Both the position numbers and the translations under genes were made by a program. DNA of 64,000 nt from a virus (lineage: Duplodnaviria > Heunggongvirae > Uroviricota > Caudoviricetes), in IMG/VR virus record IMGVR_UViG_3300025133_000025, one strand, 5' to 3'. Numbering within the stretch: position 1 is the first letter of the stretch; every line of letters begins with the position of its first letter. A model generated the notes under the pieces. The model had not been told where the DNA came from. It saw nothing but the letters and a program-made list of their open reading frames with translations, and ran no database searches. Below are positions 1 to 64,000 of this stretch, piece after piece.

Positions 1-378
1 GCCAACAAGCGCTTCCTTTAACCTTTGCTTCTTGCAGAAATCAAGTGATCGCTCTTTTGCATACTGGACGTCAGACGGCTTTGTAAGCAATTCTGACATG
101 TTGTCAAGAAAATCAGTTACCTGCTTTGCCATGATTGGCTCTTTACTCAGCTCGTCAATGACCATGCTTCTAATCATCGTTGTGCTTGGATACGCCTTAT
201 ATTCTTCGAAGTAAGTCATCCACATTGCGTGCGTTACACGCATTGAATCTACGCTAAAGTTCTCTGTGCGAACTACTTCGATCATTCGATCTGCGTATTC
301 CTTGTCAACTAAGAGAGCTGCCATAACGAGATTTTGAAAATGCTCGCTACCAATCTCTGCGAAAGTCTGCTCTGTCAT
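1..378 (-). CDS. Replicative DNA helicase (DnaB / T4 gp41-like), N-terminal part; runs off window edge
   Basis: Not in ORF track. Hand translation from ATG at 378: MTEQTFAEIGSEHFQNLVMAALLVDKEYADRMIE...YAKERSLDFCKKQRLKEALVG, open to position 1. Resembles N-termini of helicases of large T4-like phages; lies in the replication cluster. ATPase motifs are outside the window. Confidence 0.7.
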   Translation of the reverse strand, partial: MTEQTFAEIGSEHFQNLVMAALLVDKEYADRMIEVVRTENFSVDSMRVTHAMWMTYFEEYKAYPSTTMIRSMVIDELSKEPIMAKQVTDFLDNMSELLTKPSDVQYAKERSLDFCKKQRLKEALVG

Positions 379-421
379 GCTCTTGATACCTCTGGTCTTT
401 TATGATATGATATATTGTAAA

Positions 422-1429
422 TCACTGCTTAAATTCTGTAATGAACTGCAAATCTCGCGTTACGCGGCCCGCAGCAATTGACGTAATGCTATCCTCAGCA
501 AGCATGTGTCTAAATGCAAGCTGATTTAACTTTCTTCGCTTTAGCTCTTCAGTGACAGTTTCTAGTAACTCAGTCAATTGCGCAGGCGAAAGCATTGGAT
601 CAGCAAGCTGCATCAGCTTGTAGTTGCGATAAAAAACATCCTGCTGCTCAACAATCCTATCAAACTTTGTTCCATCACGCTCAACAGCCCAAGCTATAAT
701 TTGATCAAGCTCAACTGGCGTTGGCTCAGCAAGCTCTGGAAAGCATTTCGTAATTGACTTCATCCCTAGCCCTTTAATACCTGGGATATTGTCAGAACCG
801 TCACCATCGAGTGCTCTTGCAACTGCTGTATTTGCTGGTGATACGCCAAATTTTGCAAGTACATCGACCTCTGTCACCAGCACATCAGATGCTTGGTTGT
901 AGACATATGTATTATCTTCGTCACTACACAGCTGGTAAAAATCCTTGTCTGACGAAAGAATAAATTTTTCATCTTCTTTGCTGAAAAAATCAGTGGCAAG
1001 ATAGGCAATCACATCATCTGCTTCGCACCTATCAATTGACACATAGGCAATCGGCATATTCTCAAAATAGTGGCGCACACGTGCACCCTGCTCAAGCATA
1101 TTCCTATGTACATCTTCCTCTGTCCCGTGATTATAGAAACGATTTGTTCGAAATGGCTTTCGATTCCCTTTGTAGTCTTTAAAGATGCTGCGTCTACGAA
1201 CACTTCCCTCAGCACCGTCTGTTACGACGACAACATCTGTTGGCTTAAGCTTTCTTATCGCAGCAGTCAACGAACGCAGCGTGCCAAATGTTCCTCCATT
1301 TGGCTCACCTGTTCTAGGGTTGTGTGTTGGAATAACTGCATAATTACGAATGAACATGTTGAGGAAGTCTACGAGGATAATTCGTCTTCCAGTTGGATCG
1401 TCAAGAGGGGCAAGTTTATCAGTCACCAT
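422..1429 (-). CDS. 5'-3' exonuclease / RNase H (PolA 5'-exo, FEN/T4 rnh family)
   Basis: Motifs LVDFLNMFIR, DG...RR..F.DYKGNR, EADDVIAYL, SSDKDFYQL, GDGSDNIPGIKGLG (helix-3-turn-helix). First ATG at 1429. Confidence 0.9.
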   Translation of the reverse strand: MVTDKLAPLDDPTGRRIILVDFLNMFIRNYAVIPTHNPRTGEPNGGTFGTLRSLTAAIRKLKPTDVVVVTDGAEGSVRRRSIFKDYKGNRKPFRTNRFYNHGTEEDVHRNMLEQGARVRHYFENMPIAYVSIDRCEADDVIAYLATDFFSKEDEKFILSSDKDFYQLCSDEDNTYVYNQASDVLVTEVDVLAKFGVSPANTAVARALDGDGSDNIPGIKGLGMKSITKCFPELAEPTPVELDQIIAWAVERDGTKFDRIVEQQDVFYRNYKLMQLADPMLSPAQLTELLETVTEELKRRKLNQLAFRHMLAEDSITSIAAGRVTRDLQFITEFKQ

Positions 1430-2309
1430 CGTCAAAATCTCCGTTGAGGAATTTCACTGCTGTTTCAACTGTGACAATTGCGCCAGCAGAATTTGCATGA
1501 CCTCCGCCATGCGGATTTAATGCAGCTGCAATCACAGACACATCAGCCCCAAAGCTGCGCGCTGACCGTAGCCCAAATTTAATTGTCCCATCAGCTTTCA
1601 TGTACCACATCACAGCGAAATCAGCATCATGCCGAAGTTTATCACCCATGGCACTATGGAAATAAGAGATATTCACTGCAACAAATTCATAGGTCTGGCT
1701 ATCAACAACGCATACAGAGCGCTGGGCGTTTCTTGCAATTGTATCAAGAATGTTGTCACGATACTCTGTTAATTGAATTCCTGAAGTTATTAGCTCCTTG
1801 AACACACTGTTCACAGCAAGCGCATCAAAATCATCAAACGTAAAAGGTACATTATAGAGTGCTGTTTGCACTGCTCGGCTCATCGGAAGATTAAACTTCC
1901 ACAGATCAATATCCTCAGCATACGAAATCAGAAGTGGCTTTTTCTTGCTGCCATGAAAGGCGCGCCAAGCAATTGATGCGCCTGACATGTTATAATTGAA
2001 GTAAGTTCCATCGATGTCTTGACACTCCTCGCGACCTGTTTTGTGGTGGTCAAGAACCCAAACATTCTTGGCAAGCTTCTTCATTTCAAGCAATGCGTCA
2101 CGTGGTGGACATGAATCAATGAAAACAACATTGCGATCAATGTAGTCAGTGGCATTTGGCTTGTGTCCGAAACTATATGGAATGTATTTGCAATCTCTTC
2201 TTGCATGCTCATTAGACCAAGCAGCCCACGCACCAGCCATACCATCGTTACAACCCTCATGATAGTAGACTGTATTTATGCCAGCAAACATAAGATTGGG
2301 AATGCCCAT
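1419..2309 (-). CDS. DHH/DHHA1 phosphoesterase (NrnB-like nanoRNase)
   Basis: YH.GC.DG, FIDSCP, LDHHKT, C-terminal GGGHANSAG. ATG at 2309 overlaps the upstream stop (TAATG). Confidence 0.85.
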   Translation of the reverse strand: MGIPNLMFAGINTVYYHEGCNDGMAGAWAAWSNEHARRDCKYIPYSFGHKPNATDYIDRNVVFIDSCPPRDALLEMKKLAKNVWVLDHHKTGREECQDIDGTYFNYNMSGASIAWRAFHGSKKKPLLISYAEDIDLWKFNLPMSRAVQTALYNVPFTFDDFDALAVNSVFKELITSGIQLTEYRDNILDTIARNAQRSVCVVDSQTYEFVAVNISYFHSAMGDKLRHDADFAVMWYMKADGTIKFGLRSARSFGADVSVIAAALNPHGGGHANSAGAIVTVETAVKFLNGDFDDGD

Positions 2310-2719
2310 TAGAGCTTCATCCATCTGTAAAAACCAACTGCTGGCTTTGATTTATCAAACCTAATTTTATCAGTCACAACTCTAATCCGTTTCATCTTGC
2401 CGGGCTTAAGAATTCTATAACAACGTTTGTCACGTGCAAGTGGTCCAATGTAATTTGCATAAAAATATACAGGTGATTTGATGTGTGCGTTAGGGCGTCG
2501 CTTGAGCTTTTTCTTTGCAGTCTTCATAAACCATGATTTTGACATTCCTTCATATGGATATATGATTCCATAGAATTGCTGTTTTTCAGCCCGTGATAGT
2601 CTATTAAGCTCTAGGACATGTACATGTCCTCGATAAGAAGCATTAAGAACAATGGCACGCCTGTGCGTGCCATTATATTCAAAATCAATTACATCACCGG
2701 CTTGAAATTTAGCCATCAC
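2309..2719 (-). CDS. Hypothetical basic protein
   Basis: 136-aa ORF tightly coupled to both neighbours; no recognisable motif. Confidence 0.55.
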   Translation of the reverse strand: MMAKFQAGDVIDFEYNGTHRRAIVLNASYRGHVHVLELNRLSRAEKQQFYGIIYPYEGMSKSWFMKTAKKKLKRRPNAHIKSPVYFYANYIGPLARDKRCYRILKPGKMKRIRVVTDKIRFDKSKPAVGFYRWMKL

Positions 2720-2942
2720 ACTCCACTAAGTCTTCTTTGCGCACCCAAAAAAGTGTAGTGTCTCGAAAGACTGCTGTTAATCTTCCACCCGTAAAGTCGC
2801 ATAGTTCAGGTACAACAGTCACAGTTTCTTGCTCTAATGTAACAGCAGTTTCATGCGATGGATAAATAAAACCAACAGCACCCTTAGTTGCCAAGTGAAT
2901 TTTTGATTCTGCCTTTAACAGCATCGAATATCTAGTTGACAT
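2709..2942 (-). CDS. Hypothetical protein
   Basis: 77-aa ORF overlapping both neighbours in operon arrangement. Confidence 0.5.
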   Translation of the reverse strand: MSTRYSMLLKAESKIHLATKGAVGFIYPSHETAVTLEQETVTVVPELCDFTGGRLTAVFRDTTLFWVRKEDLVECDG

Positions 2943-4119
2943 CCGGAACCTCCGTTGTATGCCCGCCGCGCTTAATGTACTTCATAACTAGGTGCTCATT
3001 AAGAAAACTAAGTGCCAATGCATGAGCTTCTGGATCTGTTTTAATTAGTTCCATCCAGCCAGAATGATCGCTGTCACTGTATTGAAATGGAATTCCTTCG
3101 CCTTTGCTTGCACCCTTTTTGTGCAAACGTTTTGGATTTGTTCCACTAATATATCCTTGCTCACGTAATACCGGATACCAAGACTCAATATCACCAATTC
3201 CTTCAGCGAAATAAATTGGAAACTTCATCTGCCTGAAGGGAGGACCGAATCTTGTTTTGATTACTTCTGACCGGCAGACCATCCCTTTTCTCTTTAAGGC
3301 ATTCTCACCGTCTTTTGGTTTAATGCGCTTGCTGTGATGCAATCGTATTCTAACAGAAGCGTAATAAGGAATTGTTTCACCGCCTGGGCTATAGAATTCA
3401 TCCTCACCCATTGCTGCGCCAATTTTATTCTTCAAGTGATTTGTCACAACCAGCGTAACGTTTGCCTTATCAAAGTGTTGCAGTGCCTTAGACATGCCAC
3501 CAGAAATTTGCTTTGCAAACATGAGATTCTTATTCATGTTGAAATCATAATCTGCGTCGTGCTGGGCAGCAGGTTTTGTTGCAGACACACTGTCCCATAC
3601 AATAGTTACAGGTCTGTCATTTCCTGCTGCTCGCTTTGCAATAACCAAATTGATGATCTTCTCAATTGAAACAAAACATTCTTCTAGATTGTTTGGCTGA
3701 AGATATAGGAAGTTATTTTCCCTGTCAACACCGAGCATATCCATAAACTCAAAATTGGCTGCAAACTCTGTATCAATTAAGATAGCCAGTCCACCAGCTT
3801 TTTGAGTGTTGGCCAAGATAACGGCGCCCATAAGCGACTTGCCTGCGCTGTTGAAGCCCGCAATGTCAATTACTTTACCTTCAGGGATGCCGCCATCTGC
3901 GCGATTACTAATAGCATAATCTAGAAGTGTTGATCCTGTTGATATAAACCTCTGCCCCTCAAATGGATCGTCTTTTCTTAGATCGATTGCAAGAGGGCCA
4001 CCCTTTCTTCCCTTGTTCAATGAGGAAATTAAATCATCCAGTTGAAAGCGTGCCTGCGCTTCTAGCGGAGCAAAACCCTTCTCAAAGGCTTCTGCAGCAC
4101 TCATTACATCATCTACCAT
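2932..4119 (-). CDS. recA: RecA/UvsX-like recombinase
   Basis: ISTGSTLLDYAI, GGIPEGKVIDIAGFNSAGKS (Walker A), IDTEFA, IVWDSVSA (Walker B), PGGETIPYYASVRIRL. Confidence 0.95.
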   Translation of the reverse strand: MVDDVMSAAEAFEKGFAPLEAQARFQLDDLISSLNKGRKGGPLAIDLRKDDPFEGQRFISTGSTLLDYAISNRADGGIPEGKVIDIAGFNSAGKSLMGAVILANTQKAGGLAILIDTEFAANFEFMDMLGVDRENNFLYLQPNNLEECFVSIEKIINLVIAKRAAGNDRPVTIVWDSVSATKPAAQHDADYDFNMNKNLMFAKQISGGMSKALQHFDKANVTLVVTNHLKNKIGAAMGEDEFYSPGGETIPYYASVRIRLHHSKRIKPKDGENALKRKGMVCRSEVIKTRFGPPFRQMKFPIYFAEGIGDIESWYPVLREQGYISGTNPKRLHKKGASKGEGIPFQYSDSDHSGWMELIKTDPEAHALALSFLNEHLVMKYIKRGGHTTEVPDVN

Positions 4120-4124
4120 GTTTT

Positions 4125-4406
4125 CTATTCTCCGTTTGCCTTTTCAAGAATTCTGCCAGCTAACTCGGCACGGCCAATTGTTAGACCATTCAAGGCAATC
4201 TCATATTCATCTTCAGCGTGAAGATATGCTCCAATATCATGGACATGAACATTACCTGCTTGCGTAAGCGTCCAATTTAAGTCGTCCTCTGCTGACAGAG
4301 CGTTTATCAATTCAATGCCGCGGCGACTTGCTTCCATCTCTGTAATTTCTTCAGAGGTTCGCAAGATAATGTTGCCACTCAACGGCATTTTATAAACGTA
4401 TTCCAC
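4125..4406 (-). CDS. Hypothetical protein
   Basis: 93-aa ORF between SSB and recA. Confidence 0.5.
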   Translation of the reverse strand: MEYVYKMPLSGNIILRTSEEITEMEASRRGIELINALSAEDDLNWTLTQAGNVHVHDIGAYLHAEDEYEIALNGLTIGRAELAGRILEKANGE

Positions 4407-4434
4407 TGCAGTCCAATCTGTGTATACCCGAAGG

Positions 4435-4489
4435 CTGTTGGGTCCCCGACCGAGCTCGTCGAAGCCTATGTCGGTCGGGGACCCAACAG
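4435..4489. terminator. Perfect 19-bp inverted repeat just downstream of the SSB gene (terminator or RNA processing/stability hairpin)
   Basis: CTGTTGGGTCCCCGACCGA (4435-4453) and TCGGTCGGGGACCCAACAG (4471-4489), 17-nt loop, 6 nt after the SSB stop. Confidence 0.6.
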
Positions 4490-4495
4490 TTTCTA

Positions 4496-5251
4496 TTATA
4501 GGTTTGCTACTGCAGCCTCAACAGCATCATCTGATCCGGAACCTCGAACAGTCCCTATTGATGTGTCAGTAGCCTTTGCGTCACCGTCGAGGTAATCAGA
4601 AAGGCGCTCCTTAACTTCCTCAGGTGTTGAAAGACCGTAGATTTGCACCAGCGGCTTCAAGCTTTCCATGATTTCGTCAAGATCACGATCATCATCGCCA
4701 TCGATTAATGGTGAATTCTTGCGTGCAAAATCAAGTTCAGTCTTTGGCCAATTCTGGCCAGCTGCTGGATCCTTCGGCGTCAGAGTGACCTTAAGATCGA
4801 TTCCGTCAACAGGATCTTGGACCATTCCATAGTCCTCATCCATCATCTTACCTACGACGTAAGTAAAGTTGGTCTTATTGAGACGGAACCACTTGGCCTC
4901 ACCAGCCTCTTCACCTTCGCGAATAAGAACGGGAGTAAAATAGCTGACCTTGGCTCGAATATCCTTGGCAACTTGCACAGATGCATCATTTCCAGAATCG
5001 TAGAGCTCAGAGACGAATTCACAAATAGCACAAGGCTCATTGTTATTGCGCTTTGGACAGCGAACGGCGCCCTTTCCTACACCATAATGGAAGAAAACTT
5101 CCTCAAATGGGTAACCATCTTCGCCGTATGGAAGAATTCTGACACGCTCTGTCTTATTCTCTGTCGGCTTGTATAGGTCGTTCTGTCGCTTATTGTTGGC
5201 GCGATCAATTGCGCCTTGGAGTCGTGCACGTAGTGCTTCATTCATGCCCAT
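4496..5251 (-). CDS. Single-stranded DNA-binding protein (T4 gp32-like)
   Basis: VRILP, F.HY.VG...VRCP.....PCAICE (Zn site), DP..G.DLKVT, acidic tail; located next to recA. Confidence 0.85.
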   Translation of the reverse strand: MGMNEALRARLQGAIDRANNKRQNDLYKPTENKTERVRILPYGEDGYPFEEVFFHYGVGKGAVRCPKRNNNEPCAICEFVSELYDSGNDASVQVAKDIRAKVSYFTPVLIREGEEAGEAKWFRLNKTNFTYVVGKMMDEDYGMVQDPVDGIDLKVTLTPKDPAAGQNWPKTELDFARKNSPLIDGDDDRDLDEIMESLKPLVQIYGLSTPEEVKERLSDYLDGDAKATDTSIGTVRGSGSDDAVEAAVANL

Positions 5252-5298
5252 GGGTATGTTTCCTTTATGTTATGGGTGTTTGTGTAAATTATTGTTTG

Positions 5299-5685
5299 TT
5301 ATTTATTTATAATTGAGTTGAGCCGTGTATGAAAGTGTCTTAATCGGCCCTTGTGGGTTGTAATAATGCTATTTCTATGTTTTTGCCAGTTTACTATATC
5401 TCCATTGCCCTTAATGGCATTTAATGCGTTTAATGTAAACAGTGTATTTGTTCCACTGTTTCTATGAACCCGAATCATCTCTAAAGGTTCATTTCCTAAA
5501 TCTACTTGCTTTAATGTTTGTTCATCAACATTAAAAGTCAAAGCAAATCGCGTGTCATCCCTATCTGTTGTACCCAATACAAATACTCTTGGTGGAGAAT
5601 ATGTTGTATTGACATAATCTAATGCTGCATCCAGCTCTACTTCAGCATCAACAAATGTGCAAAGTAGCACACCTTGATTCCTCAT
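5299..5685 (-). CDS. Conserved-looking hypothetical phage protein
   Basis: 128 aa; LLCTF...IRVHRNSGTNTLFTLNALN...VNW; SD-like GAGG upstream. Confidence 0.6.
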   Translation of the reverse strand: MRNQGVLLCTFVDAEVELDAALDYVNTTYSPPRVFVLGTTDRDDTRFALTFNVDEQTLKQVDLGNEPLEMIRVHRNSGTNTLFTLNALNAIKGNGDIVNWQKHRNSIITTHKGRLRHFHTRLNSIINK

Positions 5686-5718
5686 ATCAACCTCGTATAA
5701 GTAGTTTTAACCTACCTT

Positions 5719-5759
5719 ATTGTACAACTTGGTTTTCACTTTGGAACCTTCCAAGTTGT
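5719..5759 (-). promoter_or_regulatory. Possible sigma70-type -10 (TACAAT) overlapped by a 9-bp inverted repeat
   Basis: ATTGTA at 5719-5724 (TACAAT on minus); ACAACTTGG 5724-5732 and CCAAGTTGT 5751-5759. Confidence 0.3.
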
Positions 5760-5776
5760 TAAGATTGCACAGGATT

Positions 5777-5995
5777 CTAAGAAATAAGTGCCAAGTAATA
5801 CGCACCAAATTCATCTGCTGTGACACCAACTCCGCCTGCTTCAACAGCTGCGTTATTAGCAATTTGCCTCCAATTCATTGAAGCAATCTCTGCAGCAAGT
5901 TCTTTATGGTTGCCAAGGATTGTTTTTAGCTTCACTGTCTTCTTCAGGTTCGTCCCAGGAACAGACAGTGTAACCATATAACGAGGAGCACTCAC
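5777..5995 (-). CDS. Hypothetical protein
   Basis: 72-aa ORF, ATGA-type overlap with the upstream gene. Confidence 0.5.
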   Translation of the reverse strand: MSAPRYMVTLSVPGTNLKKTVKLKTILGNHKELAAEIASMNWRQIANNAAVEAGGVGVTADEFGAYYLALIS

Positions 5996-6456
5996 AGTTT
6001 TATAACCTCAAATTTATGACCAAGCCCTGTGAGGTGAGCCCTGACGAAATCAAAGGCTTCATTCCCAGAACCGTCATCAACAAGCTTCAAAGCAACTCTG
6101 CCCTCGTGGCTTGGATACTTCCTGACTGTTGTTAAATAGAGATCCAAGATTTCCTTGATGATTAACATACCTCCATAATAAATCGTAGAAGGTGCGATGT
6201 ATACAACAAAGCGGTCAGCGTCGGTTCCAATTGAGTCAGTAATAAATTCAGCAATATTCTTTTGGTTTGCCATCCAGCGCGCTTCGGCGAGCATCATCTC
6301 ACCAACAAAGCCAGGTACAGCTGCGGTTTGCTCTTCAATAAATCCTTGCAGCTCTACTGATACAGAATCAAAGCGCTCTAAATCAAGTGAAAAACTGAAT
6401 TGGGGTGGATCCTTCAAGCTGAAGCCTGGGGTCGCGATGTTTATTACTTGCTCCAT
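5992..6456 (-). CDS. Hypothetical protein
   Basis: 154-aa ORF coupled to neighbours. Confidence 0.55.
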   Translation of the reverse strand: MEQVINIATPGFSLKDPPQFSFSLDLERFDSVSVELQGFIEEQTAAVPGFVGEMMLAEARWMANQKNIAEFITDSIGTDADRFVVYIAPSTIYYGGMLIIKEILDLYLTTVRKYPSHEGRVALKLVDDGSGNEAFDFVRAHLTGLGHKFEVIKL

Positions 6457-8411
6457 AATCTCTTTCTTGCTTCTGCCCGAAACTTTTCAAAGTCGTCAGG
6501 CTTATCGGCACCCATGTCGTACCAGTAGTCGTTAATTACTTCATCCATCACAACAGCATCAGCAAGTTCTCGCATTCCAGCGCTGCGCTTATCATAATGC
6601 TTCTTAAGTTCATCACGCGCTGCTGCAACTGCTGTTTGCAAAATCTTGCGCCGAAACTTTCGAAATGCTTTTAGGCCTTGCAGTTTTTCATATTTTTGAC
6701 TATTAATCAACGTATGAAGATCACGCTGCATGAACTTCTTACTCATGACAATATTCTTGATCAGCTTATTTTTTCTAGCTGCTGGCCAAATATGCGGATG
6801 ATTATCTGTTGTATAACGATCGCCAAGAAGTTGTGGCAGATGCGTTCTAATAAGATGCACTGTTTCAGATTCACGAGCCTTAATTTCAGGCATGTCAGTC
6901 AAATACGCCAGCTCACCAGCCCAACTATCATTGAAACCAGTGAATTTCTTCATTGTAGACGCACGCTGCCGCTCATACTTGTTAATCTGCTTTTCGCCCC
7001 AATCTTTCTTTGCTGTCACTGCATTGTCTCGAATGTGTGTCAGTTCATGAGCGACAATCGCTTCAAAGGATTCGACAAGCGAAGCATGGTCAATGTCATA
7101 AATAACAAGAAGATCGCCAGCAACAATTGAACTATTGAGATTGATACCGATTTTATATTCGCCATCCTCAACACCAGCTGCACCATTTGTTTTTGCAAAA
7201 AGTTTCTCTGGACCGCTTGCTTCTCCAACAAATAAACCAGCCTTGACATAGATCTTTTGGTTCGTTCCCTCAATCTTTTCATCAAAACCAATGGCAACTA
7301 ACGCACGTTCTTCATCACCGCCAACAAGTTCAAGTAAGGTTTTCTCAGCATCACCAATCTTAATTTTGATATAGAGCTTTCGAAGCAGCTCGTTTGTAAT
7401 TTCTTTCACAAAACTCGAATTGATAGGAATGGGACCTTCGGCAAGAAGATTAAGCAAGTTGTGCGAAGCCTCATCCATCTTCTTTTCTTGCTTGGCGAGC
7501 TTGTCAGCTTCGTCCTTCTTCTCACGCTCTTTATCTGATGTGTATAACTTTATACTAAATGTCGTTTTTGTGTCAGCAACAAAGTGGACCTTCCCACCAT
7601 GGACATCCCAGAAATCATCGAATGATCTGAAGAAAAGAATATCCTTCAGGTCGGGATCCTTGGCAGTCATAACCGCGTTTACAGGATCAACAACACCGTG
7701 GCGATCAAGATACATTGTGAATGCCCGGGTAAGCGCCTTGAACACAGCGTCATCCATTCCCAAATCATCATGCCAATATGGGAAACCCTTCTTCATCATG
7801 CCAAGCTTCATTAGCTCTTCAACATGATCAGAATTGAGACCCTCATGCTTAATCATCGTCTGCAACCATGGCTCATCCCTTGATGGCCTTGGAAGATTTG
7901 ACATTATTGATGGCTGCCCAGCGCCAAGATACTTGAATGAGACGTTATAAACAGTGCCATCTTTTTCCTGGATTGTAAAGTCTGATTTCTTACGGCTCTT
8001 CCCGACGTACTTTACAGACCCAGGAATGTAATCAAGGCCCTCAATCTCAAGCTCCCCTGCTTGTGCATCCTTAAGAAAGCGCTCTTCTTTGGCAACACCC
8101 TCAGGCTTACGATTGAGTGGAAGATCGTCGAGGTTCATAATGAGTAATGAAGACGGCGCGAATGTATATTCTTTACTGCCTTTCTTGACTACAACTTTAT
8201 CACCATCAATAACTCTAAGGACGTTGACATCTGACGCAGGAGCCAAGTGGATTTTGTCACCATCATCTGCCCGCCCAACAGTTTCTCTATCATGGCGTGT
8301 CTGAAACTTTACGTCAGGCTTACCCTTACTGTGAATGAACTTCTTGACAGCTCCCCATAACTCACGGTTGCGAAGTGTGTCTACTCGCCTGTTATCTTCG
8401 TTAATCTTCAT
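6444..8411 (-). CDS. Multidomain protein: putative PD-(D/E)xK-like nuclease region plus HExxH zincin metallopeptidase-like region
   Basis: 655 aa; KSDFTI...NVSFK in the N-terminal half; AIVAHELTHIRD followed by YLTDMPEIKARESE in the C-terminal half. Confidence 0.55.
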   Translation of the reverse strand: MKINEDNRRVDTLRNRELWGAVKKFIHSKGKPDVKFQTRHDRETVGRADDGDKIHLAPASDVNVLRVIDGDKVVVKKGSKEYTFAPSSLLIMNLDDLPLNRKPEGVAKEERFLKDAQAGELEIEGLDYIPGSVKYVGKSRKKSDFTIQEKDGTVYNVSFKYLGAGQPSIMSNLPRPSRDEPWLQTMIKHEGLNSDHVEELMKLGMMKKGFPYWHDDLGMDDAVFKALTRAFTMYLDRHGVVDPVNAVMTAKDPDLKDILFFRSFDDFWDVHGGKVHFVADTKTTFSIKLYTSDKEREKKDEADKLAKQEKKMDEASHNLLNLLAEGPIPINSSFVKEITNELLRKLYIKIKIGDAEKTLLELVGGDEERALVAIGFDEKIEGTNQKIYVKAGLFVGEASGPEKLFAKTNGAAGVEDGEYKIGINLNSSIVAGDLLVIYDIDHASLVESFEAIVAHELTHIRDNAVTAKKDWGEKQINKYERQRASTMKKFTGFNDSWAGELAYLTDMPEIKARESETVHLIRTHLPQLLGDRYTTDNHPHIWPAARKNKLIKNIVMSKKFMQRDLHTLINSQKYEKLQGLKAFRKFRRKILQTAVAAARDELKKHYDKRSAGMRELADAVVMDEVINDYWYDMGADKPDDFEKFRAEARKRLWSK

Positions 8412-8414
8412 GCG

Positions 8415-8567
8415 TTATGTGTCCTTCTTCCAGTGTGGGCTCCCAGGTGTGTATAGTCCTGGCATGGCCATCACAGCCTGGTCATCTTTGTATTTCAGCA
8501 AAGCTTTAACAAGATGTGAGGCACCTTCAGCTTCTGTTAAGAGACCAGTGATTGTTGGAAACTTCAT
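8415..8567 (-). CDS. Leader-bearing micro-ORF (50 aa)
   Basis: Hand translation MKFPTITGLLTEAEGASHLVKALLKYKDDQAVMAMPGLYTPGSPHWKKDT*; exactly fills the polA-to-6444..8411 gap. Confidence 0.65.
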   Translation of the reverse strand: MKFPTITGLLTEAEGASHLVKALLKYKDDQAVMAMPGLYTPGSPHWKKDT

Positions 8568-8570
8568 GCC

Positions 8571-9806
8571 TTAACTAGTTGCTTCCATAAGATTTTTACC
8601 GCTTGTAATACTCACATGGAACTTACCCAAATCTGGTAAAATATTCCGCATGATTTGGGCAATGTCACCCCGCTCTGTATTTGGCGCTTGATCAACAATA
8701 ATCGCGTCGTGAAGAAACATAACAACCTTCCGCTCAGTATCCTGTATTAGATTTTCATATACAGCGCGATATGCTAGACTACAAATATCAGCTGTGTTTG
8801 ATGCTATGTAATTCTGATAAGCATTTCGTTGCTTGTCAACGTGGACTGGTCGCCCAAACCAGTTGAAAACTACACCCTCATTGTCAACAAACTCGTTTTC
8901 GAGCTCTCGTCGACGTGTTGCAATACCTGGAAATGCGGCGCTAAACATGGTAATGTACTCTTCGACCCTGGATTGTGGCACCCCAAACTTCTTACTTGCA
9001 GTCGACATTGCCATTCCATACAACCTGCCAAGCGCAAGCACTTTGATATTGTCGCGGCGCATCGGCAGTCCTGTCATTTCTTTAATTTGTGTGTACAGGT
9101 CTTCTACCATCGCAACCTTTGAATAGCCTGCATCAAAAAGTGCGATGCGAAAATCAATTGCTTTGAAATCGTAGTGAACTAATTCACCCTCATCAAATCT
9201 ACTAACAAACTTGCTACGTTCAGGCTTTCTAATATTCAGGATGTTTGTTCCTCTAACTACAGACAGGCGCCCAAGGCGTGTTGATGCAGGTGACATTTCA
9301 ATCTTTTCAGCTCCTGTGGTTGTTGAAACTGGCTGCTTTGCCATCTCAATTAATACACTGTCAAGCGGAATGATCATCTCATTATAGAAAGCTAAATGCT
9401 CATCAAAGAAAGAAAGAAGAATTGCCTTATCAAGAATGTCTCTTGTCAAAGCAGTACGAGCTTGCAGGTAACTTTCTACAGTGTGCTGCGGAAATAGCTC
9501 ATCAACCTTGTAATTCTGGATTGGTATGCCAGCATGAACGTGGGCACGTATTCCAGACTCGAAAAGTTGGACCAGCATGCTGTTTCTGCTTGTCAACTTG
9601 ACACTACCAATATCCACACCAACACCTAAAAGCTTAATGAGATAGTGAATATTCACACTTTTTTGAGTGCCTAGCGTCTCGCGATTGTGTGTAACGAATA
9701 TGCTGTCAGACGCATGCATCACTTCGCGTAGATCTATTGTGCTAAGAAAACCATAACCCTCACAGAAAGCAGAGCTTCCGAGAACCGTATAAACACAATA
9801 TTCCAT
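8571..9806 (-). CDS. DNA polymerase family A (PolA) polymerase domain without exonuclease domains
   Basis: STRLGRLS, motif A DFKAIDFRI, motif B RDNIKVLALGRLYG, N...ASNTADI, motif C FLHDAIIVD. Confidence 0.8.
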   Translation of the reverse strand: MEYCVYTVLGSSAFCEGYGFLSTIDLREVMHASDSIFVTHNRETLGTQKSVNIHYLIKLLGVGVDIGSVKLTSRNSMLVQLFESGIRAHVHAGIPIQNYKVDELFPQHTVESYLQARTALTRDILDKAILLSFFDEHLAFYNEMIIPLDSVLIEMAKQPVSTTTGAEKIEMSPASTRLGRLSVVRGTNILNIRKPERSKFVSRFDEGELVHYDFKAIDFRIALFDAGYSKVAMVEDLYTQIKEMTGLPMRRDNIKVLALGRLYGMAMSTASKKFGVPQSRVEEYITMFSAAFPGIATRRRELENEFVDNEGVVFNWFGRPVHVDKQRNAYQNYIASNTADICSLAYRAVYENLIQDTERKVVMFLHDAIIVDQAPNTERGDIAQIMRNILPDLGKFHVSITSGKNLMEATS

Positions 9807-9871
9807 GTAAGTTCATTATATCTCTTGGCCGGATTTTATGAATTTACTTAGTTTTAAACAAGCTAAAGTGA

Positions 9872-12007
9872 TTAGCGACGGCGGATGACCGAGGGCGGTG
9901 GGCCTTCCTGACGAAGGCTTTCTATGCGCGCGCGCCGTTGTTCATCTTGCTTTTTACTACGTTGCTCAAGAATCTTCTCAGCCTCAGCATCAATAGTATC
10001 ATTTCGTAGACCAACAACCTTGGATGGCTGCGCTGTCAAGTGTAAATAGCGAATATGGATATTTGTTGTAAATTCACCGGCGCCGAGTCGATGTTCAATT
10101 GCAATTGTTTGATAGAGACCATCCCAGAATCCTGAATTTAGATCCATTGCAATCACCTGATAAATTGGAATGTGGGGAACTCCAAGAAGATCGATTTCAC
10201 CTTCAAATTGTAGCCTGGCAAGATCGGGCTCATGCGCTCTATATGCTACGCTCCCTGCGGGAACGCCGATGGCAGATTGCAACTGTGATGAGCTTTTACC
10301 TGCCATTGTTTCAGCAACAATAATATCCTGCAGTCCAGGATCATTGATAAGCGCCATGTTCATTGTTCTTATTGGTGAACATGCACGGCCGTATGCAAGT
10401 GATGGAACTTGTGTCTTCTGCAGTTCAAGCTTCTGTGTGGGTGTCAAACCGCCGTAATATTCTGCAAGCGGAATATTGGCAGCTCTATCGATAAAGAACA
10501 TCGCAGATAGCTTTCGTTTCCCAACTGTGATTGTCCTTGTAAAGACATGCGGCTGTGGGCGAACAAACGCAGTTGGTGTGTTGGTCACATAATGATCGTA
10601 GTTTGCAACATGATTTGCCATAATCCATGAAAAGAAACCAGATGTTGTTACACCTGTTTTTGTGTTCTTAACATCCAACAGCCACGCTTTTATGTCGTCA
10701 GTGAAAATTGGAAAGTTGAGCATGCTATGACCAGCATATGCGCCTGCCCTCTCATTGAAATTACTGACAATAACTGTGTCAAGCACCGGCACATCATTCT
10801 GAATCAGATCCCTTACAACAAACTCATTGATCAGCGCGCCGAGTGTAACTGCCCTGATTGGTGTCTTTACGCCAACTTTACTCTGGATGCGTGACATCAG
10901 AGGAGAAGCGAATGTATATTGATTTAGAGCATTGTTTGTTGAGATTTCATCAATACGCTTAATACACAAATCAATATTATGCCTGTAAGCAGTTGATAGA
11001 TCGTCAGGTTCGTCTTCTTCATCCTTAGTGAAGACTGACGCAAATGTTTTACTGTCAAGTATATCAGCTGATTCAGCTGACTCTCTAAAGCTTGCAAGGC
11101 CTCTCTCATCAATCTTTGCATCTGCAAGCTGCTGCCTTTCAAGGCGTGCTTGGTAAATGTTAAAGACTCGCGTGAACCTTTTCCCTGCTGCATCCCTATT
11201 TGTATACGCACCAAGTTGAGCATAAACATAGACACCGACACCCTGCTGCAACGCACGAAACTTTATTGTTGCAACACCAACTTCATCGATTCTAATTGTG
11301 TAGTCATGGTTCTGAAACTTCAACTCCTCAATATAGTCTTTGCCACCAAGGTTTCGCCATCCAAAGCGCAAAAGCATTGGAACGCCGAGTGCAAAAAGGT
11401 GGCGGTATGGCTGTAGTTGTATTGCACTAACGTCAAAGAACTTTAGTGTATATTCAATGTGTGCGATTCCGAGATCATTGAAGGGTCCAGTGAGGTGACC
11501 TTCATCATATTGAATCGTGACGTCTTCAATTGCAACCTCAGGCCTATCAGCAAAGGCGCGGTTCGGGCGTGGGTTCTTTGCATGATCGATTGTTGTTTCA
11601 TGAAACTTTGCATTTAAGTCAAGTTCAACAACAACCCTTGGCTCTTCCTTAAATCCGTCTAAGAAATGAATCGCAATATAGGGCTGTGCTTGTGCATAAT
11701 CAATTGTCTGTATGCATTTTTCTCCGTCTGGAAACGGGTTCAGACCAAACATAGTAAAAACAGAATCAATTGTCTCAGGATCAAAAACAAATGGTGAGTG
11801 AGATACTCTATCAAGCTTTCTTGATACTTTCAGTTTCTTTATTGAACCTTCAAGAATGTCATGGACATCTGCAGCTGCTTTTGCATCTGCTGTCGGTGGA
11901 GACATAACAATAATTGGTGGAAGTGTTTCATCACTTGTCACAAGATTATCTGGATATTCTCTTGTTCTAAGACGTTGGAAATATTTGTTCAGCTCATTTA
12001 CTGCCAC
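9872..12007 (-). CDS. Putative baseplate hub / tail protein (gp27/gpD-like)
   Basis: Follows the LysM and tube-initiator genes; C-terminal GEIDLLGVP...GLYQTIAIEHRLGAGEFTT is typical of hub proteins. Confidence 0.55.
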   Translation of the reverse strand: MAVNELNKYFQRLRTREYPDNLVTSDETLPPIIVMSPPTADAKAAADVHDILEGSIKKLKVSRKLDRVSHSPFVFDPETIDSVFTMFGLNPFPDGEKCIQTIDYAQAQPYIAIHFLDGFKEEPRVVVELDLNAKFHETTIDHAKNPRPNRAFADRPEVAIEDVTIQYDEGHLTGPFNDLGIAHIEYTLKFFDVSAIQLQPYRHLFALGVPMLLRFGWRNLGGKDYIEELKFQNHDYTIRIDEVGVATIKFRALQQGVGVYVYAQLGAYTNRDAAGKRFTRVFNIYQARLERQQLADAKIDERGLASFRESAESADILDSKTFASVFTKDEEDEPDDLSTAYRHNIDLCIKRIDEISTNNALNQYTFASPLMSRIQSKVGVKTPIRAVTLGALINEFVVRDLIQNDVPVLDTVIVSNFNERAGAYAGHSMLNFPIFTDDIKAWLLDVKNTKTGVTTSGFFSWIMANHVANYDHYVTNTPTAFVRPQPHVFTRTITVGKRKLSAMFFIDRAANIPLAEYYGGLTPTQKLELQKTQVPSLAYGRACSPIRTMNMALINDPGLQDIIVAETMAGKSSSQLQSAIGVPAGSVAYRAHEPDLARLQFEGEIDLLGVPHIPIYQVIAMDLNSGFWDGLYQTIAIEHRLGAGEFTTNIHIRYLHLTAQPSKVVGLRNDTIDAEAEKILEQRSKKQDEQRRARIESLRQEGPPPSVIRRR

Positions 12008-12008
12008 A

Positions 12009-12257
12009 CTACACCTCTACTGGAATTATAAGTGTTCCATTTTCCCAGGCATCAAAGAAATATCCGATCCCATTTAAGTCAGCAATTACCCACCATAGTC
12101 GAGCGTCTCCAAGATACTCGGCAGCAAGATCTGTTAGGCGAGTCTCTTCTGTTACTTCAACTGTAAATGTAGTTGTGGCACGCACGCCATGATCAATTAC
12201 ATCTTGTGTTTCAATGAATGTGCCCTGCACAGTTCCAAGATCATCGTATCGTCCCAT
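12009..12257 (-). CDS. LysM-like baseplate/tail protein (gpX/gp53-like)
   Basis: RLTDLAAEYLGDARLWWVIADLNGI...LIIP. Confidence 0.8.
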   Translation of the reverse strand: MGRYDDLGTVQGTFIETQDVIDHGVRATTTFTVEVTEETRLTDLAAEYLGDARLWWVIADLNGIGYFFDAWENGTLIIPVEV

Positions 12258-13909
12258 TATTTTACCTTGTCCAGCTTCTTATAGTCTTGCCAGCGTGTGT
12301 AGAATAGCATCCCGGATGTATCACCTTCGCCGTGGTTTGGATTCCAACCATATGGAGTCTCATCATGCACAACTTCAAAATTAAAACTAATGTCAATATG
12401 ATAACTGACGAAGTTTGCTTTCTTCTCGCGCTCTGCTGGATCATATAAGACTTGTAGTTTTTGTTCGTTTGTTCCAATGTGATAGTCAATACTGGCATTG
12501 GTAATATATCCGCCTAAACCAGCATCACGATTTAAATTTGAATCATGAAGACTAACACCAAGACTATCAACCCCAAGATTGCGGCGTGCTGCGGCGCCGG
12601 CTGCGCTTTTACCTTTTGCATCACCTGTGTTTCCTGCACGCTTAATCATATTACCAATTCGCATACGAATAAGGGGAGCCTTATGAATAATCAAAGAAGT
12701 ACTTAGTGTCTCAAGGCCAGACGCAATTCGCGAGCGCGCTTCAGTTTCAAACTCAGAAGCAACTTCAACTATTTCTTCAAGCTCAGTAATTAAGCGTTGC
12801 CCTTCAACTGTTGTGCGAGGGTTAACAATTTCAGCGCCTGGGATGCCAAAATATTTTCCGTCTGCTGCAAATACAGGATCAGCTTCAGTTCGCAGTAGTA
12901 AGCCTGGTATATTTTTGCCATCGCGGGTAATTGTAATCTCTTCGGCAGCACTTAGCTGACCCAACGAACCCTCTGCACCAATTCTTTTTTCACGAGCGAA
13001 CTTAAAGTTTCTATCATCATTTAGCTGCTGCTCAAAATCTGTTGCAGATTTAACTTTCTCTTTTCTAAATGAGGGATAAAGCAACCAGATAAATGCTTCA
13101 AGTTTCTGATAGAGGACATTAACTTGATCAATTCCCGACATTGTTCCATCATCAACTGCGATAAGCTTAAAACCGACTGTGATTGAACGATTTGTTCCAC
13201 GATAGATTGGGACCTGCTGCACCCTACCGTAATATGTCTCGGAGTTCCACTCTACATCGTAATTTTCAGCAAGATCTGTTAGAGTAGCTGGAAACCTAAT
13301 GATTCTATTGGTCCTACGAAAGTCTGAAAAGTAAAACGGAAACATATCATAATCTCCGTTTGCACCGTCAGCAGTGTCTATTGGATTTCCGTCAGTTCCA
13401 ACTGGTGTTACAACCAATCCTATATATGGATTTTCACCAACTGCTGCTTTGCTGTTGTTTGCACTGGGATCAACACCACCTACATAGCTGCTGCGGTGTG
13501 CAAATTGTGCAGGTACTTCCCTACTAATGTCGACAGGATCCTCAAACAGCTCTGACTCGCTGTTTGCAGGTTGTGTATTTCTATCTTCAATACCCTGGCC
13601 GACGTCAGCAAAGCGACTCGGTGTTGCGCCTGGATTTTTCATTCGATTAACGAGCGCTGCATATGGCTCGCCCTTAAATGGGCTCAACCCAGAAAGATTT
13701 TTAATACGCTTGCTAACTGGGCGCGGCCGATCATTGGCAGCTTTTGTTGGCGAATTATCATGCTTTGGTGCGTGAGGCGGAGCAGGAGTTGAACTTGGAC
13801 GTGCAGTACCTGACGGCCTTCTAGGATTTGGCGTCAGCGGCAAACTTCGTGGTGCACGGGGCCCTGGTGGGAAAAAAGGATCGTGTGGATTTAGTGGATC
13901 TTGTGCCAT
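12257..13909 (-). CDS. Tail tube initiator / baseplate protein
   Basis: FPATLTDLAENYDVEWNSETYYGRVQQVPIYRGTNRSITVGFKL; located between tape measure and LysM genes; Pro-rich N-terminus. Confidence 0.6.
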   Translation of the reverse strand: MAQDPLNPHDPFFPPGPRAPRSLPLTPNPRRPSGTARPSSTPAPPHAPKHDNSPTKAANDRPRPVSKRIKNLSGLSPFKGEPYAALVNRMKNPGATPSRFADVGQGIEDRNTQPANSESELFEDPVDISREVPAQFAHRSSYVGGVDPSANNSKAAVGENPYIGLVVTPVGTDGNPIDTADGANGDYDMFPFYFSDFRRTNRIIRFPATLTDLAENYDVEWNSETYYGRVQQVPIYRGTNRSITVGFKLIAVDDGTMSGIDQVNVLYQKLEAFIWLLYPSFRKEKVKSATDFEQQLNDDRNFKFAREKRIGAEGSLGQLSAAEEITITRDGKNIPGLLLRTEADPVFAADGKYFGIPGAEIVNPRTTVEGQRLITELEEIVEVASEFETEARSRIASGLETLSTSLIIHKAPLIRMRIGNMIKRAGNTGDAKGKSAAGAAARRNLGVDSLGVSLHDSNLNRDAGLGGYITNASIDYHIGTNEQKLQVLYDPAEREKKANFVSYHIDISFNFEVVHDETPYGWNPNHGEGDTSGMLFYTRWQDYKKLDKVK

Positions 13910-13911
13910 GC

Positions 13912-16233
13912 TTACATCCTAGTTGCAAGACCCTCACCTAGGCCGCGTCGGCCTGCAGGTTTAAGGTCTTTTGTATTAACAACGTTGACGAAAACTGGAT
14001 CTGTTCGTTTACCAGTTGGGCCAGATGCGTAATTTCTACTCGATGTTGGCTGGTGCGCCCGTTGCGTTATTCTATTAAGTGATCCCTCAACTCTACGTAA
14101 ATCAACACGTGCCAGGGCTTGCATTTCTGCCTTAAGCTCTGATATGCTCTCAATTGTATCCGCAAATCTTGGGCCAGAAATTGCTGTGATTTTTCCAATT
14201 CCTGCTGCAGCATGCTCAATTCCTGAGCCGGCAAGCTTAAAGGCTAGACCCACTGCAAGCGCCACACCTGCAAGTGCGCCTAAGAATGCTACAAGTGTCA
14301 TTCCGGCAGTAGCTCCTGGTGGACTTGCAATTGATGCGCCAATTGCAAGGGCTGCATACGTAAATGCGGTCATACCTACTGCAGCCGCAAAGAATGCGCT
14401 CGGCGAGGCGGCAACTTGTTCAGTCAAGAATCCCATGCCAACTGCAAGTACGCCAACTGCTGCAGTAACTGCTGCAAGCTGGAAACCACCAACCTTCAGT
14501 GAAGCCATGAGTTGACTAAACGTTGCCATTGCAGCTGTTGTAGCACCGCCAATGGCAGCCCCTACAGAAGAAGCAGCAGCAGCAACACCAGTAAATGCTT
14601 TACCAAGCAGGATTGATTTTGCAACCAAGAATGCAACCGGGCCTGCAATGAAACCAACTACAACACCGAGGCCTTGTAAGAATCCATCAACATCAGATCC
14701 CATAAGACCAGCAACTTGCTTAATGACGAACGCAAGTATAAACCCAAATGTGTTTAAGCCAAGGGCGACGCCGCGAATGAATGGCTGCATCGACATGAAT
14801 ATGTTTGTCATATTCTTAATCAGCGGCATCATTGTTGTCATTGCCTCGCGGCTTAAATCAGCCATAGAAGCTTGATTTTCCATGTCAGACGTAACTTGAG
14901 AGAATGCTGTATGTAAATTATCTGAAGAGATAAAGAGTTGTACCTGGGCATCATCCAAATTAAGCGCGTTGGCAAGGAACGCCTTCTGCTGCTTATTCAG
15001 ATTGTTGAAATCGCCTGTTGCTCCTGCGAGCTCTTCCTGGAGTGTAGCAAAGATTGTTGCAGGCTCTTGCTCAGCAAACATACCAAACGCGTCGAGGCTT
15101 GTTCCGAATGCTGCGTTCAGTTTTGCAGTTGTTTCAATTGCCCCCTGAATTGACGTGAATTTATCAGCAACATCAAAGACAGTTCCCATGCTCAAGCCTG
15201 TTTCCTTCGCGGCCATTGCAATCTTGGTAAGTGCGAATGTAGTTTTGATGCCGAAACGCGAGATCATGGCTGCATTTTCATGCATATCGTTGATCAACTG
15301 CGCCGACACAAGACCAGACGCGTCGGCGACGTTGATCAACTCGAGGTAGAAGTTCTTTGCACCCTTAGTCGTCATTCCATAGCCTTGTGTTAGAATACGG
15401 AAGTAACCAGCAGATGCACCCGCCTCTGCGCCGAATCGTTGCTGCAGGGTGAGGATAAGCTCAAGCTCTGTTGAGTTTTCGTCGAATTGCCCACGGAGGA
15501 GGCCGAACTCGCCGCGCAAACCAATCAAAGCCTTTTGCACATCGAGCGTGTCAGCACCGAACTTTGTTGCAAACTTAGTTGTTGAGCGGCCAAGCATATC
15601 AAGATGTGCCTGGCCTTCGCCAAAGACGCCGACTGTCTGCAAGAATTCAGAGCGAACAGGATAGAAATCAAGTGTGACAAGCTTATTTGCCCAATTGTTC
15701 AATGCCTCAAGACTATTAACGAAGACAGAGCCTCCCTCTGTCATTTGCTTCTTTAGTGCTGCGGCCTTCTGGATTGCTGTAGTTGTTGCCTCATTATAAT
15801 TGACGATCTCATTGACAAGTTCAATGAATGAGAACTTGTTCTGCTTGATTGTCCTTTCAAGCTCTTCGCCTTTTCGATTTAAATCGCCAATAGCTTGTGC
15901 TGCAAAACCAGCAGCAGCAGCACCAGCTGATTTAGATTTTCCGATGCCATCAAGCATTTCTTCAGTAAATTTGCTGGCAGAGATTAATCCAGCTTCATAA
16001 GCCTCAATGAGCTTTGGAAGCACGTCCTTATACATTTCAACGAATTTATCACGATTGTTGTCAAGACTAGCTGACAAATCTTCATATTGCGCGGCCATTG
16101 CAGCAATGACCTCGTTGACATCGCCAACTTCAGGATCAAGTGCCTTTAGCGCCTTGAGGAACTTTTCAGAATTCGCAGCAGCATCAGACATCGCCTTTGC
16201 GAAGTCTATGACATTTTTCTCGGATGCACTCAC
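13912..16233 (-). CDS. Tape measure protein
   Basis: 773 aa, helical and Ala/Gly-rich with hydrophobic C-terminal stretches; directly after the tail chaperone. Confidence 0.8.
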   Translation of the reverse strand: MSASEKNVIDFAKAMSDAAANSEKFLKALKALDPEVGDVNEVIAAMAAQYEDLSASLDNNRDKFVEMYKDVLPKLIEAYEAGLISASKFTEEMLDGIGKSKSAGAAAAGFAAQAIGDLNRKGEELERTIKQNKFSFIELVNEIVNYNEATTTAIQKAAALKKQMTEGGSVFVNSLEALNNWANKLVTLDFYPVRSEFLQTVGVFGEGQAHLDMLGRSTTKFATKFGADTLDVQKALIGLRGEFGLLRGQFDENSTELELILTLQQRFGAEAGASAGYFRILTQGYGMTTKGAKNFYLELINVADASGLVSAQLINDMHENAAMISRFGIKTTFALTKIAMAAKETGLSMGTVFDVADKFTSIQGAIETTAKLNAAFGTSLDAFGMFAEQEPATIFATLQEELAGATGDFNNLNKQQKAFLANALNLDDAQVQLFISSDNLHTAFSQVTSDMENQASMADLSREAMTTMMPLIKNMTNIFMSMQPFIRGVALGLNTFGFILAFVIKQVAGLMGSDVDGFLQGLGVVVGFIAGPVAFLVAKSILLGKAFTGVAAAASSVGAAIGGATTAAMATFSQLMASLKVGGFQLAAVTAAVGVLAVGMGFLTEQVAASPSAFFAAAVGMTAFTYAALAIGASIASPPGATAGMTLVAFLGALAGVALAVGLAFKLAGSGIEHAAAGIGKITAISGPRFADTIESISELKAEMQALARVDLRRVEGSLNRITQRAHQPTSSRNYASGPTGKRTDPVFVNVVNTKDLKPAGRRGLGEGLATRM

Positions 16234-16392
16234 TTCTTATTCGACTCCTCAATTTCCTGAATTAAGCGTTCGTGGAACCAACGCCTTTCAGGCAGCTTCA
16301 TCAAATAAATATCAGATCGCGCGAATCCGCCGTGCTTTACGAGTCTATAAATTAGTTCTAGTTGATCAGCTTTCGAAGGATGGCCAAAAAAA
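16230..16392 (-). CDS. Frameshift extension of the tail assembly chaperone (G-T-like)
   Basis: +1 frame entered at the T7 run (A7 at 16386-16392): FFGHPSKADQLELIYRLVKHGGFARSDIYLMKLPERRWFHERLIQEIEESNKK; no SD-supported start of its own. Confidence 0.6.
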
Positions 16393-17208
16393 CTTCGCTG
16401 ACAGCGGGATCTCCAATTCTGCCTCATGATCGCAGAACTTGCAGACTACAGGCTGCACAAGCTCAAGCTTTGGCTCAACATCTTTAATTGCTGCCCGAAG
16501 CGCAGCACCATCTGCAGCAGGCATCGCATTTAGAAATCTCTTGATTTCCGCTCGATTTTCGGTCTGGCCCTTAGGGGTGGCGACAGATATGATCGCCTGC
16601 ATGAGACGACGTGTCATTGTGTCCCCACGTGTCATTCCCATACGCTTTTTGGTTTTAGCCGCCTTGATTAATGCATTTTCATCTGCACCAGTTGCAAGCT
16701 TAAACGTGACATCGAAGCCAGTCTTGGGTAATTTGCAACTAAAAGCATTCTCACCCAACCTAATAACATCACCCTTGTCAAGCTCTTTAATTGGTAAGTT
16801 GTTCATACTGAACAGCTCATCGAATTCTTCATCACAACTTGGACATGTTACAGTCGCTTCGTACTCTGACCCGTAGCCCGAGATGCGGATGGCCACAGCA
16901 ATCGCGTTCCTGTCAGCCGCTAACAGCGTGTCGGTGTCAACATGGATCATTAGGCACGCTTTGATTAATTCGTCAAGCGCGCGCCCAGCCTTAACAAGCG
17001 CTGCAGAGTAAAGAATGTCCTCCTCAGCAGTAGTCATACACTTGATGTCTACCTCACGCAATTGATAAAAAGGATGGTCTTCTGGGTAAACTAAACCACG
17101 CGAGGGCAGTGGGATTGTTTCGAATGGAATTGCAATATCAAGAACACCATTGAATTGTGATGGTGTTTCCTTAAGCTCAGGGGTGTCGATCCCCATTTGG
17201 TTACTCAT
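16366..17208 (-). CDS. Tail assembly chaperone / baseplate hub assembly protein (T4 gp26-like)
   Basis: IPLPSRGLVYP, MTTAEEDIL, DRNAIAVAIRISGYG, CPSC and CKFC Zn pairs, terminal FFWP. Confidence 0.75.
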   Translation of the reverse strand: MSNQMGIDTPELKETPSQFNGVLDIAIPFETIPLPSRGLVYPEDHPFYQLREVDIKCMTTAEEDILYSAALVKAGRALDELIKACLMIHVDTDTLLAADRNAIAVAIRISGYGSEYEATVTCPSCDEEFDELFSMNNLPIKELDKGDVIRLGENAFSCKLPKTGFDVTFKLATGADENALIKAAKTKKRMGMTRGDTMTRRLMQAIISVATPKGQTENRAEIKRFLNAMPAADGAALRAAIKDVEPKLELVQPVVCKFCDHEAELEIPLSAKFFWPSFES

Positions 17209-17852
17209 GCGTACCTCTTGTTACTTTCTTCAATTTGCTGAATTGCGTTGAAGTGGAGACCTACAATTCGCTCCACACCTTCCTCTGACATGAGGAATTT
17301 GCACTCAGCTGGATTTGTCATGAACAGATTCTCTGTTAGGATTGCTGGCATAACTGTTTTCTTAAGCACCCAGAAATTGGCTTCTTTGTCATTATCACCA
17401 TCTCTGGTATCTCTTCGCATTCTAAATTCAGGTAGTGACTCTTCTGCTGATTCATAAAAAACTTCAGCAATCTTGTCAGAGCGTGTTTCGCCTGGAGATG
17501 TATAAACTGACCAGCCGCCAGCGGATGGCTTTGAAAATGCGTCAGCATGAATTGAGATGAAGACTGGTTTGAGGCGACCTGACCTCTTCTGGCGCTCTCT
17601 ACGATATACGTCGTTTGCAAAATCAGTTCGTTCGCGAAGCGGAACATCTTGCTGGCCAAGTGTAGCAGAGGCCCATTGATAACCAGCTTCGTCAAGAAGC
17701 TCAATCAACCTGTCGAGAACCTTGCGGTTGAATTCACCTTCGAAAAGCTGGCTGCCATCTTCCCATACAGGAGACCGCTTGCCAGCAGTTTGATAAAGGC
17801 CATCAATGATGCCGCCGTGGCCAGCATCAAGAATCCAAAGATACTTACTCAT
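17205..17852 (-). CDS. N-acetylmuramoyl-L-alanine amidase (Amidase_3), probable endolysin
   Basis: ILDAGHGG, EGEFNR, ISIHADA, PAILTENLFMTN. Confidence 0.9.
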   Translation of the reverse strand: MSKYLWILDAGHGGIIDGLYQTAGKRSPVWEDGSQLFEGEFNRKVLDRLIELLDEAGYQWASATLGQQDVPLRERTDFANDVYRRERQKRSGRLKPVFISIHADAFSKPSAGGWSVYTSPGETRSDKIAEVFYESAEESLPEFRMRRDTRDGDNDKEANFWVLKKTVMPAILTENLFMTNPAECKFLMSEEGVERIVGLHFNAIQQIEESNKRYA

Positions 17853-18083
17853 TTAACAAATCAATTTCTGACTAAATGAATGCCTTGACGGCGTTAACCG
17901 TGGAAGTTCAGGTTCAGGAAATGGAAGTGTAGAATCTGTTCTACAATCGCGATGGGGTGTATGCTTTTCCATCACAAGATCAAGATGGTCCTTTAGAACT
18001 GTTACCTCATGCTCACTCAACGTGCGCTGGCCAGTAATCTCAAAGAAGCCTTTCAGCCAATATGTAAAATCTCTTGGAGTCAT
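17853..18083 (-). CDS. Small conserved-type phage hypothetical protein
   Basis: MTPRDFTYWLKGFFEI...IKDHL-type motif (LKDHLDLVM); SD GAGG upstream. Confidence 0.6.
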   Translation of the reverse strand: MTPRDFTYWLKGFFEITGQRTLSEHEVTVLKDHLDLVMEKHTPHRDCRTDSTLPFPEPELPRLTPSRHSFSQKLIC

Positions 18084-18184
18084 TTGTTTCTTTTCCTCAA
18101 TTCTTTATAAGTAGACAATGCTACAAGAATTATAGTAGTACTTTAATTGTATTACTGGGCAGCAGGAATTGGAAACGAAATCAG

Positions 18185-19096
18185 TTACCACTCTTTACGG
18201 AGGTGGCGCTGGAGATCACTCGGCAACTTGGTGGCAAATTTCTTAAGAATCCTAACAAATTGCTCAGGATCATCAAGCGGTTCATCTTTGACATCCATGA
18301 ATGAGGGTTGGGGCCCTGGATATCCAACATACTCAAGATAATCTTCATAATCAGGCCAGCGATCCTCATCATATTCAACTTGGCCTTTAAATTTGAGCCA
18401 ATTTGTCACATCAAAGTGTATCTGAACATCCTTCCTCGAATCCTGCTTATGCTTAAAGATGATAAGTGGGTCGTTTTTCTTGTGGTATTGATTATAATAC
18501 TTCTTCAGGCCCGGCGCTGCCGTGCACCACCTCGTACCCTTGCCAAGATAGCAGGCTGCTGCGTGTGTCTCAGGAATGAAGATCTTCCATTCGTCATCTT
18601 CACCAATAAGATTCATCCCAGCACTTGCATCACCTGCGATTGGGCGAGCAGCCATGTGCTCATGATATTCTTCTTCAGCATCATTGACAATTCTAATAAG
18701 CTCTCCAATACTGGGAATATCGTAAATGTTGTTTTTCTCTAGGATTACATCAACGCCTTGCGCTTTCATTTGATAGAAGATTTCAAGGTGCCCCAGAGCA
18801 TGAGGAAGACTCCTTTCCCAATTTCTGGCAGCTTTTACATCCTTGGTTGCGTGAACAAAACTACCAATTAACCAGTTCAGCGCTTCACCTCTATACTTGT
18901 CTTCAATATCGTGTGGGACTGCATCCTCAATCTCTTGTAGAAAATCCTGATAGAGGTTTTCATACGAACTATGTTCACCCGGCATTTGCTTCAAGCGCAT
19001 CACAGCATTCTTGAACTTTTTACTTTTAAACCGCTGCTCAACCTGACTATACGAAATCTCGTTGAGGAGCTGGAACATGGTTGGAAATGCTGTCAT
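18185..19096 (-). CDS. Leader-bearing protein with WCT-motif domain (paralog of 39000..39944)
   Basis: Start at ATG 19096 after AAAGG: MTAFPTMFQLLNE; core WKIFIPETHAAACYLGKGTRWCTAAPG. Confidence 0.7.
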   Translation of the reverse strand: MTAFPTMFQLLNEISYSQVEQRFKSKKFKNAVMRLKQMPGEHSSYENLYQDFLQEIEDAVPHDIEDKYRGEALNWLIGSFVHATKDVKAARNWERSLPHALGHLEIFYQMKAQGVDVILEKNNIYDIPSIGELIRIVNDAEEEYHEHMAARPIAGDASAGMNLIGEDDEWKIFIPETHAAACYLGKGTRWCTAAPGLKKYYNQYHKKNDPLIIFKHKQDSRKDVQIHFDVTNWLKFKGQVEYDEDRWPDYEDYLEYVGYPGPQPSFMDVKDEPLDDPEQFVRILKKFATKLPSDLQRHLRKEW

Positions 19097-19215
19097 TTTC
19101 GTGCCTTTTAAGCTTCCAGAAGTGTATCTGGATATCACATCCAGAACGTGAAATGGGAGGACCGGTTGGTCACTCCTATCACAAAATTATTAAACAATTT
19201 GATGACCAAACCCAT

Positions 19216-19245
19216 TTTCCGCCATTCCTTTCTCAATGGCAGAAA
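19216..19245. terminator. Possible hairpin downstream of the tail tube gene
   Basis: TTTCCGCCATT (19216-19226) and AATGGCAGAAA (19235-19245), one mismatch. Confidence 0.3.
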
Positions 19246-19326
19246 CGAGGTTATGTCAGGTTGACGTTTGCTTCTGTATAGAGGCGTGACGCGTGGCGCA
19301 GCACAACCACAGACGTACCTTTCTCC

Positions 19327-19812
19327 TTAGAAGTTTAGAATTGCTTTGTCGTATCGAACTTCAATCTCAATGTCTGCAGGATCAGCATTCTCCATATCCA
19401 GGTCACCCCAGTTTGAAGATTTGAACCAGCCTCCAACAAGTGTCCACTCTTCAGCGATACCACCTTCAGGATCAAGCATCTTTACAACCATGTCTTCCTT
19501 ATACGTTGCAGCAAAGCCTGCACGGCCTGTCTGGGGATCGTAAAGGAGCTTAAGCTTGTCATACACTTTCTGCGCAGCAGAGGGCTCTAGAGGATCGTAG
19601 AGTCGGAGTGTAACACTCTGTGGCTCATACTTCCCTGCGAGATACCTTCGCTCATTGAGATAGTGAATTTCAATCTCATTGTTATTTACATTTGGTCTCG
19701 CAAAAGCCTTAAGCGTAAACGCATCGATACCGTCGACCTCAAGGATCCATCGGTTTTTGCGCTTCGGCTCAAACTGATTTGCGAGCATCTCATTTACACT
19801 TAGCTCAGCCAT
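19327..19812 (-). CDS. Tail tube protein (T4 gp19-like)
   Basis: FEPKRKNRWIL, RPNV, YLAGK, LYDP...SAAQ, W.L.G.W...NWGDLD, VRYDKAILNF. Confidence 0.9.
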   Translation of the reverse strand: MAELSVNEMLANQFEPKRKNRWILEVDGIDAFTLKAFARPNVNNNEIEIHYLNERRYLAGKYEPQSVTLRLYDPLEPSAAQKVYDKLKLLYDPQTGRAGFAATYKEDMVVKMLDPEGGIAEEWTLVGGWFKSSNWGDLDMENADPADIEIEVRYDKAILNF

Positions 19813-19842
19813 TTGTTATTCACTCCTGTTGTAAGTAGGACT

Positions 19843-20592
19843 TTAGCCCTGTTGTAGGTAGTTCTTTTCAAGAGTTGCCCACTGTAGGAAAGAGGCCATG
19901 CCAGAAGGGCCGCGGCCGTGGCGGCTTGAAGTGTCTTCGCCACCGTAGTGACCGCCCTTTTCCTTGTAGCCTTCCTTCTTGAACTCCTTGGCCCAACCGA
20001 GCAGCTTCTTCATTGTTCCTGGGCCGCCGGTGAACCATGCTGTTGAATCAATCAGCCCTGTTGTGAATGAACCTTCAACTTCACCGGTCTTTGCGTTCAT
20101 CGCGATGAATACGCTGTGCCAGCCTGGATCCCAGTGATACAGAAGAGTGTAAGTATCACCTGAATACTCGTCCTGCCCCTCAGAGCCTGCCCATAGAATT
20201 GAATCCCTGGGCCAGCCCTTTTCCGTGAGACCCTTGATATATCTCACGCCTTCTTGGCCTACCATGGCATTCCAATCAGGGCCATCGCCGCGTTGGTAGT
20301 TACGCATACCCCCAGTATCATCAGCCCACTTATCATCCAGCTCTGCTGTATAGTCAGCAAGTTCGTCGGGTGGAAGGTCTTTTCCAAGAATCCACGAGAA
20401 TTCTGCACCACCTTCAATATCGTCGCCAATCAAATCAGCAATCTGATCCATCCAGTGCACTTCTGCAGTTTCCAGTGGCTCAACGTCAGGCTCACTTTCA
20501 CTCTCAAGCAGTAGGCTCATCATGCTTGGCAGAGCACGCTCATCAAGTCTTGCAGTAGACTTTCCTGTCAAAAGGTTTTTCATCGTTTGCAT
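19843..20592 (-). CDS. Leader-bearing hypothetical protein
   Basis: ATG at 20592: MQTMKNLLTG...ALPSMMSLLLESE; inserted between sheath and tube genes. Confidence 0.65.
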   Translation of the reverse strand: MQTMKNLLTGKSTARLDERALPSMMSLLLESESEPDVEPLETAEVHWMDQIADLIGDDIEGGAEFSWILGKDLPPDELADYTAELDDKWADDTGGMRNYQRGDGPDWNAMVGQEGVRYIKGLTEKGWPRDSILWAGSEGQDEYSGDTYTLLYHWDPGWHSVFIAMNAKTGEVEGSFTTGLIDSTAWFTGGPGTMKKLLGWAKEFKKEGYKEKGGHYGGEDTSSRHGRGPSGMASFLQWATLEKNYLQQG

Positions 20593-20594
20593 CT

Positions 20595-20744
20595 TTACCA
20601 CTCCACACTCTTGCTACTTGTTGCCAACAGCTCTCGCATGTAGGCATCAATCGATTCATGGTCCTCGCCTGGCTGATCCTTGACGAAAGCAACGGAATCT
20701 CCCGACCCCGCTGCCTCAGTCAGCAATTGTACCATACTCTTCAT
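20595..20744 (-). CDS. Leader-bearing micro-ORF (49 aa)
   Basis: Hand translation MKSMVQLLTEAAGSGDSVAFVKDQPGEDHESIDAYMRELLATSSKSVEW*; SD AAGGGA upstream; fills the gap exactly. Confidence 0.6.
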   Translation of the reverse strand: MKSMVQLLTEAAGSGDSVAFVKDQPGEDHESIDAYMRELLATSSKSVEW

Positions 20745-20754
20745 CAGCTATCCC

Positions 20755-23307
20755 TTACGCAGTGCTTGCGCTGATTGATTCAATCGCAAATTCAGCGCCT
20801 GCCCCTGTAACAACGAATGGAAGCACAATGTATTCTGCAGTTCTGGTCGGCTTAATGAACACAACACCCTTAAGAATATTACGGTCAATCAGGTCGTCAG
20901 TATTCACAGTCTCATCAACAACAACCCTGTAGTCTTCAATGCCGCGATTTGCCTGGACATCACGAAGCAGAGGCTCAATGATTTTTCGGAGGCGTGTGCG
21001 TGTTGCATTATCATTCGGTTCGAACACAAGGAACTGCGCCGCGGACGCAATTGTCTTGCGAAGCTTAAGCAGAAGCCGACGAACGTTAACACGATCAAGA
21101 GCAGATTCAGCGCTTTGCAGCGTCTTCTGGCCCCACACAACCGGACCGTTACCAGAGATGGTAGCAATTGGGTTGATGCGAGCGCGATAGAGACGATCAC
21201 GTTCATCAGTGATGAGGCGCTCCTGTGCCCGTGCAATTCCGAACTGGCGGAGACCGCCTCTGTTCATGCCTGCAGGAGCAAACCATGGCTGCTTAACCTT
21301 ATCATTGAAAGCAATCGCACCCATGACACCAACAGAAGCCGGGACTGGCACGCGGCGCCTGTTTACGGGATCCTGCATAACCAGGTTCGGGTAATAGACT
21401 GCCGTGAAGTTGTCATCAATGTTTCTGTTATCCATAATTGTGATGATGTCATCGACAGAAGAGCCTGACACATCCATTACATAGAATACATCACCTCGGT
21501 CTCGTACAATATCACGCACGTGGTCTGTAACAAGTTCAAGTGCAACACCCGGAACTGCAAGCAGGTTGATGTCAACCTCATCAGGATTTGCCAAGTGATC
21601 GACTGCCTTCTTCAGCGCGATAGTTTCAAGACTATCTGCAGATAGGCTATCTGCTTTAAGATCCTCAAATGGATCAGCCTTTGTAATATCCCAACCATCC
21701 CAGCCACCTGCAAACGTCACAGTGAAGTTTGCAAGCTTCGGAGGAATCTGGAACCCCTGTGTTCCTGTTGAAGAGCCCGACAGTTCTGCGTTAACAGTTG
21801 GGTAAGAGTAGCGTGTAGCTGCTGCCCACCCGTCTGGAAGATAAGATGTCACTCGTAGTCGGGCAGGTGTTAGTGGACCGTTTCCTGCTGAACAACTTAG
21901 ATTGGACAGTGAAAACTCAATGTCCTCTTCATCAATTGCTCCAACTGCTGGAAGATATTCCATCCTTCGCGCCACACCTTCAGCCTGGAAGACCGGATTG
22001 AATGAACCAGTCTTCCAAACTTGGTTTGCAACAACAAGTGATGCATCCCATGAACCAGTTTGCTGATTACCGATCGACACACCCCAGTGAGTCTTACGCT
22101 GGAATCGCTCTGCATGGTCAAACATTGCACGAGTGTATGGAACAGGAAACTCAACCATTTCCAGAGCGCTGTCATTTCCGCCAACGCCACCAGAAGCGTG
22201 AAGATATCCGCGGAAGCCCCATGGTAGTGCTTCTTCAGGTGTTCCTGCTGTTAATGCATCAACAACACGAATGAACTGGCTCTGATTATCATACTCCCCG
22301 ACAAAATCAAACTTTCTTGTTGAGGTATTAAACTCGATCCTCATATCACCAACACGCTTGTAAATGTAGTTAGCAGATGCAGGATCAAGATTTAGATTGT
22401 TAAAGCGCTCAAGCTCAATTGGACTTGTGTCAGTGTCAGCAAAGCGACGAACAACAACATCAAATGTGCCGTAGCGTGTTTCTGACGTATTCGTCGATGG
22501 TCGAATATTTTGAATTGAAACCTTTACATCTCTTGAGGCTGCTCTACCCTGACCTAGAGTGTGGAACTCAAAGAGGTTGTATTCAACACCGGCACCAAAT
22601 ACCTGCGACTTAATCTTTGTAGTTGAACCTGACGTATGGTTTGTTTGCCAGTCTGACGGCATTGTTGCAGCAGAACCCGAGGCGGCGATCGTAACTGACA
22701 CACCTGCGTCAGGTTCAAACCAGTCACCGTAGTCTGCGATAACAACATGGCCAAGCTCAGTGAGCTTACTTGGATCGTAGTTGAGAAGCAAGCGATAACT
22801 ATCAGCAGCACCTGGGGCAACAGACGCTGAGATTGGAGTAATGGCACCATCGGGTGCGGTACCTTCAACAACAAACGTTCCGTCTGTAGCACCATCCTGA
22901 CGGATGACCATACCTGATCCTGAAACCATCAATCTTGCAATTGAAACTGGATTTTCACCTGAAGAGGACATCACAAGGTGCTTCAAGCCCGGCTCATACA
23001 AGCCGCCAGCCTTTAACGTTGTCTGGTCATCTTCGTGGCCCAATACACGCTGGAATGTCACACCTGGTGCATTTAGCAGATGTGAATAAACAGCGTATGG
23101 CGCATCATAATCAGGGTCAAGGTTGCCGAACAGACGAACATACTCGTCGAACGTACCGACTTTAGTCGGAATTGTTGGTCCCTTACCAGAGAGGCCGACG
23201 ATGGCGCCGCCAATTTGGTCAATCTGAGCTGGAAGGACCGTCTGGTCGATTTCGCTCACAAAGACAGCAGGACTTACGAAAGTGCTCTCACCAAATACAG
23301 TTGGCAT
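20755..23307 (-). CDS. Tail sheath protein (T4 gp18-like)
   Basis: SPAVFVSEIDQT, GLSGKGP, INLLAVPG, PWFAPAGMNRG, VVWGQKTLQ, LDRVNVRRLL, KPTRTAEYI. Confidence 0.95.
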   Translation of the reverse strand: MPTVFGESTFVSPAVFVSEIDQTVLPAQIDQIGGAIVGLSGKGPTIPTKVGTFDEYVRLFGNLDPDYDAPYAVYSHLLNAPGVTFQRVLGHEDDQTTLKAGGLYEPGLKHLVMSSSGENPVSIARLMVSGSGMVIRQDGATDGTFVVEGTAPDGAITPISASVAPGAADSYRLLLNYDPSKLTELGHVVIADYGDWFEPDAGVSVTIAASGSAATMPSDWQTNHTSGSTTKIKSQVFGAGVEYNLFEFHTLGQGRAASRDVKVSIQNIRPSTNTSETRYGTFDVVVRRFADTDTSPIELERFNNLNLDPASANYIYKRVGDMRIEFNTSTRKFDFVGEYDNQSQFIRVVDALTAGTPEEALPWGFRGYLHASGGVGGNDSALEMVEFPVPYTRAMFDHAERFQRKTHWGVSIGNQQTGSWDASLVVANQVWKTGSFNPVFQAEGVARRMEYLPAVGAIDEEDIEFSLSNLSCSAGNGPLTPARLRVTSYLPDGWAAATRYSYPTVNAELSGSSTGTQGFQIPPKLANFTVTFAGGWDGWDITKADPFEDLKADSLSADSLETIALKKAVDHLANPDEVDINLLAVPGVALELVTDHVRDIVRDRGDVFYVMDVSGSSVDDIITIMDNRNIDDNFTAVYYPNLVMQDPVNRRRVPVPASVGVMGAIAFNDKVKQPWFAPAGMNRGGLRQFGIARAQERLITDERDRLYRARINPIATISGNGPVVWGQKTLQSAESALDRVNVRRLLLKLRKTIASAAQFLVFEPNDNATRTRLRKIIEPLLRDVQANRGIEDYRVVVDETVNTDDLIDRNILKGVVFIKPTRTAEYIVLPFVVTGAGAEFAIESISASTA

Positions 23308-23371
23308 AGATCAGTTCTCCTATGCAGAATTCTATAACTAACTATCGTATAGCAAAGGCAAATGTGTTTTT

Positions 23372-24265
23372 TTAGCGTGGTGTATTTAGCAGTCTTGCCT
23401 TAAGACGCGGATTAACGTTTAAGCCGTCAAGAATTTCAATCAATGCAGCTTCTGAAACTACACCTTCTTTGACAGCAAATTTAATCTGCGCAGGCGTCTG
23501 TAATACTCGCTTAACACTTTTTCCAGTGCCACCAATATCTGCGTGTGTGTAGGTTGTGTCACTATCTGGATTAAGTACCAGTGAGACATTAGCCGTATAC
23601 GTCATTGTATAACGAATGATTCGTTCATCATCTGTGAATTCCTCAAAATTGTCTGAGGCTGACACATTTGGATCAAGATTCGCGACACAATAGAAACCAT
23701 CGGCCATTTGTAGCTTAAACGTGTCTCCGTAATCAAAATTGTTAAAGATTTTCTCAAGAATGATGTTCATGTGTGTCTGGTATTGCGTCCAGATTTTCAC
23801 ATCATATACAACCCTAATGGGATCAGGGTGCGGAATTGTGCGCACATCAAAAATGGGTGCCACTTGCTGTTGGTTATTTAACGGGAAGCTTCTATTTTCG
23901 ACACTGTTTCGAAGTAGTGGTGTCTTTCTATTAATTTCTTTCACAACAGTAATATGCGGTGATTCATTTGCGACAACAGCTTGTGATGGTGGGACGCGGC
24001 GATCAATGGCTGTTCTGCGGACTGTTATAACAGGTAGAATGAGTGCGCCATTATCATCACGAGGCACCTTTCTATCTCTTACCATTGCCCAACGTTCACC
24101 AGTCGCCATAATAACTGAAAACGGACGAGTTCCCCCATCATCTGTAACTGCAACATTCAGGCGGTCACGAAAAAGCTGCACCATTGCCCTATCAACATCT
24201 TCAAGCCGTTGAAGCGATACTGGTAGTTCTACAATTTCTTCTTGAACATTCGCGCCTGTTGTCAC
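23372..24265 (-). CDS. Tail completion / terminator protein (gp15-like)
   Basis: EDVDRAM, ERWAMVR...RDDNGALILPVITVRRT, PDPIRVVYDVKIWT; position between neck and sheath genes. Confidence 0.65.
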   Translation of the reverse strand: MTTGANVQEEIVELPVSLQRLEDVDRAMVQLFRDRLNVAVTDDGGTRPFSVIMATGERWAMVRDRKVPRDDNGALILPVITVRRTAIDRRVPPSQAVVANESPHITVVKEINRKTPLLRNSVENRSFPLNNQQQVAPIFDVRTIPHPDPIRVVYDVKIWTQYQTHMNIILEKIFNNFDYGDTFKLQMADGFYCVANLDPNVSASDNFEEFTDDERIIRYTMTYTANVSLVLNPDSDTTYTHADIGGTGKSVKRVLQTPAQIKFAVKEGVVSEAALIEILDGLNVNPRLKARLLNTPR

Positions 24266-24993
24266 TTCTTACTCCAGTCCTTTCTTGCATCATGCTTAGC
24301 AAGGAAGCTTTTTAAGTAGTCGACTTGAATAATATATGCCAACTCTCCGATGTGTCTATCAACAGCAAAAACTATGCCTGCGATGCGTCCACCGCAAATG
24401 ACACCAGCTCCTGACCAGCCACCTGTTAAATCTGCAGTAACTTCCCAAACTGCGTCTTTAATTGGGCTTCTTGCAAAGGGTACAATGGTTGGACCGTTAA
24501 GTAGAAGTGTGTCATGTGTTGGCCATGCTTGAGGACCATATCTGCGGCCCGGGGCGCCAACAATCGCGCATTTTGTTCCAGCGGTAGGCATGCTATTTGC
24601 AACATCTATAGATCGTATTGTACCCTTAACATCAATGACACAGAGATCAGTTGAATGATCCAGTGCAATGACACGACCCTCCATTATATTTCTTCCATGT
24701 GTTGTCACAGTTGCCCTAACAAAAACAGCAGCTGGACCCAAATCACAAACATGCGCTGCTGTCAAGACGCGTGTCTTTCCCCCGACTGTATGGATTGCTG
24801 TTCCTGAGCCTCCGCCACCGATTCGCTGGAAATCACCAACAGGCGTAGGCGCAAGACCAGTGATGTGTACCATCACAGCTGACTGGATTGCCCAGCGCAT
24901 ATCCATTGATGGAGGTGATGATAAAACTGCTGTAGGTGTGAGCACAAGCGCCACTGCTATGGCAAATGAAAGGAAATGTTTGAGAATGTTCAT
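24262..24993 (-). CDS. Exported trypsin-like serine protease
   Basis: N-terminal signal-like hydrophobic segment; GSG, LTAAHVC (His), TDLCVI (Asp), GGWSGAGV (Ser). Confidence 0.8.
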   Translation of the reverse strand: MNILKHFLSFAIAVALVLTPTAVLSSPPSMDMRWAIQSAVMVHITGLAPTPVGDFQRIGGGGSGTAIHTVGGKTRVLTAAHVCDLGPAAVFVRATVTTHGRNIMEGRVIALDHSTDLCVIDVKGTIRSIDVANSMPTAGTKCAIVGAPGRRYGPQAWPTHDTLLLNGPTIVPFARSPIKDAVWEVTADLTGGWSGAGVICGGRIAGIVFAVDRHIGELAYIIQVDYLKSFLAKHDARKDWSKK

Positions 24994-25907
24994 TCAGTTG
25001 GTGCCTCGTAGGGAAGTGCGTAAGCGATTAAGATTGTATCTTCATAATCTGTTGCAACGTCAAAAGTAATTGCGTTGACTGACATGTCGTATGTCCACTC
25101 AGCGTTGGGAACACCATTCACTGTCGTAATGACTGTTGTGACATCAGGTATGTAATCTAAGACAAATTGCTCTGTTAAGTCTGTTTGTGTTGCAAGGTTT
25201 TGAACAGCAAGGCCCCAATCATCGCAAAAATCAATAGCCAGGCCGCCGCTGTCATTTGCAGCCTCTACATACTCATCACCTGAGTACCATACACTACTGC
25301 AGGGAACGCCTGGAAGTCCAACAATAGCAGAGAATGATGATTCATGAAATCCATCAAGCCAATCAACAAACTCAGGAGCATCAATGGTTGATGAATCATC
25401 TTCATCTGACACCACAACTAGTTGTGTGTATGCATCATCGCGCATCCAAGTACTTGCGTATGTTCCGTGATCAATATACTCCATGATTGCTTCAAAGCCC
25501 TTTTCCTGCTGTGGTTCGCCGATTGCAATATAAGCATCCCAGACATCATCGCTTGTGCTGAAAGGGTTGAGTGGAAATCTGTCATTATCAACAGACTCAT
25601 TGGGATCAGTTGAGATTATCGTCAACCTCCAGTCTTCGCCTGGCGGCAGCGCAGTCATCATGGCATTAATGCCTGCCACAATTCTATTATCATCATCCCA
25701 CATTGAACCACTGCGATCAATGGCCCAAATAATGTCCGTCCCATCAACAAATGCTGGTTGTTCCCAGATTTGCACATGGACTTCTGGAGAACCTGGCGGT
25801 AAATAGATAGTATCTGTTACATAGCGACCGATTGAAACGTCGCTACAGCCTGCAAGTAAAATGAAAATTGCAGTGAAAAAAATGGAAAATGCTTTGCGCC
25901 CGGACAT
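24990..25907 (-). CDS. vWA-domain lipoprotein
   Basis: Signal peptide with lipobox LLAG/C; MIDAS DRSGS; VVVSDEDDSS; C-terminal VNG...WTYD...ITF module. Confidence 0.75.
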   Translation of the reverse strand: MSGRKAFSIFFTAIFILLAGCSDVSIGRYVTDTIYLPPGSPEVHVQIWEQPAFVDGTDIIWAIDRSGSMWDDDNRIVAGINAMMTALPPGEDWRLTIISTDPNESVDNDRFPLNPFSTSDDVWDAYIAIGEPQQEKGFEAIMEYIDHGTYASTWMRDDAYTQLVVVSDEDDSSTIDAPEFVDWLDGFHESSFSAIVGLPGVPCSSVWYSGDEYVEAANDSGGLAIDFCDDWGLAVQNLATQTDLTEQFVLDYIPDVTTVITTVNGVPNAEWTYDMSVNAITFDVATDYEDTILIAYALPYEAPTE

Positions 25908-25993
25908 ACCTATACTCCCGGAGGGTCGAGTTCGTTCTCTTTTTTTACCTCATATTTTAACTATACAGCGCAGCTTAAACTTAGTAACTCTGT

Positions 25994-26530
25994 TTAGTCG
26001 TAGTATGGACTGTCATAATCACCACCTGTAATTCCCGGGCGATTATTTCGAGCAAGACCCTGTGCATTTGCTGGACGCACAAAGCGGGGGTCAAATGAGC
26101 CCTTGCGTGCTGTCTGGCAAATGCATTTAGTCATAATGGGATATTCAACCATACCGTGAAGGTGCTGGTCTTCTTTAGATTCAAGAATCTCGTAAACAAC
26201 TGGGCCATAAATAACAAAGTCGCCTGTGCGAACTTTGATATTCCGCTGTCTTAATTCGTCGTTGTGATAATAGACTTCGATTCTGTGGATTCTATCTGGT
26301 CCAGCGTCTGTTGTCGATTGTCTTGGCTCTTCAAAGAAGACCAGAGCGTTGATAGACGCAGGCGGAAGATAAACTTTGCGAGTTGACTCATTATAAATAT
26401 CATGTGTTTTTGTATGCTCCCTGCTGATTCCGCAGTAGAATGTTTGTTGCCCGGCGACTTTCTGTACAATTTCGCGAGTCAACTCATTCACCATGAGCCT
26501 TTCTTCTTCAGATGTAAATAATCGTGCCAT
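25994..26530 (-). CDS. Neck / head-closure protein (gp14-like)
   Basis: ELTREIVQKVAGQ..FY, HDIYNES..KVY, L...NIKVRTGDFVIY...YEI; adjacent to the gp13-like gene. Confidence 0.7.
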   Translation of the reverse strand: MARLFTSEEERLMVNELTREIVQKVAGQQTFYCGISREHTKTHDIYNESTRKVYLPPASINALVFFEEPRQSTTDAGPDRIHRIEVYYHNDELRQRNIKVRTGDFVIYGPVVYEILESKEDQHLHGMVEYPIMTKCICQTARKGSFDPRFVRPANAQGLARNNRPGITGGDYDSPYYD

Positions 26531-26554
26531 TATAGTGTAAGTAGCTCAGTCAAA

Positions 26555-27769
26555 TTATCCCATTACAATTAGAAGTGGAGTTCGCTTGTAAACATCTTCG
26601 AGCGCTTGCGCCTTATCAGCTTCTCTGGCGATAATCTTATCGTAAGTTGTATCTTCCATTAGATCTTTGAGCTCGTCTTTAAGTTGTGATTGCATATCAC
26701 GACCTTCCTGGACAAGATCTGGACCATTAAGCGTTACGTCAGCATTTGGAATAGGAATTGAGGTAAACTTACTTCTTACCTGCCCGAGCATCTCTTTGCA
26801 GAGCTCAACTGTGTAGCGCCTGATCCACTGGCGGCCGATGCCATTGATTGTGTTGTATGAGATATTGCCGAAGGGAACGTTTCCAATGTTAGCAACGCCG
26901 TCAATCCTGCTTGTATTGATGTTTGTAGTTGTATATGGCTCTGAGTTTGCGCCTGACGTTGGTCCTGGAGTCACAGTGTAGTGCACCCAGAGCTTACGCC
27001 CATTATCATTTGCAGTTGGTGATGGGAAGATGCGAACAACATTCTCACCAAAGAAGTCATACGAAAAGTTTGACCTTCGTACACGCTGGTTCATTTCAAG
27101 CATGCCCGCACGAAGTACATCTTCCCAAATCGGTAAGAGATAGAAAGCTGTTTCAGGTGTGAACGATTCGAACTTGAACTCGTTGTTGAGATAGTTCAGG
27201 TATGATGTTTGGTTGAAGAAACGATATGCTGCTGCTGGCTCTGTGTGGAAGACCTTTTTAATCTTAACCCTGCCCGTCGCTTCGCCATGAAGGTTCGAAG
27301 CGCTAAGTAGCGACGCAAAATCATATTCTTGCTTATTCGCAACAAGAACAACAGAGCCAGAATAAACACGTTTAGAACCTCCCATTCCAAGATGTTCGGC
27401 GATTGCGTCTGCCTCATTCTCTGCCCACGCCATGCTGTTATTTGGAAACTTTTGCGTTCCATCAACACTACCCGAGACAGTTCCGTGAGCATCATAGGAG
27501 CCAGTTTGGCTTCCCATCAAATCTGCAAGGGCTGATTTAGCTTGGTAACTATTTACAAGCGCACCGTATTCAAGTGCAGCTTCTTCCATGGATGAAAAGA
27601 CATCAGCAGGTAGCAGTTCAACTTGAAGAATTGAGCCTCCCAACTTCTTATTTACAAAAGCTGGCATGGCTGCAGCTGCAGTTAAAAACTGTAGGTCAGT
27701 ATCATAGATCCCAAAGCTTGTTGAACCAATTACCTGCGCTGGAAGGAATGTAGAATTGTCTAAGCCCAT
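26555..27769 (-). CDS. Neck / head-tail adaptor protein (gp13-like)
   Basis: KLGGSILQVEL, QWIRRYTVELCKEMLGQVRSKF..IPIPNADVTLNG; strong SD AGGAGG. Confidence 0.8.
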   Translation of the reverse strand: MGLDNSTFLPAQVIGSTSFGIYDTDLQFLTAAAAMPAFVNKKLGGSILQVELLPADVFSSMEEAALEYGALVNSYQAKSALADLMGSQTGSYDAHGTVSGSVDGTQKFPNNSMAWAENEADAIAEHLGMGGSKRVYSGSVVLVANKQEYDFASLLSASNLHGEATGRVKIKKVFHTEPAAAYRFFNQTSYLNYLNNEFKFESFTPETAFYLLPIWEDVLRAGMLEMNQRVRRSNFSYDFFGENVVRIFPSPTANDNGRKLWVHYTVTPGPTSGANSEPYTTTNINTSRIDGVANIGNVPFGNISYNTINGIGRQWIRRYTVELCKEMLGQVRSKFTSIPIPNADVTLNGPDLVQEGRDMQSQLKDELKDLMEDTTYDKIIAREADKAQALEDVYKRTPLLIVMG

Positions 27770-28299
27770 TGCGCCCTCCTACGGTGCATGTCATCAATAT
27801 ATCTAGCTCAAACTATGCTTCATATGCTTTTAAGAATGGGCAAAATAGCTGGCAGTCTCCTAATTACAATAGTATGGGTTTTGCTACTGACATCTACGTT
27901 AAAGCAATCTCTTTTTCAATAGTTGATACAAATGCAGTCTTGAGTAAATTTGGCAATATTGCTGCATTATCAAACGGTGTAGAATTTACATGGGTTACAG
28001 ATTCGAATGGCAGTATTACACTGCATGAAGGCTTAAAAACAAATTTTGATTTTATTAGACTTGCTCATGGCAATCCACCATTCGGTGATGGAGCAACAGC
28101 ATTTAGAGCAAGTAATGTTAGCGGAACGTCTGAGGGATATATCCCAGTTCTTGATACAGCGTTGACATACGGGCTGCAGTGGGGTCTTCGGCTCCGTGCC
28201 AGCACAAACGATAAGATTGTTTTTAAAGCTAGAGATGATGTCTCAAGTATCGATGTGTTTAATATTGTTGCAACTGGCATCCTGGTCGCACAGACATAA
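27769..28299 (+). CDS. Hypothetical beta-rich protein; the only credible plus-strand gene; start uncertain
   Basis: Natural-looking protein text (FGNIAALSNGV...LKTNFDFIRL...GYIPVLD...GLRL). The TTG start overlaps the neck gene ATG and SD; first in-frame ATG is at 27874. Confidence 0.55.
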   Translation: MRPPTVHVINISSSNYASYAFKNGQNSWQSPNYNSMGFATDIYVKAISFSIVDTNAVLSKFGNIAALSNGVEFTWVTDSNGSITLHEGLKTNFDFIRLAHGNPPFGDGATAFRASNVSGTSEGYIPVLDTALTYGLQWGLRLRASTNDKIVFKARDDVSSIDVFNIVATGILVAQT

Positions 28300-28450
28300 T
28301 TTCTCAAAATAGTTTTAGTACACAAATTGTATTGATTCATACCCATCATGGAGTGCCCTAAAACCCATTTAAGGCATCCGGAAGTGTGTCTGGACGTCAT
28401 TTTCTGTTATAGTAATACGATTACTGGATATGCATTCATATCATTCTCCA

Positions 28451-29551
28451 CTAATCATTTTTACCACGCTGCCAGAACTTTTCGATTGTCGGAGCTCGTT
28501 CTGAAATTCTTTCAATAACGTTGAAGGCTTCTTCAAAATCATCCAGCTTATCGATATAGACCTCTTGCCTCGATGCATTCTTAACAGCGATGCGCAAAAT
28601 GACGTTAACTTCGCCACTGTTTGCAATAAATGACCTGAGATAAATCATTTGCTCAGCGCTTTTCGGATCACTGATCGTAAGGTTAAAACGAACCCCTCCG
28701 CCGGTTTCAATCGTTTCTTTCTCCAGCTTTACGCCCCACTTTTTTGCAAGCTTCTGCATGCGTGAGGCAGCACCCTTTGTTGCACGTATACCTGGAAGCG
28801 CTTCTTTTGAATATGCGCTAAGGTTCGGTCCAGTATCCTCAATTGTCATAATATGTTCAAGAAGATCTGCAGAAGCAAAAAAAGCCTGTGCTGGTTCATT
28901 CTTATGAAGTGTGCCGGTTCCGTTATCTACAATGCCGTGTACACCAAAATACCTTTTAAGCCCCGATGTCCACTTCTGCGCTGATTTTCCAAACATATGG
29001 CGCATCACATTCCACGCCTTTGATGTCCTATCATTTTTATGTGCTTCATCCCGCCACGTTTTATGTGATTGCACAATCGCATCAACAACTACTTGCTCAA
29101 CATCATCACCAGTTCTTTGAAGCTGGTCGATATTCCATGCCACAGAGTCATACATGAATTCACCAAGCTCTGGAAACTGCTGGCGAATCTTGGGAAAGTC
29201 GCTAAATGGATTTTGTAAAACAACAATTTTATCACGATGTTCTGGTTTTACCTTGAAGATATGCATAAACTTACGATCCCCGGCGTACGGGACATCGCGT
29301 TTAATAATTTCTTCAATTGAAAAACCTTCAAGGCTTTCTGCTTCTGGTGTAATAGGATACCCATAAATCCCAATTGGCGTATCAAATTTTGCGCTGGGGT
29401 TAAGACCAAGCTTATTCAAATCACTGAAGTGGACAAAGGTCCAGGAAAGCTCTTCCTCAGACAGACCTTCAACGTACTTCCTCAGCTTTCCTCTGCTTAC
29501 TCTGGGGAAGGCTTCAGTGAGAAGCTGCTTCATTGACGGAAATTGCGACAT
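28451..29551 (-). CDS. Leader-bearing protein, possibly ADP-ribosyltransferase-like
   Basis: ATG 29551: MSQFPSMKQLLTE; FVHFS...TPIGIYGYP and GVHGIVD.G.G..H.NEPAQAFF. Confidence 0.6.
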   Translation of the reverse strand: MSQFPSMKQLLTEAFPRVSRGKLRKYVEGLSEEELSWTFVHFSDLNKLGLNPSAKFDTPIGIYGYPITPEAESLEGFSIEEIIKRDVPYAGDRKFMHIFKVKPEHRDKIVVLQNPFSDFPKIRQQFPELGEFMYDSVAWNIDQLQRTGDDVEQVVVDAIVQSHKTWRDEAHKNDRTSKAWNVMRHMFGKSAQKWTSGLKRYFGVHGIVDNGTGTLHKNEPAQAFFASADLLEHIMTIEDTGPNLSAYSKEALPGIRATKGAASRMQKLAKKWGVKLEKETIETGGGVRFNLTISDPKSAEQMIYLRSFIANSGEVNVILRIAVKNASRQEVYIDKLDDFEEAFNVIERISERAPTIEKFWQRGKND

Positions 29552-29570
29552 CGTTATAACTATCACACTG

Positions 29571-29616
29571 AAACGACAAACGCCCTGGAACTTTCATTCC
29601 AGGGCGTTTGTCGTTT
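29571..29616 (-). terminator. Perfect 20-bp hairpin after the major capsid gene
   Basis: AAACGACAAACGCCCTGGAA (29571-29590), 6-nt loop, TTCCAGGGCGTTTGTCGTTT (29597-29616). Confidence 0.8.
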
Positions 29617-29643
29617 ATTGGGTTATTTGCCCAGCATCATTGT

Positions 29644-31521
29644 TTAGATGATGTTGAGGTCCAGGACAGTAACAACACCGTAGAAGTCGGGGCGAACCAT
29701 CTTCTTACCGTAGCGGGTCATGATGCCCTTACGCGGTGTGAAGTCGTCCGGCTCGAAGATCGTTGGTGTAGTGATAAGCGGCACGTACGGAGCGTACACA
29801 AATCCTGTCTCCAGGAAGCTCTTACCCTTGTAACCGACGAGGATCTTCTGGCGTGGGAAGTAGGGGTCCTTGTAAACCGTGAAGCGGTTGTTCAAGGTAC
29901 CGAGCTTCTCAGCACCGATCGTCATCTTCATGCCCTCGTTACCGAAGCCGGAGAGCGAAGGCTTGTAGACCACAGAGGCCTCAAGGATCGTCGCAATCTC
30001 AGGACCGCAAACCAGGAAGTTTGCAGCGCCGCGGAGCGTTAGGCGGTGGATCTCGTTCGCGCAATCGATCACGGTCTCGACAAGAGTCTCATACCATTCT
30101 CGGACTGTACCAGTGAAGCGAGGTCCGTTGTTGTTGTCTGTGACAATCACGCCAGTTGTCTTGTCGACGAACTTACCAGGTGCACGGCTCCAGAAGCGCT
30201 TTGTAACAGCATCATTCAGAAGATCACCGAGAATCTCTCGATCAATTTCAAGTGCGACCTGCTCAGACAGAATCTGAGTCAGTTCAACCTCTGCATCCAA
30301 GTTGTGGTATGCGTTGAGGTCCTGCGCAAGCTCTGGAGTCCAGACTGCCTTGAGCTTTCGAGTTTCGGACACAACAGACACACTGTTGATTCGAATGTTG
30401 ATTTCAGGAATCTCATTGAGAGTACCGAAATCAGACTCGAAGGCCGGTGCAACACTAACAGCAGCTGTATTACCATCAACAATCAGGTTCTCGGAGACCG
30501 GGAACATAATACCAATGTCATTATCTACAGTACGGTTAGCACCAGCGACAGAACCATCGGCCCAGCCTGCGTTTGCCTGGAAGTTAGTGTACGAACCAGT
30601 CAGGTAAACGTGGACGCGGTCTGCACCTTCACCCATACCAACCTGTGAAGCAATGGTAATACCGGTTGCAAGCTTGTTCAATCGGCGGAGCTGTGTAACA
30701 GCACCCGGCATTGTACCTGCAGAAGCAATTGAACCAGCCTCATCATCTGACTCATCAGTTTCCGTTACAACAGAACCTGAGTACAGGAACAGTGAAGTCA
30801 CAAGTGACTCATCATAAACAGCGTTTGTGCTTCCGAAGAAGAAACCAGGCTGCGTTGAAGAACCAGATAGTGCAACAACAAACAGGCCGGGGACCAGATC
30901 AGTTGAAGAACTGAGGTTGTACAGTGAAGCAAGAGCAGGATCGAAATCAGTCTGCGCCCAAGTAACCGCACCTGAAATTGCGACAATGTCGCCTTCAACT
31001 GCTGACCCTGACACAACAACGTTTCGACGGCTGTAACCTGCGCCCAGGAGATCGTAGGGACCACCTGAACCTGACGCACCGCCTGCCTGCAATTCAGAAG
31101 CAATTGGTGAACCGTAGATTGAGTCGTTCGGAGCCTCATTTCCACCCTGGCCTGCGCCCATACCGCGGGCAGAGCCATAGCGATAATCGAGGTAGAAGAG
31201 TAGTCCCGAGGGAAGACTCATTGGCTGGACAGAAACCAGCTCATTGGCCAGAAGCCCTGCAAACACCCGGCGAACCATGGGGAATGCAATGTTCTGGAAG
31301 CCCTGCACATCAGAAGCCGTACCAGCAAGGCCACCCTGCGAGTTAGTTTCTGCCAAAAGCGCGCGGGCCTGGTTCTCAAGCATCACTGCCATCGTACCTG
31401 CACGTTCACCTGACAGCCCCTCAAGCAGTCCAGTCTTGCGCCACTTATTCAGCATGCGCGTGTGATCAGCCTTCTTATTAGGGTTTCGAATTCCCTCAAA
31501 GAGTGCGTTCATGTTAGTCAT
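29644..31521 (-). CDS. Major capsid protein (T4 gp23-like) with a large central insertion
   Basis: KWRKTGLLEGL, FPMVRRVF..L.ANELVSVQPMSLPSGLLFYLDY, RKLKAVWTPELAQDLNAYH.LDAEVELT, YAPYVPL, FTPRKGIMTRYGKKMVRPDFYG. Confidence 0.97.
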   Translation of the reverse strand: MTNMNALFEGIRNPNKKADHTRMLNKWRKTGLLEGLSGERAGTMAVMLENQARALLAETNSQGGLAGTASDVQGFQNIAFPMVRRVFAGLLANELVSVQPMSLPSGLLFYLDYRYGSARGMGAGQGGNEAPNDSIYGSPIASELQAGGASGSGGPYDLLGAGYSRRNVVVSGSAVEGDIVAISGAVTWAQTDFDPALASLYNLSSSTDLVPGLFVVALSGSSTQPGFFFGSTNAVYDESLVTSLFLYSGSVVTETDESDDEAGSIASAGTMPGAVTQLRRLNKLATGITIASQVGMGEGADRVHVYLTGSYTNFQANAGWADGSVAGANRTVDNDIGIMFPVSENLIVDGNTAAVSVAPAFESDFGTLNEIPEINIRINSVSVVSETRKLKAVWTPELAQDLNAYHNLDAEVELTQILSEQVALEIDREILGDLLNDAVTKRFWSRAPGKFVDKTTGVIVTDNNNGPRFTGTVREWYETLVETVIDCANEIHRLTLRGAANFLVCGPEIATILEASVVYKPSLSGFGNEGMKMTIGAEKLGTLNNRFTVYKDPYFPRQKILVGYKGKSFLETGFVYAPYVPLITTPTIFEPDDFTPRKGIMTRYGKKMVRPDFYGVVTVLDLNII

Positions 31522-31552
31522 TTCTTAATTCTCCTAGTGCTTTCGAGCGTTT

Positions 31553-32494
31553 TTAGCTTACGATTCCAGCGATTCGCTTCCACGACTCACTTAGAACCTG
31601 TTTGTTAGCGCCCTCATTAAGTCGTGCACTTGGTCCAGTTGAGCGGGAACTTGATGGAACCCGACGACCTTCTGCAAGAACGTTCTTCAATGTTGACTTC
31701 CAAGTTTCAGCAACGATTTTCACCGCGTCTACGCTCTTCGCCCTGTCGAAGGATTCAGCAACTTGCTTCCTCAGACCTTCAGCGTTAGCACTGGGTAGAC
31801 TACGCAGAACCTTCTGCGTGTAAACAACCTTGGCGTTAAAAAGATTTGTTTCCTTGAGAGCTCCGTAGAGCTTTCCATTTGTCTTGCGAAGAGTAGAATT
31901 CTCTTTCACAGTCTTTCGTGCAAGCTTACGAAGCTTTGCATTCTCAGTCCGAACTCTGCGTACCTCAGCAGCGAACTTCTGGACGTTTGCAACAGTGCCG
32001 GCTTCCTTGCCAGCCTGGTACTCAGAACCGATTTCGGCTAGACCTGACGCAGGATCAATATGCTCTTCTGGTGCATCAATATCACCAAAGTCAGATGTTG
32101 CAGGACCCGCGGCCTCTGCAATTCCACGAAGCGCCTCTTCAAGAGCAGCCTCATCGAGCTCATCCTCATCGGCAGCCTCTTCAAGCTCGTCCTCATCGGC
32201 CATTTCGCTTAGAGAAAAGAGCTCTTCCAGCTCATCATCAGCAACAGGCTCCTCAACGGGCGCCGGCTCCTCATCCTCAACCTCACCAAAGAGGCTTTCA
32301 AGTTCAAGGTCCTCAGCGGCCTCGGTCTCATATTCCATGTCGTCGGCTCCTTCGCCAAAGTGAGCGCTTACGCTCTCGTTTACAATGCTATCAATCTTTG
32401 GTCGAAGCGACTCCGCCATCACCGTACGTGCGGCATGCAGGGCGCTCTCCCGAATCTTCTTTGCATCAAGGACTGCGTTTTCGTAAAGTGACAT
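31553..32494 (-). CDS. Prohead core scaffold protein (gp22-like)
   Basis: Acidic EELE repeats, coiled coil, NLFNAKVVY, FDRAKSV, W.RIAGI; immediately upstream of the capsid gene. Confidence 0.85.
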   Translation of the reverse strand: MSLYENAVLDAKKIRESALHAARTVMAESLRPKIDSIVNESVSAHFGEGADDMEYETEAAEDLELESLFGEVEDEEPAPVEEPVADDELEELFSLSEMADEDELEEAADEDELDEAALEEALRGIAEAAGPATSDFGDIDAPEEHIDPASGLAEIGSEYQAGKEAGTVANVQKFAAEVRRVRTENAKLRKLARKTVKENSTLRKTNGKLYGALKETNLFNAKVVYTQKVLRSLPSANAEGLRKQVAESFDRAKSVDAVKIVAETWKSTLKNVLAEGRRVPSSSRSTGPSARLNEGANKQVLSESWKRIAGIVS

Positions 32495-32573
32495 TAATCG
32501 CTTCTCCGGTAGTTGTCTAGAAATATCTAGCGTTTGGGTTATAACAGTGCTCGTTTATTTGTGTCAAATGACA

Positions 32574-32753
32574 CTATTTTCTGCGGGCCTTGCGGCGTTT
32601 CTTTGCTCTACGTGTTCCGGTAAAATACATTCTTTCTCTTGCTTCGTCAAGAATACCTGAATTTTGTACTTTTCGACAGAAGCGCTTGATAAGTTTTTGA
32701 TTCGTATCATTACCTCTTCTTGCCACCGACACTCTAACTGCATTCTTCGCCAT
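32574..32753 (-). CDS. rpsU: Ribosomal protein bS21 (phage-encoded)
   Basis: 59 aa, below the ORF-track cutoff: MAKNAVRVSVARRGNDTNQKLIKRFCRKVQNSGILDEARERMYFTGTRRAKKRRKARRK; matches the bS21 pattern V.V...e..likRF.rkv..sGil.e.r.r.yf plus basic tail. Confidence 0.85.
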   Translation of the reverse strand: MAKNAVRVSVARRGNDTNQKLIKRFCRKVQNSGILDEARERMYFTGTRRAKKRRKARRK

Positions 32754-32764
32754 TTATAGTCCGA

Positions 32765-33802
32765 TCAAATTCCATAATACGCAGCAACCTCTTCATGAAT
32801 TATTTCTTGAAGCCTCTCTGCTGTGATATGAACACTTTCTGTTTTCTTCGGTTTTCGCCGAATTACCTTTTGCCCAGGCTTCGCAGCCCGTGCTTTAATT
32901 CTATCTTTTGCTGGATCTCCGCCGGCTCTAGCCTGCGCAAGATCTGCTCTGTTTCTTTCATCATCCTTAAGTGCAACGCCTTTAGCCTTTGCAACTTGGC
33001 GGGCTGACTTATCCATCATGCGTGCCAAGCTTCCCTCTGGGGGTCTCTTAGATGAAGACCATCTGCCGCGTGAACGTGCAGCAAATTTTCCTTGACCAAC
33101 CTGTCGAAGATCGTCCTGGGTAAGCCCATGATATGGAAACTTATCCATGAAATCCATAAACGCTGACGGGCTATCAAACTCGAGTGTTTTTGGCTTATCA
33201 AATGGGTGCCAAAAAACATGGCCTCGCTCGACCTTAGATAAGATACGACCAAAACCCTTTTCACCTGTCGGAATGCCAGCTGGAGTCTTTTTATCCCATG
33301 CAACATTTTTCCAGTCAAGTGTATGTGTGTAATGAGTCTGTCCAGTGAATGTGCCCTGAAAGGGAGGCCATGCATGAAACTTTACACGCTTTATGCTTGG
33401 ATCTTTAGGCTTGAATTCTTCGACCCGCTTCTTGAGATCATCTAGTGGATTTGCTTTTTTATTACCTGGAGCTTCAGCCTTTAGTGACAGCATCCCCTGC
33501 AATTCTGTATCAGGCTCTCCAGTATCGTCAGGCCCGTATGCAGGGTCTTGAAAGCCGCCCTTGCCACCGTATGAGATTGATGTAGTTGCTGGATGCGCAT
33601 CTCTTGATGTCTTTGTCATCCCGCGGTCTGCGATTGCAGGATTTCCGTACATTCCCATCTTATTTCCACTCATACCCTGCTTTGGATAGAAAGTGTCAGT
33701 GCGAGCATCATCTACAGGTTCCCCACGGTATTCACCCTGGTTCCTTTTCTGCGGAATTATAGCAGCGACGTTGCTGCGCATATGCTCAAAGAATGTACTC
33801 AT
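32765..33802 (-). CDS. Hypothetical head-region protein
   Basis: 345 aa, basic C-terminal half, ends ITAERLQEIIHEEV. Confidence 0.65.
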   Translation of the reverse strand: MSTFFEHMRSNVAAIIPQKRNQGEYRGEPVDDARTDTFYPKQGMSGNKMGMYGNPAIADRGMTKTSRDAHPATTSISYGGKGGFQDPAYGPDDTGEPDTELQGMLSLKAEAPGNKKANPLDDLKKRVEEFKPKDPSIKRVKFHAWPPFQGTFTGQTHYTHTLDWKNVAWDKKTPAGIPTGEKGFGRILSKVERGHVFWHPFDKPKTLEFDSPSAFMDFMDKFPYHGLTQDDLRQVGQGKFAARSRGRWSSSKRPPEGSLARMMDKSARQVAKAKGVALKDDERNRADLAQARAGGDPAKDRIKARAAKPGQKVIRRKPKKTESVHITAERLQEIIHEEVAAYYGI

Positions 33803-33864
33803 AGTTTAACTCTATTATCCTGTTAAATATCTAGCACCAGATAGTAGCACTAATTAGAAAAGCT

Positions 33865-34638
33865 TTATGGAAGAGCATCAAGCTCAGAAGATGCATAAAA
33901 TGCTGCTGTAATTTTATAGACAATAAATAGCACGCTAGTTGCGCCATTTTGCGCGCCAAAACCTACACCTAATTTGGACTGCGCGCCAACGCAATCCCAC
34001 TCGTCAGGGTCTGGAGTTACCCATGCATCACCTTCAAGCTCTTTCCATTTCCAGTCGCACATTCCATCGATAGATTCAAACCCAATCCACTGATCGTCAG
34101 TCCATGTTGGTACTGGATTATGGCTAGTGCCCAACCTTGCTGCGCCGAATGCCATGGCACGAGGGTACATTATGCTATCTTTATACAGTGCCCCAACTTG
34201 CCTAGTATCATTGTCTGTGTTTGCGTTACCGCTCCACTTGCCTGCAAATATGTTCCGTGATAATGTTGCAGCGTCACTCTCAAAGTTCACCGCTACTTCA
34301 CTGTTTCCAACACAGGTGCCTAAGATTAGCGCTGCCGCGTCGTTAGGTGCGGCTGTTGTATAGCCCCAGTAATGGTGTGCGCCGGGGTCCCCTAGTATAA
34401 ACTCGAATCTATCAGGGTACTCAGTTATGGAGTCGAACAATGCGAAATTCTGAACCTCCCTACCATCCAGAGCGCCTCCAGACCCAACTAAAAGACCGCC
34501 GCTCTCGGTATAGACAAGCGAACTGTCTGCAATTATTGGGACAATAGTTAGCTCAGTCACTGTTGCACCATCACCTCCGCCAACAGCAGGTCGAGAATCT
34601 TGTGAAAAGCCGCCGCCGAAGCCGCCCCCGAAACCCAT
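33865..34638 (-). CDS. Hypothetical protein (Gly-rich N-terminus, beta-rich; possible virion decoration)
   Basis: 257 aa, TAATG-coupled to the upstream gene. Confidence 0.55.
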   Translation of the reverse strand: MGFGGGFGGGFSQDSRPAVGGGDGATVTELTIVPIIADSSLVYTESGGLLVGSGGALDGREVQNFALFDSITEYPDRFEFILGDPGAHHYWGYTTAAPNDAAALILGTCVGNSEVAVNFESDAATLSRNIFAGKWSGNANTDNDTRQVGALYKDSIMYPRAMAFGAARLGTSHNPVPTWTDDQWIGFESIDGMCDWKWKELEGDAWVTPDPDEWDCVGAQSKLGVGFGAQNGATSVLFIVYKITAAFYASSELDALP

Positions 34639-35207
34639 TACCTTGTCCTCGTGTTAATAATAGCCTGTGTCGCCTCAGGTGATCCAACAGGAACATCAAG
34701 TGACGCGCGCAGTGACGCTAGCCGCTGCTCTTCAAGAAAATTTGACTGCAATTGCTGCGGTGCTTTAACTTCAATGCCAGCGGCGCGCTGCATCACATCA
34801 AAATCTAAACCAAGTGCTGCAAGATCGGCATCACCACCCATTGCTCCAGCAGAGTGCTCTGCCATTAATGCTTCTGGACTGTCACCTCGACCAATGGGGG
34901 CGCCAACGTCTGCAAAGATATCAACACCGCCAACACTCATTGATGGACGGGTTGGAGGTGTGACTCTTTCATCAAGCCTATTGCTCGCCATATTCCTCTG
35001 AAACATTTCCTCAATGCTCATTTCCTGCTTGGGTGCTTGCTGGTGTGAGGGTGCTGCAGCACTGTTTTCATTCAGAACCCGTGAAACAGATTCTGCAACA
35101 ATCCCAGCAAGCTTACTTTCAATCAGCATCTCTGACAGGACCTCATTGATACATTCACGAATAAGTGGCTTAAGCTTTGCCTTTAATTGCTTCTTATTCA
35201 CTTTCAT
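34638..35207 (-). CDS. Hypothetical head-region protein
   Basis: Starts MKVNKKQLKAKLKPLIRECINEVLSE. Confidence 0.6.
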   Translation of the reverse strand: MKVNKKQLKAKLKPLIRECINEVLSEMLIESKLAGIVAESVSRVLNENSAAAPSHQQAPKQEMSIEEMFQRNMASNRLDERVTPPTRPSMSVGGVDIFADVGAPIGRGDSPEALMAEHSAGAMGGDADLAALGLDFDVMQRAAGIEVKAPQQLQSNFLEEQRLASLRASLDVPVGSPEATQAIINTRTR

Positions 35208-35212
35208 CTTTT

Positions 35213-35590
35213 CTAACCTACGCCTTCTTGGCCATCAGATCCTGTGACTATCATGAGGCCTGCAGGGATTCCAGTTAGACCGGCAACGACCTGCACATCT
35301 TCATCTCCGTCAACTGCGAGCATGAAAAGTGATGGTGTTCGAAGCTCAACAGCTAAAGAACCAGAATTTTCAAGCCTAAAAGTATGGCCACTATCAAGGC
35401 CATTTTCTGTTACTGCGAAATCAACAGAGCCGCTAGTGAGCACCTGCACTGTGAAGAATCGTGTGACTTGTGGAAATTTAATTTCAACTGCTGTTGAAGC
35501 ATTCGCAGTTGATTGCGTTAGATATGGATAACCTGACACTCCATATTGCGAAACGTCATGCAATCCTGCAAGCGGGTTATTCATACTCAT
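35213..35590 (-). CDS. Conserved hypothetical head-region protein
   Basis: YGVSGYPYL, IKFPQVTRFFTV, VAGLTGI. Confidence 0.6.
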   Translation of the reverse strand: MSMNNPLAGLHDVSQYGVSGYPYLTQSTANASTAVEIKFPQVTRFFTVQVLTSGSVDFAVTENGLDSGHTFRLENSGSLAVELRTPSLFMLAVDGDEDVQVVAGLTGIPAGLMIVTGSDGQEGVG

Positions 35591-35593
35591 CGG

Positions 35594-36193
35594 TTACTCC
35601 TTGCCACGCTTGTGGAAAATTATATTGTTTGCAATCCTGGTGATGCGATCATTTCGCTCTCTTGGCCGCAAGATCCGTTTGCCTTCTGGTAGCACGTATG
35701 CACCGGGTGTTGATGGTTCAGATACTAAATCAAAGCAAATTAATTGGAAATCATCTTGGACTACATCAAAGCCACCAGAGGCTTGTGTCGAACCAACTCC
35801 GCGTGAACTAATTCCTAATACTCCGCCTGCCTTAAGGATTGCCTCAGCAATTTGGCCTGTCGGGGTTCCCATTAGCTTAAGCTTTCCAAAAACTTCATCA
35901 CCTTCCCACCAGACTTCAGTCATCATGTGTGATGCCTTCTGCAAGTTTACAACAGTGTCTTGTGGATGATCAAGCTCTCCATACGCTCTTCGCTCTTGAA
36001 TGGGTGTTTGATAATTTTGAACTTCACGTTCAAGAATTTCACGCGGATACTTGCGCTCATTTGCATTTCCCAAATCAGCATGCTGGCACCGGCCAGAGAG
36101 GATGATGTCACGACCAGCCTCCACATCCTCACGAAGCTTGTCAGCATCATACTCAAGCTGGTAAAATTCGCAGAGGATTTTTCGATCAGCCAT
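35594..36193 (-). CDS. Prohead core protease (T4 gp21-like)
   Basis: N.NERKYPREIL.RE, AYGELDHP, SH, LGISSRGVGS, FDLVSEPSTPGAY. Confidence 0.95.
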   Translation of the reverse strand: MADRKILCEFYQLEYDADKLREDVEAGRDIILSGRCQHADLGNANERKYPREILEREVQNYQTPIQERRAYGELDHPQDTVVNLQKASHMMTEVWWEGDEVFGKLKLMGTPTGQIAEAILKAGGVLGISSRGVGSTQASGGFDVVQDDFQLICFDLVSEPSTPGAYVLPEGKRILRPRERNDRITRIANNIIFHKRGKE

Positions 36194-36204
36194 GATTAAT
36201 CTCC

Positions 36205-38160
36205 TTAGAGGTTCACGCTTGAGATTGCTGTGCCAACAACTGCTTCATCATCAGTCTTTCGTCCCACATTAAGTGCTACAGAAGATGGTGAAGCAATGAC
36301 TAACTGAACCGTTTGCTTATTTGAAACTCGATTGAACTGCATAACAACAGAGTTGCCAGACATAAAAACTTTTATGGGGTCATCAGACTGAAGTGACCTG
36401 CTGATGAACGAAGCAAGCTTACTCTGAATTCGCTTCAACGTTTCTTCGTCGATTTCACCGTCCTCTCCGACGTCAGCGTGGTCGCCCTCTTCAGGTTCAT
36501 CAGCAGGCTCTTCAGGTTCATCTGGCTTGTCATCTCTATCTTGGACGCGCTTTATATCATCACTTGGATTTTTTACGTCGTCGTAATTTACTGACGCAAC
36601 ATCATCTGGATCTGCGTCATTATCAAGGTTGATATCTACTGCTTTTGAATCAGGACCCTTTTCATCTTCGCCCTCAGGCTCATCGTTTGCCTCTGCGATG
36701 CGATACCACTCAAGGAGATCAAATTCATCAAGCCATGACTTATCAATTTTACCCGAACCTTCATATGTAATTAAACGCTGGTCAGCAGCATTTGTTTTGC
36801 TTTCAGGCTTTGCCTTCGCAAGCTTTTTTGCGCCAGGAGACTCATTATCAGCATCAAACAATTCTGACATGCTGGCCCATGGTGAGCGCATATCAGAGCT
36901 ATTTGAATCAGAGATATAATCTTCACCGTAGCGCTCTACATCTTCTGGCCGCTCTTTATCAATTGCAGATTTGTCACCCGCTTTCTTGATATCTTTTGTT
37001 TCGAGCTCTGCATCAGGAACGTCAGGTGACCAATCCTCAAAAAGTGCTGTGAATAGATCAGACATTATGCGTCCCTCTCCAAAAATTGAGGATGGAATAT
37101 TAACTCCATCACCGTCGTACCAGACAATAGTGTCAGGTGTGAACAAGTCTCTCATATAATTATCGCTACTTGGGTTTCCGACCATGTTATATGGTCCGTC
37201 TTCCCGAAGTACGTGATCGACCTGGAACAAACCACGACCATACAGCGCATTTGGTTCACCTGTCGACATTCGACCAGTTGGTATTGTCGGTGACTTTGAT
37301 TTGCGAGATGGAGCCTGCTTGAACTTAAGATTGCCGCCTGGCTCACCCTCAAACGGATCCATAACTTCAGCACCATCAGAACCATAGAACCTAAAGAGCA
37401 TTCGCCGAAAGGCCGGATGCAAATCTCTTGCCTGTGATTTCAATTCGCTTAATGTTGCCCACTTAATCTCAGTGAGCTCATCTTTTTGAAGCTCAAACTT
37501 CCAGTTGTCTGCAGTTTTATCATCAATATCAGCAATAAAGTTCAACGCCTTGAAACCTTCACCTTCATGCATGTAGTGCCCGCGAATCTTCGCAGTTACA
37601 GGCATTGCGCCAACTTCTTCACCAACTTCTCGTGCAGCTGTTCTAACAAATGACGTGTACGGATCACCAGAGATAATATCTTCAGCTTCCTGGGCGCCAC
37701 CGATGTTGCTCCATGTTTCACCACAATCGCCACCGGGTGCACGCAAAGCTACAAGGAATTTGCCGCGATTGTGAAACAGAACAAATGCTGCAGTCTTAGA
37801 ATGGGGTTCAATATCGGCGATGCTTGCTTCATCAAAGATATGCTTCTTGAGAGGCTTTGAATCTGAGCCACCAGCTGTTATGCCTTGAACGGCAGCTGCA
37901 GCATTTTCGTGATAGTCCTCACCGACATCGTCGATGTAATTACCAACAACGCGGAGCTGATCCGATGTTTCTTCTGCTTGACTACCTAAAACGTTGAGGC
38001 TTTCAATATCTTCATCGTCAATTAGGCCCTCGGCGAGCCCTTCTGGGAGCTGGGCTTCACGCTCGTCAACTGTCTGCTGCGCCATATTTGAGACACTCTC
38101 TTTATCATTTTTGGTTAATTGCATGATCATTTCCCTCAAGCTCCCTTGAGAGATCTGCAT
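36205..38160 (-). CDS. Acidic head-region protein with an internal NUDIX hydrolase domain
   Basis: WSNIGG...TAAREVGEEVG Nudix box and E....KW; long D/E-rich flanks. Start is 38160 or 38130 (SD GAGGG). Confidence 0.7.
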   Translation of the reverse strand: MQISQGSLREMIMQLTKNDKESVSNMAQQTVDEREAQLPEGLAEGLIDDEDIESLNVLGSQAEETSDQLRVVGNYIDDVGEDYHENAAAAVQGITAGGSDSKPLKKHIFDEASIADIEPHSKTAAFVLFHNRGKFLVALRAPGGDCGETWSNIGGAQEAEDIISGDPYTSFVRTAAREVGEEVGAMPVTAKIRGHYMHEGEGFKALNFIADIDDKTADNWKFELQKDELTEIKWATLSELKSQARDLHPAFRRMLFRFYGSDGAEVMDPFEGEPGGNLKFKQAPSRKSKSPTIPTGRMSTGEPNALYGRGLFQVDHVLREDGPYNMVGNPSSDNYMRDLFTPDTIVWYDGDGVNIPSSIFGEGRIMSDLFTALFEDWSPDVPDAELETKDIKKAGDKSAIDKERPEDVERYGEDYISDSNSSDMRSPWASMSELFDADNESPGAKKLAKAKPESKTNAADQRLITYEGSGKIDKSWLDEFDLLEWYRIAEANDEPEGEDEKGPDSKAVDINLDNDADPDDVASVNYDDVKNPSDDIKRVQDRDDKPDEPEEPADEPEEGDHADVGEDGEIDEETLKRIQSKLASFISRSLQSDDPIKVFMSGNSVVMQFNRVSNKQTVQLVIASPSSVALNVGRKTDDEAVVGTAISSVNL

Positions 38161-38938
38161 ATTCCATGATGAGTGTTACTCTCTCATCACCCTCGGCAGC
38201 TTCAAGAACTGCCTGCGCTTCACGAACAGTAGAGATAACATGCTCTGTGAGGTTTCCTGACTCAAGTGCACGATTAACGCGATTATCAAGAACCTGCTTA
38301 TATTGATCAAGCTTCTCGTTAAACTTGTCTAATGTGCCCGCGATGCCATGAGTGACAAACGATTCAATTAGCTTTCTATTTGGGCCTGGAAGCTCAGCGT
38401 AACGCTTATTGAAATTAGCTGTCATCATCACTTGAACAAGAGGATCATCGAATTCTTGAAGTAGATCGCTGCCTTCGGCAAGTGGTTGTGTGATGTGGCT
38501 AATTACTGCATTACGCTCAGATACAAGACGCGCTTCTGACAGCATTCCAGACTTGCGTGCAGTAATCAATTGCTGCAGTGAAGCGTACAGCTTATAATCT
38601 GGAATCTTTGTACCCCAGACATCTTGACCATACACACGATTCATCTCATGAATCAATGATGTTTTAACATGGTCAAGGTTTGTTGTTGTTGCGGCCGCAG
38701 CTGCTAAGATACGATCAAGTGTTCTGTCAGCCTGGCTTAAATCAGCAATTCGCATTTCACGAACTATGCTGAATGGAGCATACTCTTCAACAAGCGGAGA
38801 GCCTTTACCAAAGTATCGCTCTAGCATGTTAACACCGACCCGAGCACGCTGCTTGTTGCCATCCATTGTATCGCGCGCAATGTTGTGCACGATTAGATCG
38901 CAAGTTACACCGAGATTTCTCTTCTTGTTGTGCGTCAT
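38105..38938 (-). CDS. Conserved hypothetical prohead-region protein
   Basis: M.HNKKRN.G, K.SLIHEMN, IPDYKLYASL, FN.RY..L; typical of the gene upstream of the prohead protease in large T4-like phages. Confidence 0.7.
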   Translation of the reverse strand: MTHNKKRNLGVTCDLIVHNIARDTMDGNKQRARVGVNMLERYFGKGSPLVEEYAPFSIVREMRIADLSQADRTLDRILAAAAATTTNLDHVKTSLIHEMNRVYGQDVWGTKIPDYKLYASLQQLITARKSGMLSEARLVSERNAVISHITQPLAEGSDLLQEFDDPLVQVMMTANFNKRYAELPGPNRKLIESFVTHGIAGTLDKFNEKLDQYKQVLDNRVNRALESGNLTEHVISTVREAQAVLEAAEGDERVTLIMEYADLSRELEGNDHAINQK

Positions 38939-38999
38939 TTATATTCTCTCACAGGTTCTTCTATAACTATCCTTGGTTTAGTGAACAGTTTAAATTCTC

Positions 39000-39944
39000 T
39001 TATGCATGACTGAAGTCGATTGCATTCACATCAAAGTCGTGCTCAAGATAGTCTTTTACTTTTCTTGGCAGCTTCGGCATGCGCTTTAAGATATGCACCA
39101 TCGTCTTCACAACTTGAAATGCTACAGGGCGATCATTTACGTCGCTGAACTGTGGACCCTGGCCTTCTTCATGCTGTCCGTGATCTTCGTACCATTGACT
39201 ATAATCACCGCCGGAATACAACCCGTAGTCAATATACTGTCCTCGACGAGGGGGCCCGTCAGAAGGAATGGCAAAGTGAAACTGCAGATCCTTCTCTTCA
39301 TCTTTCTTATGCTTGAAGATGATAAGAGGGTCGTCCTCGCTGTGATACTCTTCGTAGTAATTGAGACCCGGCGCTGCTGTGCACCACTTCGTATTTTGCC
39401 CAAGCTTGCAGGCGGCAGCTTTATTCTCAGGGATGAAGATCTGCCACTCGGGCGTTTCTCCGATCAGATTCAAGCCCTCGGCCGCAAGGGTGGGATTAAC
39501 TTTGCCAGCTCTATGGTTCGCTAGCTTGACAACGACATCCTGCATGTCATCCATGAAAGCAGCTACATCGGTATACCGATAGATGTCACGCTCATCAAGT
39601 AGATGATCTAAGCCCGCTTCCTTTGTCTGGTAGAACGTCTCAATGTCACTCACAAGATCGACGTAGATGTCAATTCCGCCGTGCTTCGCGTTCATATGCT
39701 TCCCGAGCTCGCCAGAGATGAAGATGCTGATCGCCCAATTCAGCGCCTCAGCTTTTGATGCCTCCGGAATGTCTTCAGGAACGAGACCCTTGACCATCAC
39801 AACAACTTCACCAGGCGTAGTTTCGAGAGCACCTGGCAGCTTTACATGCTTTTGAATAGCACGCCGGAACTTCTTGCCCTCAAAGCGTTGTTCTACCTGC
39901 TGCATCGTAACTTCGAGCAACAGGTTCGAGATGGTCGGAAACAT
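39000..39944 (-). CDS. Leader-bearing protein with WCT-motif domain (paralog of 18185..19096)
   Basis: MFPTISNLLLE; WQIFIPENKAAACKLGQNTKWCTAAPG. Confidence 0.7.
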   Translation of the reverse strand: MFPTISNLLLEVTMQQVEQRFEGKKFRRAIQKHVKLPGALETTPGEVVVMVKGLVPEDIPEASKAEALNWAISIFISGELGKHMNAKHGGIDIYVDLVSDIETFYQTKEAGLDHLLDERDIYRYTDVAAFMDDMQDVVVKLANHRAGKVNPTLAAEGLNLIGETPEWQIFIPENKAAACKLGQNTKWCTAAPGLNYYEEYHSEDDPLIIFKHKKDEEKDLQFHFAIPSDGPPRRGQYIDYGLYSGGDYSQWYEDHGQHEEGQGPQFSDVNDRPVAFQVVKTMVHILKRMPKLPRKVKDYLEHDFDVNAIDFSHA

Positions 39945-39948
39945 GCCT

Positions 39949-41724
39949 CTATTTGCCCGAAATGTTTAAGCTTTCATCAATACCAAATGCATCATCATCA
40001 TCCAGTTCAAGCTCTTCAATTTGTTGTTCTGGACGGCTTCTGGACAGCTCTGGCATGCCTTTAGCAATACTTTCAAGGAGTGTCGAATGCTTCTTGATTT
40101 GGCGTTCGCCGAGTGATGCTTGTACAAGGCCACCAATATCAACATTAAACATATCGCGATCAACTTCTGGGAATGCAACAGAGTGATTACTTTGGCGGCG
40201 AGGACCAGAGGACTTCCGCTTATCATGCCCAGATAATTCTTCAAGCTCAGAATCGTCGTAGATGTGACCATCAGTTAAGCTGACTGCTTCCTCTTCCTTC
40301 TTAGGCTTCTCTTCAGGCTTTACTTCCTCAGGATTCTCTTTCTCATCCTGAGGAGCTTCCATACTTTCAAGCTCAAGCTCAAACATCCTATCATCCTTTA
40401 AACGATTTTGAATTCCTTCCTGCACATTGCGGGGGATGAAGAAGATATTATCATACTGCCACTGCTTGTCAAAGAGTCCTTCACCGGCCTGGCCAGCAAC
40501 TTCCATCTTTGTCCTGAGGAGTTCAAGTTGCTGCATCTCGTAAATCTTTGACGGGGACGTCATGTCAATTTCAAAATTGAAGAGGGCGTCGCCTGTGTAC
40601 CCAAGGATGAAAAGGTGAATGATTGCAATTCGTGTTAATTCACTAATAATGCTTCGTTGGATTCTGCCAATTGTTCTGCCGAAGCGAATATCTTCCTGGG
40701 CAAGTGTTGACTTTGCACCTAGATCTTCTTCATAGCCAAGGTAACTCTTTGGAATCTTGAGTGCCGCAAACAACTTGCTTTGAATGTATTGCACATCTTC
40801 AATATCACCTGTGAACTGGCCTCCAGGGAGTGTTTCAATTCGTGATGATTTATCGCCGCGGACAGGAACAAAGTAATCCTCATCTACGGAAAGTGGGTTG
40901 TAGCGCAGATCAACGCGCCCAGTTGAACTGTCGACAACCTGTGAACGCTTAAGGGCTGACTTTGCGCGCTCCATAAATGCCGGAACCTTCTCAGGCTCAA
41001 CATTTCCTACGTCAATATAGAAGACACGGCGCTCAGGTGAGCGGATGATACGATAGACAAGCATGGCATCTTCAATGAGAAGAAGCTGGCGCCAGATGCG
41101 GCGGGCAGGTTCAATTACTGACGTACCATAGGGAAGGAACACATCATTACCAAGAACGCGGAAGTGCGCAACCTGCCACGGCTGCAGCACACGGTTTCCC
41201 ATCGTTACCCAACGGAAACGATATGCAAATGGATCCTTGGGATCGTAGCCTTCTTCACGCTCAATTTCATTAATTGGAATTGGAACAGCTTGCAAGAGAC
41301 CGTTGTGCTCGTTCACATCAAGGTACAGCATCTGATCGCCGTACTTGCACATATTACGAGTCCAACCCCAAAGCTGGAAGTCGAGGTTCAGAATGTCACC
41401 GAAAAGCTGTTCGAGGATCAGGCGAATATCTTCATCTTGAGACTTAATCTGGATGATTCTGCCGTGAGGATCTGGAACGCATGTTTCATCAGCGTAGATG
41501 TCAAGACCTGAAGCAAGCTCCGGCGTCATCTCCATCTCGGCATAGTCGTTGTAGCGCGCCATTCGTTCAATTTGGCCTACGTTCGAAACTGTACTGTACG
41601 TGTTGTATGATAGAGAGCTAAAGCCGGAAGAATCAGACGGTTGGTACGGAAGGCGCTGGATCCTGTGGCGAACCACTGGTCCAGACTTAAAGAGCCTGGT
41701 CAATTGTTTGAAAACGTCAGCCAC
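39949..41724 (-). CDS. Portal protein (T4 gp20-like)
   Basis: LDIYADE, RNMCKYGD, LIEDAMLVYRIIRSPERRVFYIDVGN, EDYFVPVRG, IETLPGG, AALKIPKSYL. Confidence 0.97.
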   Translation of the reverse strand: MADVFKQLTRLFKSGPVVRHRIQRLPYQPSDSSGFSSLSYNTYSTVSNVGQIERMARYNDYAEMEMTPELASGLDIYADETCVPDPHGRIIQIKSQDEDIRLILEQLFGDILNLDFQLWGWTRNMCKYGDQMLYLDVNEHNGLLQAVPIPINEIEREEGYDPKDPFAYRFRWVTMGNRVLQPWQVAHFRVLGNDVFLPYGTSVIEPARRIWRQLLLIEDAMLVYRIIRSPERRVFYIDVGNVEPEKVPAFMERAKSALKRSQVVDSSTGRVDLRYNPLSVDEDYFVPVRGDKSSRIETLPGGQFTGDIEDVQYIQSKLFAALKIPKSYLGYEEDLGAKSTLAQEDIRFGRTIGRIQRSIISELTRIAIIHLFILGYTGDALFNFEIDMTSPSKIYEMQQLELLRTKMEVAGQAGEGLFDKQWQYDNIFFIPRNVQEGIQNRLKDDRMFELELESMEAPQDEKENPEEVKPEEKPKKEEEAVSLTDGHIYDDSELEELSGHDKRKSSGPRRQSNHSVAFPEVDRDMFNVDIGGLVQASLGERQIKKHSTLLESIAKGMPELSRSRPEQQIEELELDDDDAFGIDESLNISGK

Positions 41725-41805
41725 TGTTTGTTACCTTCATTCTGTTGCAATCAAACTTGATTGCTAATTGTAAATAGATTATACTTCTTTATTTGCCCGC
41801 AGTAA

Positions 41806-42234
41806 TCAATCAAAATCAAGTTCATCTTCAACTTCGCGCCCAATATCACTTGCACTTTTTGCAAAGTTAAAATCTCTTCGCAGAATATCAATAGCAGCCT
41901 TCATGTCATACTGTGATTTTGCAAATGTTGCATACATCTTTAAAAAATAAAAGACCTCTTCTATTTCTTCACCATCACGTACTGCTTCAATTAAGTTCTC
42001 TATTCCATCAATGAGATCAACATCATTATCACGATATTTTGAATCTGGAAAATCAAGTGTAAACATGCCGTGCGTTAATCTTTTTACAAGCATAAGGAGC
42101 TGCTCAAGCTCTTGAATAACAATGCTAGGATCTCTTCTTATTTTTTCTGCTACTTTATTAATCGCACTTTCAACGTGGCGGGCGCTAAACTCGTCAACTA
42201 CTTCTGTCAGTTTTTGTATTGTTGGAAACTTCAC
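41806..42234 (-). CDS. Leader-bearing hypothetical protein
   Basis: GTG start overlapping the upstream stop; MKFPTIQKLTE; helical and acidic. Confidence 0.65.
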   Translation of the reverse strand: MKFPTIQKLTEVVDEFSARHVESAINKVAEKIRRDPSIVIQELEQLLMLVKRLTHGMFTLDFPDSKYRDNDVDLIDGIENLIEAVRDGEEIEEVFYFLKMYATFAKSQYDMKAAIDILRRDFNFAKSASDIGREVEDELDFD

Positions 42235-43363
42235 TTTATATCCCCTGAATCAGATGGGCGCTTTACACCTAACCTACTTCTGATATAGTACACATTTGCA
42301 AAACGCACGCCCATTTGCTCTGCAACTTCTTTGTCTGTCAATGTTTCGTCAAGCATGCGTGGATCATTTACAAGCTTACTTGTTTTTCCGAGGGGCTTCT
42401 TGATTGGTGGTCTCTTAACTTTTAACATATCACGCTTATAAAAGACTGTTGCAAGCGGAAGACCAATCTCTATTGACACTTCTTCGTCAGATAGATCTTC
42501 ATCTGTTAGAAAATCATCATCGTCATCAAAGATATCGATAATTTCGCTTGGCTCTTTTGGCTGTCTTGCACGGGGGCCGGCATGGCCAAATTCAATTCCC
42601 AGCTTTCTGCGGCGTGCCCTTACGCGGCTAAGTGTAATTGTGTCAAGCTCGCCTGGAAATCTAGTGCGTAATTTTGCAATTACCTCAGCATGCCCTACAA
42701 GTTTATCTTTAAGAATTGAATCATTAAACCACTTAGGAGTATATGGCTTAAAACCTGCTGCTTTTCGTAAATTCTTGATTGTTGCAGGTGCTACGTCATA
42801 CTTGGCTGCAAGCTCAACTGCACTTACCCTTCCATTCATAAAGTGAGGATCTGCCTTAAGCTTCTTATGGAATGCAACAATCTCTTTTCTGCTCATTCGC
42901 CTAGGCTCAATACCTAATTCTTTACGATAGATACTAACTCTTGATGCATCAATGCCATACCTTTGTCCGAGTTCTTTATTAGTAATATCACGATTTCTAA
43001 TATCTGGATCATTCTTAAGAATTGGTCCCATTGAACTCTTAAAGCCTTTAACACCTAACCTCTGTCGAATTCTTAAAACTGTAGCAGAATTAATACCATA
43101 GCGAGCTGCAATTGTCTTATGCATGACATTCTTGTCATAGATATCCGGATCTTTTCTAAGCTTGGCTATTACACCTGGGCCACCTCTTTTAAGGGGAGCA
43201 AGACCTGCAGCACGGCGATACTTCGAAACACTAGATAAATCCATGTTGTATCTATTTGCCAGCTCTTTGTGTGAAACGTCTGGATTTAAAAAGTCAGGAT
43301 CAGCTTGGACCTTTTCTTTCTTTGAAGCCTCAAGCAGCAATTTTTGTATTGTTGGAAACTTCA
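42211..43363. repeat. 23-bp exact direct repeat encoding the leader (42211-42233 and 43341-43363); 16 bp of it recur at 8551-8566
   Basis: TTTTTGTATTGTTGGAAACTTCA at both sites, 1130 bp apart; ATTGTTGGAAACTTCA also at 8551. Confidence 0.9.
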
Positions 43364-43364
43364 T
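42231..43364 (-). CDS. Leader-bearing tandem helix-turn-helix repeat protein
   Basis: MKFPTIQKLLLE followed by about 6-7 repeats of DP....vshkeLA.rY.....tV...R...G. Confidence 0.75.
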   Translation of the reverse strand: MKFPTIQKLLLEASKKEKVQADPDFLNPDVSHKELANRYNMDLSSVSKYRRAAGLAPLKRGGPGVIAKLRKDPDIYDKNVMHKTIAARYGINSATVLRIRQRLGVKGFKSSMGPILKNDPDIRNRDITNKELGQRYGIDASRVSIYRKELGIEPRRMSRKEIVAFHKKLKADPHFMNGRVSAVELAAKYDVAPATIKNLRKAAGFKPYTPKWFNDSILKDKLVGHAEVIAKLRTRFPGELDTITLSRVRARRRKLGIEFGHAGPRARQPKEPSEIIDIFDDDDDFLTDEDLSDEEVSIEIGLPLATVFYKRDMLKVKRPPIKKPLGKTSKLVNDPRMLDETLTDKEVAEQMGVRFANVYYIRSRLGVKRPSDSGDIK

Positions 43365-43373
43365 AATCAGCCC

Positions 43374-43676
43374 TCATCCAATCAACCACGAAAAGTCGAC
43401 ATCAAATTTCTCGCCGTATACGCTCTTAGTCTTCAAGTGACTTTGTGATGGCTTTCTTGGAGCAAATTCATCAGCTTTATAACCTGTCACATCCTGAATG
43501 GTATTCGTCGACAGCGTCATGCCTGCCAGCATTCCTTCAACTTCACGGCTATCGTTAATTAGCACAATTCTATCCCTCAACCACAAGGTTTGTGAATAAG
43601 CTACGATTAAGTCATCATGATAGCCGCGCATGTGCTGCGGTTTGTTGTTGAGCCAAATGAACGTTTCAGTTCTTCA
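43374..43676 (-). pseudogene. Diverged duplicate of the terminase 3' end
   Basis: Aligns with 44819-45115 (offset 1438-1439); encodes the same C-terminal ~100 aa with many synonymous changes and a 1-nt deletion (AAACG vs AAGACG) near its 5' edge. Confidence 0.9.
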
Positions 43677-43744
43677 GTCTGGTGTACACCAACGTAGATC
43701 TTTCCATTGACAGTGTTGGTAGTCTGGTAGACGAGGTAGTGCAT
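43677..43744 (-). pseudogene. N-terminal fragment of a GIY-YIG (Seg-like) homing endonuclease
   Basis: MHYLVYQTTNTVNGKIYVGVHQT, TGATG-coupled to the upstream gene, then abruptly joined to the terminase duplicate. Confidence 0.8.
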
Positions 43745-44778
43745 CAAGCGTTTTCCCAAGCAAACTCTTCTGTGTGGTTCTGTTCGCAAGCCTGCATAAA
43801 TGCGTCAAGTGTTGGGGTACTGCTCATGTTCGTAAGAAACTGCTCCTCTGTTAACCACCACGCTGGAATTGAACTATCAGCAGTACCCCAGCCAACATCT
43901 TCGCCAGCTGCGATTGCGTTCTTTGCAGCAGCTACATCCTGCTCTGGAAGCTTGTAGCTCATGTGATCGATAACAATGAACCACGTCAATTCTTCAGCAT
44001 TTTCTTGCATCAATTCTTCAACATCACGAAAAAATGCGTCTGTGATCAGAGTGATAACTTCACCCTCATCAAGCTGCACACCAAACGCAGCATATAGTGC
44101 TTGGAACAAACCCGTGAACGCTTTCTGGCTTTTGGCCCAGGAAGCTGCATCTGGTGCTGGAAAGTCGTCAAACTTTCCAGAGACCACTAGCTGCTGCAAT
44201 TTTTTTATAAAGGCCGCAGTCGGCGGGAGGATGTCGGCTTTTCTATTGGCTAAGCCCGGGCGCTTCCTTGAATAAACAGTTTCTTCATCGTCAGAATAAC
44301 CAAGGTGCTTCGCAGGCGCTTCTTTGCCCAGCATCTGCAGATTCGCATCTTCAATCGTACTGGCCAGCAACTCCATAAATTGCTGATCCTGCTCTTTAAT
44401 ACTGCTGATCACGTACACGTACGCTTGCTCTGGAATTTGTTTATAGTATGAATGGAAAACTTGGGGAGTTCCCGGCGTTTCAGTCACAGTCACAATTGAA
44501 GTCCACATCTTTTTATAATCACTTGTCCAGCCCGGAAAGTAATCAATAAACAGCTTGCTGTACTTAAAAGCGTGTAAATCATGATCTTCTACGTTAGCAT
44601 ACACTGCCCGCTTTTGCACACCCACTCGGCTGCGCATAGGCCCAGTGTTAACATGCTCACCAGAAACGGGGGGGTGCTGTGTTACTCCGCTGGCGCGATA
44701 ACGTGAAACAAACTGCCGCAGTGTGAAATCAACCTGTGTGGCTTCTAGTAGCATTCTCATCGTTGGTAAATATTTCAT
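43744..44778 (-). CDS. Leader-bearing hypothetical protein
   Basis: MKYLPTMRMLLE; SD GGAGG; lies between the two terminase-end copies. Confidence 0.7.
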   Translation of the reverse strand: MKYLPTMRMLLEATQVDFTLRQFVSRYRASGVTQHPPVSGEHVNTGPMRSRVGVQKRAVYANVEDHDLHAFKYSKLFIDYFPGWTSDYKKMWTSIVTVTETPGTPQVFHSYYKQIPEQAYVYVISSIKEQDQQFMELLASTIEDANLQMLGKEAPAKHLGYSDDEETVYSRKRPGLANRKADILPPTAAFIKKLQQLVVSGKFDDFPAPDAASWAKSQKAFTGLFQALYAAFGVQLDEGEVITLITDAFFRDVEELMQENAEELTWFIVIDHMSYKLPEQDVAAAKNAIAAGEDVGWGTADSSIPAWWLTEEQFLTNMSSTPTLDAFMQACEQNHTEEFAWENA

Positions 44779-44805
44779 GCAATCCTCCGAAATCCTCGAC
44801 TATGC

Positions 44806-46500
44806 TCAGCCAGTCGAGATAAGCCATGAAAAGTCGATATCGAATTTTTCCCCATATACACTCTTGCGCTTCAACTGCGCTTGTGATGGCTTCTGTGGGG
44901 CAAACTCATCTGACTTATAGCCTGTCATGTCAGTAACAGTATTAGTTTCGAGTGTCATTCCGGCCAGCATTCCTTCGACTTCTCTTGAATCATTAATTAA
45001 TACAATTCTATCACGCAGCCACAAGGTTTGGGAATAAGCTACGATTAAATCATCATGGTAGCCCCGCATGTGCTGGGGTTTGTTGTTGAGCCAAATGAAC
45101 GTCTTCAGTTCTTCAAGCAGTCTTGGCGGGAGCTTAGGAACAATTTCATTTTCTTCATCATCCCCCGATTCAATCCACTCTTGCATGCGTGCAACAATAA
45201 GAGGACGCACCGTTGAAGACATTGTGAAGCCTGGAACAAGGTCTTTTCGGTGTGTCCCATACTTCACAAGAACATGCTCGGCAGGCTTGCCTTTGACTGT
45301 ATAAATAAGGGCAGGATAACGCAGTTCTTCAAGCTTCTCAACAGTTGTCCAGCCAATCCCTGTGTTCTCAACAGAGATTGCACAGCCACCATACTCATGC
45401 CCAATATCATATAGGAGGTGCCCAAATGTTGTTGGCTTCAATCTACCCTTGAAATCAGCAACAACCTGTCCCATCTCAGCATCAAGAATGGAAAATGATG
45501 AATAATCTTCTCCGTCACCTCTGGCGACATCAGAGCCAATTACATACTTATGCCCTGGCTTATATGTTTCGTAAACCCAAATCCTGCCGTCACGGCCTTC
45601 TGTATGCCACTTATCAATTGCGTGTGCTTGTAGGACTTCAAGTCTTTGACCAGAAATAACTGTATCACCTGAAAATAGGAAGTTGCACTCATATTCCTGT
45701 GCAATCTTCTTCTTGGAGAAGTTGCGGGTCTCCGTCTTGAACCATTCTTCATCACGATCAGGATGTTCATGCCACATAAGTGGCCGAAGCGCAACGAAAT
45801 CATTTCTGCCCGCCACACAATCTTCGTACATCTTGTGGAACATGCCACCGACGCCGAAGGGAGTGCTGAACACAATGGCTCGACCACCTGTTGAAATTGT
45901 TGGGTATGCTGACGTCCAGATTGTGTCGAGATTTGGAATCTTTGCCGCCTCATCGATAACAAGAAGTGACGTCGATTCAGAGGTGCCCGCATTGTCTGTG
46001 GGTGCCATGGCCTTAACAGTTGAACCGTTTGGCAACTCGATTGTGTGAACGTTATCTGCTACGAGCTTGACATCACCCCGACGCTTCTTATCGTCATAAG
46101 AGATGCCAAAGGCGCGCTTGAATTCATATGGCAGTGCCTTCAGCGCGTACTTGATCTTACGAATAAGACCCTTAGCAGCTGCGGCATCCTTAGAGATAAT
46201 AATGACAACTTGGTCACGCTTGAACAGCATGAGCCATGTGACGTACATTGCAAGCAGCGTTGAAAAGCCAAGCTGGCGTGCCTTCAGGATGATAGCAAAG
46301 CGGTTCTCATCGAACAGCTGTGTGGCTTCTTCCTGGAATTTGAACATGTCAAAGCGGATCTTACCTCGCACTGGATGCGAGATGTACCCGTACTTCTTCA
46401 TGAAATAGATGGCTCCTGCGCTGTCATACGCATCACCCTCAGCCGGTTGTCTTGTGCACCGACGAAGCTCCTCTGTCAGGACCTTCTTAGTGAATGCCAT
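44806..46500 (-). CDS. terL: Terminase large subunit (T4 gp17-like)
   Basis: ILKARQLGFST (Walker A), LLVIDEAA (Walker B), STPFG, QEYECNF, GSDVARGDGEDYSSF, RGYHDDLIVA. Confidence 0.97.
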   Translation of the reverse strand: MAFTKKVLTEELRRCTRQPAEGDAYDSAGAIYFMKKYGYISHPVRGKIRFDMFKFQEEATQLFDENRFAIILKARQLGFSTLLAMYVTWLMLFKRDQVVIIISKDAAAAKGLIRKIKYALKALPYEFKRAFGISYDDKKRRGDVKLVADNVHTIELPNGSTVKAMAPTDNAGTSESTSLLVIDEAAKIPNLDTIWTSAYPTISTGGRAIVFSTPFGVGGMFHKMYEDCVAGRNDFVALRPLMWHEHPDRDEEWFKTETRNFSKKKIAQEYECNFLFSGDTVISGQRLEVLQAHAIDKWHTEGRDGRIWVYETYKPGHKYVIGSDVARGDGEDYSSFSILDAEMGQVVADFKGRLKPTTFGHLLYDIGHEYGGCAISVENTGIGWTTVEKLEELRYPALIYTVKGKPAEHVLVKYGTHRKDLVPGFTMSSTVRPLIVARMQEWIESGDDEENEIVPKLPPRLLEELKTFIWLNNKPQHMRGYHDDLIVAYSQTLWLRDRIVLINDSREVEGMLAGMTLETNTVTDMTGYKSDEFAPQKPSQAQLKRKSVYGEKFDIDFSWLISTG

Positions 46501-46647
46501 TCTTAAAAAGCCCCTTTAGAAATTGATCCACTTCACTAGGCATATCTGGCAGCTCATTCGCGTAATGTGCTATATTGTAAACTGTCATATTTTCCCCCAC
46601 CAACATTTAAAATTTCAGGAACTTTGACGCGCAGGCTTTCATTATTA

Positions 46648-47091
46648 TTAGCCTCTACTAGATGTAAAATTGTCGGAAGCATGTTCTTGTCTCTCTAGCT
46701 CAAATCTCTTTAGCAATTGGTCTCTAATGAAAGGTTCCTTACTTAGAATCCACGCGCGTGTAGTTTCACGCTTTTCTTTTACAGCTGGAAGAAGCTCACC
46801 AGCTGGAAGGTTTTGAAGATCTGGATCTCCATCTACCCACAGTGTTACGCATGTTGAGCAAATCCCCCACTTATTAATGTCGGATTTGGTCGTCTTTCTC
46901 TGCGCAGTCGGGATGCGCTTGCAGCAGTCACAAGTGTTGCTAATCTTTACAGAGTCACCAGCAGCAGCTCGTGCAGCAGCAAGATTCTTACTAATCCAAT
47001 AGCCTTTTTCGACGTTTGGCTGGCCTGGGACGTGACCTGTCTTTATCCAAACCATCCCTGTGCGTTCAGCACGTTCTTCGCGCTCATACAT
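46648..47091 (-). CDS. Hypothetical Zn-finger protein
   Basis: CDCC...CSTC pairs; conserved position upstream of terminase. Confidence 0.6.
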   Translation of the reverse strand: MYEREERAERTGMVWIKTGHVPGQPNVEKGYWISKNLAAARAAAGDSVKISNTCDCCKRIPTAQRKTTKSDINKWGICSTCVTLWVDGDPDLQNLPAGELLPAVKEKRETTRAWILSKEPFIRDQLLKRFELERQEHASDNFTSSRG

Positions 47092-47538
47092 TTATAGCTC
47101 CTGCATCCACTCTACTGCTTCAACCGAGTCAACATCATAAACGCAAATGTGCTTTACAATGTATCGATTCGCGATAGCATGGCCATCATATCCGTGACCC
47201 CAAAAACCAGAACGATCTGCTGTTACACTTGCAGCATCCATATCAATAGTCGCCAGCACCTCTTTTCCTGGAAGGGCATGGCCGGCGCGCTCTTTATAGC
47301 GGGCCTTAAGTTGCTTATGAACATCCTTCATGGCTTCCTTGGCATTCTTTTCACGGTCGTTGAGAAGATTTGCCAGACCCCAATCATCAAGCGCTTCAAT
47401 AGTGACGTATGTTAAAGTGTAACGAACACCTTCACCTTGATTAATCTGACCGGTCTGTACAGAGAATGCCCACTCATCTGGGTGCTTGACCTCAGAAGCT
47501 GCTTGGTGAATTGCTGAAATATTGAATTTCTTTGCCAT
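47092..47538 (-). CDS. Hypothetical protein
   Basis: Start MAKKFNI at 47538 after GGAGG. Confidence 0.6.
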   Translation of the reverse strand: MAKKFNISAIHQAASEVKHPDEWAFSVQTGQINQGEGVRYTLTYVTIEALDDWGLANLLNDREKNAKEAMKDVHKQLKARYKERAGHALPGKEVLATIDMDAASVTADRSGFWGHGYDGHAIANRYIVKHICVYDVDSVEAVEWMQEL

Positions 47539-47539
47539 C

Positions 47540-48010
47540 TTAGTTTCCTCCGGCGACGTTTCCGGCGCCTGCAAATGCATATGCTAGTCCGATTGAAGAA
47601 AGGACAGTTACAAAAACGCCGAGACTAAAGCCTATGCCGCCCTTGTTCCTTGCAAACCATGTGTTTGTTTTAGATAATTGGACTTCAAGAACGCCAATGT
47701 GCGCGTTCTTAACTTGCATGTCAACTTCCCAGCGGAGCCGCCAAGACTCTGCTTGGCTTGATGCAAGATCAAGATCAAGTTTGAGCTCTTTTTGTATAAA
47801 GAGCAAATCACGATAACTTGATTCAGATAGTAGAACACCCTGTAGCACAACAGTTACGCCTGTGTCAGGGTCTGTATGCTCATAATCAATCGCAAGTGGG
47901 TCAAAGTCTGACCTGAGCTCTACAGTTACTTCTGGTTCAATAGCAATTGCGGCCTGCATTGGAACTGCAAGCACTGCGATTGCAACCAGAAGTGCAATAA
48001 ATGAACGCAT
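47540..48010 (-). CDS. Membrane/exported protein (spanin-like or lysis accessory)
   Basis: Signal peptide, coiled coil, C-terminal TM helix. Confidence 0.45.
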   Translation of the reverse strand: MRSFIALLVAIAVLAVPMQAAIAIEPEVTVELRSDFDPLAIDYEHTDPDTGVTVVLQGVLLSESSYRDLLFIQKELKLDLDLASSQAESWRLRWEVDMQVKNAHIGVLEVQLSKTNTWFARNKGGIGFSLGVFVTVLSSIGLAYAFAGAGNVAGGN

Positions 48011-48327
48011 TAGAGTAGTTCTCTGTGCATCGCGATTAAGGCCTTTCGGCGGCGAAGTGAATCTGGCTCTGCATCAATTTCTGCGAGCTTCTCTTCAAGC
48101 ACCCTTTTGCCTTCGCTGTGCTTTGTTTCTGCTACAGCAATCCGAACCTCATGTTCTTTTGCATTGTCAGCAAGCTTCCCTTGCGCATCAATCGCAGCTA
48201 CAATCACAGCTTCAGATTTTTCTTTCGGCAAAATGATAGCAAGAATAAACCCTAGTAAAATAAGCAAAGTTACAACACCAGCGGCAATCTTCCAGCCCCA
48301 CTTCTTTAATTTACTCTTAAGGATCAT
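48010..48327 (-). CDS. Membrane-anchored coiled-coil protein (i-spanin-like)
   Basis: N-terminal TM (IAAGVVTLLILLGFILAIIL) then coiled coil; ATG at 48327 after GAGG. Confidence 0.45.
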   Translation of the reverse strand: MILKSKLKKWGWKIAAGVVTLLILLGFILAIILPKEKSEAVIVAAIDAQGKLADNAKEHEVRIAVAETKHSEGKRVLEEKLAEIDAEPDSLRRRKALIAMHRELL

Positions 48328-48598
48328 CAATAATTTCCTCATCATCGTTTGATTTAAATTTTGCAGCAATGGTTCCAATAATTGATGGTTTCCCCTTATA
48401 AGCTTTTACAGCATCAATCACGCCAACTGTTCCAATATACATCATTGTTACATCTCTAAACACATCTACAAGACGATCTTGAACATCCCATCCAAAAATT
48501 GCAAAAAGAAGTAGCAAGACGAGCGTGACAATCCACGCCATTAATTTTCTTGAAATGATTTTTTCAAGAATTGTATCAATTGCACCTTGCATTCTCAT
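48317..48598 (-). CDS. Holin-like small membrane protein
   Basis: SRKL motif, two hydrophobic segments, charged C-terminus. Confidence 0.5.
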   Translation of the reverse strand: MRMQGAIDTILEKIISRKLMAWIVTLVLLLLFAIFGWDVQDRLVDVFRDVTMMYIGTVGVIDAVKAYKGKPSIIGTIAAKFKSNDDEEIIDDP

Positions 48599-48599
48599 A

Positions 48600-49004
48600 T
48601 TATTCCTCGCCTTCTGGCTCCTCTTGCTTGCTTGGGCTTTCCCTCTTTTTAAGAGTCTCAATTACACGAAGCACATGCAAATACAATTGTTCTGGTGACG
48701 CCTTTCCTTGATCAACAAGCGAAATAAGCTGCGCAATTACCTCAAGCAACTTTCGCCAGCCAGCGTCTGATAATTGGCCGATATTTTCATGGTATACCTT
48801 AGCAAGGGCGCGCCCAACCATTTCAAAGTCTCTTGTCTTTCCAACCTTGAAAATTGCTGATAGCTTATCAACAGTTCCTTCATACAGGGGCCCTTGCTTA
48901 GACGTTTTTTCATCTATACGCTTGAATTCATAGATGAGGCGCGCCTCACGCATTGCTGGGCGAATCATTGCATCGAGTTGTTCAGTCGTTAATTGTCGTG
49001 GCAT
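48600..49004 (-). CDS. Hypothetical protein
   Basis: Start MPRQLTTEQL at 49004 after GGAG. Confidence 0.55.
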   Translation of the reverse strand: MPRQLTTEQLDAMIRPAMREARLIYEFKRIDEKTSKQGPLYEGTVDKLSAIFKVGKTRDFEMVGRALAKVYHENIGQLSDAGWRKLLEVIAQLISLVDQGKASPEQLYLHVLRVIETLKKRESPSKQEEPEGEE

Positions 49005-52000
49005 CTGGTTCTCCAATGTATTCAATACTTGATGCACCATTATCGTCAATGATGATCTCTAAAGTAGTATCAACCATATCTTTTAAAAGGTCAATATGTG
49101 AAACTATGATAACTACGTCAAAAACCTTCTTTAGATAGGTAAACATGTTCTGAATGGAATCAATCTTTTCTGGATCAAGTGAGCCGAAACCCTCATCAAT
49201 CACAAACATATTGGTCTTGGGGAGATTTGTTACGTTAATCATGGCCACCCGCATGGCGATTGACGAAATAAACTTCTCTGCCCCGCCAGCTAACTCAATT
49301 GGTCGCCTGCCCTTTTTCTCATCATGGATGTAGATATCAACTTTCTTATCGTCAGTGTCGGGTTCCAGTGTTATCGTGAAGTTAACAATTGATGACAGAA
49401 TCGCGTTGATTTCGTTGTTGAGAAGCGGAAGACGCTGCTTCATGACGAAGTAGCTCACGCCGTTCTTTGACATTGCGTCAATGTAATACTCTAGAGCTGT
49501 GTAATCTGCCTTTAGTTTCTCAATCTCTGCCTTCTGGTCCTTTTTTCTAGCCCTATCAATAGCAACAGCATCAATGCGTGAAGACACCTGGCGTTGGGCG
49601 CTAACAATTGCATTATTGATATATGCTTGTGCTCCATGAAGTTCATCTTGAAGTTCATCAAGTTGCTTATCAAGTTGCTTATTTTCCTCAATTGCTTCGC
49701 GTGCGTTTAAGATTGCAGCAACCTTGATATTCTTCAAGCGAATTGCAGCACGTACACCCTTCTTTTTTGCCATAGCAGTGTCAATAAGCAGTTTCAAGTG
49801 TTCAAAGCGCGCCTGCTTATCAAGTTCAAGCTCTGCCTTACCAATTGACGCTGTTAGTGACTCTGCATCATCAAATGCTGCAATCGCAGAATTGATAGAA
49901 ACCAACTCTTGTTTGGCGCTAAATGCATCAGCAATGAAGCGACAATCAGGAAACTTGTCACCACATGGAACACTCTCAAGAAGTGCAGCTCGCTGCGTGA
50001 GGTGTCCAGCTTCACGAATTGTATCACGTTGATTTATAAGCTGTTTTCTACTTTCTTCAATGGTTTTTCGCAGCTTATCAGAATCTTTGCCGGCAACGTA
50101 ACGTAAGCTATTTCTCTCTTCACGCAGCTCTACTAAATGATCGTCAAACGCACCCAGAGAATCTTCCAATTCAGCAATTTCGCCGTTCAGAGAGTCTTCA
50201 CTTACACCAATTAGCGTAGGATCAATAGGCGTGATCTGCCTATTAAGCTCAGCAATTTGCTCTTGATGTCCAGCAATTGCAGCTTCATAGCTCTCTTTCT
50301 CAGAATCAAGGCCACGGAGCTGCTTTCGAAGGTCTCGTGTTTGCGTCGTGCATGCATGCATGAGCTCGTCGTACTCTTCAGGAGTCTTATAGCTACGCAT
50401 GTCACGCTTGATTTCACTCATGTCATCTTTGGCCTTCACATACTTCTGCTTGAAGCGGTCGAGGTCCATAAAGCGACTGATTACCTGCTTTCGCTCTGTT
50501 GCACCCTTCTCAATGAATGACAGCATTCCAAATTGTGAAGAGAGCATTGTGAGTAGAAGATCATCAATCATTCCAAACTGTGTGCGAATAGCCTTTTCTG
50601 TGTCATTTCGCTGCAAACCAGTCATATCAAGACCATCTACAGAGTATTCAAGACTAGTCTTTCCCCACTCATTTGGGCGGCCGGGATTGAGGCGCTCTGT
50701 CCAGCGCTTAACAACATGGTCAACACCGTTTACATCAAGCGTAAGTTCACCAACACACTCATTTTGCCCTGTTCGTATGATGTCTATATTCTTAACAGAA
50801 GCTTTTGAGATACTGTTGGTGAGTGTATAGAGAATAGATTCAAGGAAGTTTGACTTGCCTGAACCGTTTGCCGCAAATAGCCCAACAAGGCCTCGCAGGC
50901 GCCCAAAGTCAATCTCATTCTCAGGCCCGTAGTTGAGTGTATCAGAAAACTTAAAGTTCTTGATTCGCCACTTCACGCCGCGGGCCGTCACAGTTCCGTC
51001 ATCCTTCAATGCACCATCGTATTTTGCATTAAAAGCAAGGATTTGAGCCAGTAGAGCTGGTTCGAGTGTACCATATCGCTCCTCAAGGTATGTCTTGATT
51101 AGAGCATCCTGGTTGTCAATCTCGTAAAACTTTTCGTGAAGCTCTTCACTCGCAGATACTTCAGTCGGTCTGCGCTTGACAGTGAAAACAAGCTCTCGTA
51201 GGTGCTTTTCATTGAGCTCATCACGGATACCCTGTTTCACATCACTCATGATGGAGGCGCCGTCGACAAGCCTGAGTCGTGCTCCTGTGGGAACATCGTC
51301 AGGATCAAAATCAGCGAGCTCTACTGTCATATATGGGTTCGGCGCTTCCAATTCTCGGAACTGGATGTCAAATTTATCAGCAGAATCGATGTCCCAAATG
51401 AGATAACCCTTGTCAGCAGTTTCACCGTAGTTCTGCTGGATAAGACTGCCCGCATATCGAATGCGGCCGTCCCTATCAAGTACCTGACGCTTGTGAATAT
51501 CACCCAACATTGCGTAGCTATAGCCGTCGAAAATGTTTACTTGGTCGGTGTTACCACGCATCACCCAACCGATGTCTGTTGTTGAATTTGTTATGCCACC
51601 GTGATAGAGGGCGATCATCACGGGCGCCTGCTCAAGACCATTCTTTTCAGGCTCAAGTGGCCAATTATCTTCATCAAAGCATGAATATGCGCCATAAGCA
51701 AAGTCGTCGCTAATCCTATAGATGCCTGACTTCTTATAGTAATTGATGTTATGGGCCGGTTGCATGGCATTGACAACATCAATCACAGGTGTCAGCGCAT
51801 CTTGACGTGTGCTATTCCGGAGATTGCCGTCATGGTTGCCAGGTAGTAAATCAATCGGCGCTATCATTGCTAACTGATGGAAGAAGTCGACAGTTAGTGA
51901 AAAGTACTCAGGTGATAACTGCGTCTTTGTGTGAGCAACATCACCTGTGCATACAATTCTATCAATATTTTCACTACGAAGTGACTCGTACAGCTTATCA

Positions 52001-52071
52001 AAAACAATACGGTACTCATCATGTCGCTTCACATTACGAATGTGAATGTCAGAAACGTGGGCAAATCTCAT
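48982..52071 (-). CDS. SbcD-SbcC (Mre11-Rad50, T4 gp47-gp46) fusion nuclease/ATPase
   Basis: SDIHIR, GDVAH, GNHD, LGDIHKRQ, YAGSLIQQ; ANGSGKS Walker A; coiled coil with CGDKFPDC hook; LAGGAEK signature; FVIDEGFGSLD. ATG at 52071 overlaps the primase stop. Confidence 0.92.
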   Translation of the reverse strand: MRFAHVSDIHIRNVKRHDEYRIVFDKLYESLRSENIDRIVCTGDVAHTKTQLSPEYFSLTVDFFHQLAMIAPIDLLPGNHDGNLRNSTRQDALTPVIDVVNAMQPAHNINYYKKSGIYRISDDFAYGAYSCFDEDNWPLEPEKNGLEQAPVMIALYHGGITNSTTDIGWVMRGNTDQVNIFDGYSYAMLGDIHKRQVLDRDGRIRYAGSLIQQNYGETADKGYLIWDIDSADKFDIQFRELEAPNPYMTVELADFDPDDVPTGARLRLVDGASIMSDVKQGIRDELNEKHLRELVFTVKRRPTEVSASEELHEKFYEIDNQDALIKTYLEERYGTLEPALLAQILAFNAKYDGALKDDGTVTARGVKWRIKNFKFSDTLNYGPENEIDFGRLRGLVGLFAANGSGKSNFLESILYTLTNSISKASVKNIDIIRTGQNECVGELTLDVNGVDHVVKRWTERLNPGRPNEWGKTSLEYSVDGLDMTGLQRNDTEKAIRTQFGMIDDLLLTMLSSQFGMLSFIEKGATERKQVISRFMDLDRFKQKYVKAKDDMSEIKRDMRSYKTPEEYDELMHACTTQTRDLRKQLRGLDSEKESYEAAIAGHQEQIAELNRQITPIDPTLIGVSEDSLNGEIAELEDSLGAFDDHLVELREERNSLRYVAGKDSDKLRKTIEESRKQLINQRDTIREAGHLTQRAALLESVPCGDKFPDCRFIADAFSAKQELVSINSAIAAFDDAESLTASIGKAELELDKQARFEHLKLLIDTAMAKKKGVRAAIRLKNIKVAAILNAREAIEENKQLDKQLDELQDELHGAQAYINNAIVSAQRQVSSRIDAVAIDRARKKDQKAEIEKLKADYTALEYYIDAMSKNGVSYFVMKQRLPLLNNEINAILSSIVNFTITLEPDTDDKKVDIYIHDEKKGRRPIELAGGAEKFISSIAMRVAMINVTNLPKTNMFVIDEGFGSLDPEKIDSIQNMFTYLKKVFDVVIIVSHIDLLKDMVDTTLEIIIDDNGASSIEYIGEPDATTIND

Positions 52072-53042
52072 AGGGTAAGCATCATTTCTTTCATAGACGA
52101 CCATTCATCATGAACTGTAAAATTGAGGTCGCTAATTTGCTCTTTTGTCATTTCACCAAGGTCGTTGACACTCTTCGGTATATGAGCCCGTGATACTGTA
52201 AAGCCGTCGCGAATCAGCATGTCAGCAATGCGTAGTTCTTTTGTTGCGGCATCATTATCAAGTGCTAATCTGACATTTTTGATGCTGCTTGTCTTCAATT
52301 TTCGGTATAGCGCAGTATATGCTCTAGTATTCATATGGCTATACGTTTTCCTAAACGTCGAGCCAAAGAGGGGAACAACATTACCGCCAATCATCAGTGC
52401 GTCAAAGATACCCTCTACAAATGTAATATTGTCAGCACCCCAATCGATGCCACCCTCGTTGAAAACAATGCCATATTTCTCTGTCTCCGCCAGTGTATAG
52501 CGACCAGTCAACATGCTCTTCATTATGAAGAAGTTGAGGCGGCCCTTGCTGTTGTACGACGGAAATACAATTGCGCCTCTTGATGGACCAAGATTGCAAT
52601 ACCCAATTCGACGTTGCAGGATTTGAGGAGTTGTGACACCTCGCTGTGCAAGGTACTCGAGGGCTCTGGCATTTGGTCGAACTGTGAGAGGCTTGTAACT
52701 ATAGGGTAGTTCGACAGTGACGTGCTCAGCTGCTTTAGCTGCATCACGAAGTAGTTTTTCAAAGTCATTAAGGTCAACGATGCCTACAAGTTTATTATAT
52801 TGTGCTCTGTGTGATGATGTTCCGTAGTCATAAAGAAGCCGTGTAATCTTTCCACTATACGCACAAACCCAGCAGTGAAAGTTATCTTTCTCGATGTTAA
52901 CAGAGAGCTTCTTTTTGCCTTTGCGAGCCGAATCACAATCCGAGCGGGGGCAGGCAAACGAGATTTCGTCCAGTCGATATTCGTAGCAGGTGCCAAAAAT
53001 ATCCTCGAGGAGTTCTAGCTTCGCGATGCGAACATTATGCAT
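52068..53042 (-). CDS. DNA primase (Zn finger + TOPRIM)
   Basis: CPRSDC...FHCWVC; FVEGIFDAL; LALDNDA. Confidence 0.88.
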   Translation of the reverse strand: MHNVRIAKLELLEDIFGTCYEYRLDEISFACPRSDCDSARKGKKKLSVNIEKDNFHCWVCAYSGKITRLLYDYGTSSHRAQYNKLVGIVDLNDFEKLLRDAAKAAEHVTVELPYSYKPLTVRPNARALEYLAQRGVTTPQILQRRIGYCNLGPSRGAIVFPSYNSKGRLNFFIMKSMLTGRYTLAETEKYGIVFNEGGIDWGADNITFVEGIFDALMIGGNVVPLFGSTFRKTYSHMNTRAYTALYRKLKTSSIKNVRLALDNDAATKELRIADMLIRDGFTVSRAHIPKSVNDLGEMTKEQISDLNFTVHDEWSSMKEMMLTL

Positions 53043-53591
53043 TCAGCAGAGTGCTAGGGCAAACTTTGCAATGACATATGCATCAGTCATATCGTAAGTC
53101 CCACCTTTTACATTGCCGGACCGGGTGTATTCCCACTCCATAGGATAATTGTACATCTCAATATCCTTCATTGTAAACAGGCGGCCAGCTTCTTTGATAT
53201 GAATCCCTGCTTTTTTATCTTTCACAATGCCAAATTGGCGACGAGCTTCATTCTCTTTGATTGTTAGCAATTCAATGCCATAACTTTCCCAGAGCGCTTG
53301 TGAAAGCATTCCGTGGAACATCCAAAGAAGTGTGATTGTATTGATACTGCCGAAGCCTGTGCGCTTCAGAGGGACCGCTGTGTAGAACTTGACGGGTTCT
53401 GTATCGCCGGGGCGCGCATCTCGAATGAGATCGTCGATCTTCTCTGTGATAGCGCTGATCTTGCCGAACAGCGTCTTGTGCTTCCCTAGCTTGATGAATC
53501 CCATGCCGACGAGTTCATCGCCTTCAGTGAATCTGCGAAAGACAGTGTAGCCAGTACAGGATGTACTGACGTCGAGTCCGATGAGTAGCAT
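53043..53591 (-). CDS. RuvC-like Holliday junction resolvase
   Basis: LIGLDVSTSCTG first-strand motif; DMTDAYVIA terminal motif. Confidence 0.8.
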   Translation of the reverse strand: MLLIGLDVSTSCTGYTVFRRFTEGDELVGMGFIKLGKHKTLFGKISAITEKIDDLIRDARPGDTEPVKFYTAVPLKRTGFGSINTITLLWMFHGMLSQALWESYGIELLTIKENEARRQFGIVKDKKAGIHIKEAGRLFTMKDIEMYNYPMEWEYTRSGNVKGGTYDMTDAYVIAKFALALC

Positions 53592-54377
53592 TTCATTCTC
53601 ACTTTCACTTTAATAAAGGCCGCGTGACTTATAGGGATACACAGTTGGCATGACCCAGTAATCGTAGTCAATGAAAACCAGCTCCTTTGTCCGTGGGCGC
53701 TTCATTACATTCCCGGGACTCACGTCAGCCCAGAACAGACTAGACGCCTCAAGGAAATCTACCATGGTCTGCAACGTGCCTGCTTTGGCACGCAGCTTTT
53801 CAATCTTATCTAGACGATCTTGGTGCGGTAGAGGGTCATTCCAATTCGACGGCCCAGTGTAGCTAAGAACTTCTGTATCATCGTCAAGCAACCCAAAAAG
53901 AAAAGCAACCTCTTTCTGCTCGGCAGAATTTAACGGCTCAAGAAATTCAGCTACAACACACGGTGTCATGTGATCGCCAAAGCCAATTGGCAAAAAGAAG
54001 ACTCGATAGAACTGGATGAGGTGCTTGCTCAAATTGCTTGGCAGCGCTCCCTTAAGCCTTTTATACTCAGCAATCTCTCTCTTGATCGTGTCAAGCTCAA
54101 GCCGATACGCATAGTGAGTTTTGATTGCAACCTGCCGGCCCTGCTGGTCAGTCGCTGACCAAACAGTTCCGTGAAATCCGTCACCTACTTCTACAGCACC
54201 AACATATCCCTCCTGCGCCAGTGCCTCTACAACATCTGCCTTGGACACGTTGTCTGTATAATCAGACTCAAGTAAATACGACATTGTGGGGAACATTAGA
54301 TGTCGTGCCTCAGCTTGAAAAGCACTGAAGCCAGTACAGGAAGTACTGACGTCGAGTCCGATGAGTAGCATTGCATT
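53549..54377. repeat. 49-bp direct repeat of the ruvC 5' end (53549-53597 and 54329-54377) flanking the kinase gene
   Basis: AGCCAGTACAGGA(T/A)GTACTGACGTCGAGTCCGATGAGTAGCATT(T/G)CATT; 2 mismatches; 780 bp apart. Confidence 0.92.
53610..54296 (-). CDS. Leader-bearing protein kinase-like protein
   Basis: Probable ATG 54296 (MFPTMSYLLE). VGDGFHGTVW Gly-loop, VAIK, helix-C E, VVAEFL hinge, WADVSPGNVM catalytic loop, FIDYD. The frame also extends upstream into the ruvC duplicate. Confidence 0.75.
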   Translation of the reverse strand: MFPTMSYLLESDYTDNVSKADVVEALAQEGYVGAVEVGDGFHGTVWSATDQQGRQVAIKTHYAYRLELDTIKREIAEYKRLKGALPSNLSKHLIQFYRVFFLPIGFGDHMTPCVVAEFLEPLNSAEQKEVAFLFGLLDDDTEVLSYTGPSNWNDPLPHQDRLDKIEKLRAKAGTLQTMVDFLEASSLFWADVSPGNVMKRPRTKELVFIDYDYWVMPTVYPYKSRGLY

Positions 54378-54483
54378 AATCTCTTTCACCTTTGACAGTT
54401 ATAACTTCAGCAGGGATTGGCTGTGTAGGCTTTTGCTGGCTTGATTGCGCTTCGCTTAACAGTTGGCTGACAGTTGGAAACAT
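54376..54483 (-). CDS. Leader-bearing micro-ORF (35 aa)
   Basis: Hand translation MFPTVSQLLSEAQSSQQKPTQPIPAEVITVKGERD*; SD GAGGG upstream. Confidence 0.6.
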   Translation of the reverse strand: MFPTVSQLLSEAQSSQQKPTQPIPAEVITVKGERD

Positions 54484-54498
54484 CAGGCCGCCCTCTTT

Positions 54499-54909
54499 CT
54501 AATTACCCATGAAATCATCATCATCATGTTGTGGCCAGAAGCCAGGAAGCTCAGCACCTCGGCCCCAATCAGGATCTTGCAGCGTTGCTGCAACCTTCTT
54601 GGCCCAGCGCAGCTTTGGAATTTTGTCATAAATGCCAGTAGTCCCAGAGTGACCAGTCCACTCAGTGTCAACAACAGATTTAACCTTGGGGTCCTTCATG
54701 ATGTCAATCATGAGATTGCCAATCCATTCCTCTTGCCACTCATCTGTTCCATGCGCAGCTTTGATTTCCCAGTGGTCAGGAACATCACGTTCACCAACAT
54801 CGTATCCGCCTGGGCCAGCTGCAGACACACCGTAGCTGCCATAGTCAATCGTCACTGTGCTGTTTGCATCAGCACTTTCTAGTAAAAATTTCATCGTTGG
54901 ATATTTCAT
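54499..54909 (-). CDS. Leader-bearing hypothetical protein
   Basis: MKYPTMKFLLE; SD AGGAG. Confidence 0.7.
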   Translation of the reverse strand: MKYPTMKFLLESADANSTVTIDYGSYGVSAAGPGGYDVGERDVPDHWEIKAAHGTDEWQEEWIGNLMIDIMKDPKVKSVVDTEWTGHSGTTGIYDKIPKLRWAKKVAATLQDPDWGRGAELPGFWPQHDDDDFMGN

Positions 54910-54920
54910 CTTGTCACTCC

Positions 54921-55748
54921 TTAAGCACCATCTTTAGCTGGCGCTGTTATGTTGATCATGTTATAAAGATTTTCGCGGACCTCGTCGACTGCCGCTTCGT
55001 CAGTTACTTTATAAAGCTTTAAAAGGCCTGGCCTGGTTCGCCAGCTAGGGTCGGCTGCGGCCTGCAGCACCCTGAAGTCGGCTTCACTGAAGTTGGATTT
55101 AGCCTCACGTGCGTCCGTGACTGCTGCTGCTGGAATTCCAAAATACTCTGCAATTTGATTATCAGATTTCAGTCCCACACTTTCAAGCAATTCAAAGGCA
55201 AGCCACGGGCCAGGGCCCGAGCTGTTCTTTTTAGCAAATTCAACCATTGGCTTAAGAGCCTCGCGGAGGAATCTCACATCATAGTCAGCCAATCCAGCCT
55301 TTCTTCTGGCGATATGCGTAGGCATGTTAAAATCAACAACGCTGGCATCCCGGAGCCAAATAGGAATAACTTTAAATGCCTGCTGCCTGGCAACACTTCT
55401 TTCTTTCTTTGCGGCGGAATCGCGAAGCTTTCGTTTAAATGCAGAGATCTCTTTTGGCCTTAAAGCACGAAGTTCTACTACAGCTAGGGCAGAAACATGC
55501 CACTTCTCTGCAAGCTTTTCATGGCTAACAGCAGGATCAGCAACGGCAGGATCAGTCTGCAGTGTATATGTCCTCTTAAGGAAGGGATGCCTGCCGGGTG
55601 TCTTGTATTGTGTAATACCCAGCTTATTCTTCGCGTAGGCAATTGCTAAAGGTGACACATTATACTTTACAGCAAGCCTGCGTAGCCGAGCAGCCCCAGA
55701 ACCGTGGGCAAGATCAGCTTCATTATCCCAGTGTGCATTCTTTTTCAT
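54921..55748 (-). CDS. HTH-repeat hypothetical protein
   Basis: LAVKYNVSPLAIAYAK, DPAVSHEKLAEKWHVS, SDNQIAEYFGIPAAAV resemble the repeats of 42231..43364. Confidence 0.6.
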   Translation of the reverse strand: MKKNAHWDNEADLAHGSGAARLRRLAVKYNVSPLAIAYAKNKLGITQYKTPGRHPFLKRTYTLQTDPAVADPAVSHEKLAEKWHVSALAVVELRALRPKEISAFKRKLRDSAAKKERSVARQQAFKVIPIWLRDASVVDFNMPTHIARRKAGLADYDVRFLREALKPMVEFAKKNSSGPGPWLAFELLESVGLKSDNQIAEYFGIPAAAVTDAREAKSNFSEADFRVLQAAADPSWRTRPGLLKLYKVTDEAAVDEVRENLYNMINITAPAKDGA

Positions 55749-57553
55749 CAGATATCGTGCCTCAGCTTGAACAAAAGGGGCCTGTTTGGAGTAACTCTGG
55801 CAGGCTGCGCAAGTTTTGCAGTCGCAACCAGCTCATAATGTTCATTATAAATCCCAATTGTTGTTACGTAAACTTCATCTTTTGTTGCCCTGAAATTGTA
55901 ACTTGACCCAGTTAGCGGCGATGGTGGACACGGGTGATCAGCAATGCTCGAACCTGACAGTGACTCAGCGTCAACAATTCTTGCATAGGATGCGTTGGTT
56001 GTGCTGTTCAGCGTGTTTGCTGGCAACCGGCAGAGGTACATGTTTTCAAAAACGCGATGGTCTGCCCGAAAATGTATCGATGATGTTGACAGTGGGCCTA
56101 GGCCATTATTCAATGTCAGTGGGTTTGTCAGCATGATAATTCCTCTATCATACATAACACGCCCGAGCTTATTCCATGTGTGCCCGCCAGAGAGAATAAG
56201 GCAACCGTTGCCATCGTCAATAAACTTTGTGGCATTGTAGGCTGGTAATGAGCCAGATTCGTCAGGTACACCAACAGCTGTCGATGCGCTCAGGAAAGAG
56301 TTTTCCCAAATCTCAATGGACTCTCGCTTAATTTGGTCGCCATAATAGACATGTGAAATATCAAAGACCATTGCATCACTGTACTGTGAAACAGCACTTT
56401 CGCAGAATGTGAATAGCCTATCGGTGCTAATACCCCATGATCTGCGGTCGGTAGGAAATGTCGGGTGAAGTGGCAGATCAATAGGAGATGTAGCAGCACC
56501 ATAATCAACAAGAGTTGAACCAGAGCCAGCAGTCGCAGGCCAATAATGCAGAAGATTAGAGTCAGCTGCCTCATCAGTGGTTAGTGAACGGTTCCAAGTA
56601 CCTGACATCTCTGCAGGAGTTCTCTTGTCAGACCAAATTCGTGTTTCGTGCAAGGCGCCATGAAGACGATTCACATTGATCACTGCTGTTGTTGCACGCC
56701 CACCAACACAAACTGGACCGACTTCTTGCACAGCAATGTTGTCAGAGCTTGAAACATGCATAGTTTCAAGATTATGCATGAATGAGCCCGATTGAAGGAC
56801 ACCATCCCACTGAAAGGCGAAGTGCGCCCACTGGCCTACACTTGCAGTCACGCCTGGCTTAAATTGAATTGTGCCGAGAGCGCCTGAGAATGCAACGCCT
56901 AATTCATTATCTGTATCGATGAACACCCGAAAGCCCTCTTCGGCAGCCTTACGGCGCGCAGAGAAGAGATATTGGACTACGGATGATGTTACAGGATTAA
57001 CGAAGTATCGTGTCTCATAGGTGAAAGTTTGCCCAGCAGCAAATTCGATGTCAGCTGACGCGAGCCAAGCTGAATCAGCATCCTGATAGGAGTGCGCATG
57101 AAACGCATGATGAAAGAAAAGTTTCGGTGCCGCAGAGTCTGCAATGGTATAACTTTGCTCACTGTCTGCCATTTCATAGCAGGGATCAAAAACACGATAG
57201 ATTGATCGTAATCGGGATTCTGGATTGCTGCCTGCTATCTCACCAATCGATTCAGAGAAGAATCGAACAGCAGAGGACATTTCCCAGCCAAGTGTAGCAG
57301 TAGCAAAGTTTAAGAGTGCAGAATCAGGATTGTATACACAGGTGCCAGACGTCGCAAAAACGTTCTTAAACTTAACAGCATTACCATCAAGTGGCACTGG
57401 AGCAAAAGATGAACTACGATAAAGTTTTGCAGGCGTCCCAGTGTCAATTACACCAGATGTGTACGTGACAAAGTTGCCACCCTGCAGCTTGTACCGCGGG
57501 GCCGCTCGAAAATTTCCGTATACTTTATCACTATCGTCAAATTTGAAGAACAC
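55748..57553 (-). CDS. Baseplate-region structural protein with LamG/concanavalin-like domain
   Basis: WAHFAFQWDG, GALHETRIWS, L.HYW; C-terminal YVTTIGIYNEHYELVATAKLAQP. Confidence 0.7.
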   Translation of the reverse strand: MFFKFDDSDKVYGNFRAAPRYKLQGGNFVTYTSGVIDTGTPAKLYRSSSFAPVPLDGNAVKFKNVFATSGTCVYNPDSALLNFATATLGWEMSSAVRFFSESIGEIAGSNPESRLRSIYRVFDPCYEMADSEQSYTIADSAAPKLFFHHAFHAHSYQDADSAWLASADIEFAAGQTFTYETRYFVNPVTSSVVQYLFSARRKAAEEGFRVFIDTDNELGVAFSGALGTIQFKPGVTASVGQWAHFAFQWDGVLQSGSFMHNLETMHVSSSDNIAVQEVGPVCVGGRATTAVINVNRLHGALHETRIWSDKRTPAEMSGTWNRSLTTDEAADSNLLHYWPATAGSGSTLVDYGAATSPIDLPLHPTFPTDRRSWGISTDRLFTFCESAVSQYSDAMVFDISHVYYGDQIKRESIEIWENSFLSASTAVGVPDESGSLPAYNATKFIDDGNGCLILSGGHTWNKLGRVMYDRGIIMLTNPLTLNNGLGPLSTSSIHFRADHRVFENMYLCRLPANTLNSTTNASYARIVDAESLSGSSIADHPCPPSPLTGSSYNFRATKDEVYVTTIGIYNEHYELVATAKLAQPARVTPNRPLLFKLRHDI

Positions 57554-57564
57554 GTAGTTGCACC

Positions 57565-58770
57565 TTAGTAGTCTAACCGCACCTTCACGCTTACTGTTGT
57601 ATCAAAGTGCTTTGTAATAATGCTACCATGACCTGTGAGCTTGCCGACTGCGAGCATTCTATCGTTGGCGTCATAAAGACCGACAGTTGAAATTGCGACC
57701 GCTGGTGCCGGTGTATCAAGTGAGCCCGTGTCTACTACACGAATTGAACCAGAAGCATCAACCCACGTTGGATTTGAACTGTAATTAAATTCGTTAGGTC
57801 CTGCGAAGCAGAAGAATGTAGATGACTTCAGGTTTGCCTGCCCTTGGAAATCCAAAACAGCAATGGTTTTCAGCACAGTAAATGCAGCAACATCAACGGT
57901 TCCAGACTGTAGCATGTCCTGTAAATGCTCAGAACCTGCTGACAAAATCCCACCAACAGACGAACTATACTGGCTATCCATGTCGAATTGAAGATCAGTT
58001 AGATTCCAGAAGCCAGGGCCGCCGGAGGCTGACGTGGCCAATGAAACGACTGCAACTTGTGCGTCAGTGAAAACAACGCCGTGAGCATTAGCACCACCGA
58101 CTACCACAAGATCCCTTGCAACGCCGCCAGGATACACACGCCTTGAAGCGTCTGTTGTATCCTTCATTGAAATGAAAGTGTTATTTGCGGTTGGATGCGA
58201 ACCTGTTGTATACGAGCCTGACACCAAAAACGTTAGTAGCGTCTCTCCTTCTCGTAACTTGTCCTGACCAAAGAAACGCTTTGTGCTGATGAAGACGGCT
58301 TCTTTAATATCTGCGCCGCCTGACGTCTTGAAAACTTTATCCTTGTCTCCAAGAAGCGTTTTGGCCATCAACTCATAAACTCTATTTTTTTCAATTTGGT
58401 GTGCTGATGAAGACGCGGCAGGAAGAAAAACAGATCCTGTGTTAAGGCCGACTGTTATATCAAAGATTTTATTTGTTGTTGCTAGCAATGAATCAGAATC
58501 GTGTTGTGTCGCAAAGAATGCAGAGCGAGGATACGCAACAGTCACGCCGTTTGAGGCAGATGAATTTGTTCTGTAGACTACATTTGCAAGTGCAAAGCCG
58601 TTAGCTGTATCACCAGACGCAGAAATTGTAAACTGTGATGTTGTAAAATGATCATAATCATCGCTGCCACCGTTAAGAATATCAGATGCCGTTACGTGCA
58701 CGGCAGTTAGATTGCGGGTGCCCGCGACTGTGATATCCCTTTGCTTATCAAAGGTTTTAAAAACTGACAT
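57565..58770 (-). CDS. Baseplate wedge-type structural protein
   Basis: STFFCFAGPNEFNYSSNPTW, ISTVGLYDANDRMLAVGKL; C-terminus paralogous to that of 55748..57553. Confidence 0.7.
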   Translation of the reverse strand: MSVFKTFDKQRDITVAGTRNLTAVHVTASDILNGGSDDYDHFTTSQFTISASGDTANGFALANVVYRTNSSASNGVTVAYPRSAFFATQHDSDSLLATTNKIFDITVGLNTGSVFLPAASSSAHQIEKNRVYELMAKTLLGDKDKVFKTSGGADIKEAVFISTKRFFGQDKLREGETLLTFLVSGSYTTGSHPTANNTFISMKDTTDASRRVYPGGVARDLVVVGGANAHGVVFTDAQVAVVSLATSASGGPGFWNLTDLQFDMDSQYSSSVGGILSAGSEHLQDMLQSGTVDVAAFTVLKTIAVLDFQGQANLKSSTFFCFAGPNEFNYSSNPTWVDASGSIRVVDTGSLDTPAPAVAISTVGLYDANDRMLAVGKLTGHGSIITKHFDTTVSVKVRLDY

Positions 58771-59507
58771 TATCGCTGCTCTGCTACGCGGAAGTTAATT
58801 TCTGCAGAAGCGCCGCTAGATACGCCTTCAACACGTGCAGTTAAATCAAAGGTTCTGCGAGGCGCAGTTCCAACAAAGAAATTATCCAAGAATCTATTTG
58901 ACAAAGGCGGAACAACAAAGTTCAGATTTACAAATGCTGTATTATACTGTTCATTCATACCTGACGATCGAACAATATAGCGAGCCAAACCATTCTTGGA
59001 AGTTTGCACAGGCGAAAGCCTACGGCCCTTTGAGTCCATTAATGAAAGTGCGTCGGCACGCATAGTTACAATAAAAGCAGGATCAGTAAGCTCTGCATCC
59101 ATAACTTGCGGTTGATCTGACGTGCCAGCAAGGAATTGCTGTGAAGCAACAACAGTAACTGGTGTATTTGCATTATCACGCTCACGGATATCAAGGCGCG
59201 CATCAGGTGTTGAAAGACGAAGTGTTGGAAAAGTAAAGAGGCGCTTGCTAACTGACACAAGCTTATTCTTAAGATCCATATTTTCGTTTGTACTTGCCTG
59301 AAAAACGGGTGTATTGACAATCGGTGAAAAGATGGCTGAAATTGTCGAGCCGGACACATTCACACGTGTATAATCAAACTCGTCATCTCCTAGCGCAAAC
59401 TTTACAATATCGAATGAACCATCTTGGCGTGCAAGTAGCTCGCGCCCCAACTCTGTCAAAACAGCGTCAATAACGATTTCATTCTCTGTTGGATTAATCA
59501 TGCCCAT
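58770..59507 (-). CDS. Baseplate-region structural protein
   Basis: DAVLTELGRELLARQDGSFDIVKFALGDDEFDY, a motif typical of this gene in large uncultured myophages. Confidence 0.7.
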   Translation of the reverse strand: MGMINPTENEIVIDAVLTELGRELLARQDGSFDIVKFALGDDEFDYTRVNVSGSTISAIFSPIVNTPVFQASTNENMDLKNKLVSVSKRLFTFPTLRLSTPDARLDIRERDNANTPVTVVASQQFLAGTSDQPQVMDAELTDPAFIVTMRADALSLMDSKGRRLSPVQTSKNGLARYIVRSSGMNEQYNTAFVNLNFVVPPLSNRFLDNFFVGTAPRRTFDLTARVEGVSSGASAEINFRVAEQR

Positions 59508-59538
59508 TGAACGTCTCTCCTAGTAGCGTTATTAATAA

Positions 59539-60831
59539 CTAGACAGCACCGAGCGCCTTGATGCGAATTTTGGTATTCTTACAAGTGTCTATTGATGTAA
59601 AGTTCAAAACAATGTCTCCAAAGTCATTATCGACTGCAAAGAATAATGCTTCATTAGCAAGCGCATCTCGTAGTCCCTGCAATGGTCGTACCTTCACTTG
59701 CTTTAAAGCCATCATGTTTGTTAGTGGCTTTTCTAGTATCTTATCACCAAGTTCCATTCCTTGAAACGAGATTTGCCTATTAGTTTTCCCGATGCCCTTG
59801 TCTTTATGTACTGCAATTTGTGGAGATAATGCTGACTCATTTCCATGTACATCAATCGAAGTAACAGCAAAAAACAATTCATCACGCTGGAGTGCTGTGA
59901 ATAGACCTGTAGGGCTTTCAAACACAAAGCTGCGCTCAGCAAGTCCAATTAATTCTGAATTCATTCTCTTCCAAGTTCCATCAACGTCATTCTTTGCATA
60001 AAGGTTATAACCTGCAATCGGCTCTTGATCTGTATGCGGGATCGCATTTTCCCATGTGACGCGCGCTGTGACTTTGAATTGCCCATTTGGAAGCAAATCA
60101 GGAACAGGTGGATTTCCGGAAATTATGGTTGCACCAAGTGAAACCAGAAGGTTCTGGAATTGTAAATATTCATCCAAAAGCCGGCCAATCACCTCACCTA
60201 AACCAGTTACATCACCAACAATTTCGGTAAAAAATTTTGTGCCTCCAGTTTCAATAAGCTCAAACTTTCTGGGAGGCGGCGCCCACCAAAAGAAAAGTTC
60301 ACTATTACCTAAAATTGCATGGAAATCGTCAATGGCTGCAAACGGCTCTGTGTCAACGACTTGAGCCGGTGTTAGATTTGAATATGGTGATGCGACGCAA
60401 TATTCAGCATTTTCGTATTGGTGCATTGCTTCAAGGATTGCAGCAGGACGTCCAATATTTTGATCGATAGGATTTAGCGGTGATGAGTAAAATTGCTCAT
60501 TTGCATAATATACATTTAACTCTTCATCAGGGACAGTTTCCCCTAGGCTAATTTTATCATTAACAAGCAGTGAAAATTTTCCAAACTCGTTTGTGAATAC
60601 AACATTCTCATTAGAAGCTTCAATTGTTGTTGAGAATCTATCTTTGAACTCGTGATATTGATCTGCGGCCGTCGCTTGCTTGCTTGAGGCGTTAAGAACA
60701 CTTGTTAGCTGGCTATCAAAATTGTCAGTCGCAACAGTCACACGGGTCCAATTTTCTTGAACCGGAAACGGATTATTTTTTGTGAAAGCAACCTGGACAC
60801 TTTTGCAACTAGTCATTGATATCTCCCACAT
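59539..60831 (-). CDS. Structural protein with FN3-like domain
   Basis: IAGYNLY...WKRMN...FFAVTSIDVHGNESALS. Confidence 0.6.
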   Translation of the reverse strand: MWEISMTSCKSVQVAFTKNNPFPVQENWTRVTVATDNFDSQLTSVLNASSKQATAADQYHEFKDRFSTTIEASNENVVFTNEFGKFSLLVNDKISLGETVPDEELNVYYANEQFYSSPLNPIDQNIGRPAAILEAMHQYENAEYCVASPYSNLTPAQVVDTEPFAAIDDFHAILGNSELFFWWAPPPRKFELIETGGTKFFTEIVGDVTGLGEVIGRLLDEYLQFQNLLVSLGATIISGNPPVPDLLPNGQFKVTARVTWENAIPHTDQEPIAGYNLYAKNDVDGTWKRMNSELIGLAERSFVFESPTGLFTALQRDELFFAVTSIDVHGNESALSPQIAVHKDKGIGKTNRQISFQGMELGDKILEKPLTNMMALKQVKVRPLQGLRDALANEALFFAVDNDFGDIVLNFTSIDTCKNTKIRIKALGAV

Positions 60832-63800
60832 TAAGTAGGTGACTCAATAAAAACTCGTTTGAGAATTCAGCGTGATCAGTGTCAATTCTTCTTAGCACAG
60901 CTTCATTCAGTTCACTGATTTCTGGACGATCTATTTCTTTTAATTCAACCCCAAAATTCTCTTGCCCAAGAGGTTGGCGCAAAACTGCCTCACCTTCTCT
61001 TAGATTATAGCGTGGGTTCTGGCTATATATTGGATTTCCCGTATTTGTTTGCTGTGGGGTTGTCTGCTGCGTTGGAAAGCGGAGTGTTACAGGCGCAAAG
61101 TTTTGCAGTTGCGGAAGGTTTACACCAGGACCAATGATGATTGGGCCAGGTGAAAGGATACCGTTTAAGAATGCTTCAAGGTCTGCAATGTTAACAGAAA
61201 TTTCTCCCAGAAGGCCACCAGCAAATGGGCCACCAGCAGCATCTGGATCAATTTCAATAGGAGGCTCTAAGAAAACATCAAACTCTAACCCATCAAGGCC
61301 GGGGAGCAATGGACCAGGATCAATCTCTGGCACCTTTGTGCCTGGCTCTGCAATCGGCGAACCGCCGGCATTGTCAGTATCACCTGAGAACTCGGGGGCC
61401 GGAGGTGGCGAAAATTCAATTGATCTCAAATCCCAAAGCGCCCTTACTCTATAATAATAGAACTTTCCGTATACAACATTAACATCGGTCCAAATATGCG
61501 GTTCAGTCGGCGGAAGTGAAACAGTCTCAACAAGCTCCATATTTTCGTCAAACTTCTGCAATTCATAACCCTTGATTGCGTGATTCCACAAAAAGTGTTT
61601 TGTAAGTCTATCATACCCGCTAAATTGATGTGTATAATGACTGTGTAGATTTGGAATAAAAGGAAGCTCTGTTGTCACCCATTGCACAACATTCTTCATT
61701 TGAGGTTCACCATTACCATCAACAACTGGTCCATCTGGATTCAACTCATTTTCGCCTGCATCAAAGAAGTTATACACAGATTGTGCAAGCACACGCGGAA
61801 CCATATAGGCATTCATTTCAACTGAATCTGAGATTCTTGATGCAAACACAATATTTTGCTTCTGCGACTTTAGTATTCCGCCTCTCTCAACTGTTACATC
61901 TCTGGCGCGGAAATAATTTGGCTCGCGCCAGTCGTGCTGAATTAGAGCATCGATGATTTGCAAGGCGCGAGCTCTCCACATGTTAAAGATGTTCATGAAG
62001 GCGTCAATTTGCGCATTGGCAACATCAAATGAACCGACGATTTGTGGAATATTTGCAATAGCAGCAAGAATCCCAAAGGGAGGTGGAATTGCCATATAAC
62101 CTGACGCAGCAAGATTTGCTGCGTGGACCTTGGCCTCTTCATTCAGCTCCTTCAATTTCAAAATTGACGTCCAGCGCTCATCATTAAGTAGCGCTCTAAA
62201 TTGTTTGTACATTTCAAGGCGCTTTACAATGGCGCGCTCGCGATTTTCGATTGCAGGGTCTGAGAAGTCCCCGCCATTATCATCAAGTGCTTCATAGATA
62301 TCGCTAAAAAATTCAACTCGATGTGAAATTTGGCCCTCTGACAAGTTTCTTGTACTTGAAAAACTATCAGGATCACTTTGCACGTCAGCCAAGCTTCCAA
62401 TTGCCTCAGGTCCAATATTTAGTGTCTCAACAAGATCGTAGAATAATGGTGCTTGCGAAACGATTTTTGGAATGAAAAATCCAATGTCAATTAATTGATG
62501 AACATAAACCTTAAATTTTGTTCTAGCCTGCAAATGGCTTTCAACAACCTCACCATCTGGACCGTCAATGAAGTTAATTCTTGGAATTGTGAATGGATTG
62601 TTTTCAACATAATCCCATTCCTCCTGCCAGGACGGCAGCGTTTCAAGCGGCAAAACATATGGATCAACAGATCTACCTACAGCATGGTAAATTTCATCAA
62701 AAAGACTTCTAAACTCATCCGGATCAAAGCCTAGCTCACTTAGCACACCTTGCGTTTCATCATCAAAATCGTTTGGCCCTTCATTGCGTGTTGGGCCTTC
62801 AAGCGTAATTAAATCACGCAGTTGGCGCATGTTTAGCATGACCATTTCACCTAGTCCCTTACGGTCCTGAGCAGGTGTTAAAGTATGTGTGAAATTAGAG
62901 AAGCGTAGGTCATACCATTTTACTTCCTCAGTCTTAATTGCAAATCCCTGAACTGAATATCGCAAAATTCTGTTATCAGCAGCACCAAACGGTGTGTCCT
63001 CAAAAGTATCCTGAATAATCGCTAAATCGCTATTCTCGCGTATGGAAATGCCCAAAGAAGCTTGAATTAAATCTTCGAGTTCATCGCTAATTGTTTCGTG
63101 GTTATATACGCCAAATGCCCAGTTCGGATTTGTTCCTGGTTGTTTACCAATTGTGTAAGGGCCGGCCCGTGTTATAGATGCTGCGCTAAATTGCGCCATG
63201 GCACATGAAATCTGTTTTCCAAGTTCCTCAAAAGAATCACCAAGAATTAGTTTCGAAGCCTCCTCATAATAGATTTGCATGTTTGCATCTGACACGACAG
63301 ACGTGCTATCAACGTTAAAGCCAAGAGGGTTTGGGAATCTTGTTTGCGTTAAATAATCTTCAATTACAAACGGCGGATGAAAGGGATGCGCCAGCTTTTT
63401 ATCAGTTGAATCTTTTGATGCGCCGAATGTTTTGGCGCGGCGCATCGCGACGCTGACAACGTCTACAGCACGAAGAAATTGCTTATCTTCTGTCAGCGCG
63501 TGAGGCGTTGCCCATGGATTACCAAGAATTGGACCTGGATCTTGATTAATTTCAATCTGGTTAATTCTTCCCTTCCCGATTAATGAGCCTGTAGCATATG
63601 CTGTGAAGAATGAATAAACAGAATCAAACGTTGGATGCACGCGAATATCTAAAGTATTATTCGGAATGCGATCATAAAAGCGTGTCTTTAAATCAACAAG
63701 AACATTGGCATCACGCTCTGCGAAGCCAGGAAGAGGAAAGAAGCCATCTGCACCCTCTAGGCGCATATACGTAATTTTTTCCTGTAATTCTTCTTGTTTT

Positions 63801-64000
63801 TCAATTAGCCATGATTCATCATCAAGTGTGTAGCTGTAGTGTGGTGAAAACACAGATGGCGCGTCACCAAAATTGTCATAGTTTGATGGTTGATCTGTCC
63901 CCTCAAAAAGTGGGGGCTGCGAAAACCACAGGTCATTGTTCTGCGTGATATCTGCTGCTGTATCAAGACTACCAAGTACAAGCGCGGGACGATCACCCAG
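60809..64000 (-). CDS. Large structural protein with FN3-like domain; 5' end lies beyond the window
   Basis: The frame of 60809..63853 stays open to 64000 (LGDRPALVLGSLDTAAD...DAPSVFSPHYSY); IKGYELQK...WTDVNVVYGKFYYYRVRA. Confidence 0.65.
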   Translation of the reverse strand: MGDRPALVLGSLDTAADITQNNDLWFSQPPLFEGTDQPSNYDNFGDAPSVFSPHYSYTLDDESWLIEKQEELQEKITYMRLEGADGFFPLPGFAERDANVLVDLKTRFYDRIPNNTLDIRVHPTFDSVYSFFTAYATGSLIGKGRINQIEINQDPGPILGNPWATPHALTEDKQFLRAVDVVSVAMRRAKTFGASKDSTDKKLAHPFHPPFVIEDYLTQTRFPNPLGFNVDSTSVVSDANMQIYYEEASKLILGDSFEELGKQISCAMAQFSAASITRAGPYTIGKQPGTNPNWAFGVYNHETISDELEDLIQASLGISIRENSDLAIIQDTFEDTPFGAADNRILRYSVQGFAIKTEEVKWYDLRFSNFTHTLTPAQDRKGLGEMVMLNMRQLRDLITLEGPTRNEGPNDFDDETQGVLSELGFDPDEFRSLFDEIYHAVGRSVDPYVLPLETLPSWQEEWDYVENNPFTIPRINFIDGPDGEVVESHLQARTKFKVYVHQLIDIGFFIPKIVSQAPLFYDLVETLNIGPEAIGSLADVQSDPDSFSSTRNLSEGQISHRVEFFSDIYEALDDNGGDFSDPAIENRERAIVKRLEMYKQFRALLNDERWTSILKLKELNEEAKVHAANLAASGYMAIPPPFGILAAIANIPQIVGSFDVANAQIDAFMNIFNMWRARALQIIDALIQHDWREPNYFRARDVTVERGGILKSQKQNIVFASRISDSVEMNAYMVPRVLAQSVYNFFDAGENELNPDGPVVDGNGEPQMKNVVQWVTTELPFIPNLHSHYTHQFSGYDRLTKHFLWNHAIKGYELQKFDENMELVETVSLPPTEPHIWTDVNVVYGKFYYYRVRALWDLRSIEFSPPPAPEFSGDTDNAGGSPIAEPGTKVPEIDPGPLLPGLDGLEFDVFLEPPIEIDPDAAGGPFAGGLLGEISVNIADLEAFLNGILSPGPIIIGPGVNLPQLQNFAPVTLRFPTQQTTPQQTNTGNPIYSQNPRYNLREGEAVLRQPLGQENFGVELKEIDRPEISELNEAVLRRIDTDHAEFSNEFLLSHLLNVGDIND

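What the first reader, a model, noticed from the sequence alone, without database searches (positions are those of the whole stretch)
8415..54909. Twelve accessory ORFs share one N-terminal leader: a candidate capsid-targeting tag for a co-injected effector repertoire
Seen in sequence, N-termini: MKFPTITGLLTE (8567), MTAFPTMFQLLNE (19096), MQTMKNLLTG...ALPSMMSLLLE (20592), MKSMVQLLTE (20744), MSQFPSMKQLLTE (29551), MFPTISNLLLE (39944), MKFPTIQKLTE (42234), MKFPTIQKLLLE (43364), MKYLPTMRMLLE (44778), MFPTMSYLLE (54296), MFPTVSQLLSE (54483), MKYPTMKFLLE (54909). Apart from one paralog pair, what follows the Glu is unrelated: kinase-like, tandem HTH, ART-like, WCT domain, unknowns. No core replication gene carries the leader. 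Established: T4 internal proteins IPII/IPIII use a 10-aa capsid-targeting sequence (MKTYQEFIAE) that the gp21 protease removes after (L/I)-x-E; T4 packages and injects Alt and IPI*; a gp21-like protease is encoded here. Inference: this is a distinct, greatly expanded capsid-targeting code used to load many host-takeover or anti-defence proteins into the head. I do not recall this motif being described.
Basis: partly seen in the sequence, partly recalled or inferred. Interest (0 to 1): 0.92.

Follow-up and report, generated by a model that had tools for sequence, protein, structure and literature searches.

The report
Shared capsid-loading leader on phage proteins
Seventeen mostly unrelated genes of an uncultured marine T4-like phage, five protein kinases among them, begin with the same ~11-residue tag ending in the cut site of the phage's head protease, so they are probably packed into the capsid and injected with the DNA, as phage T4 does with a different tag.

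Summary
The core motif P-[TS]-[IMV]-x-x-L-[LVT]-(x)-E occurs 12 times in the window. All 12 are on the coding strand and 11 lie at an ORF start; shuffling predicts 0.14. One leader in the window was missed (46682). Four more sit on the tandem kinases about 33-35 kb beyond the window's end, giving 17 in the 123 kb of the genome I could read.

Conservation is at the peptide level: 78% amino-acid identity against 35% third-base identity. The downstream bodies fall into at least 12 unrelated families.

Homologues of three cargo families in other phages carry different leaders. For two of these families the other leaders end in hydrophobic-x-Glu exactly where the conserved domain starts. The capsid protein has the same L-L-x-E at its predicted maturation site, and a gp21-type protease with conserved His and Ser is present.

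The best reading is a T4-type capsid-targeting propeptide with a new tag sequence and a repertoire about five times T4's. Cleavage and packaging are untested. The ART call is inconclusive.

The principle is known from T4. This scan has already reported similar leaders with other tag strings in other uncultured T4-like phages. I class it as a new variant of a known kind.

The parts
8415..8567 (-). 50-aa ORF with leader MKFPTITGLLTE|A. It fits between a PolA-like gene and a 655-aa gene with 3-nt spacers on both sides. Either a small cargo or a leader stub.
   Evidence: not called by the ENA gene caller
18185..19096 (-). 303-aa cargo, leader MTAFPTMFQLLNE|I; W-C-T family, paralog of 39000-39944.
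19843..20601 (-). About 250-aa cargo with a long N-terminus holding two leader-like halves, MQTMKNLLTG ... ALPSMMSLLLE|S. Likely ATG start at 20592.
20595..20744 (-). 49-aa ORF with a degenerate leader, MKSMVQLLTE|A (no F-P-T half), 10 nt after the tail-sheath gene.
28451..29551 (-). 366-aa cargo, leader MSQFPSMKQLLTE|A, directly after the capsid gene. The ART-like fold is only a lead.
39000..39944 (-). 314-aa cargo, leader MFPTISNLLLE|V, 4 nt after the portal gene. W-C-T family of unknown fold.
41806..42234 (-). 142-aa cargo, GTG start, leader (M)KFPTIQKLTE|V.
42231..43364 (-). 377-aa cargo, leader MKFPTIQKLLLE|A; tandem helix-turn-helix DNA-binding protein.
43744..44778 (-). 344-aa cargo, leader MKYLPTMRMLLE|A, 27 nt after the large terminase gene; no known family.
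46554..46682 (-).
53610..54296 (-). 228-aa kinase-like cargo, leader MFPTMSYLLE|S. Related to the four tandem kinases outside the window. Bracketed by a ~75-nt direct repeat of the 5' end of the RuvC-like gene.
54376..54483 (-). 35-aa ORF with leader MFPTVSQLLSE|A; probably a leader stub.
54499..54909 (-). 136-aa cargo, leader MKYPTMKFLLE|S; no known family.
35594..36193 (-). gp21-type prohead serine protease (Peptidase_S77), the presumed leader peptidase. His76 and Ser129 are invariant among relatives.
29644..31521 (-). Gp23-type major capsid protein (625 aa). The predicted maturation site A-L-L-A-E58|T-N has the same L-L-x-E as the leaders (codons about 31348-31359).
31553..32494 (-). Acidic, helical gp22-like scaffold candidate with many L/I-x-E sites. 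Assigned by position and composition, not by homology.
34638..35207 (-). Conserved head-module protein whose N-terminus, MKVNKKQLKAKLKPLIRE..., resembles the MKITKxQLKQIIKEE leader class of related phages.
39949..41724 (-). Gp20-type portal protein; marks the head module in which several cargo genes are embedded.

Best explanation
The M-(K)-[FYL]-P-[TS]-[IMV]-x-x-L-L-(x)-E leader is most likely a T4-type capsid-targeting propeptide. The proposed mechanism has four steps.

1. The tagged proteins are made together with the virion genes.
2. The conserved N-terminal half (F-P-T-I/M) binds a component of the prohead scaffolding core.
3. The proteins are enclosed when the shell forms.
4. The gp21-type protease (35594-36193) then cuts after the Glu of L-L-x-E, as it does in the capsid protein. 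This releases the mature cargo inside the head, ready to be injected with the DNA.

The cargo includes five kinases, a tandem-HTH DNA binder, two W-C-T proteins and several unknowns.

Shown here: the motif and its restriction to N-termini; peptide-level selection; the protease; the matching site in the capsid protein; and leader swapping on homologous cargo. Inferred: binding to the core, cleavage, packaging, injection and late timing.
For: 1. **Enrichment.** 12 motif hits against 0.14 expected, all on the coding strand and at ORF starts. There are 17 leader ORFs in 123 kb, and this is the only N-terminal cluster larger than 2 in the genome.
2. **Positive control.** The same clustering run on 99 kb of phage T4 recovers the experimentally defined CTS trio IPI/IPII/IPIII and nothing larger.
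3. **Peptide-level selection.** There is 78% amino-acid identity at five leader positions but only 35% third-base identity. All six Leu codons are used, and the upstream DNA is unrelated.
4. **Unrelated bodies.** The cargo bodies fall into at least 12 unrelated families.
5. **Protease.** S77 protease at E 4e-30; it aligns to T4 gp21 (5JBL) with invariant His76 and Ser129.
6. **Capsid site.** The capsid protein has L-[LI]-x-E|[TAS]-N, conserved in the window and two relatives, just upstream of the segment that aligns to T4 gp23 residues 91-135. This matches the T4 site FLTE|A.
7. **Leader swapping, W-C-T family.** 33 homologues carry at least four different leaders, yet L9 and E11 are >=90% conserved and the conserved domain begins right after the Glu. 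In the AF2 model (pLDDT 84), residues 1-8 are disordered and the fold starts near residue 13.
8. **Leader swapping, second family.** Homologues of 28451-29551 start MKTLQQLMSE|, MVNLKQFIFE| and MKNVLKEYISLLIE|. T4's tag is MKTYQEFIAE|.
9. **N-terminal bias in homologues.** 68 of 146 kinase homologues and 29 of 32 W-C-T homologues have hydrophobic-hydrophobic-x-E ending at residues 6-24. Internal motif frequency predicts 13% and 8%.
10. **Leader outlasts body.** Tandem kinases of another phage, only 41-46% identical, keep the F-P-T leader (MTFPSMKRLLRE, MYYPTISQLFALE) on a contig with a Gp23 fragment.
11. **Relatives do the same with other tags.** Relative G001 has 8 + 5 mutually unrelated genes with two other leader classes, 7 of the 8 and 3 of the 5 lying in the ~22 kb around its head module.
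12. **Gene position.** Nine of the 13 leader genes in the window sit 3-30 nt behind the preceding gene, and several of these follow virion genes directly: portal, tail sheath, terminase.
13. **Literature.** T4 CTSs are 10-19 aa. The N-terminal part targets, residues 8 and 10 direct processing, and they head otherwise diverse internal proteins (PMC9026906, PMC3012670, PMC5694885).
Against: - There is no experimental datum. The phage is uncultured, and neither virion proteomics nor a cleavage assay exists.
- Expression timing is unknown. I found no T4-type late promoter and no shared promoter motif upstream of the leader genes.
- The four tandem kinases lie in a region of mixed gene orientation next to early-gene cassettes. 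The 8567 ORF lies among replication genes.
- Four leader ORFs are only 35-50 aa and may be decayed stubs rather than cargo.
- The N-terminal half (F-P-T) has no similarity to the T4 CTS, so its targeting role is argued by analogy.
- Two leaders depart from L at P3 (LLALE, TLVVE).
- A second protease is encoded in the window (24262-24993, trypsin-like with a signal peptide).
Confidence: 0.7

Rival explanations
1. The leader is a protease-removed propeptide but not the address. It would keep kinases and other enzymes inactive or unfolded until head maturation, while a different part of each protein directs packaging.
For: The L-x-E end is the best-conserved part across homologues. In T4, processing and targeting map to different residues (PMC9026906).
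Against: The F-P-T-[IM] half is as conserved as the cut site across at least 12 unrelated bodies, which share nothing else. Homologous cargo in other phages takes on the local leader class as a whole. An 11-residue disordered tag is an unlikely general inhibitor of unrelated folds.
Confidence: 0.1
2. The leader is a recognition tag for something other than the prohead. Candidates are a modifying enzyme acting on many substrates (as an earlier scan note argued for a shared tag in phage RB43), export, or incorporation into the tail or baseplate.
For: A signal-peptide-bearing trypsin-like protease is encoded in the window.
Against: - No radical-SAM or similar maturase appears in the Pfam hits over the 123 kb.
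- The leader is too short and too polar for a Sec or Tat signal (read directly from the sequence).
- The end of the tag matches the capsid protein's own predicted maturation site.
- The other leader classes sit on genes beside S77 proteases.
Confidence: 0.08
3. The shared 5' coding segment works at the nucleic-acid level. It would be either a homology handle for shuffling gene cassettes or a translation-initiation enhancer, with the peptide incidental.
For: The adjacent genes at 42234 and 43364 share 23 identical bases. The kinase-like cargo at 53610-54296 is flanked by a ~75-nt direct repeat, showing that these genes move by recombination.
Against: Third-base identity among identical residues is only 35%, all six Leu codons are used, and the upstream sequences differ. 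The repeat flanking the kinase gene is the RuvC-like gene's 5' end, not the leader. The leader survives on kinases that have diverged to 41-46% identity.
Confidence: 0.05

Closest known systems
Capsid targeting sequence (CTS) of phage T4 internal proteins IPI, IPII and IPIII, and the short propeptides of Alt, gp24, gp22 and gp67, removed by the gp21 protease (Mullaney & Black 1996, as reviewed in PMC9026906 and PMC5694885)
   Same: A 10-13-residue tag at the extreme N-terminus ending in hydrophobic-x-Glu, followed by a small residue (mostly Ala or Ser). It is shared by otherwise unrelated accessory proteins. The genome has a gp21-family protease, and its Gp23-type capsid protein carries the same site. 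T4 also keeps a leader-plus-stub ORF (alt.-1), like the micro-ORFs here.
   Different: The N-terminal, presumably targeting, half is F-P-T-[IM] rather than K-T-Y-Q-E-F. The cluster has 17 members against 3 in T4 by the same method. The cargo includes five protein kinases and a tandem-HTH protein. Nothing is experimentally verified.
Polymorphic internal-protein loci of T-even phages: diverse proteins sharing only a conserved CTS (PMC3012670; PMC9026906, section 3.1)
   Same: One tag on many fast-changing cargo genes, with signs of gene turnover (duplications, stubs).
   Different: The cargo genes here are scattered through the structural and other modules rather than sitting at one or two loci. 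The comparison across phages shows that whole leader classes are exchanged on homologous cargo.
Long propeptides of head and ejection proteins in giant phages phiKZ, 201phi2-1 and SPN3US, cut by a gp21-like protease at S/A/G-x-E (PMC5694885, PMC7411985)
   Same: Many head-internal proteins are processed by a T4-like prohead protease. N-terminal identity between diverged paralogs has been noted (SPN3US gp53/gp54).
   Different: Those propeptides are mostly 80-160 residues, differ between proteins, and use a different cleavage motif. Here one short common tag is used.
Phage T7 gp0.7-type protein kinases
   Different: T7 gp0.7 is synthesised from an early gene after DNA entry. The kinases here carry a head-protease-type leader, which suggests delivery as ready-made protein.

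Membership tests
T4-type capsid targeting sequence / gp21-removed N-terminal propeptide | Short (about 10-20 aa) peptide at the extreme N-terminus of the protein | tested here: met
   Leaders are 10-13 aa. 15 of 17 begin within 5 residues of the start codon.
T4-type capsid targeting sequence / gp21-removed N-terminal propeptide | Ends in the gp21-type cleavage motif (L/I)-x-E | tested here: met
   15 of 17 have Leu at P3 and all have Glu at P1. L9 and E11 are >=90% conserved in 33 homologues. T4 sites were read from its record for comparison.
T4-type capsid targeting sequence / gp21-removed N-terminal propeptide | The same genome encodes a gp21-family (S77) prohead protease with catalytic His and Ser | tested here: met
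   PF03420 at E 4e-30; 5JBL at E 5e-20; His76 and Ser129 invariant in 5 sequences.
T4-type capsid targeting sequence / gp21-removed N-terminal propeptide | The tag is shared by proteins that are otherwise unrelated | tested here: met
   All-against-all BLAST of leader-stripped bodies finds only the W-C-T pair and the kinase family.
T4-type capsid targeting sequence / gp21-removed N-terminal propeptide | The major capsid protein is matured at the same kind of site | tested here: met
   A conserved L-[LI]-x-E|[TAS]-N lies upstream of the block aligned to T4 gp23 91-135. The site is predicted, not observed.
T4-type capsid targeting sequence / gp21-removed N-terminal propeptide | Sequence similarity of the targeting half to the T4 CTS (MKTYQEFIAE) | tested here: not met
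   F-P-T-[IM] has no counterpart in the T4 tags read. It is a different tag of the same build.
T4-type capsid targeting sequence / gp21-removed N-terminal propeptide | The protein is present in virions with the tag removed, and the tag is sufficient for encapsidation | not testable with these tools
   The phage is uncultured and no proteome is available.
ADP-ribosyltransferase (for cargo 28451-29551) | Significant match to an ART family or fold with catalytic H-Y-E or R-S-E residues | tested here: inconclusive
   - Atlas feature score 0.83 to ART-PolyVal, a lead only.
- No Pfam hit at E<=5.
- The AF2 model has pLDDT 56, and Foldseek ART hits (cholix, PARP) have E 0.2-1.5.
- The His of HFSD is not invariant.
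Protein kinase-like fold (for cargo 53610-54296 and the four tandem genes) | Match to the Pkinase or another kinase family above threshold | tested here: inconclusive
   Pkinase at E 1e-6 to 3e-5 but below the gathering score. RIO1 and choline kinase at E about 0.008. 54296 matches a tandem kinase by BLAST at E 1.6e-8.
RiPP-like recognition leader served by a radical-SAM maturase | A radical-SAM/SPASM enzyme encoded near the tagged genes | tested here: not met
   No such family appears among the Pfam hits across the 123 kb. 52 kb of the genome was not read.

The most novel reading that the evidence does not exclude
Leader classes are lineage-specific 'zip codes' that co-evolve with a receptor in the prohead core. 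At least four classes appear on the same cargo families in different uncultured T4-like phages: F-P-T-x-x-x-L-L-x-E, MKITKxQLKQIIKEE, MKLLxENWRKYLxE and xLLREYIxLLxE. One phage can run two classes in parallel, possibly for different copy numbers or sub-compartments. If so, the injected proteome, including ready-made protein kinases, can be read from sequence alone across this large group.
Probability: 0.3. Interest if true: 0.75.

Novelty: new variant of a known kind. Interest (0 to 1): 0.6.

Why it matters
If the tag works as in T4, it gives a sequence-only read-out of what an uncultured phage injects with its DNA. Here that would be five kinases, a multi-HTH DNA binder and several orphan proteins, which are direct candidates for first-minute host takeover or counter-defence.

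Homologous cargo carries the local tag in each lineage. This points to a co-evolving receptor in the prohead that could be found by covariation. The tags themselves could be borrowed as protein-packaging handles, as the T4 CTS has been.

It also shows how far the T4 CTS principle extends beyond the T-even phages. I found no paper in the searchable library that describes this.

Tried and rejected
- **Complex prediction.** Protease plus residues 1-45 of the W-C-T cargo returned 'no answer' with score 0.00. I do not count it either way.
- **Collection scans.** Back-translated MKFPT[IM]xxLLxE and MFPT[IM]xxLLxE gave 0, 6 and 3 hits in viral contigs and metagenome contigs. All look like noise: internal positions, stop codons, single hits. 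The window's own contig is not in those collections.
- **Close relatives.** There is no megablast match among 50,697 phage records. The W-C-T cargo has no tblastn match in cultured phages. The nearest proteases are 29-54% identical, and those loci lack the F-P-T motif.
- **Late promoter.** TATAAATA-type sites are not associated with the leader genes, and no 8-mer is shared by their upstream regions.
- **ART fold for 28451-29551.** Not confirmed.
- **Fold of the W-C-T family.** No PDB match at E<=0.001.
- **The 344-aa cargo (43744-44778).** No family, and the Atlas model is poor.
- **Whole genome.** None is held. I walked the 175.7-kb ENA contig with exact-protein look-ups and read 123 kb of it. 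Two look-ups failed on wrong start codons. Record positions 1-50,778 and the last 1.6 kb remain unread.
- **Related F-P-T kinase contigs.** Their DNA could not be fetched.
- **Chance.** Rejected.
Full report
**What the window is.** All plausible genes lie on the minus strand. The window holds the structural module of a distant T4-like myovirus:
- large terminase (44806-46500);
- Gp20-type portal (39949-41724);
- S77 prohead protease (35594-36193);
- Gp23-type capsid protein (29644-31521);
- tail sheath, gp15-like protein and baseplate proteins;
- replication genes at the low-coordinate end, including a PolA-like gene, gp32 and RecA/UvsX, and an SbcCD-like fusion protein at 48982-52104.

There is no nucleotide match among deposited phages. 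The capsid protein is 32-51% identical to those of Microcystis phage Mel-JY01, Rhodothermus phage RM378, Flavobacterium 'immuto' phages and two huge uncultured phages. The window is positions 69,518-133,517 of a 175,726-bp ENA metagenome contig.

Every N-terminus in the finding is present. The core pattern P[TS][IMV]xxL[LVT]x?E has 12 matches in the six-frame translation, all on the coding strand. Ten are within four residues of an in-frame Met, one follows a GTG start, and one is at residue 23 of its ORF. Shuffles give a mean of 0.14 and never more than 2. Two listed members are degenerate: 20744 lacks F-P-T, and 20592 has a doubled, partly decayed leader.

**Extension to the rest of the genome.** No whole genome is held, so I walked the contig by exact-protein look-ups and assembled 123 kb.
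- In this stretch the motif occurs 15 times, always on the same strand.
- The four tandem kinase genes about 33-35 kb past the window's end all carry it.
- A de novo clustering of N-terminal peptides finds this as the only cluster with more than two members (13 members).
- No replication, nucleotide-metabolism, glycan-island, packaging or structural core gene has the leader.
- Run unchanged on 99 kb of phage T4, the same clustering recovers the experimentally defined CTS trio IPI/IPII/IPIII, the alt/alt.-1 duplication and two chance trios of the same size, and nothing larger. The method finds a true CTS, and the set here is about five times larger.

**Peptide, not DNA.**
- At the five conserved codons the leaders are 78% identical in amino acid. 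Among identical residues only 35% share the third base.
- All six Leu codons and all four Pro codons are used.
- Upstream sequences are unrelated apart from ribosome-binding sites.
- The exception is the adjacent pair 42234/43364, which shares 23 identical bases.
- After removal of the leader, BLAST links only 19096 with 39944, and 54296 with the four tandem kinases. The other ten bodies are unrelated to each other.

**The leader ends at a head-protease site.**
- The protease matches Peptidase_S77 (E 4e-30) and T4 gp21 (5JBL, E 5e-20). His76 and Ser129 are invariant among relatives.
- T4's own propeptides, read from its record, end MKTYQEFIAE|A (IPII, IPIII), MEGLIE|A (gp67), MLKEQLIAE|A (gp22), MAKINELLRE|S (gp24) and ...FLTE|A (gp23).
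- The leaders here end LLTE|A, LLLE|A, LLE|S and so on. Leu is at P3 in 15 of 17 and Glu at P1 in all.
- The capsid protein has A-L-L-A-E58|T-N, conserved as L-[LI]-x-E|[TAS]-N in two relatives. It lies just upstream of the block that aligns to T4 gp23 residues 91-135, which is where T4 is cut.

**Leaders are exchangeable modules.** This is the strongest new evidence.
- **W-C-T family.** The cargo at 39000-39944 has 33 homologues in metagenomic phages. Their leaders differ: MKLIMENWRKYLNEELLNE|, MIRIIFENKKLLNE|, MKIKLI...LLLE| and others. All stop at L-x-E immediately before the conserved V/I-x-M-E-Q-V...R-F start of the domain. L9 and E11 are >=90% conserved while the rest of the leader is not. 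The AF2 model (pLDDT 84) leaves residues 1-8 disordered and starts the fold near residue 13.
- **Family of 28451-29551.** It behaves the same way, with MKTLQQLMSE|, MVNLKQFIFE| and MKNVLKEYISLLIE|.
- **Kinases.** An exhaustive search with one tandem kinase gave 150 representatives. 68 of 146 have hydrophobic-hydrophobic-x-E ending at residues 6-24 against 13% expected; the W-C-T family has 29 of 32 against 8% expected. The same few leader classes recur on kinases and W-C-T proteins.
- **F-P-T leader in another phage.** Three kinase homologues from other samples keep the F-P-T leader at 41-46% body identity. Two are adjacent on a contig that also holds a Gp23 fragment.
- **Relative G001** (protease 49% identical) has eight genes starting MKITKxQLKQIIKEE and five starting MKLLLENWRKY-like. 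Seven of the eight and three of the five lie in the ~22 kb around its head module, and their bodies are mutually unrelated.
- **In the window phage**, the conserved head-module genes at 34638-35207 and 36205-38160 keep N-termini of the MKxxKxQLK type. All accessory cargo uses F-P-T.

**Mechanism I commit to.** The leader is a T4-type capsid-targeting propeptide. The conserved N-terminal half binds a lineage-specific partner in the scaffolding core, the protein is enclosed, and the protease cuts after the Glu. This matches the T4 dissection, in which targeting maps to the N-terminal part and processing to residues 8 and 10 (PMC9026906). It also matches the statement that T-even internal proteins share only the CTS (PMC3012670). 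Nine of the 13 leader genes in the window are packed 3-30 nt behind the preceding gene, and several of these follow virion genes directly: the portal, the tail sheath and the terminase. That fits co-expression with head genes, but timing is not shown. I found no late-promoter motif. Confidence is about 0.7.

**Cargo identities.**
- The tandem HTH protein is confirmed.
- The kinase assignment is supported only by sub-threshold hits.
- The ART reading is inconclusive.
- The W-C-T family has no known fold.
- The rest are orphans.
- The four 35-50-aa ORFs may be small internal peptides or stubs of lost cargo genes. T4's alt.-1 is a precedent for such a stub.

**Novelty.** The principle is textbook T4 biology, and giant phages are known to process many head proteins (PMC5694885). 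The tag strings found here return no paper. Nothing in the searchable library deals with CTS-type leaders in marine or uncultured T4-like phages. This scan has already reported shared CTS-like leaders with other strings in several other uncultured T4-like genomes. New in this case are the F-P-T tag, its presence on five kinases, and the evidence that whole leader classes are swapped on homologous cargo. It is a new variant of a known kind.

Noticed in passing
window 54297-54400 and 53520-53600: A ~75-nt direct repeat brackets the leader-tagged kinase-like gene. It comprises the ribosome-binding region plus the first ~17 codons (MLLIGLDVSTSCTG...) of the RuvC-like gene 53043-53591. This is a footprint of cargo-gene insertion by recombination.
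   Followed up: yes
window 42211-42234 and 43341-43364: Two adjacent, otherwise unrelated leader genes share 23 identical bases encoding MKFPTIQK. This is the only leader pair with DNA-level identity and suggests a recent duplication or exchange.
   Followed up: partly
L027:11120-15153 (window-equivalent about 95,293-99,326, outside the window): All four tandem C-lobe-less kinase genes described by an earlier follow-up carry the F-P-T leader. The early-type promoter box noted earlier lies in their upstream region but points the other way.
   Followed up: partly
G001 (IMGVR_UViG_3300034980_000576) 76-99 kb and 1.5-2.4 kb; G002 6.2-6.5 kb: Related phages use two other N-terminal leader classes on many unrelated genes: MKITKxQLKQIIKEE and MKLLLENWRKY.... 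G001 runs both classes at once.
   Followed up: partly
L001:9995-10603, L002:10004-10615, L003:6420-7016: The proteases of relatives carry C-Q-D-L-L-T-E near their own N-terminus. This is a candidate autocleavage site like LIE-9 of T4 gp21. The window's protease lacks it.
   Followed up: no
window 29644-31521: The capsid protein is 625 aa. Residues about 120-350 have no counterpart in T4 gp23 (only 75-119 and 350-606 align), so it carries a large inserted domain.
   Followed up: no
window 36205-38160: A 651-aa protein just upstream of the protease contains a NUDIX domain and a long acidic tail. Its N-terminus (MQISQGSLREMIMQL) resembles the leader class of relatives.
   Followed up: no
window 24262-25907: A signal-peptide-bearing trypsin-like peptidase (PF13365, E 2e-9) is coupled by a 4-nt overlap to a 305-aa lipoprotein-like gene inside the neck/tail module.
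   Followed up: no
window 28451-29551: The best Foldseek hit of the low-confidence model is a chain of the cyanophage A4 pre-ejectosome (9k3a_B, E 5.7e-4) but with TM 0.26. The name is intriguing; the geometry is not convincing.
   Followed up: no
L039:3066-3451 (phage T4 alt.-1/alt.-2): T4 itself keeps a duplicated first part of the packaged Alt gene as a short ORF starting MELITELFD. This is a known analogue of the leader-plus-stub micro-ORFs seen here.
   Followed up: partly

Follow-up and report, generated by a model that had tools for sequence, protein, structure and literature searches.

How does the 3' end of an essential packaging gene come to stand twice, in two different versions, at one locus of a phage genome? 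The question is raised by a 64,000-nt stretch of DNA from an uncultured marine T4-like phage (the window), in which an intact large terminase gene, terL, is followed by a 344-aa ORF, here called the cargo gene, and then by a second terL 3' end; the two ends are called tail A and tail B below, and every gene at the locus lies on the minus strand (Table 1). A sequence-only reading had proposed that cargo is bracketed by the resident terL end and by a diverged allele of it from a related phage, and both copies were recovered with the cargo ORF between them. The terL end recurs at 81% nucleotide identity (E 6e-73): a repeat search aligns 43381-43664 with 44819-45102 (284 nt, 80% identity, spacing 1438, direct orientation), and in blastn of the window against itself, where 44824-45115 matches 43386-43676 (80.8% over 292 nt, E 6e-73), it is the largest internal repeat of the 64 kb. 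The longest exact run common to the two tails is 26 nt, and they share the stop codon, a 6-nt indel apart (...WLISTG-stop versus ...WLIG-stop).

Table 1. Features of the terL-portal region and the prohead protease gene, in window coordinates.
Feature	Position	Strand	Basis
terL, large terminase, 564 aa, intact, T4-type	44806..46500	-	PF03237 Terminase_6N E 8.6e-11; phrog_2 E 1.3e-42
Tail A, working terL 3' end, codons ~463-564, ending ...FDIDFSWLISTG and stop	44806..45115	-	repeat search, self-blastn
7-bp hairpin CTCGACT / AGTCGAG across terL stop codon	44795..44818	-	read from sequence
Cargo, 344-aa ORFan, leader MKYLPTMRMLLE at start	43744..44778	-	
GIY-YIG homing endonuclease stump, first 23 codons, MHYLVYQTTNTVNGKIYVGVHQT	43676..43744	-	phrog_314 E 7.2e-10
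45-codon ORF, endonuclease stump plus out-of-frame terL sequence	43607..43744	-	
11-nt junction microhomology GAAGAACTGAA	43665..43675	-	same codon phase in endonuclease and terL
Tail B, terL 3' end of displaced or foreign origin; terL frame holds for 96 codons from 43664	43374..43676	-	
85-codon ORF inside tail B, internal Met start	43374-43631	-	
HTH377, 377-aa protein, leader MKFPTIQKLLLE, 6-7 helix-turn-helix repeats	42231..43364	-	
142-aa protein (g142) with leader, GTG start, (M)KFPTIQKLTE	41806..42234	-	homologue of L003 g135
T4 gp20-type portal, right-hand anchor of cassette array	39949..41724	-	PF07230 E 3e-70
T4 gp21-type prohead protease, presumed leader processor	35594..36193	-	PF03420 Peptidase_S77 E 4e-30

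Tail B carries the marks of an allele rather than of a decaying copy. Over 94 aligned codons the tails differ at 57 nucleotides, placed 15/6/36 at codon positions 1/2/3; 20 of these fall in the first 50 codons and are all silent, the other 37, with 10 amino-acid changes, fall in the last 44, and the encoded peptides are 89% identical. Synonymous change greatly exceeds non-synonymous change (pS 0.626 versus pN 0.092; Fisher p = 4e-16), and the bias toward synonymous change described in the sequence-only reading is upheld by an NG86 estimate of dN 0.10 and dS 1.3, hence a dN/dS of about 0.08; a value of 0.08 is equally to be expected from a small gene that is still functional. When sites are polarised with two relatives, L003 and L004, as outgroups, tail B retains the ancestral state at four or more of them, together with the usual ...G-stop end, and is derived at only one or two, tail A being derived at no fewer than four. 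Tail B thus fits the proposed diverged allele under purifying selection of the terL type. Nothing in it suggests relaxed constraint: its low dN/dS and its lack of excess amino-acid change point to evolution inside a functioning terL and to recent capture. The donor expected on that proposal did not emerge, as no terL nearer to tail B than the resident allele was found in a collection of 5.8 billion proteins, where the best match, L003, is 70% identical to tail B in amino acids. L003 is the closest relative of the window (its terL product, P0001, shares 82% aa identity with the one encoded in the window), and its terL tail is equally distant from both copies (69% nt to tail A, 67% nt to tail B). 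A sliding-window comparison of the window and L003 terL genes showed no identity break at codon 463 of the kind that would mark a conversion tract. Beyond L003, a terL scan of IMG/VR and the JGI metagenomes returned relatives of 27-38% identity only, the best cultured relative by protein is Flavobacterium phage immuto at 35%, and none of 50,697 phage records matched the region at the nucleotide level.

The border of tail B records how it was joined. Behind the hairpin at the terL stop, a GGAGG ribosome-binding site (likewise read from sequence) serves the cargo gene, whose own stop codon overlaps the ATG of the endonuclease stump (TGATG). Besides its PHROG match, the stump gives weak Pfam matches (GIY-YIG E 0.044, SegE_GIY-YIG E 0.027) and is 88% identical to the N-terminus of P0132, a full 228-aa GIY-YIG/NUMOD3 protein; residues 1-23 are followed directly by terL sequence, and the complete GIY-YIG catalytic domain and the DNA-binding region are absent. 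The join falls in GAAGAnCTGAA, with the same phase on both sides: P0132 reads ..QTEDLN.. here (within ..VGVHQTEDLNDGY..) and terL reads ..LEELK.. (within ..LLEELKTF..). Just past the microhomology one nucleotide has been lost, which puts the sequence out of frame. With no slippery motif present and a plain 1-nt loss to account for the shift, programmed frameshifting was rejected as an explanation. The contig that carries P0132 (L024) has an unrelated gene context and is uninformative on the original neighbourhood of the stump.

The cargo gene itself gave no Pfam or PHROG match, was its own sole match in an exhaustive search of 1.84 billion representatives, and had no match in an exact look-up of a 338-aa variant; AlphaFold2 run from two sequences yielded no confident fold (pLDDT 34), and the Atlas provided no feature match and a model with pLDDT 0.33. 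A homologue lies in L003 (3633-4667, 75% identical; dN 0.16, dS 2.1, dN/dS 0.08), a comparison by which cargo is under purifying selection. That homologue has a terL-tail relic before it and the same endonuclease stump after it, and the dS between window and L003 is much the same for cargo (2.1), terL (1.9) and portal (1.9); the linkage of terL, cargo and endonuclease is therefore old. The notion of cargo as a new arrival was not borne out, and the newer part is the join to tail B together with the genes behind it.

Comparison with L003 shows that joining of this kind has left other traces. L003 has no long copy of the terL tail but two short relics of it. One, at 3589-3635, immediately precedes the cargo homologue; the other, at 5260-5306, immediately precedes g135 and is joined by a 12-nt overlap, TATGGTGTTGAT, to a 5' segment of the HTH gene that has been duplicated. 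A motif combining the last terL codon, stop, spacer and leader (GGGATAG-CAGAT-ATGAARTTTCC) occurs four times in L003, with a perfect 50-nt tandem copy present; an endonuclease stump, differently deleted, stands at the same place as in the window (4667-4816); and a neighbouring cassette holds a 28-nt inverted copy (26/28) of the terL site at which tail B begins. In more distant relatives the portal gene directly follows terL (L004/L005, with terL at 53%, and L006, L011 and L012), three genes intervene in the window, and eight, in a different order, in L003, so that the terL-portal interval reads as a hot spot.

Several of the inserted genes share a beginning. The leader M(K)(F)PT[IM]xx[LM]..E opens at least ten ORFs in the window (the GTG-start g142 being counted) and six in L003; HTH377, whose start lies 9 nt past the tail B stop and whose L003 homologue is a 516-aa protein (5798-7348), has leader DNA identical at 25 of 26 positions to that of the 142-aa gene. 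The leader resembles a capsid-targeting signal, and by this analogy the products of these genes are probably packaged in the capsid and then ejected. A second, independent case of a copied gene end within the window concerns a 182-aa gene (named ruvC in the sequence-only reading), whose 5' end recurs over 76 nt at 87% identity in front of a leader-tagged kinase-like gene.

Taken together, copy B is probably a non-functional scar, left when related phages underwent unequal, illegitimate recombination at a microhomology. Two phages would have met in co-infection, one arranged terL(A)-cargo-endonuclease-... and the other terL(B)-HTH377-g142-portal, and a single unequal exchange, guided by microhomology, would have joined codon 23 of the endonuclease to the terL 3' end of the other allele. 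The product would keep a whole terL on the left and gain the cassettes of the second phage on the right, with the terL tail of the latter, from about codon 463 onward, staying between them as dead weight; the internal ATG of tail B has no Shine-Dalgarno ribosome-binding site, and the frame upstream of it is broken. Events of this kind, repeated in the lineage, would have enlarged and reshuffled the leader-tagged array between terL and portal. Neither parental arrangement is on record and the terL nearest to tail B is 70% identical, and the two-parent scenario is thus read back from its product alone. The layout had earlier been taken for what single-crossover integration of cargo plus terL-end DNA would leave. 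The topology does fit, but one unequal crossover of two linear genomes gives an identical one, and the microhomology junction inside the endonuclease gene seems to fit such a crossover with one event fewer than integration of a circle. The excision foreseen in the same reading holds by geometry, since recombination between the copies would delete cargo and leave a chimeric terL tail; no cargo-deleted or circular form is on record, all contigs found having the same layout.

The exchange may have been triggered by endonuclease cleavage of the incoming phage's terL tail, followed by repair without right-hand homology. A nuclease-made break is a plausible origin of the junction between stump and tail B, at somewhat less than even odds; the endonuclease is found at only one of three scars, which leaves its causal role uncertain. 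In T-even phages, free-standing GIY-YIG endonucleases (Seg/Mob) cleave a conserved gene next to their own, with co-conversion of the flanks, and normal homing leaves no duplication. The present locus resembles theirs in having a GIY-YIG gene between phage genes and beside a conserved essential gene, with exchange between phages in co-infection presumed, but it differs in that the gene is a dead stump and the arrangement would be an aberrant product of repair.

The same parts could have been assembled in another way. In fungal mitochondria, mORFs carry the C-terminus of the gene they enter, as in Allomyces macrogynus atp6 and Glomus atp6, atp9, cox2 and nad3 (PMC3630166), and tail A, cargo and a GIY-YIG endonuclease could likewise have entered a resident terL as a 'home and rescue' element of this type. 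Insertion at the cut site of the enzyme would have supplied the diverged tail A as a replacement and pushed the native tail B downstream, and the endonuclease would later have been lost by a microhomology deletion running from its codon 24 into tail B. The locus shares with mORFs an intact essential gene, a second diverged 3' end just downstream, and a divergence between gene-end copies that is read as horizontal origin (PMC3630166), and it has an endonuclease stump where mORFs have the endonuclease gene; of the two diverged terL ends the upstream one is in frame with the gene core, and the order matches that of the mitochondrial hybrids, namely gene core, inserted C-terminus, endonuclease and native C-terminus (PMC3630166). 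The larger number of ancestral states and the usual ending in tail B are what a native tail should show, the unit of tail relic, cargo and stump recurs in L003 in another context, and the inverted terL-site copy there hints at a recurrent break site. Here, however, the gene is a phage packaging gene with a 1-kb passenger between tail and endonuclease, and although the stump lies on the correct side for an mORF, between the terL ends, only 23 codons of it are left, and it is the 5' part, not the 3' end, that abuts the downstream tail. It would take two events instead of one, an insertion and then a deletion whose end falls exactly on a microhomology; in L003 no displaced tail separates the stump from the leader gene that directly follows it; both other tail relics, in L003, have no adjoining endonuclease; and neither tail is nearer to the sister phage. 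Such an element is unlikely to have produced the layout.

A broader view, and a rather doubtful one, would see in the terL tail a dedicated docking site for phage cassettes, whose array would then be the counterpart of an integron built by recombination. Genes for capsid-packaged, ejected proteins would enter beside terL, each entry supplying or exposing a fresh terL tail and shifting older tails and cassettes toward the portal, with nuclease cuts in terL at ..EELKTFIW.. as the driving force of capture. It is at this site that tail B starts in the window, and the same site recurs as the inverted 28-nt filler in L003.

Copy B might alternatively be a working small gene, retained by selection, whose 85-aa product, a terL C-terminal peptide, binds the portal, for example, or modulates packaging. 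Its frame is open for 85 codons, gene callers predict the ORF at 85 or 63 aa, and the dN/dS near 0.08 and a B branch free of excess change would suit such a role, which is nevertheless quite improbable in view of the missing Shine-Dalgarno sequence and the frame broken just upstream. The fragment also begins in the middle of the last conserved nuclease-domain motif (..MRGYHDD..), on which ground it should be unable to fold as a nuclease domain, and its 90% cluster holds this phage's own sequence only, in the called lengths of 85 and 63 aa. The sequence-only reading had allowed that relatives might all keep both copies as a stable gene; a stable second small terL-end gene occurs in no relative, and in L003, the closest, the equivalent tails are cut to relics of 35-47 nt.

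That the terL end was duplicated in situ, in tandem, inside a single genome and diverged afterwards is very improbable. The direct orientation and the spacing of only 1438 nt would suit it, and young local duplications at 87-100% identity are present in the window and in L003; a dead copy at a dS of 1.3 should, however, show a dN/dS near 1, not 0.08, and should not have passed through 50 codons with zero amino-acid changes. Each copy is moreover followed by unrelated sequence (cargo in one case, the HTH protein in the other), and the join sits within an endonuclease gene. The earlier argument against a locally decaying tandem duplicate is thus sustained by the dN/dS and the Fisher test.

As for the objection that the layout is an artefact of assembly, the same arrangement recurs at 100% identity in several other assemblies: in three contigs of 1.1-1.2 kb that run from the end of cargo across copy B into the following gene (L018-L020), in a 175,726-nt ENA contig (L021/L023), and in a 17.8-kb Logan contig of SRR5701579 (L022). 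The names of matching contigs carry the k-mer k141, and the Logan assembly k-mer we take to be about k=31; the longest shared run of 26 nt is shorter than these assembly k-mers, which makes a graph artefact very unlikely. A chimera of two strains occurring together, for which the metagenomic material and the 26-nt exact run common to both alleles might speak, is scarcely credible when independent assemblies by different assemblers agree, including short contigs that cross from cargo through stump and tail B into the next gene, and when the junction of stump and tail has no source except real reads.

The locus has a second family resemblance, to the hyperplastic regions of T4-type phages and their PeSL-mediated modular shuffling (Arbiol et al. 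2010, PMC2839356). As there, short repeats between conserved T4-like genes are the sites at which ORFan cassettes come, go and change their order, and mini-circle excision is the predicted reverse reaction (PMC2839356); between the window and L003 and L004, ORFans are inserted, deleted or replaced at repeated units. The repeats of the present locus differ from PeSLs in being coding (an N-terminal leader and a terL tail), with joins at microhomologies of 11-12 nt, and promoter/stem-loop cassettes are absent from it: 11 promoter-like sites were found against 8.7 expected and four terminator-like sites against 4.0 expected, none of them flanking cassettes. For the inserted genes the nearest model is that of the T4 internal proteins IPI-III and Alt, whose capsid targeting sequence is removed by the prohead protease gp21 (PMC3012670, PMC5694885). 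In both, a leader of about 12 residues with [LI]-x-E at its end is common to otherwise unrelated proteins, genes for a gp21-family protease and a gp20-type portal lie close by, and the locus is highly variable between relatives; the leader here is, however, unrelated in sequence to that of T4, and the array lies between terL and portal.

Those who annotate such genomes should leave the 85-aa ORF out of the gene list and allow for chimeric or duplicated terL tails in these phages, with consequences for terL phylogeny and gene calling alike. The pattern of a host gene whose two diverged ends flank an endonuclease gene, mainly a fungal-mitochondrial one, would thereby extend to phage packaging genes, with the endonuclease here a stump. 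Read as a scar, tail B would be a base-level record of how an uncultured marine T4-like phage enlarges an arsenal of probably injected proteins whilst sparing its two essential neighbours, through the unequal, microhomology-guided joining of cassette arrays anchored on terL.

The 3' end of the T4-type large terminase gene (terL) occurs twice in this stretch, once as the working end (tail A) and once as a displaced copy (tail B), and the two bracket a 344-aa ORF, here called the cargo, as the sequence-only reading had described. At 81% identity across 292 nt (E 6e-73), the pair is the window's biggest internal repeat. The source is an uncultured myovirus of ~176-179 kb (contigs of 175,726 and 179,159 nt), with every gene of the window on the minus strand; no nucleotide match to the region was found among 50,697 phage records, and by terL the best cultured relative is Flavobacterium phage immuto, at 35%. 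A 7-bp hairpin (44795-44818) spans the terL stop codon, and two imperfect palindromes between genes, at 29571-29616 (46 nt, 87%) and 4435-4489 (55 nt, 80%), may be terminators or hairpin elements.

Features of the window around the duplicated terminase end
Feature	Position (nt)	Strand	Description
T4-type large terminase (terL)	44806-46500	minus	564 aa; PF03237, phrog_2
Tail A	44806-45115	minus	working terL 3' end
Cargo	43744-44778	minus	344-aa ORF between tails A and B
Tail B	43374-43676	minus	displaced terL 3' end
HTH377	42231-43364	minus	377 aa, leader-tagged
T4 gp20-type portal	39949-41724	minus	PF07230, E 3e-70
gp21-type prohead protease	35594-36193	minus	PF03420, E 4e-30
Leader ORF starts (at least 10)	54909, 54483, 54296, 46682, 44778, 43364, 42234, 39944, 19096, 8567	minus	M(K)(F)PT[IM]xx[LM]L.E

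Directly 5' of tail B stands an ORF beginning MHYLVYQTTNTVNGKIYVGVHQT, whose start overlaps the cargo stop (TGATG) and which matches the homing-endonuclease family phrog_314 (E 7.2e-10), with weak Pfam matches to GIY-YIG and SegE. This stump is 88% identical to the start of P0132, a complete 228-aa GIY-YIG/NUMOD3 protein on contig L024; past the matched part P0132 reads on as ..HQTEDLNDGYLGSG.., and in the window the endonuclease gives way after HQT to terL ..EELK-TFIW... The switch point lies inside GAAGAACTGAA, which is common to the endonuclease (GAAGAT.TGAA in L024) and terL and has one codon phase in both. Just past this microhomology a base is missing, and ~200 endonuclease codons are gone; such a junction is what a microhomology-mediated illegitimate join leaves behind.

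The only close relative on record is contig L003 (terL 82% aa), whose layout recurs in a second assembly, and the only intermediate one is L004/L005 (terL 53%), with 16 nt from terL to the portal start; terL adjoins the portal also in the more distant L006, L011 and L012. Between the two genes the window has three genes plus the scar and L003 has eight, with the cargo (75% nt), an HTH-repeat protein (377 vs 516 aa) and g142/g135 common to both, the latter two in reversed order. The portal match in L012 (12111-13012) and the terL match in the distant contig L015 (4946-5937) are each broken by ~0.9-1 kb, which a mobile insertion (intron, intein or endonuclease) may explain in both cases.

L003 carries a scar of the same kind, further decayed. 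Directly 5' of its g135, a 47-nt terL-end copy (89%) is fused to a duplicate of the first ~150 nt of the HTH gene (upstream region and about 42 codons; 92-100% identical), the two overlapping by 12 bases, TATGGTGTTGAT. The cargo homologue has a terL-tail relic of 35-47 nt (..RFDVDFSWLVG*) immediately on its 5' side, and behind this homologue is the same endonuclease gene, differently cut down (17 N-terminal residues and ~30 others). Window and L003 together thus show a terL-tail piece 5' of a cassette at three independent junctions, microhomology being demonstrable in two. A unit that runs from the last terL codon through the stop and CAGAT to the leader is present four times in L003, in one case as a 50-nt tandem repeat without mismatch; in this duplication (L003:2989-3088) terL-stop-like sequence meets spacer and leader start, and a headless extra leader results 5' of gene g173. 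Within the window, the 5' end of a 182-aa gene (ruvC in the sequence-only reading; starts MLLIGLDVSTSCTG..) has a 76-nt copy (53537-53611 vs 54317-54392, 87-90%) that lies ahead of a leader-tagged kinase-like gene and continues in frame into that gene. This is the same phenomenon again, in another cassette flanked on both sides by part of a conserved neighbour.

The scar probably goes back to one unequal exchange, guided by microhomology, between two related phages in the same cell. Of these, the left parent would have supplied terL(A)-cargo-endonuclease and the right parent terL(B)-HTH377-g142-portal; since survival would demand a whole terL at left and a whole portal at right, duplicating exchanges would survive, leaving a terL tail as scar. 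More tentatively, and with somewhat less than an even chance, an endonuclease break in the right parent's terL tail produced the join, its repair copying from the left parent and, since the two arrays are not alike on the right-hand side, ending by microhomology. An odd detail that would support such a break is a 28-nt inverted repeat in L003 (1789-1816 vs 2314-2341, 26/28), whose inverted copy, inside the first cassette gene g286, repeats the terL site for IEELKTFIW at which tail B of the window starts; neither of the two mismatches changes an amino acid in the terL frame, and the copy may be filler DNA from a break there or a nuclease target mark. The mechanism of Arbiol et al. (PMC2839356) involves PeSL promoter/terminator units, whereas no PeSL-like units flank the window cassettes, and it therefore applies by analogy only. 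A mobile endonuclease ORF-type element (spare tail, cargo and endonuclease) that entered terL and was afterwards stripped of most of the nuclease gene is an unlikely source: the geometry matches that of fungal mitochondrial hybrids (PMC3630166), but one extra event is required, and in L003 no displaced tail follows the stump.

Cargo and L003 homologue differ by dN 0.16 and dS 2.1, against dS values of 1.9 for terL and 1.9 for the portal, so the cargo is a genuine gene under constraint, has accompanied this line of terL ever since L003 branched off, and is no newcomer; it has no detectable relatives beyond that homologue and no predictable fold. Third-position identity is 0.62 between the tails and ~0.45-0.5 between each and L003, which points to a tail B donor nearer than L003. 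Polarised against the outgroups L003 and L004, tail A is derived at at least four sites and ends in two extra codons (..ISTG*) missing from tail B, L003 and L004. Tail B keeps the ancestral residue at at least four sites and the usual ..G* end, is derived at only one or two, and shows no relaxation of constraint, so it would have been dead only briefly relative to the A/B divergence.

That tail B is a functional 85-aa gene is improbable: there is no ribosome-binding site, the frame is broken upstream, and the relative lacks the gene, contrary to the prospect that relatives might keep both copies as a stable small gene. Duplication of the terL end in situ is more doubtful still, being at odds with the selection signature, and the original argument against a neutrally decaying tandem duplication holds. 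Over 94 codons the 57 differences fall 15/6/36 on codon positions 1/2/3, with pS 0.626 and pN 0.092 (Fisher 4e-16); by NG86 dN is 0.10 and dS 1.3 (ratio ~0.08), on a scale where full-length terL and its closest relative give 0.12/1.9. The first 50 codons hold 20 nucleotide and 0 amino-acid changes and the last 44 hold 10 amino-acid changes, much as first described. An assembly chimera can be dismissed, the duplicated layout being no artefact: three short contigs (L018-L020), each spanning cargo end, tail B and next gene, encode the exact 85-aa product, a 175,726-nt ENA contig and a Logan contig of SRR5701579 (L021-L023) reproduce the full layout at 100% identity, and the longest identical run common to the tails is 26 bases, although several assemblies may derive from related samples, so that independence is shown for the assembler, not for the population.

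The leader M(K)FPT[IM]xx[LM]L.E begins every gene of the terL-portal arrays of window and L003, and at least seven further window ORFs, the gene directly after the portal included; two unrelated genes that lie side by side agree at 25/26 bases of their leader DNA (42208-42233 vs 43338-43363). T4 internal head proteins all reach the prohead core via a short capsid targeting sequence, and the protease gp21 cuts off N-terminal propeptides after Glu (PMC3012670; PMC5694885); by this precedent the leader-tagged genes would encode packaged, probably ejected proteins. A 72% identical stretch (39272-39472 vs 18412-18615) joins the leader-tagged 314-aa gene after the portal to a leader-tagged 317-aa paralogue 20 kb off. 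HTH377 has six to seven helix-turn-helix repeats of a type known from homing-endonuclease DNA-binding tails, and its PHROG matches are to HNH and homing endonuclease families, in the HTH parts only. The array would have been built and shuffled through repeated exchanges of the unequal kind proposed here. The duplication is confirmed and has a good explanation, and its main value lies in showing the growth of a leader-tagged cassette array behind terL.
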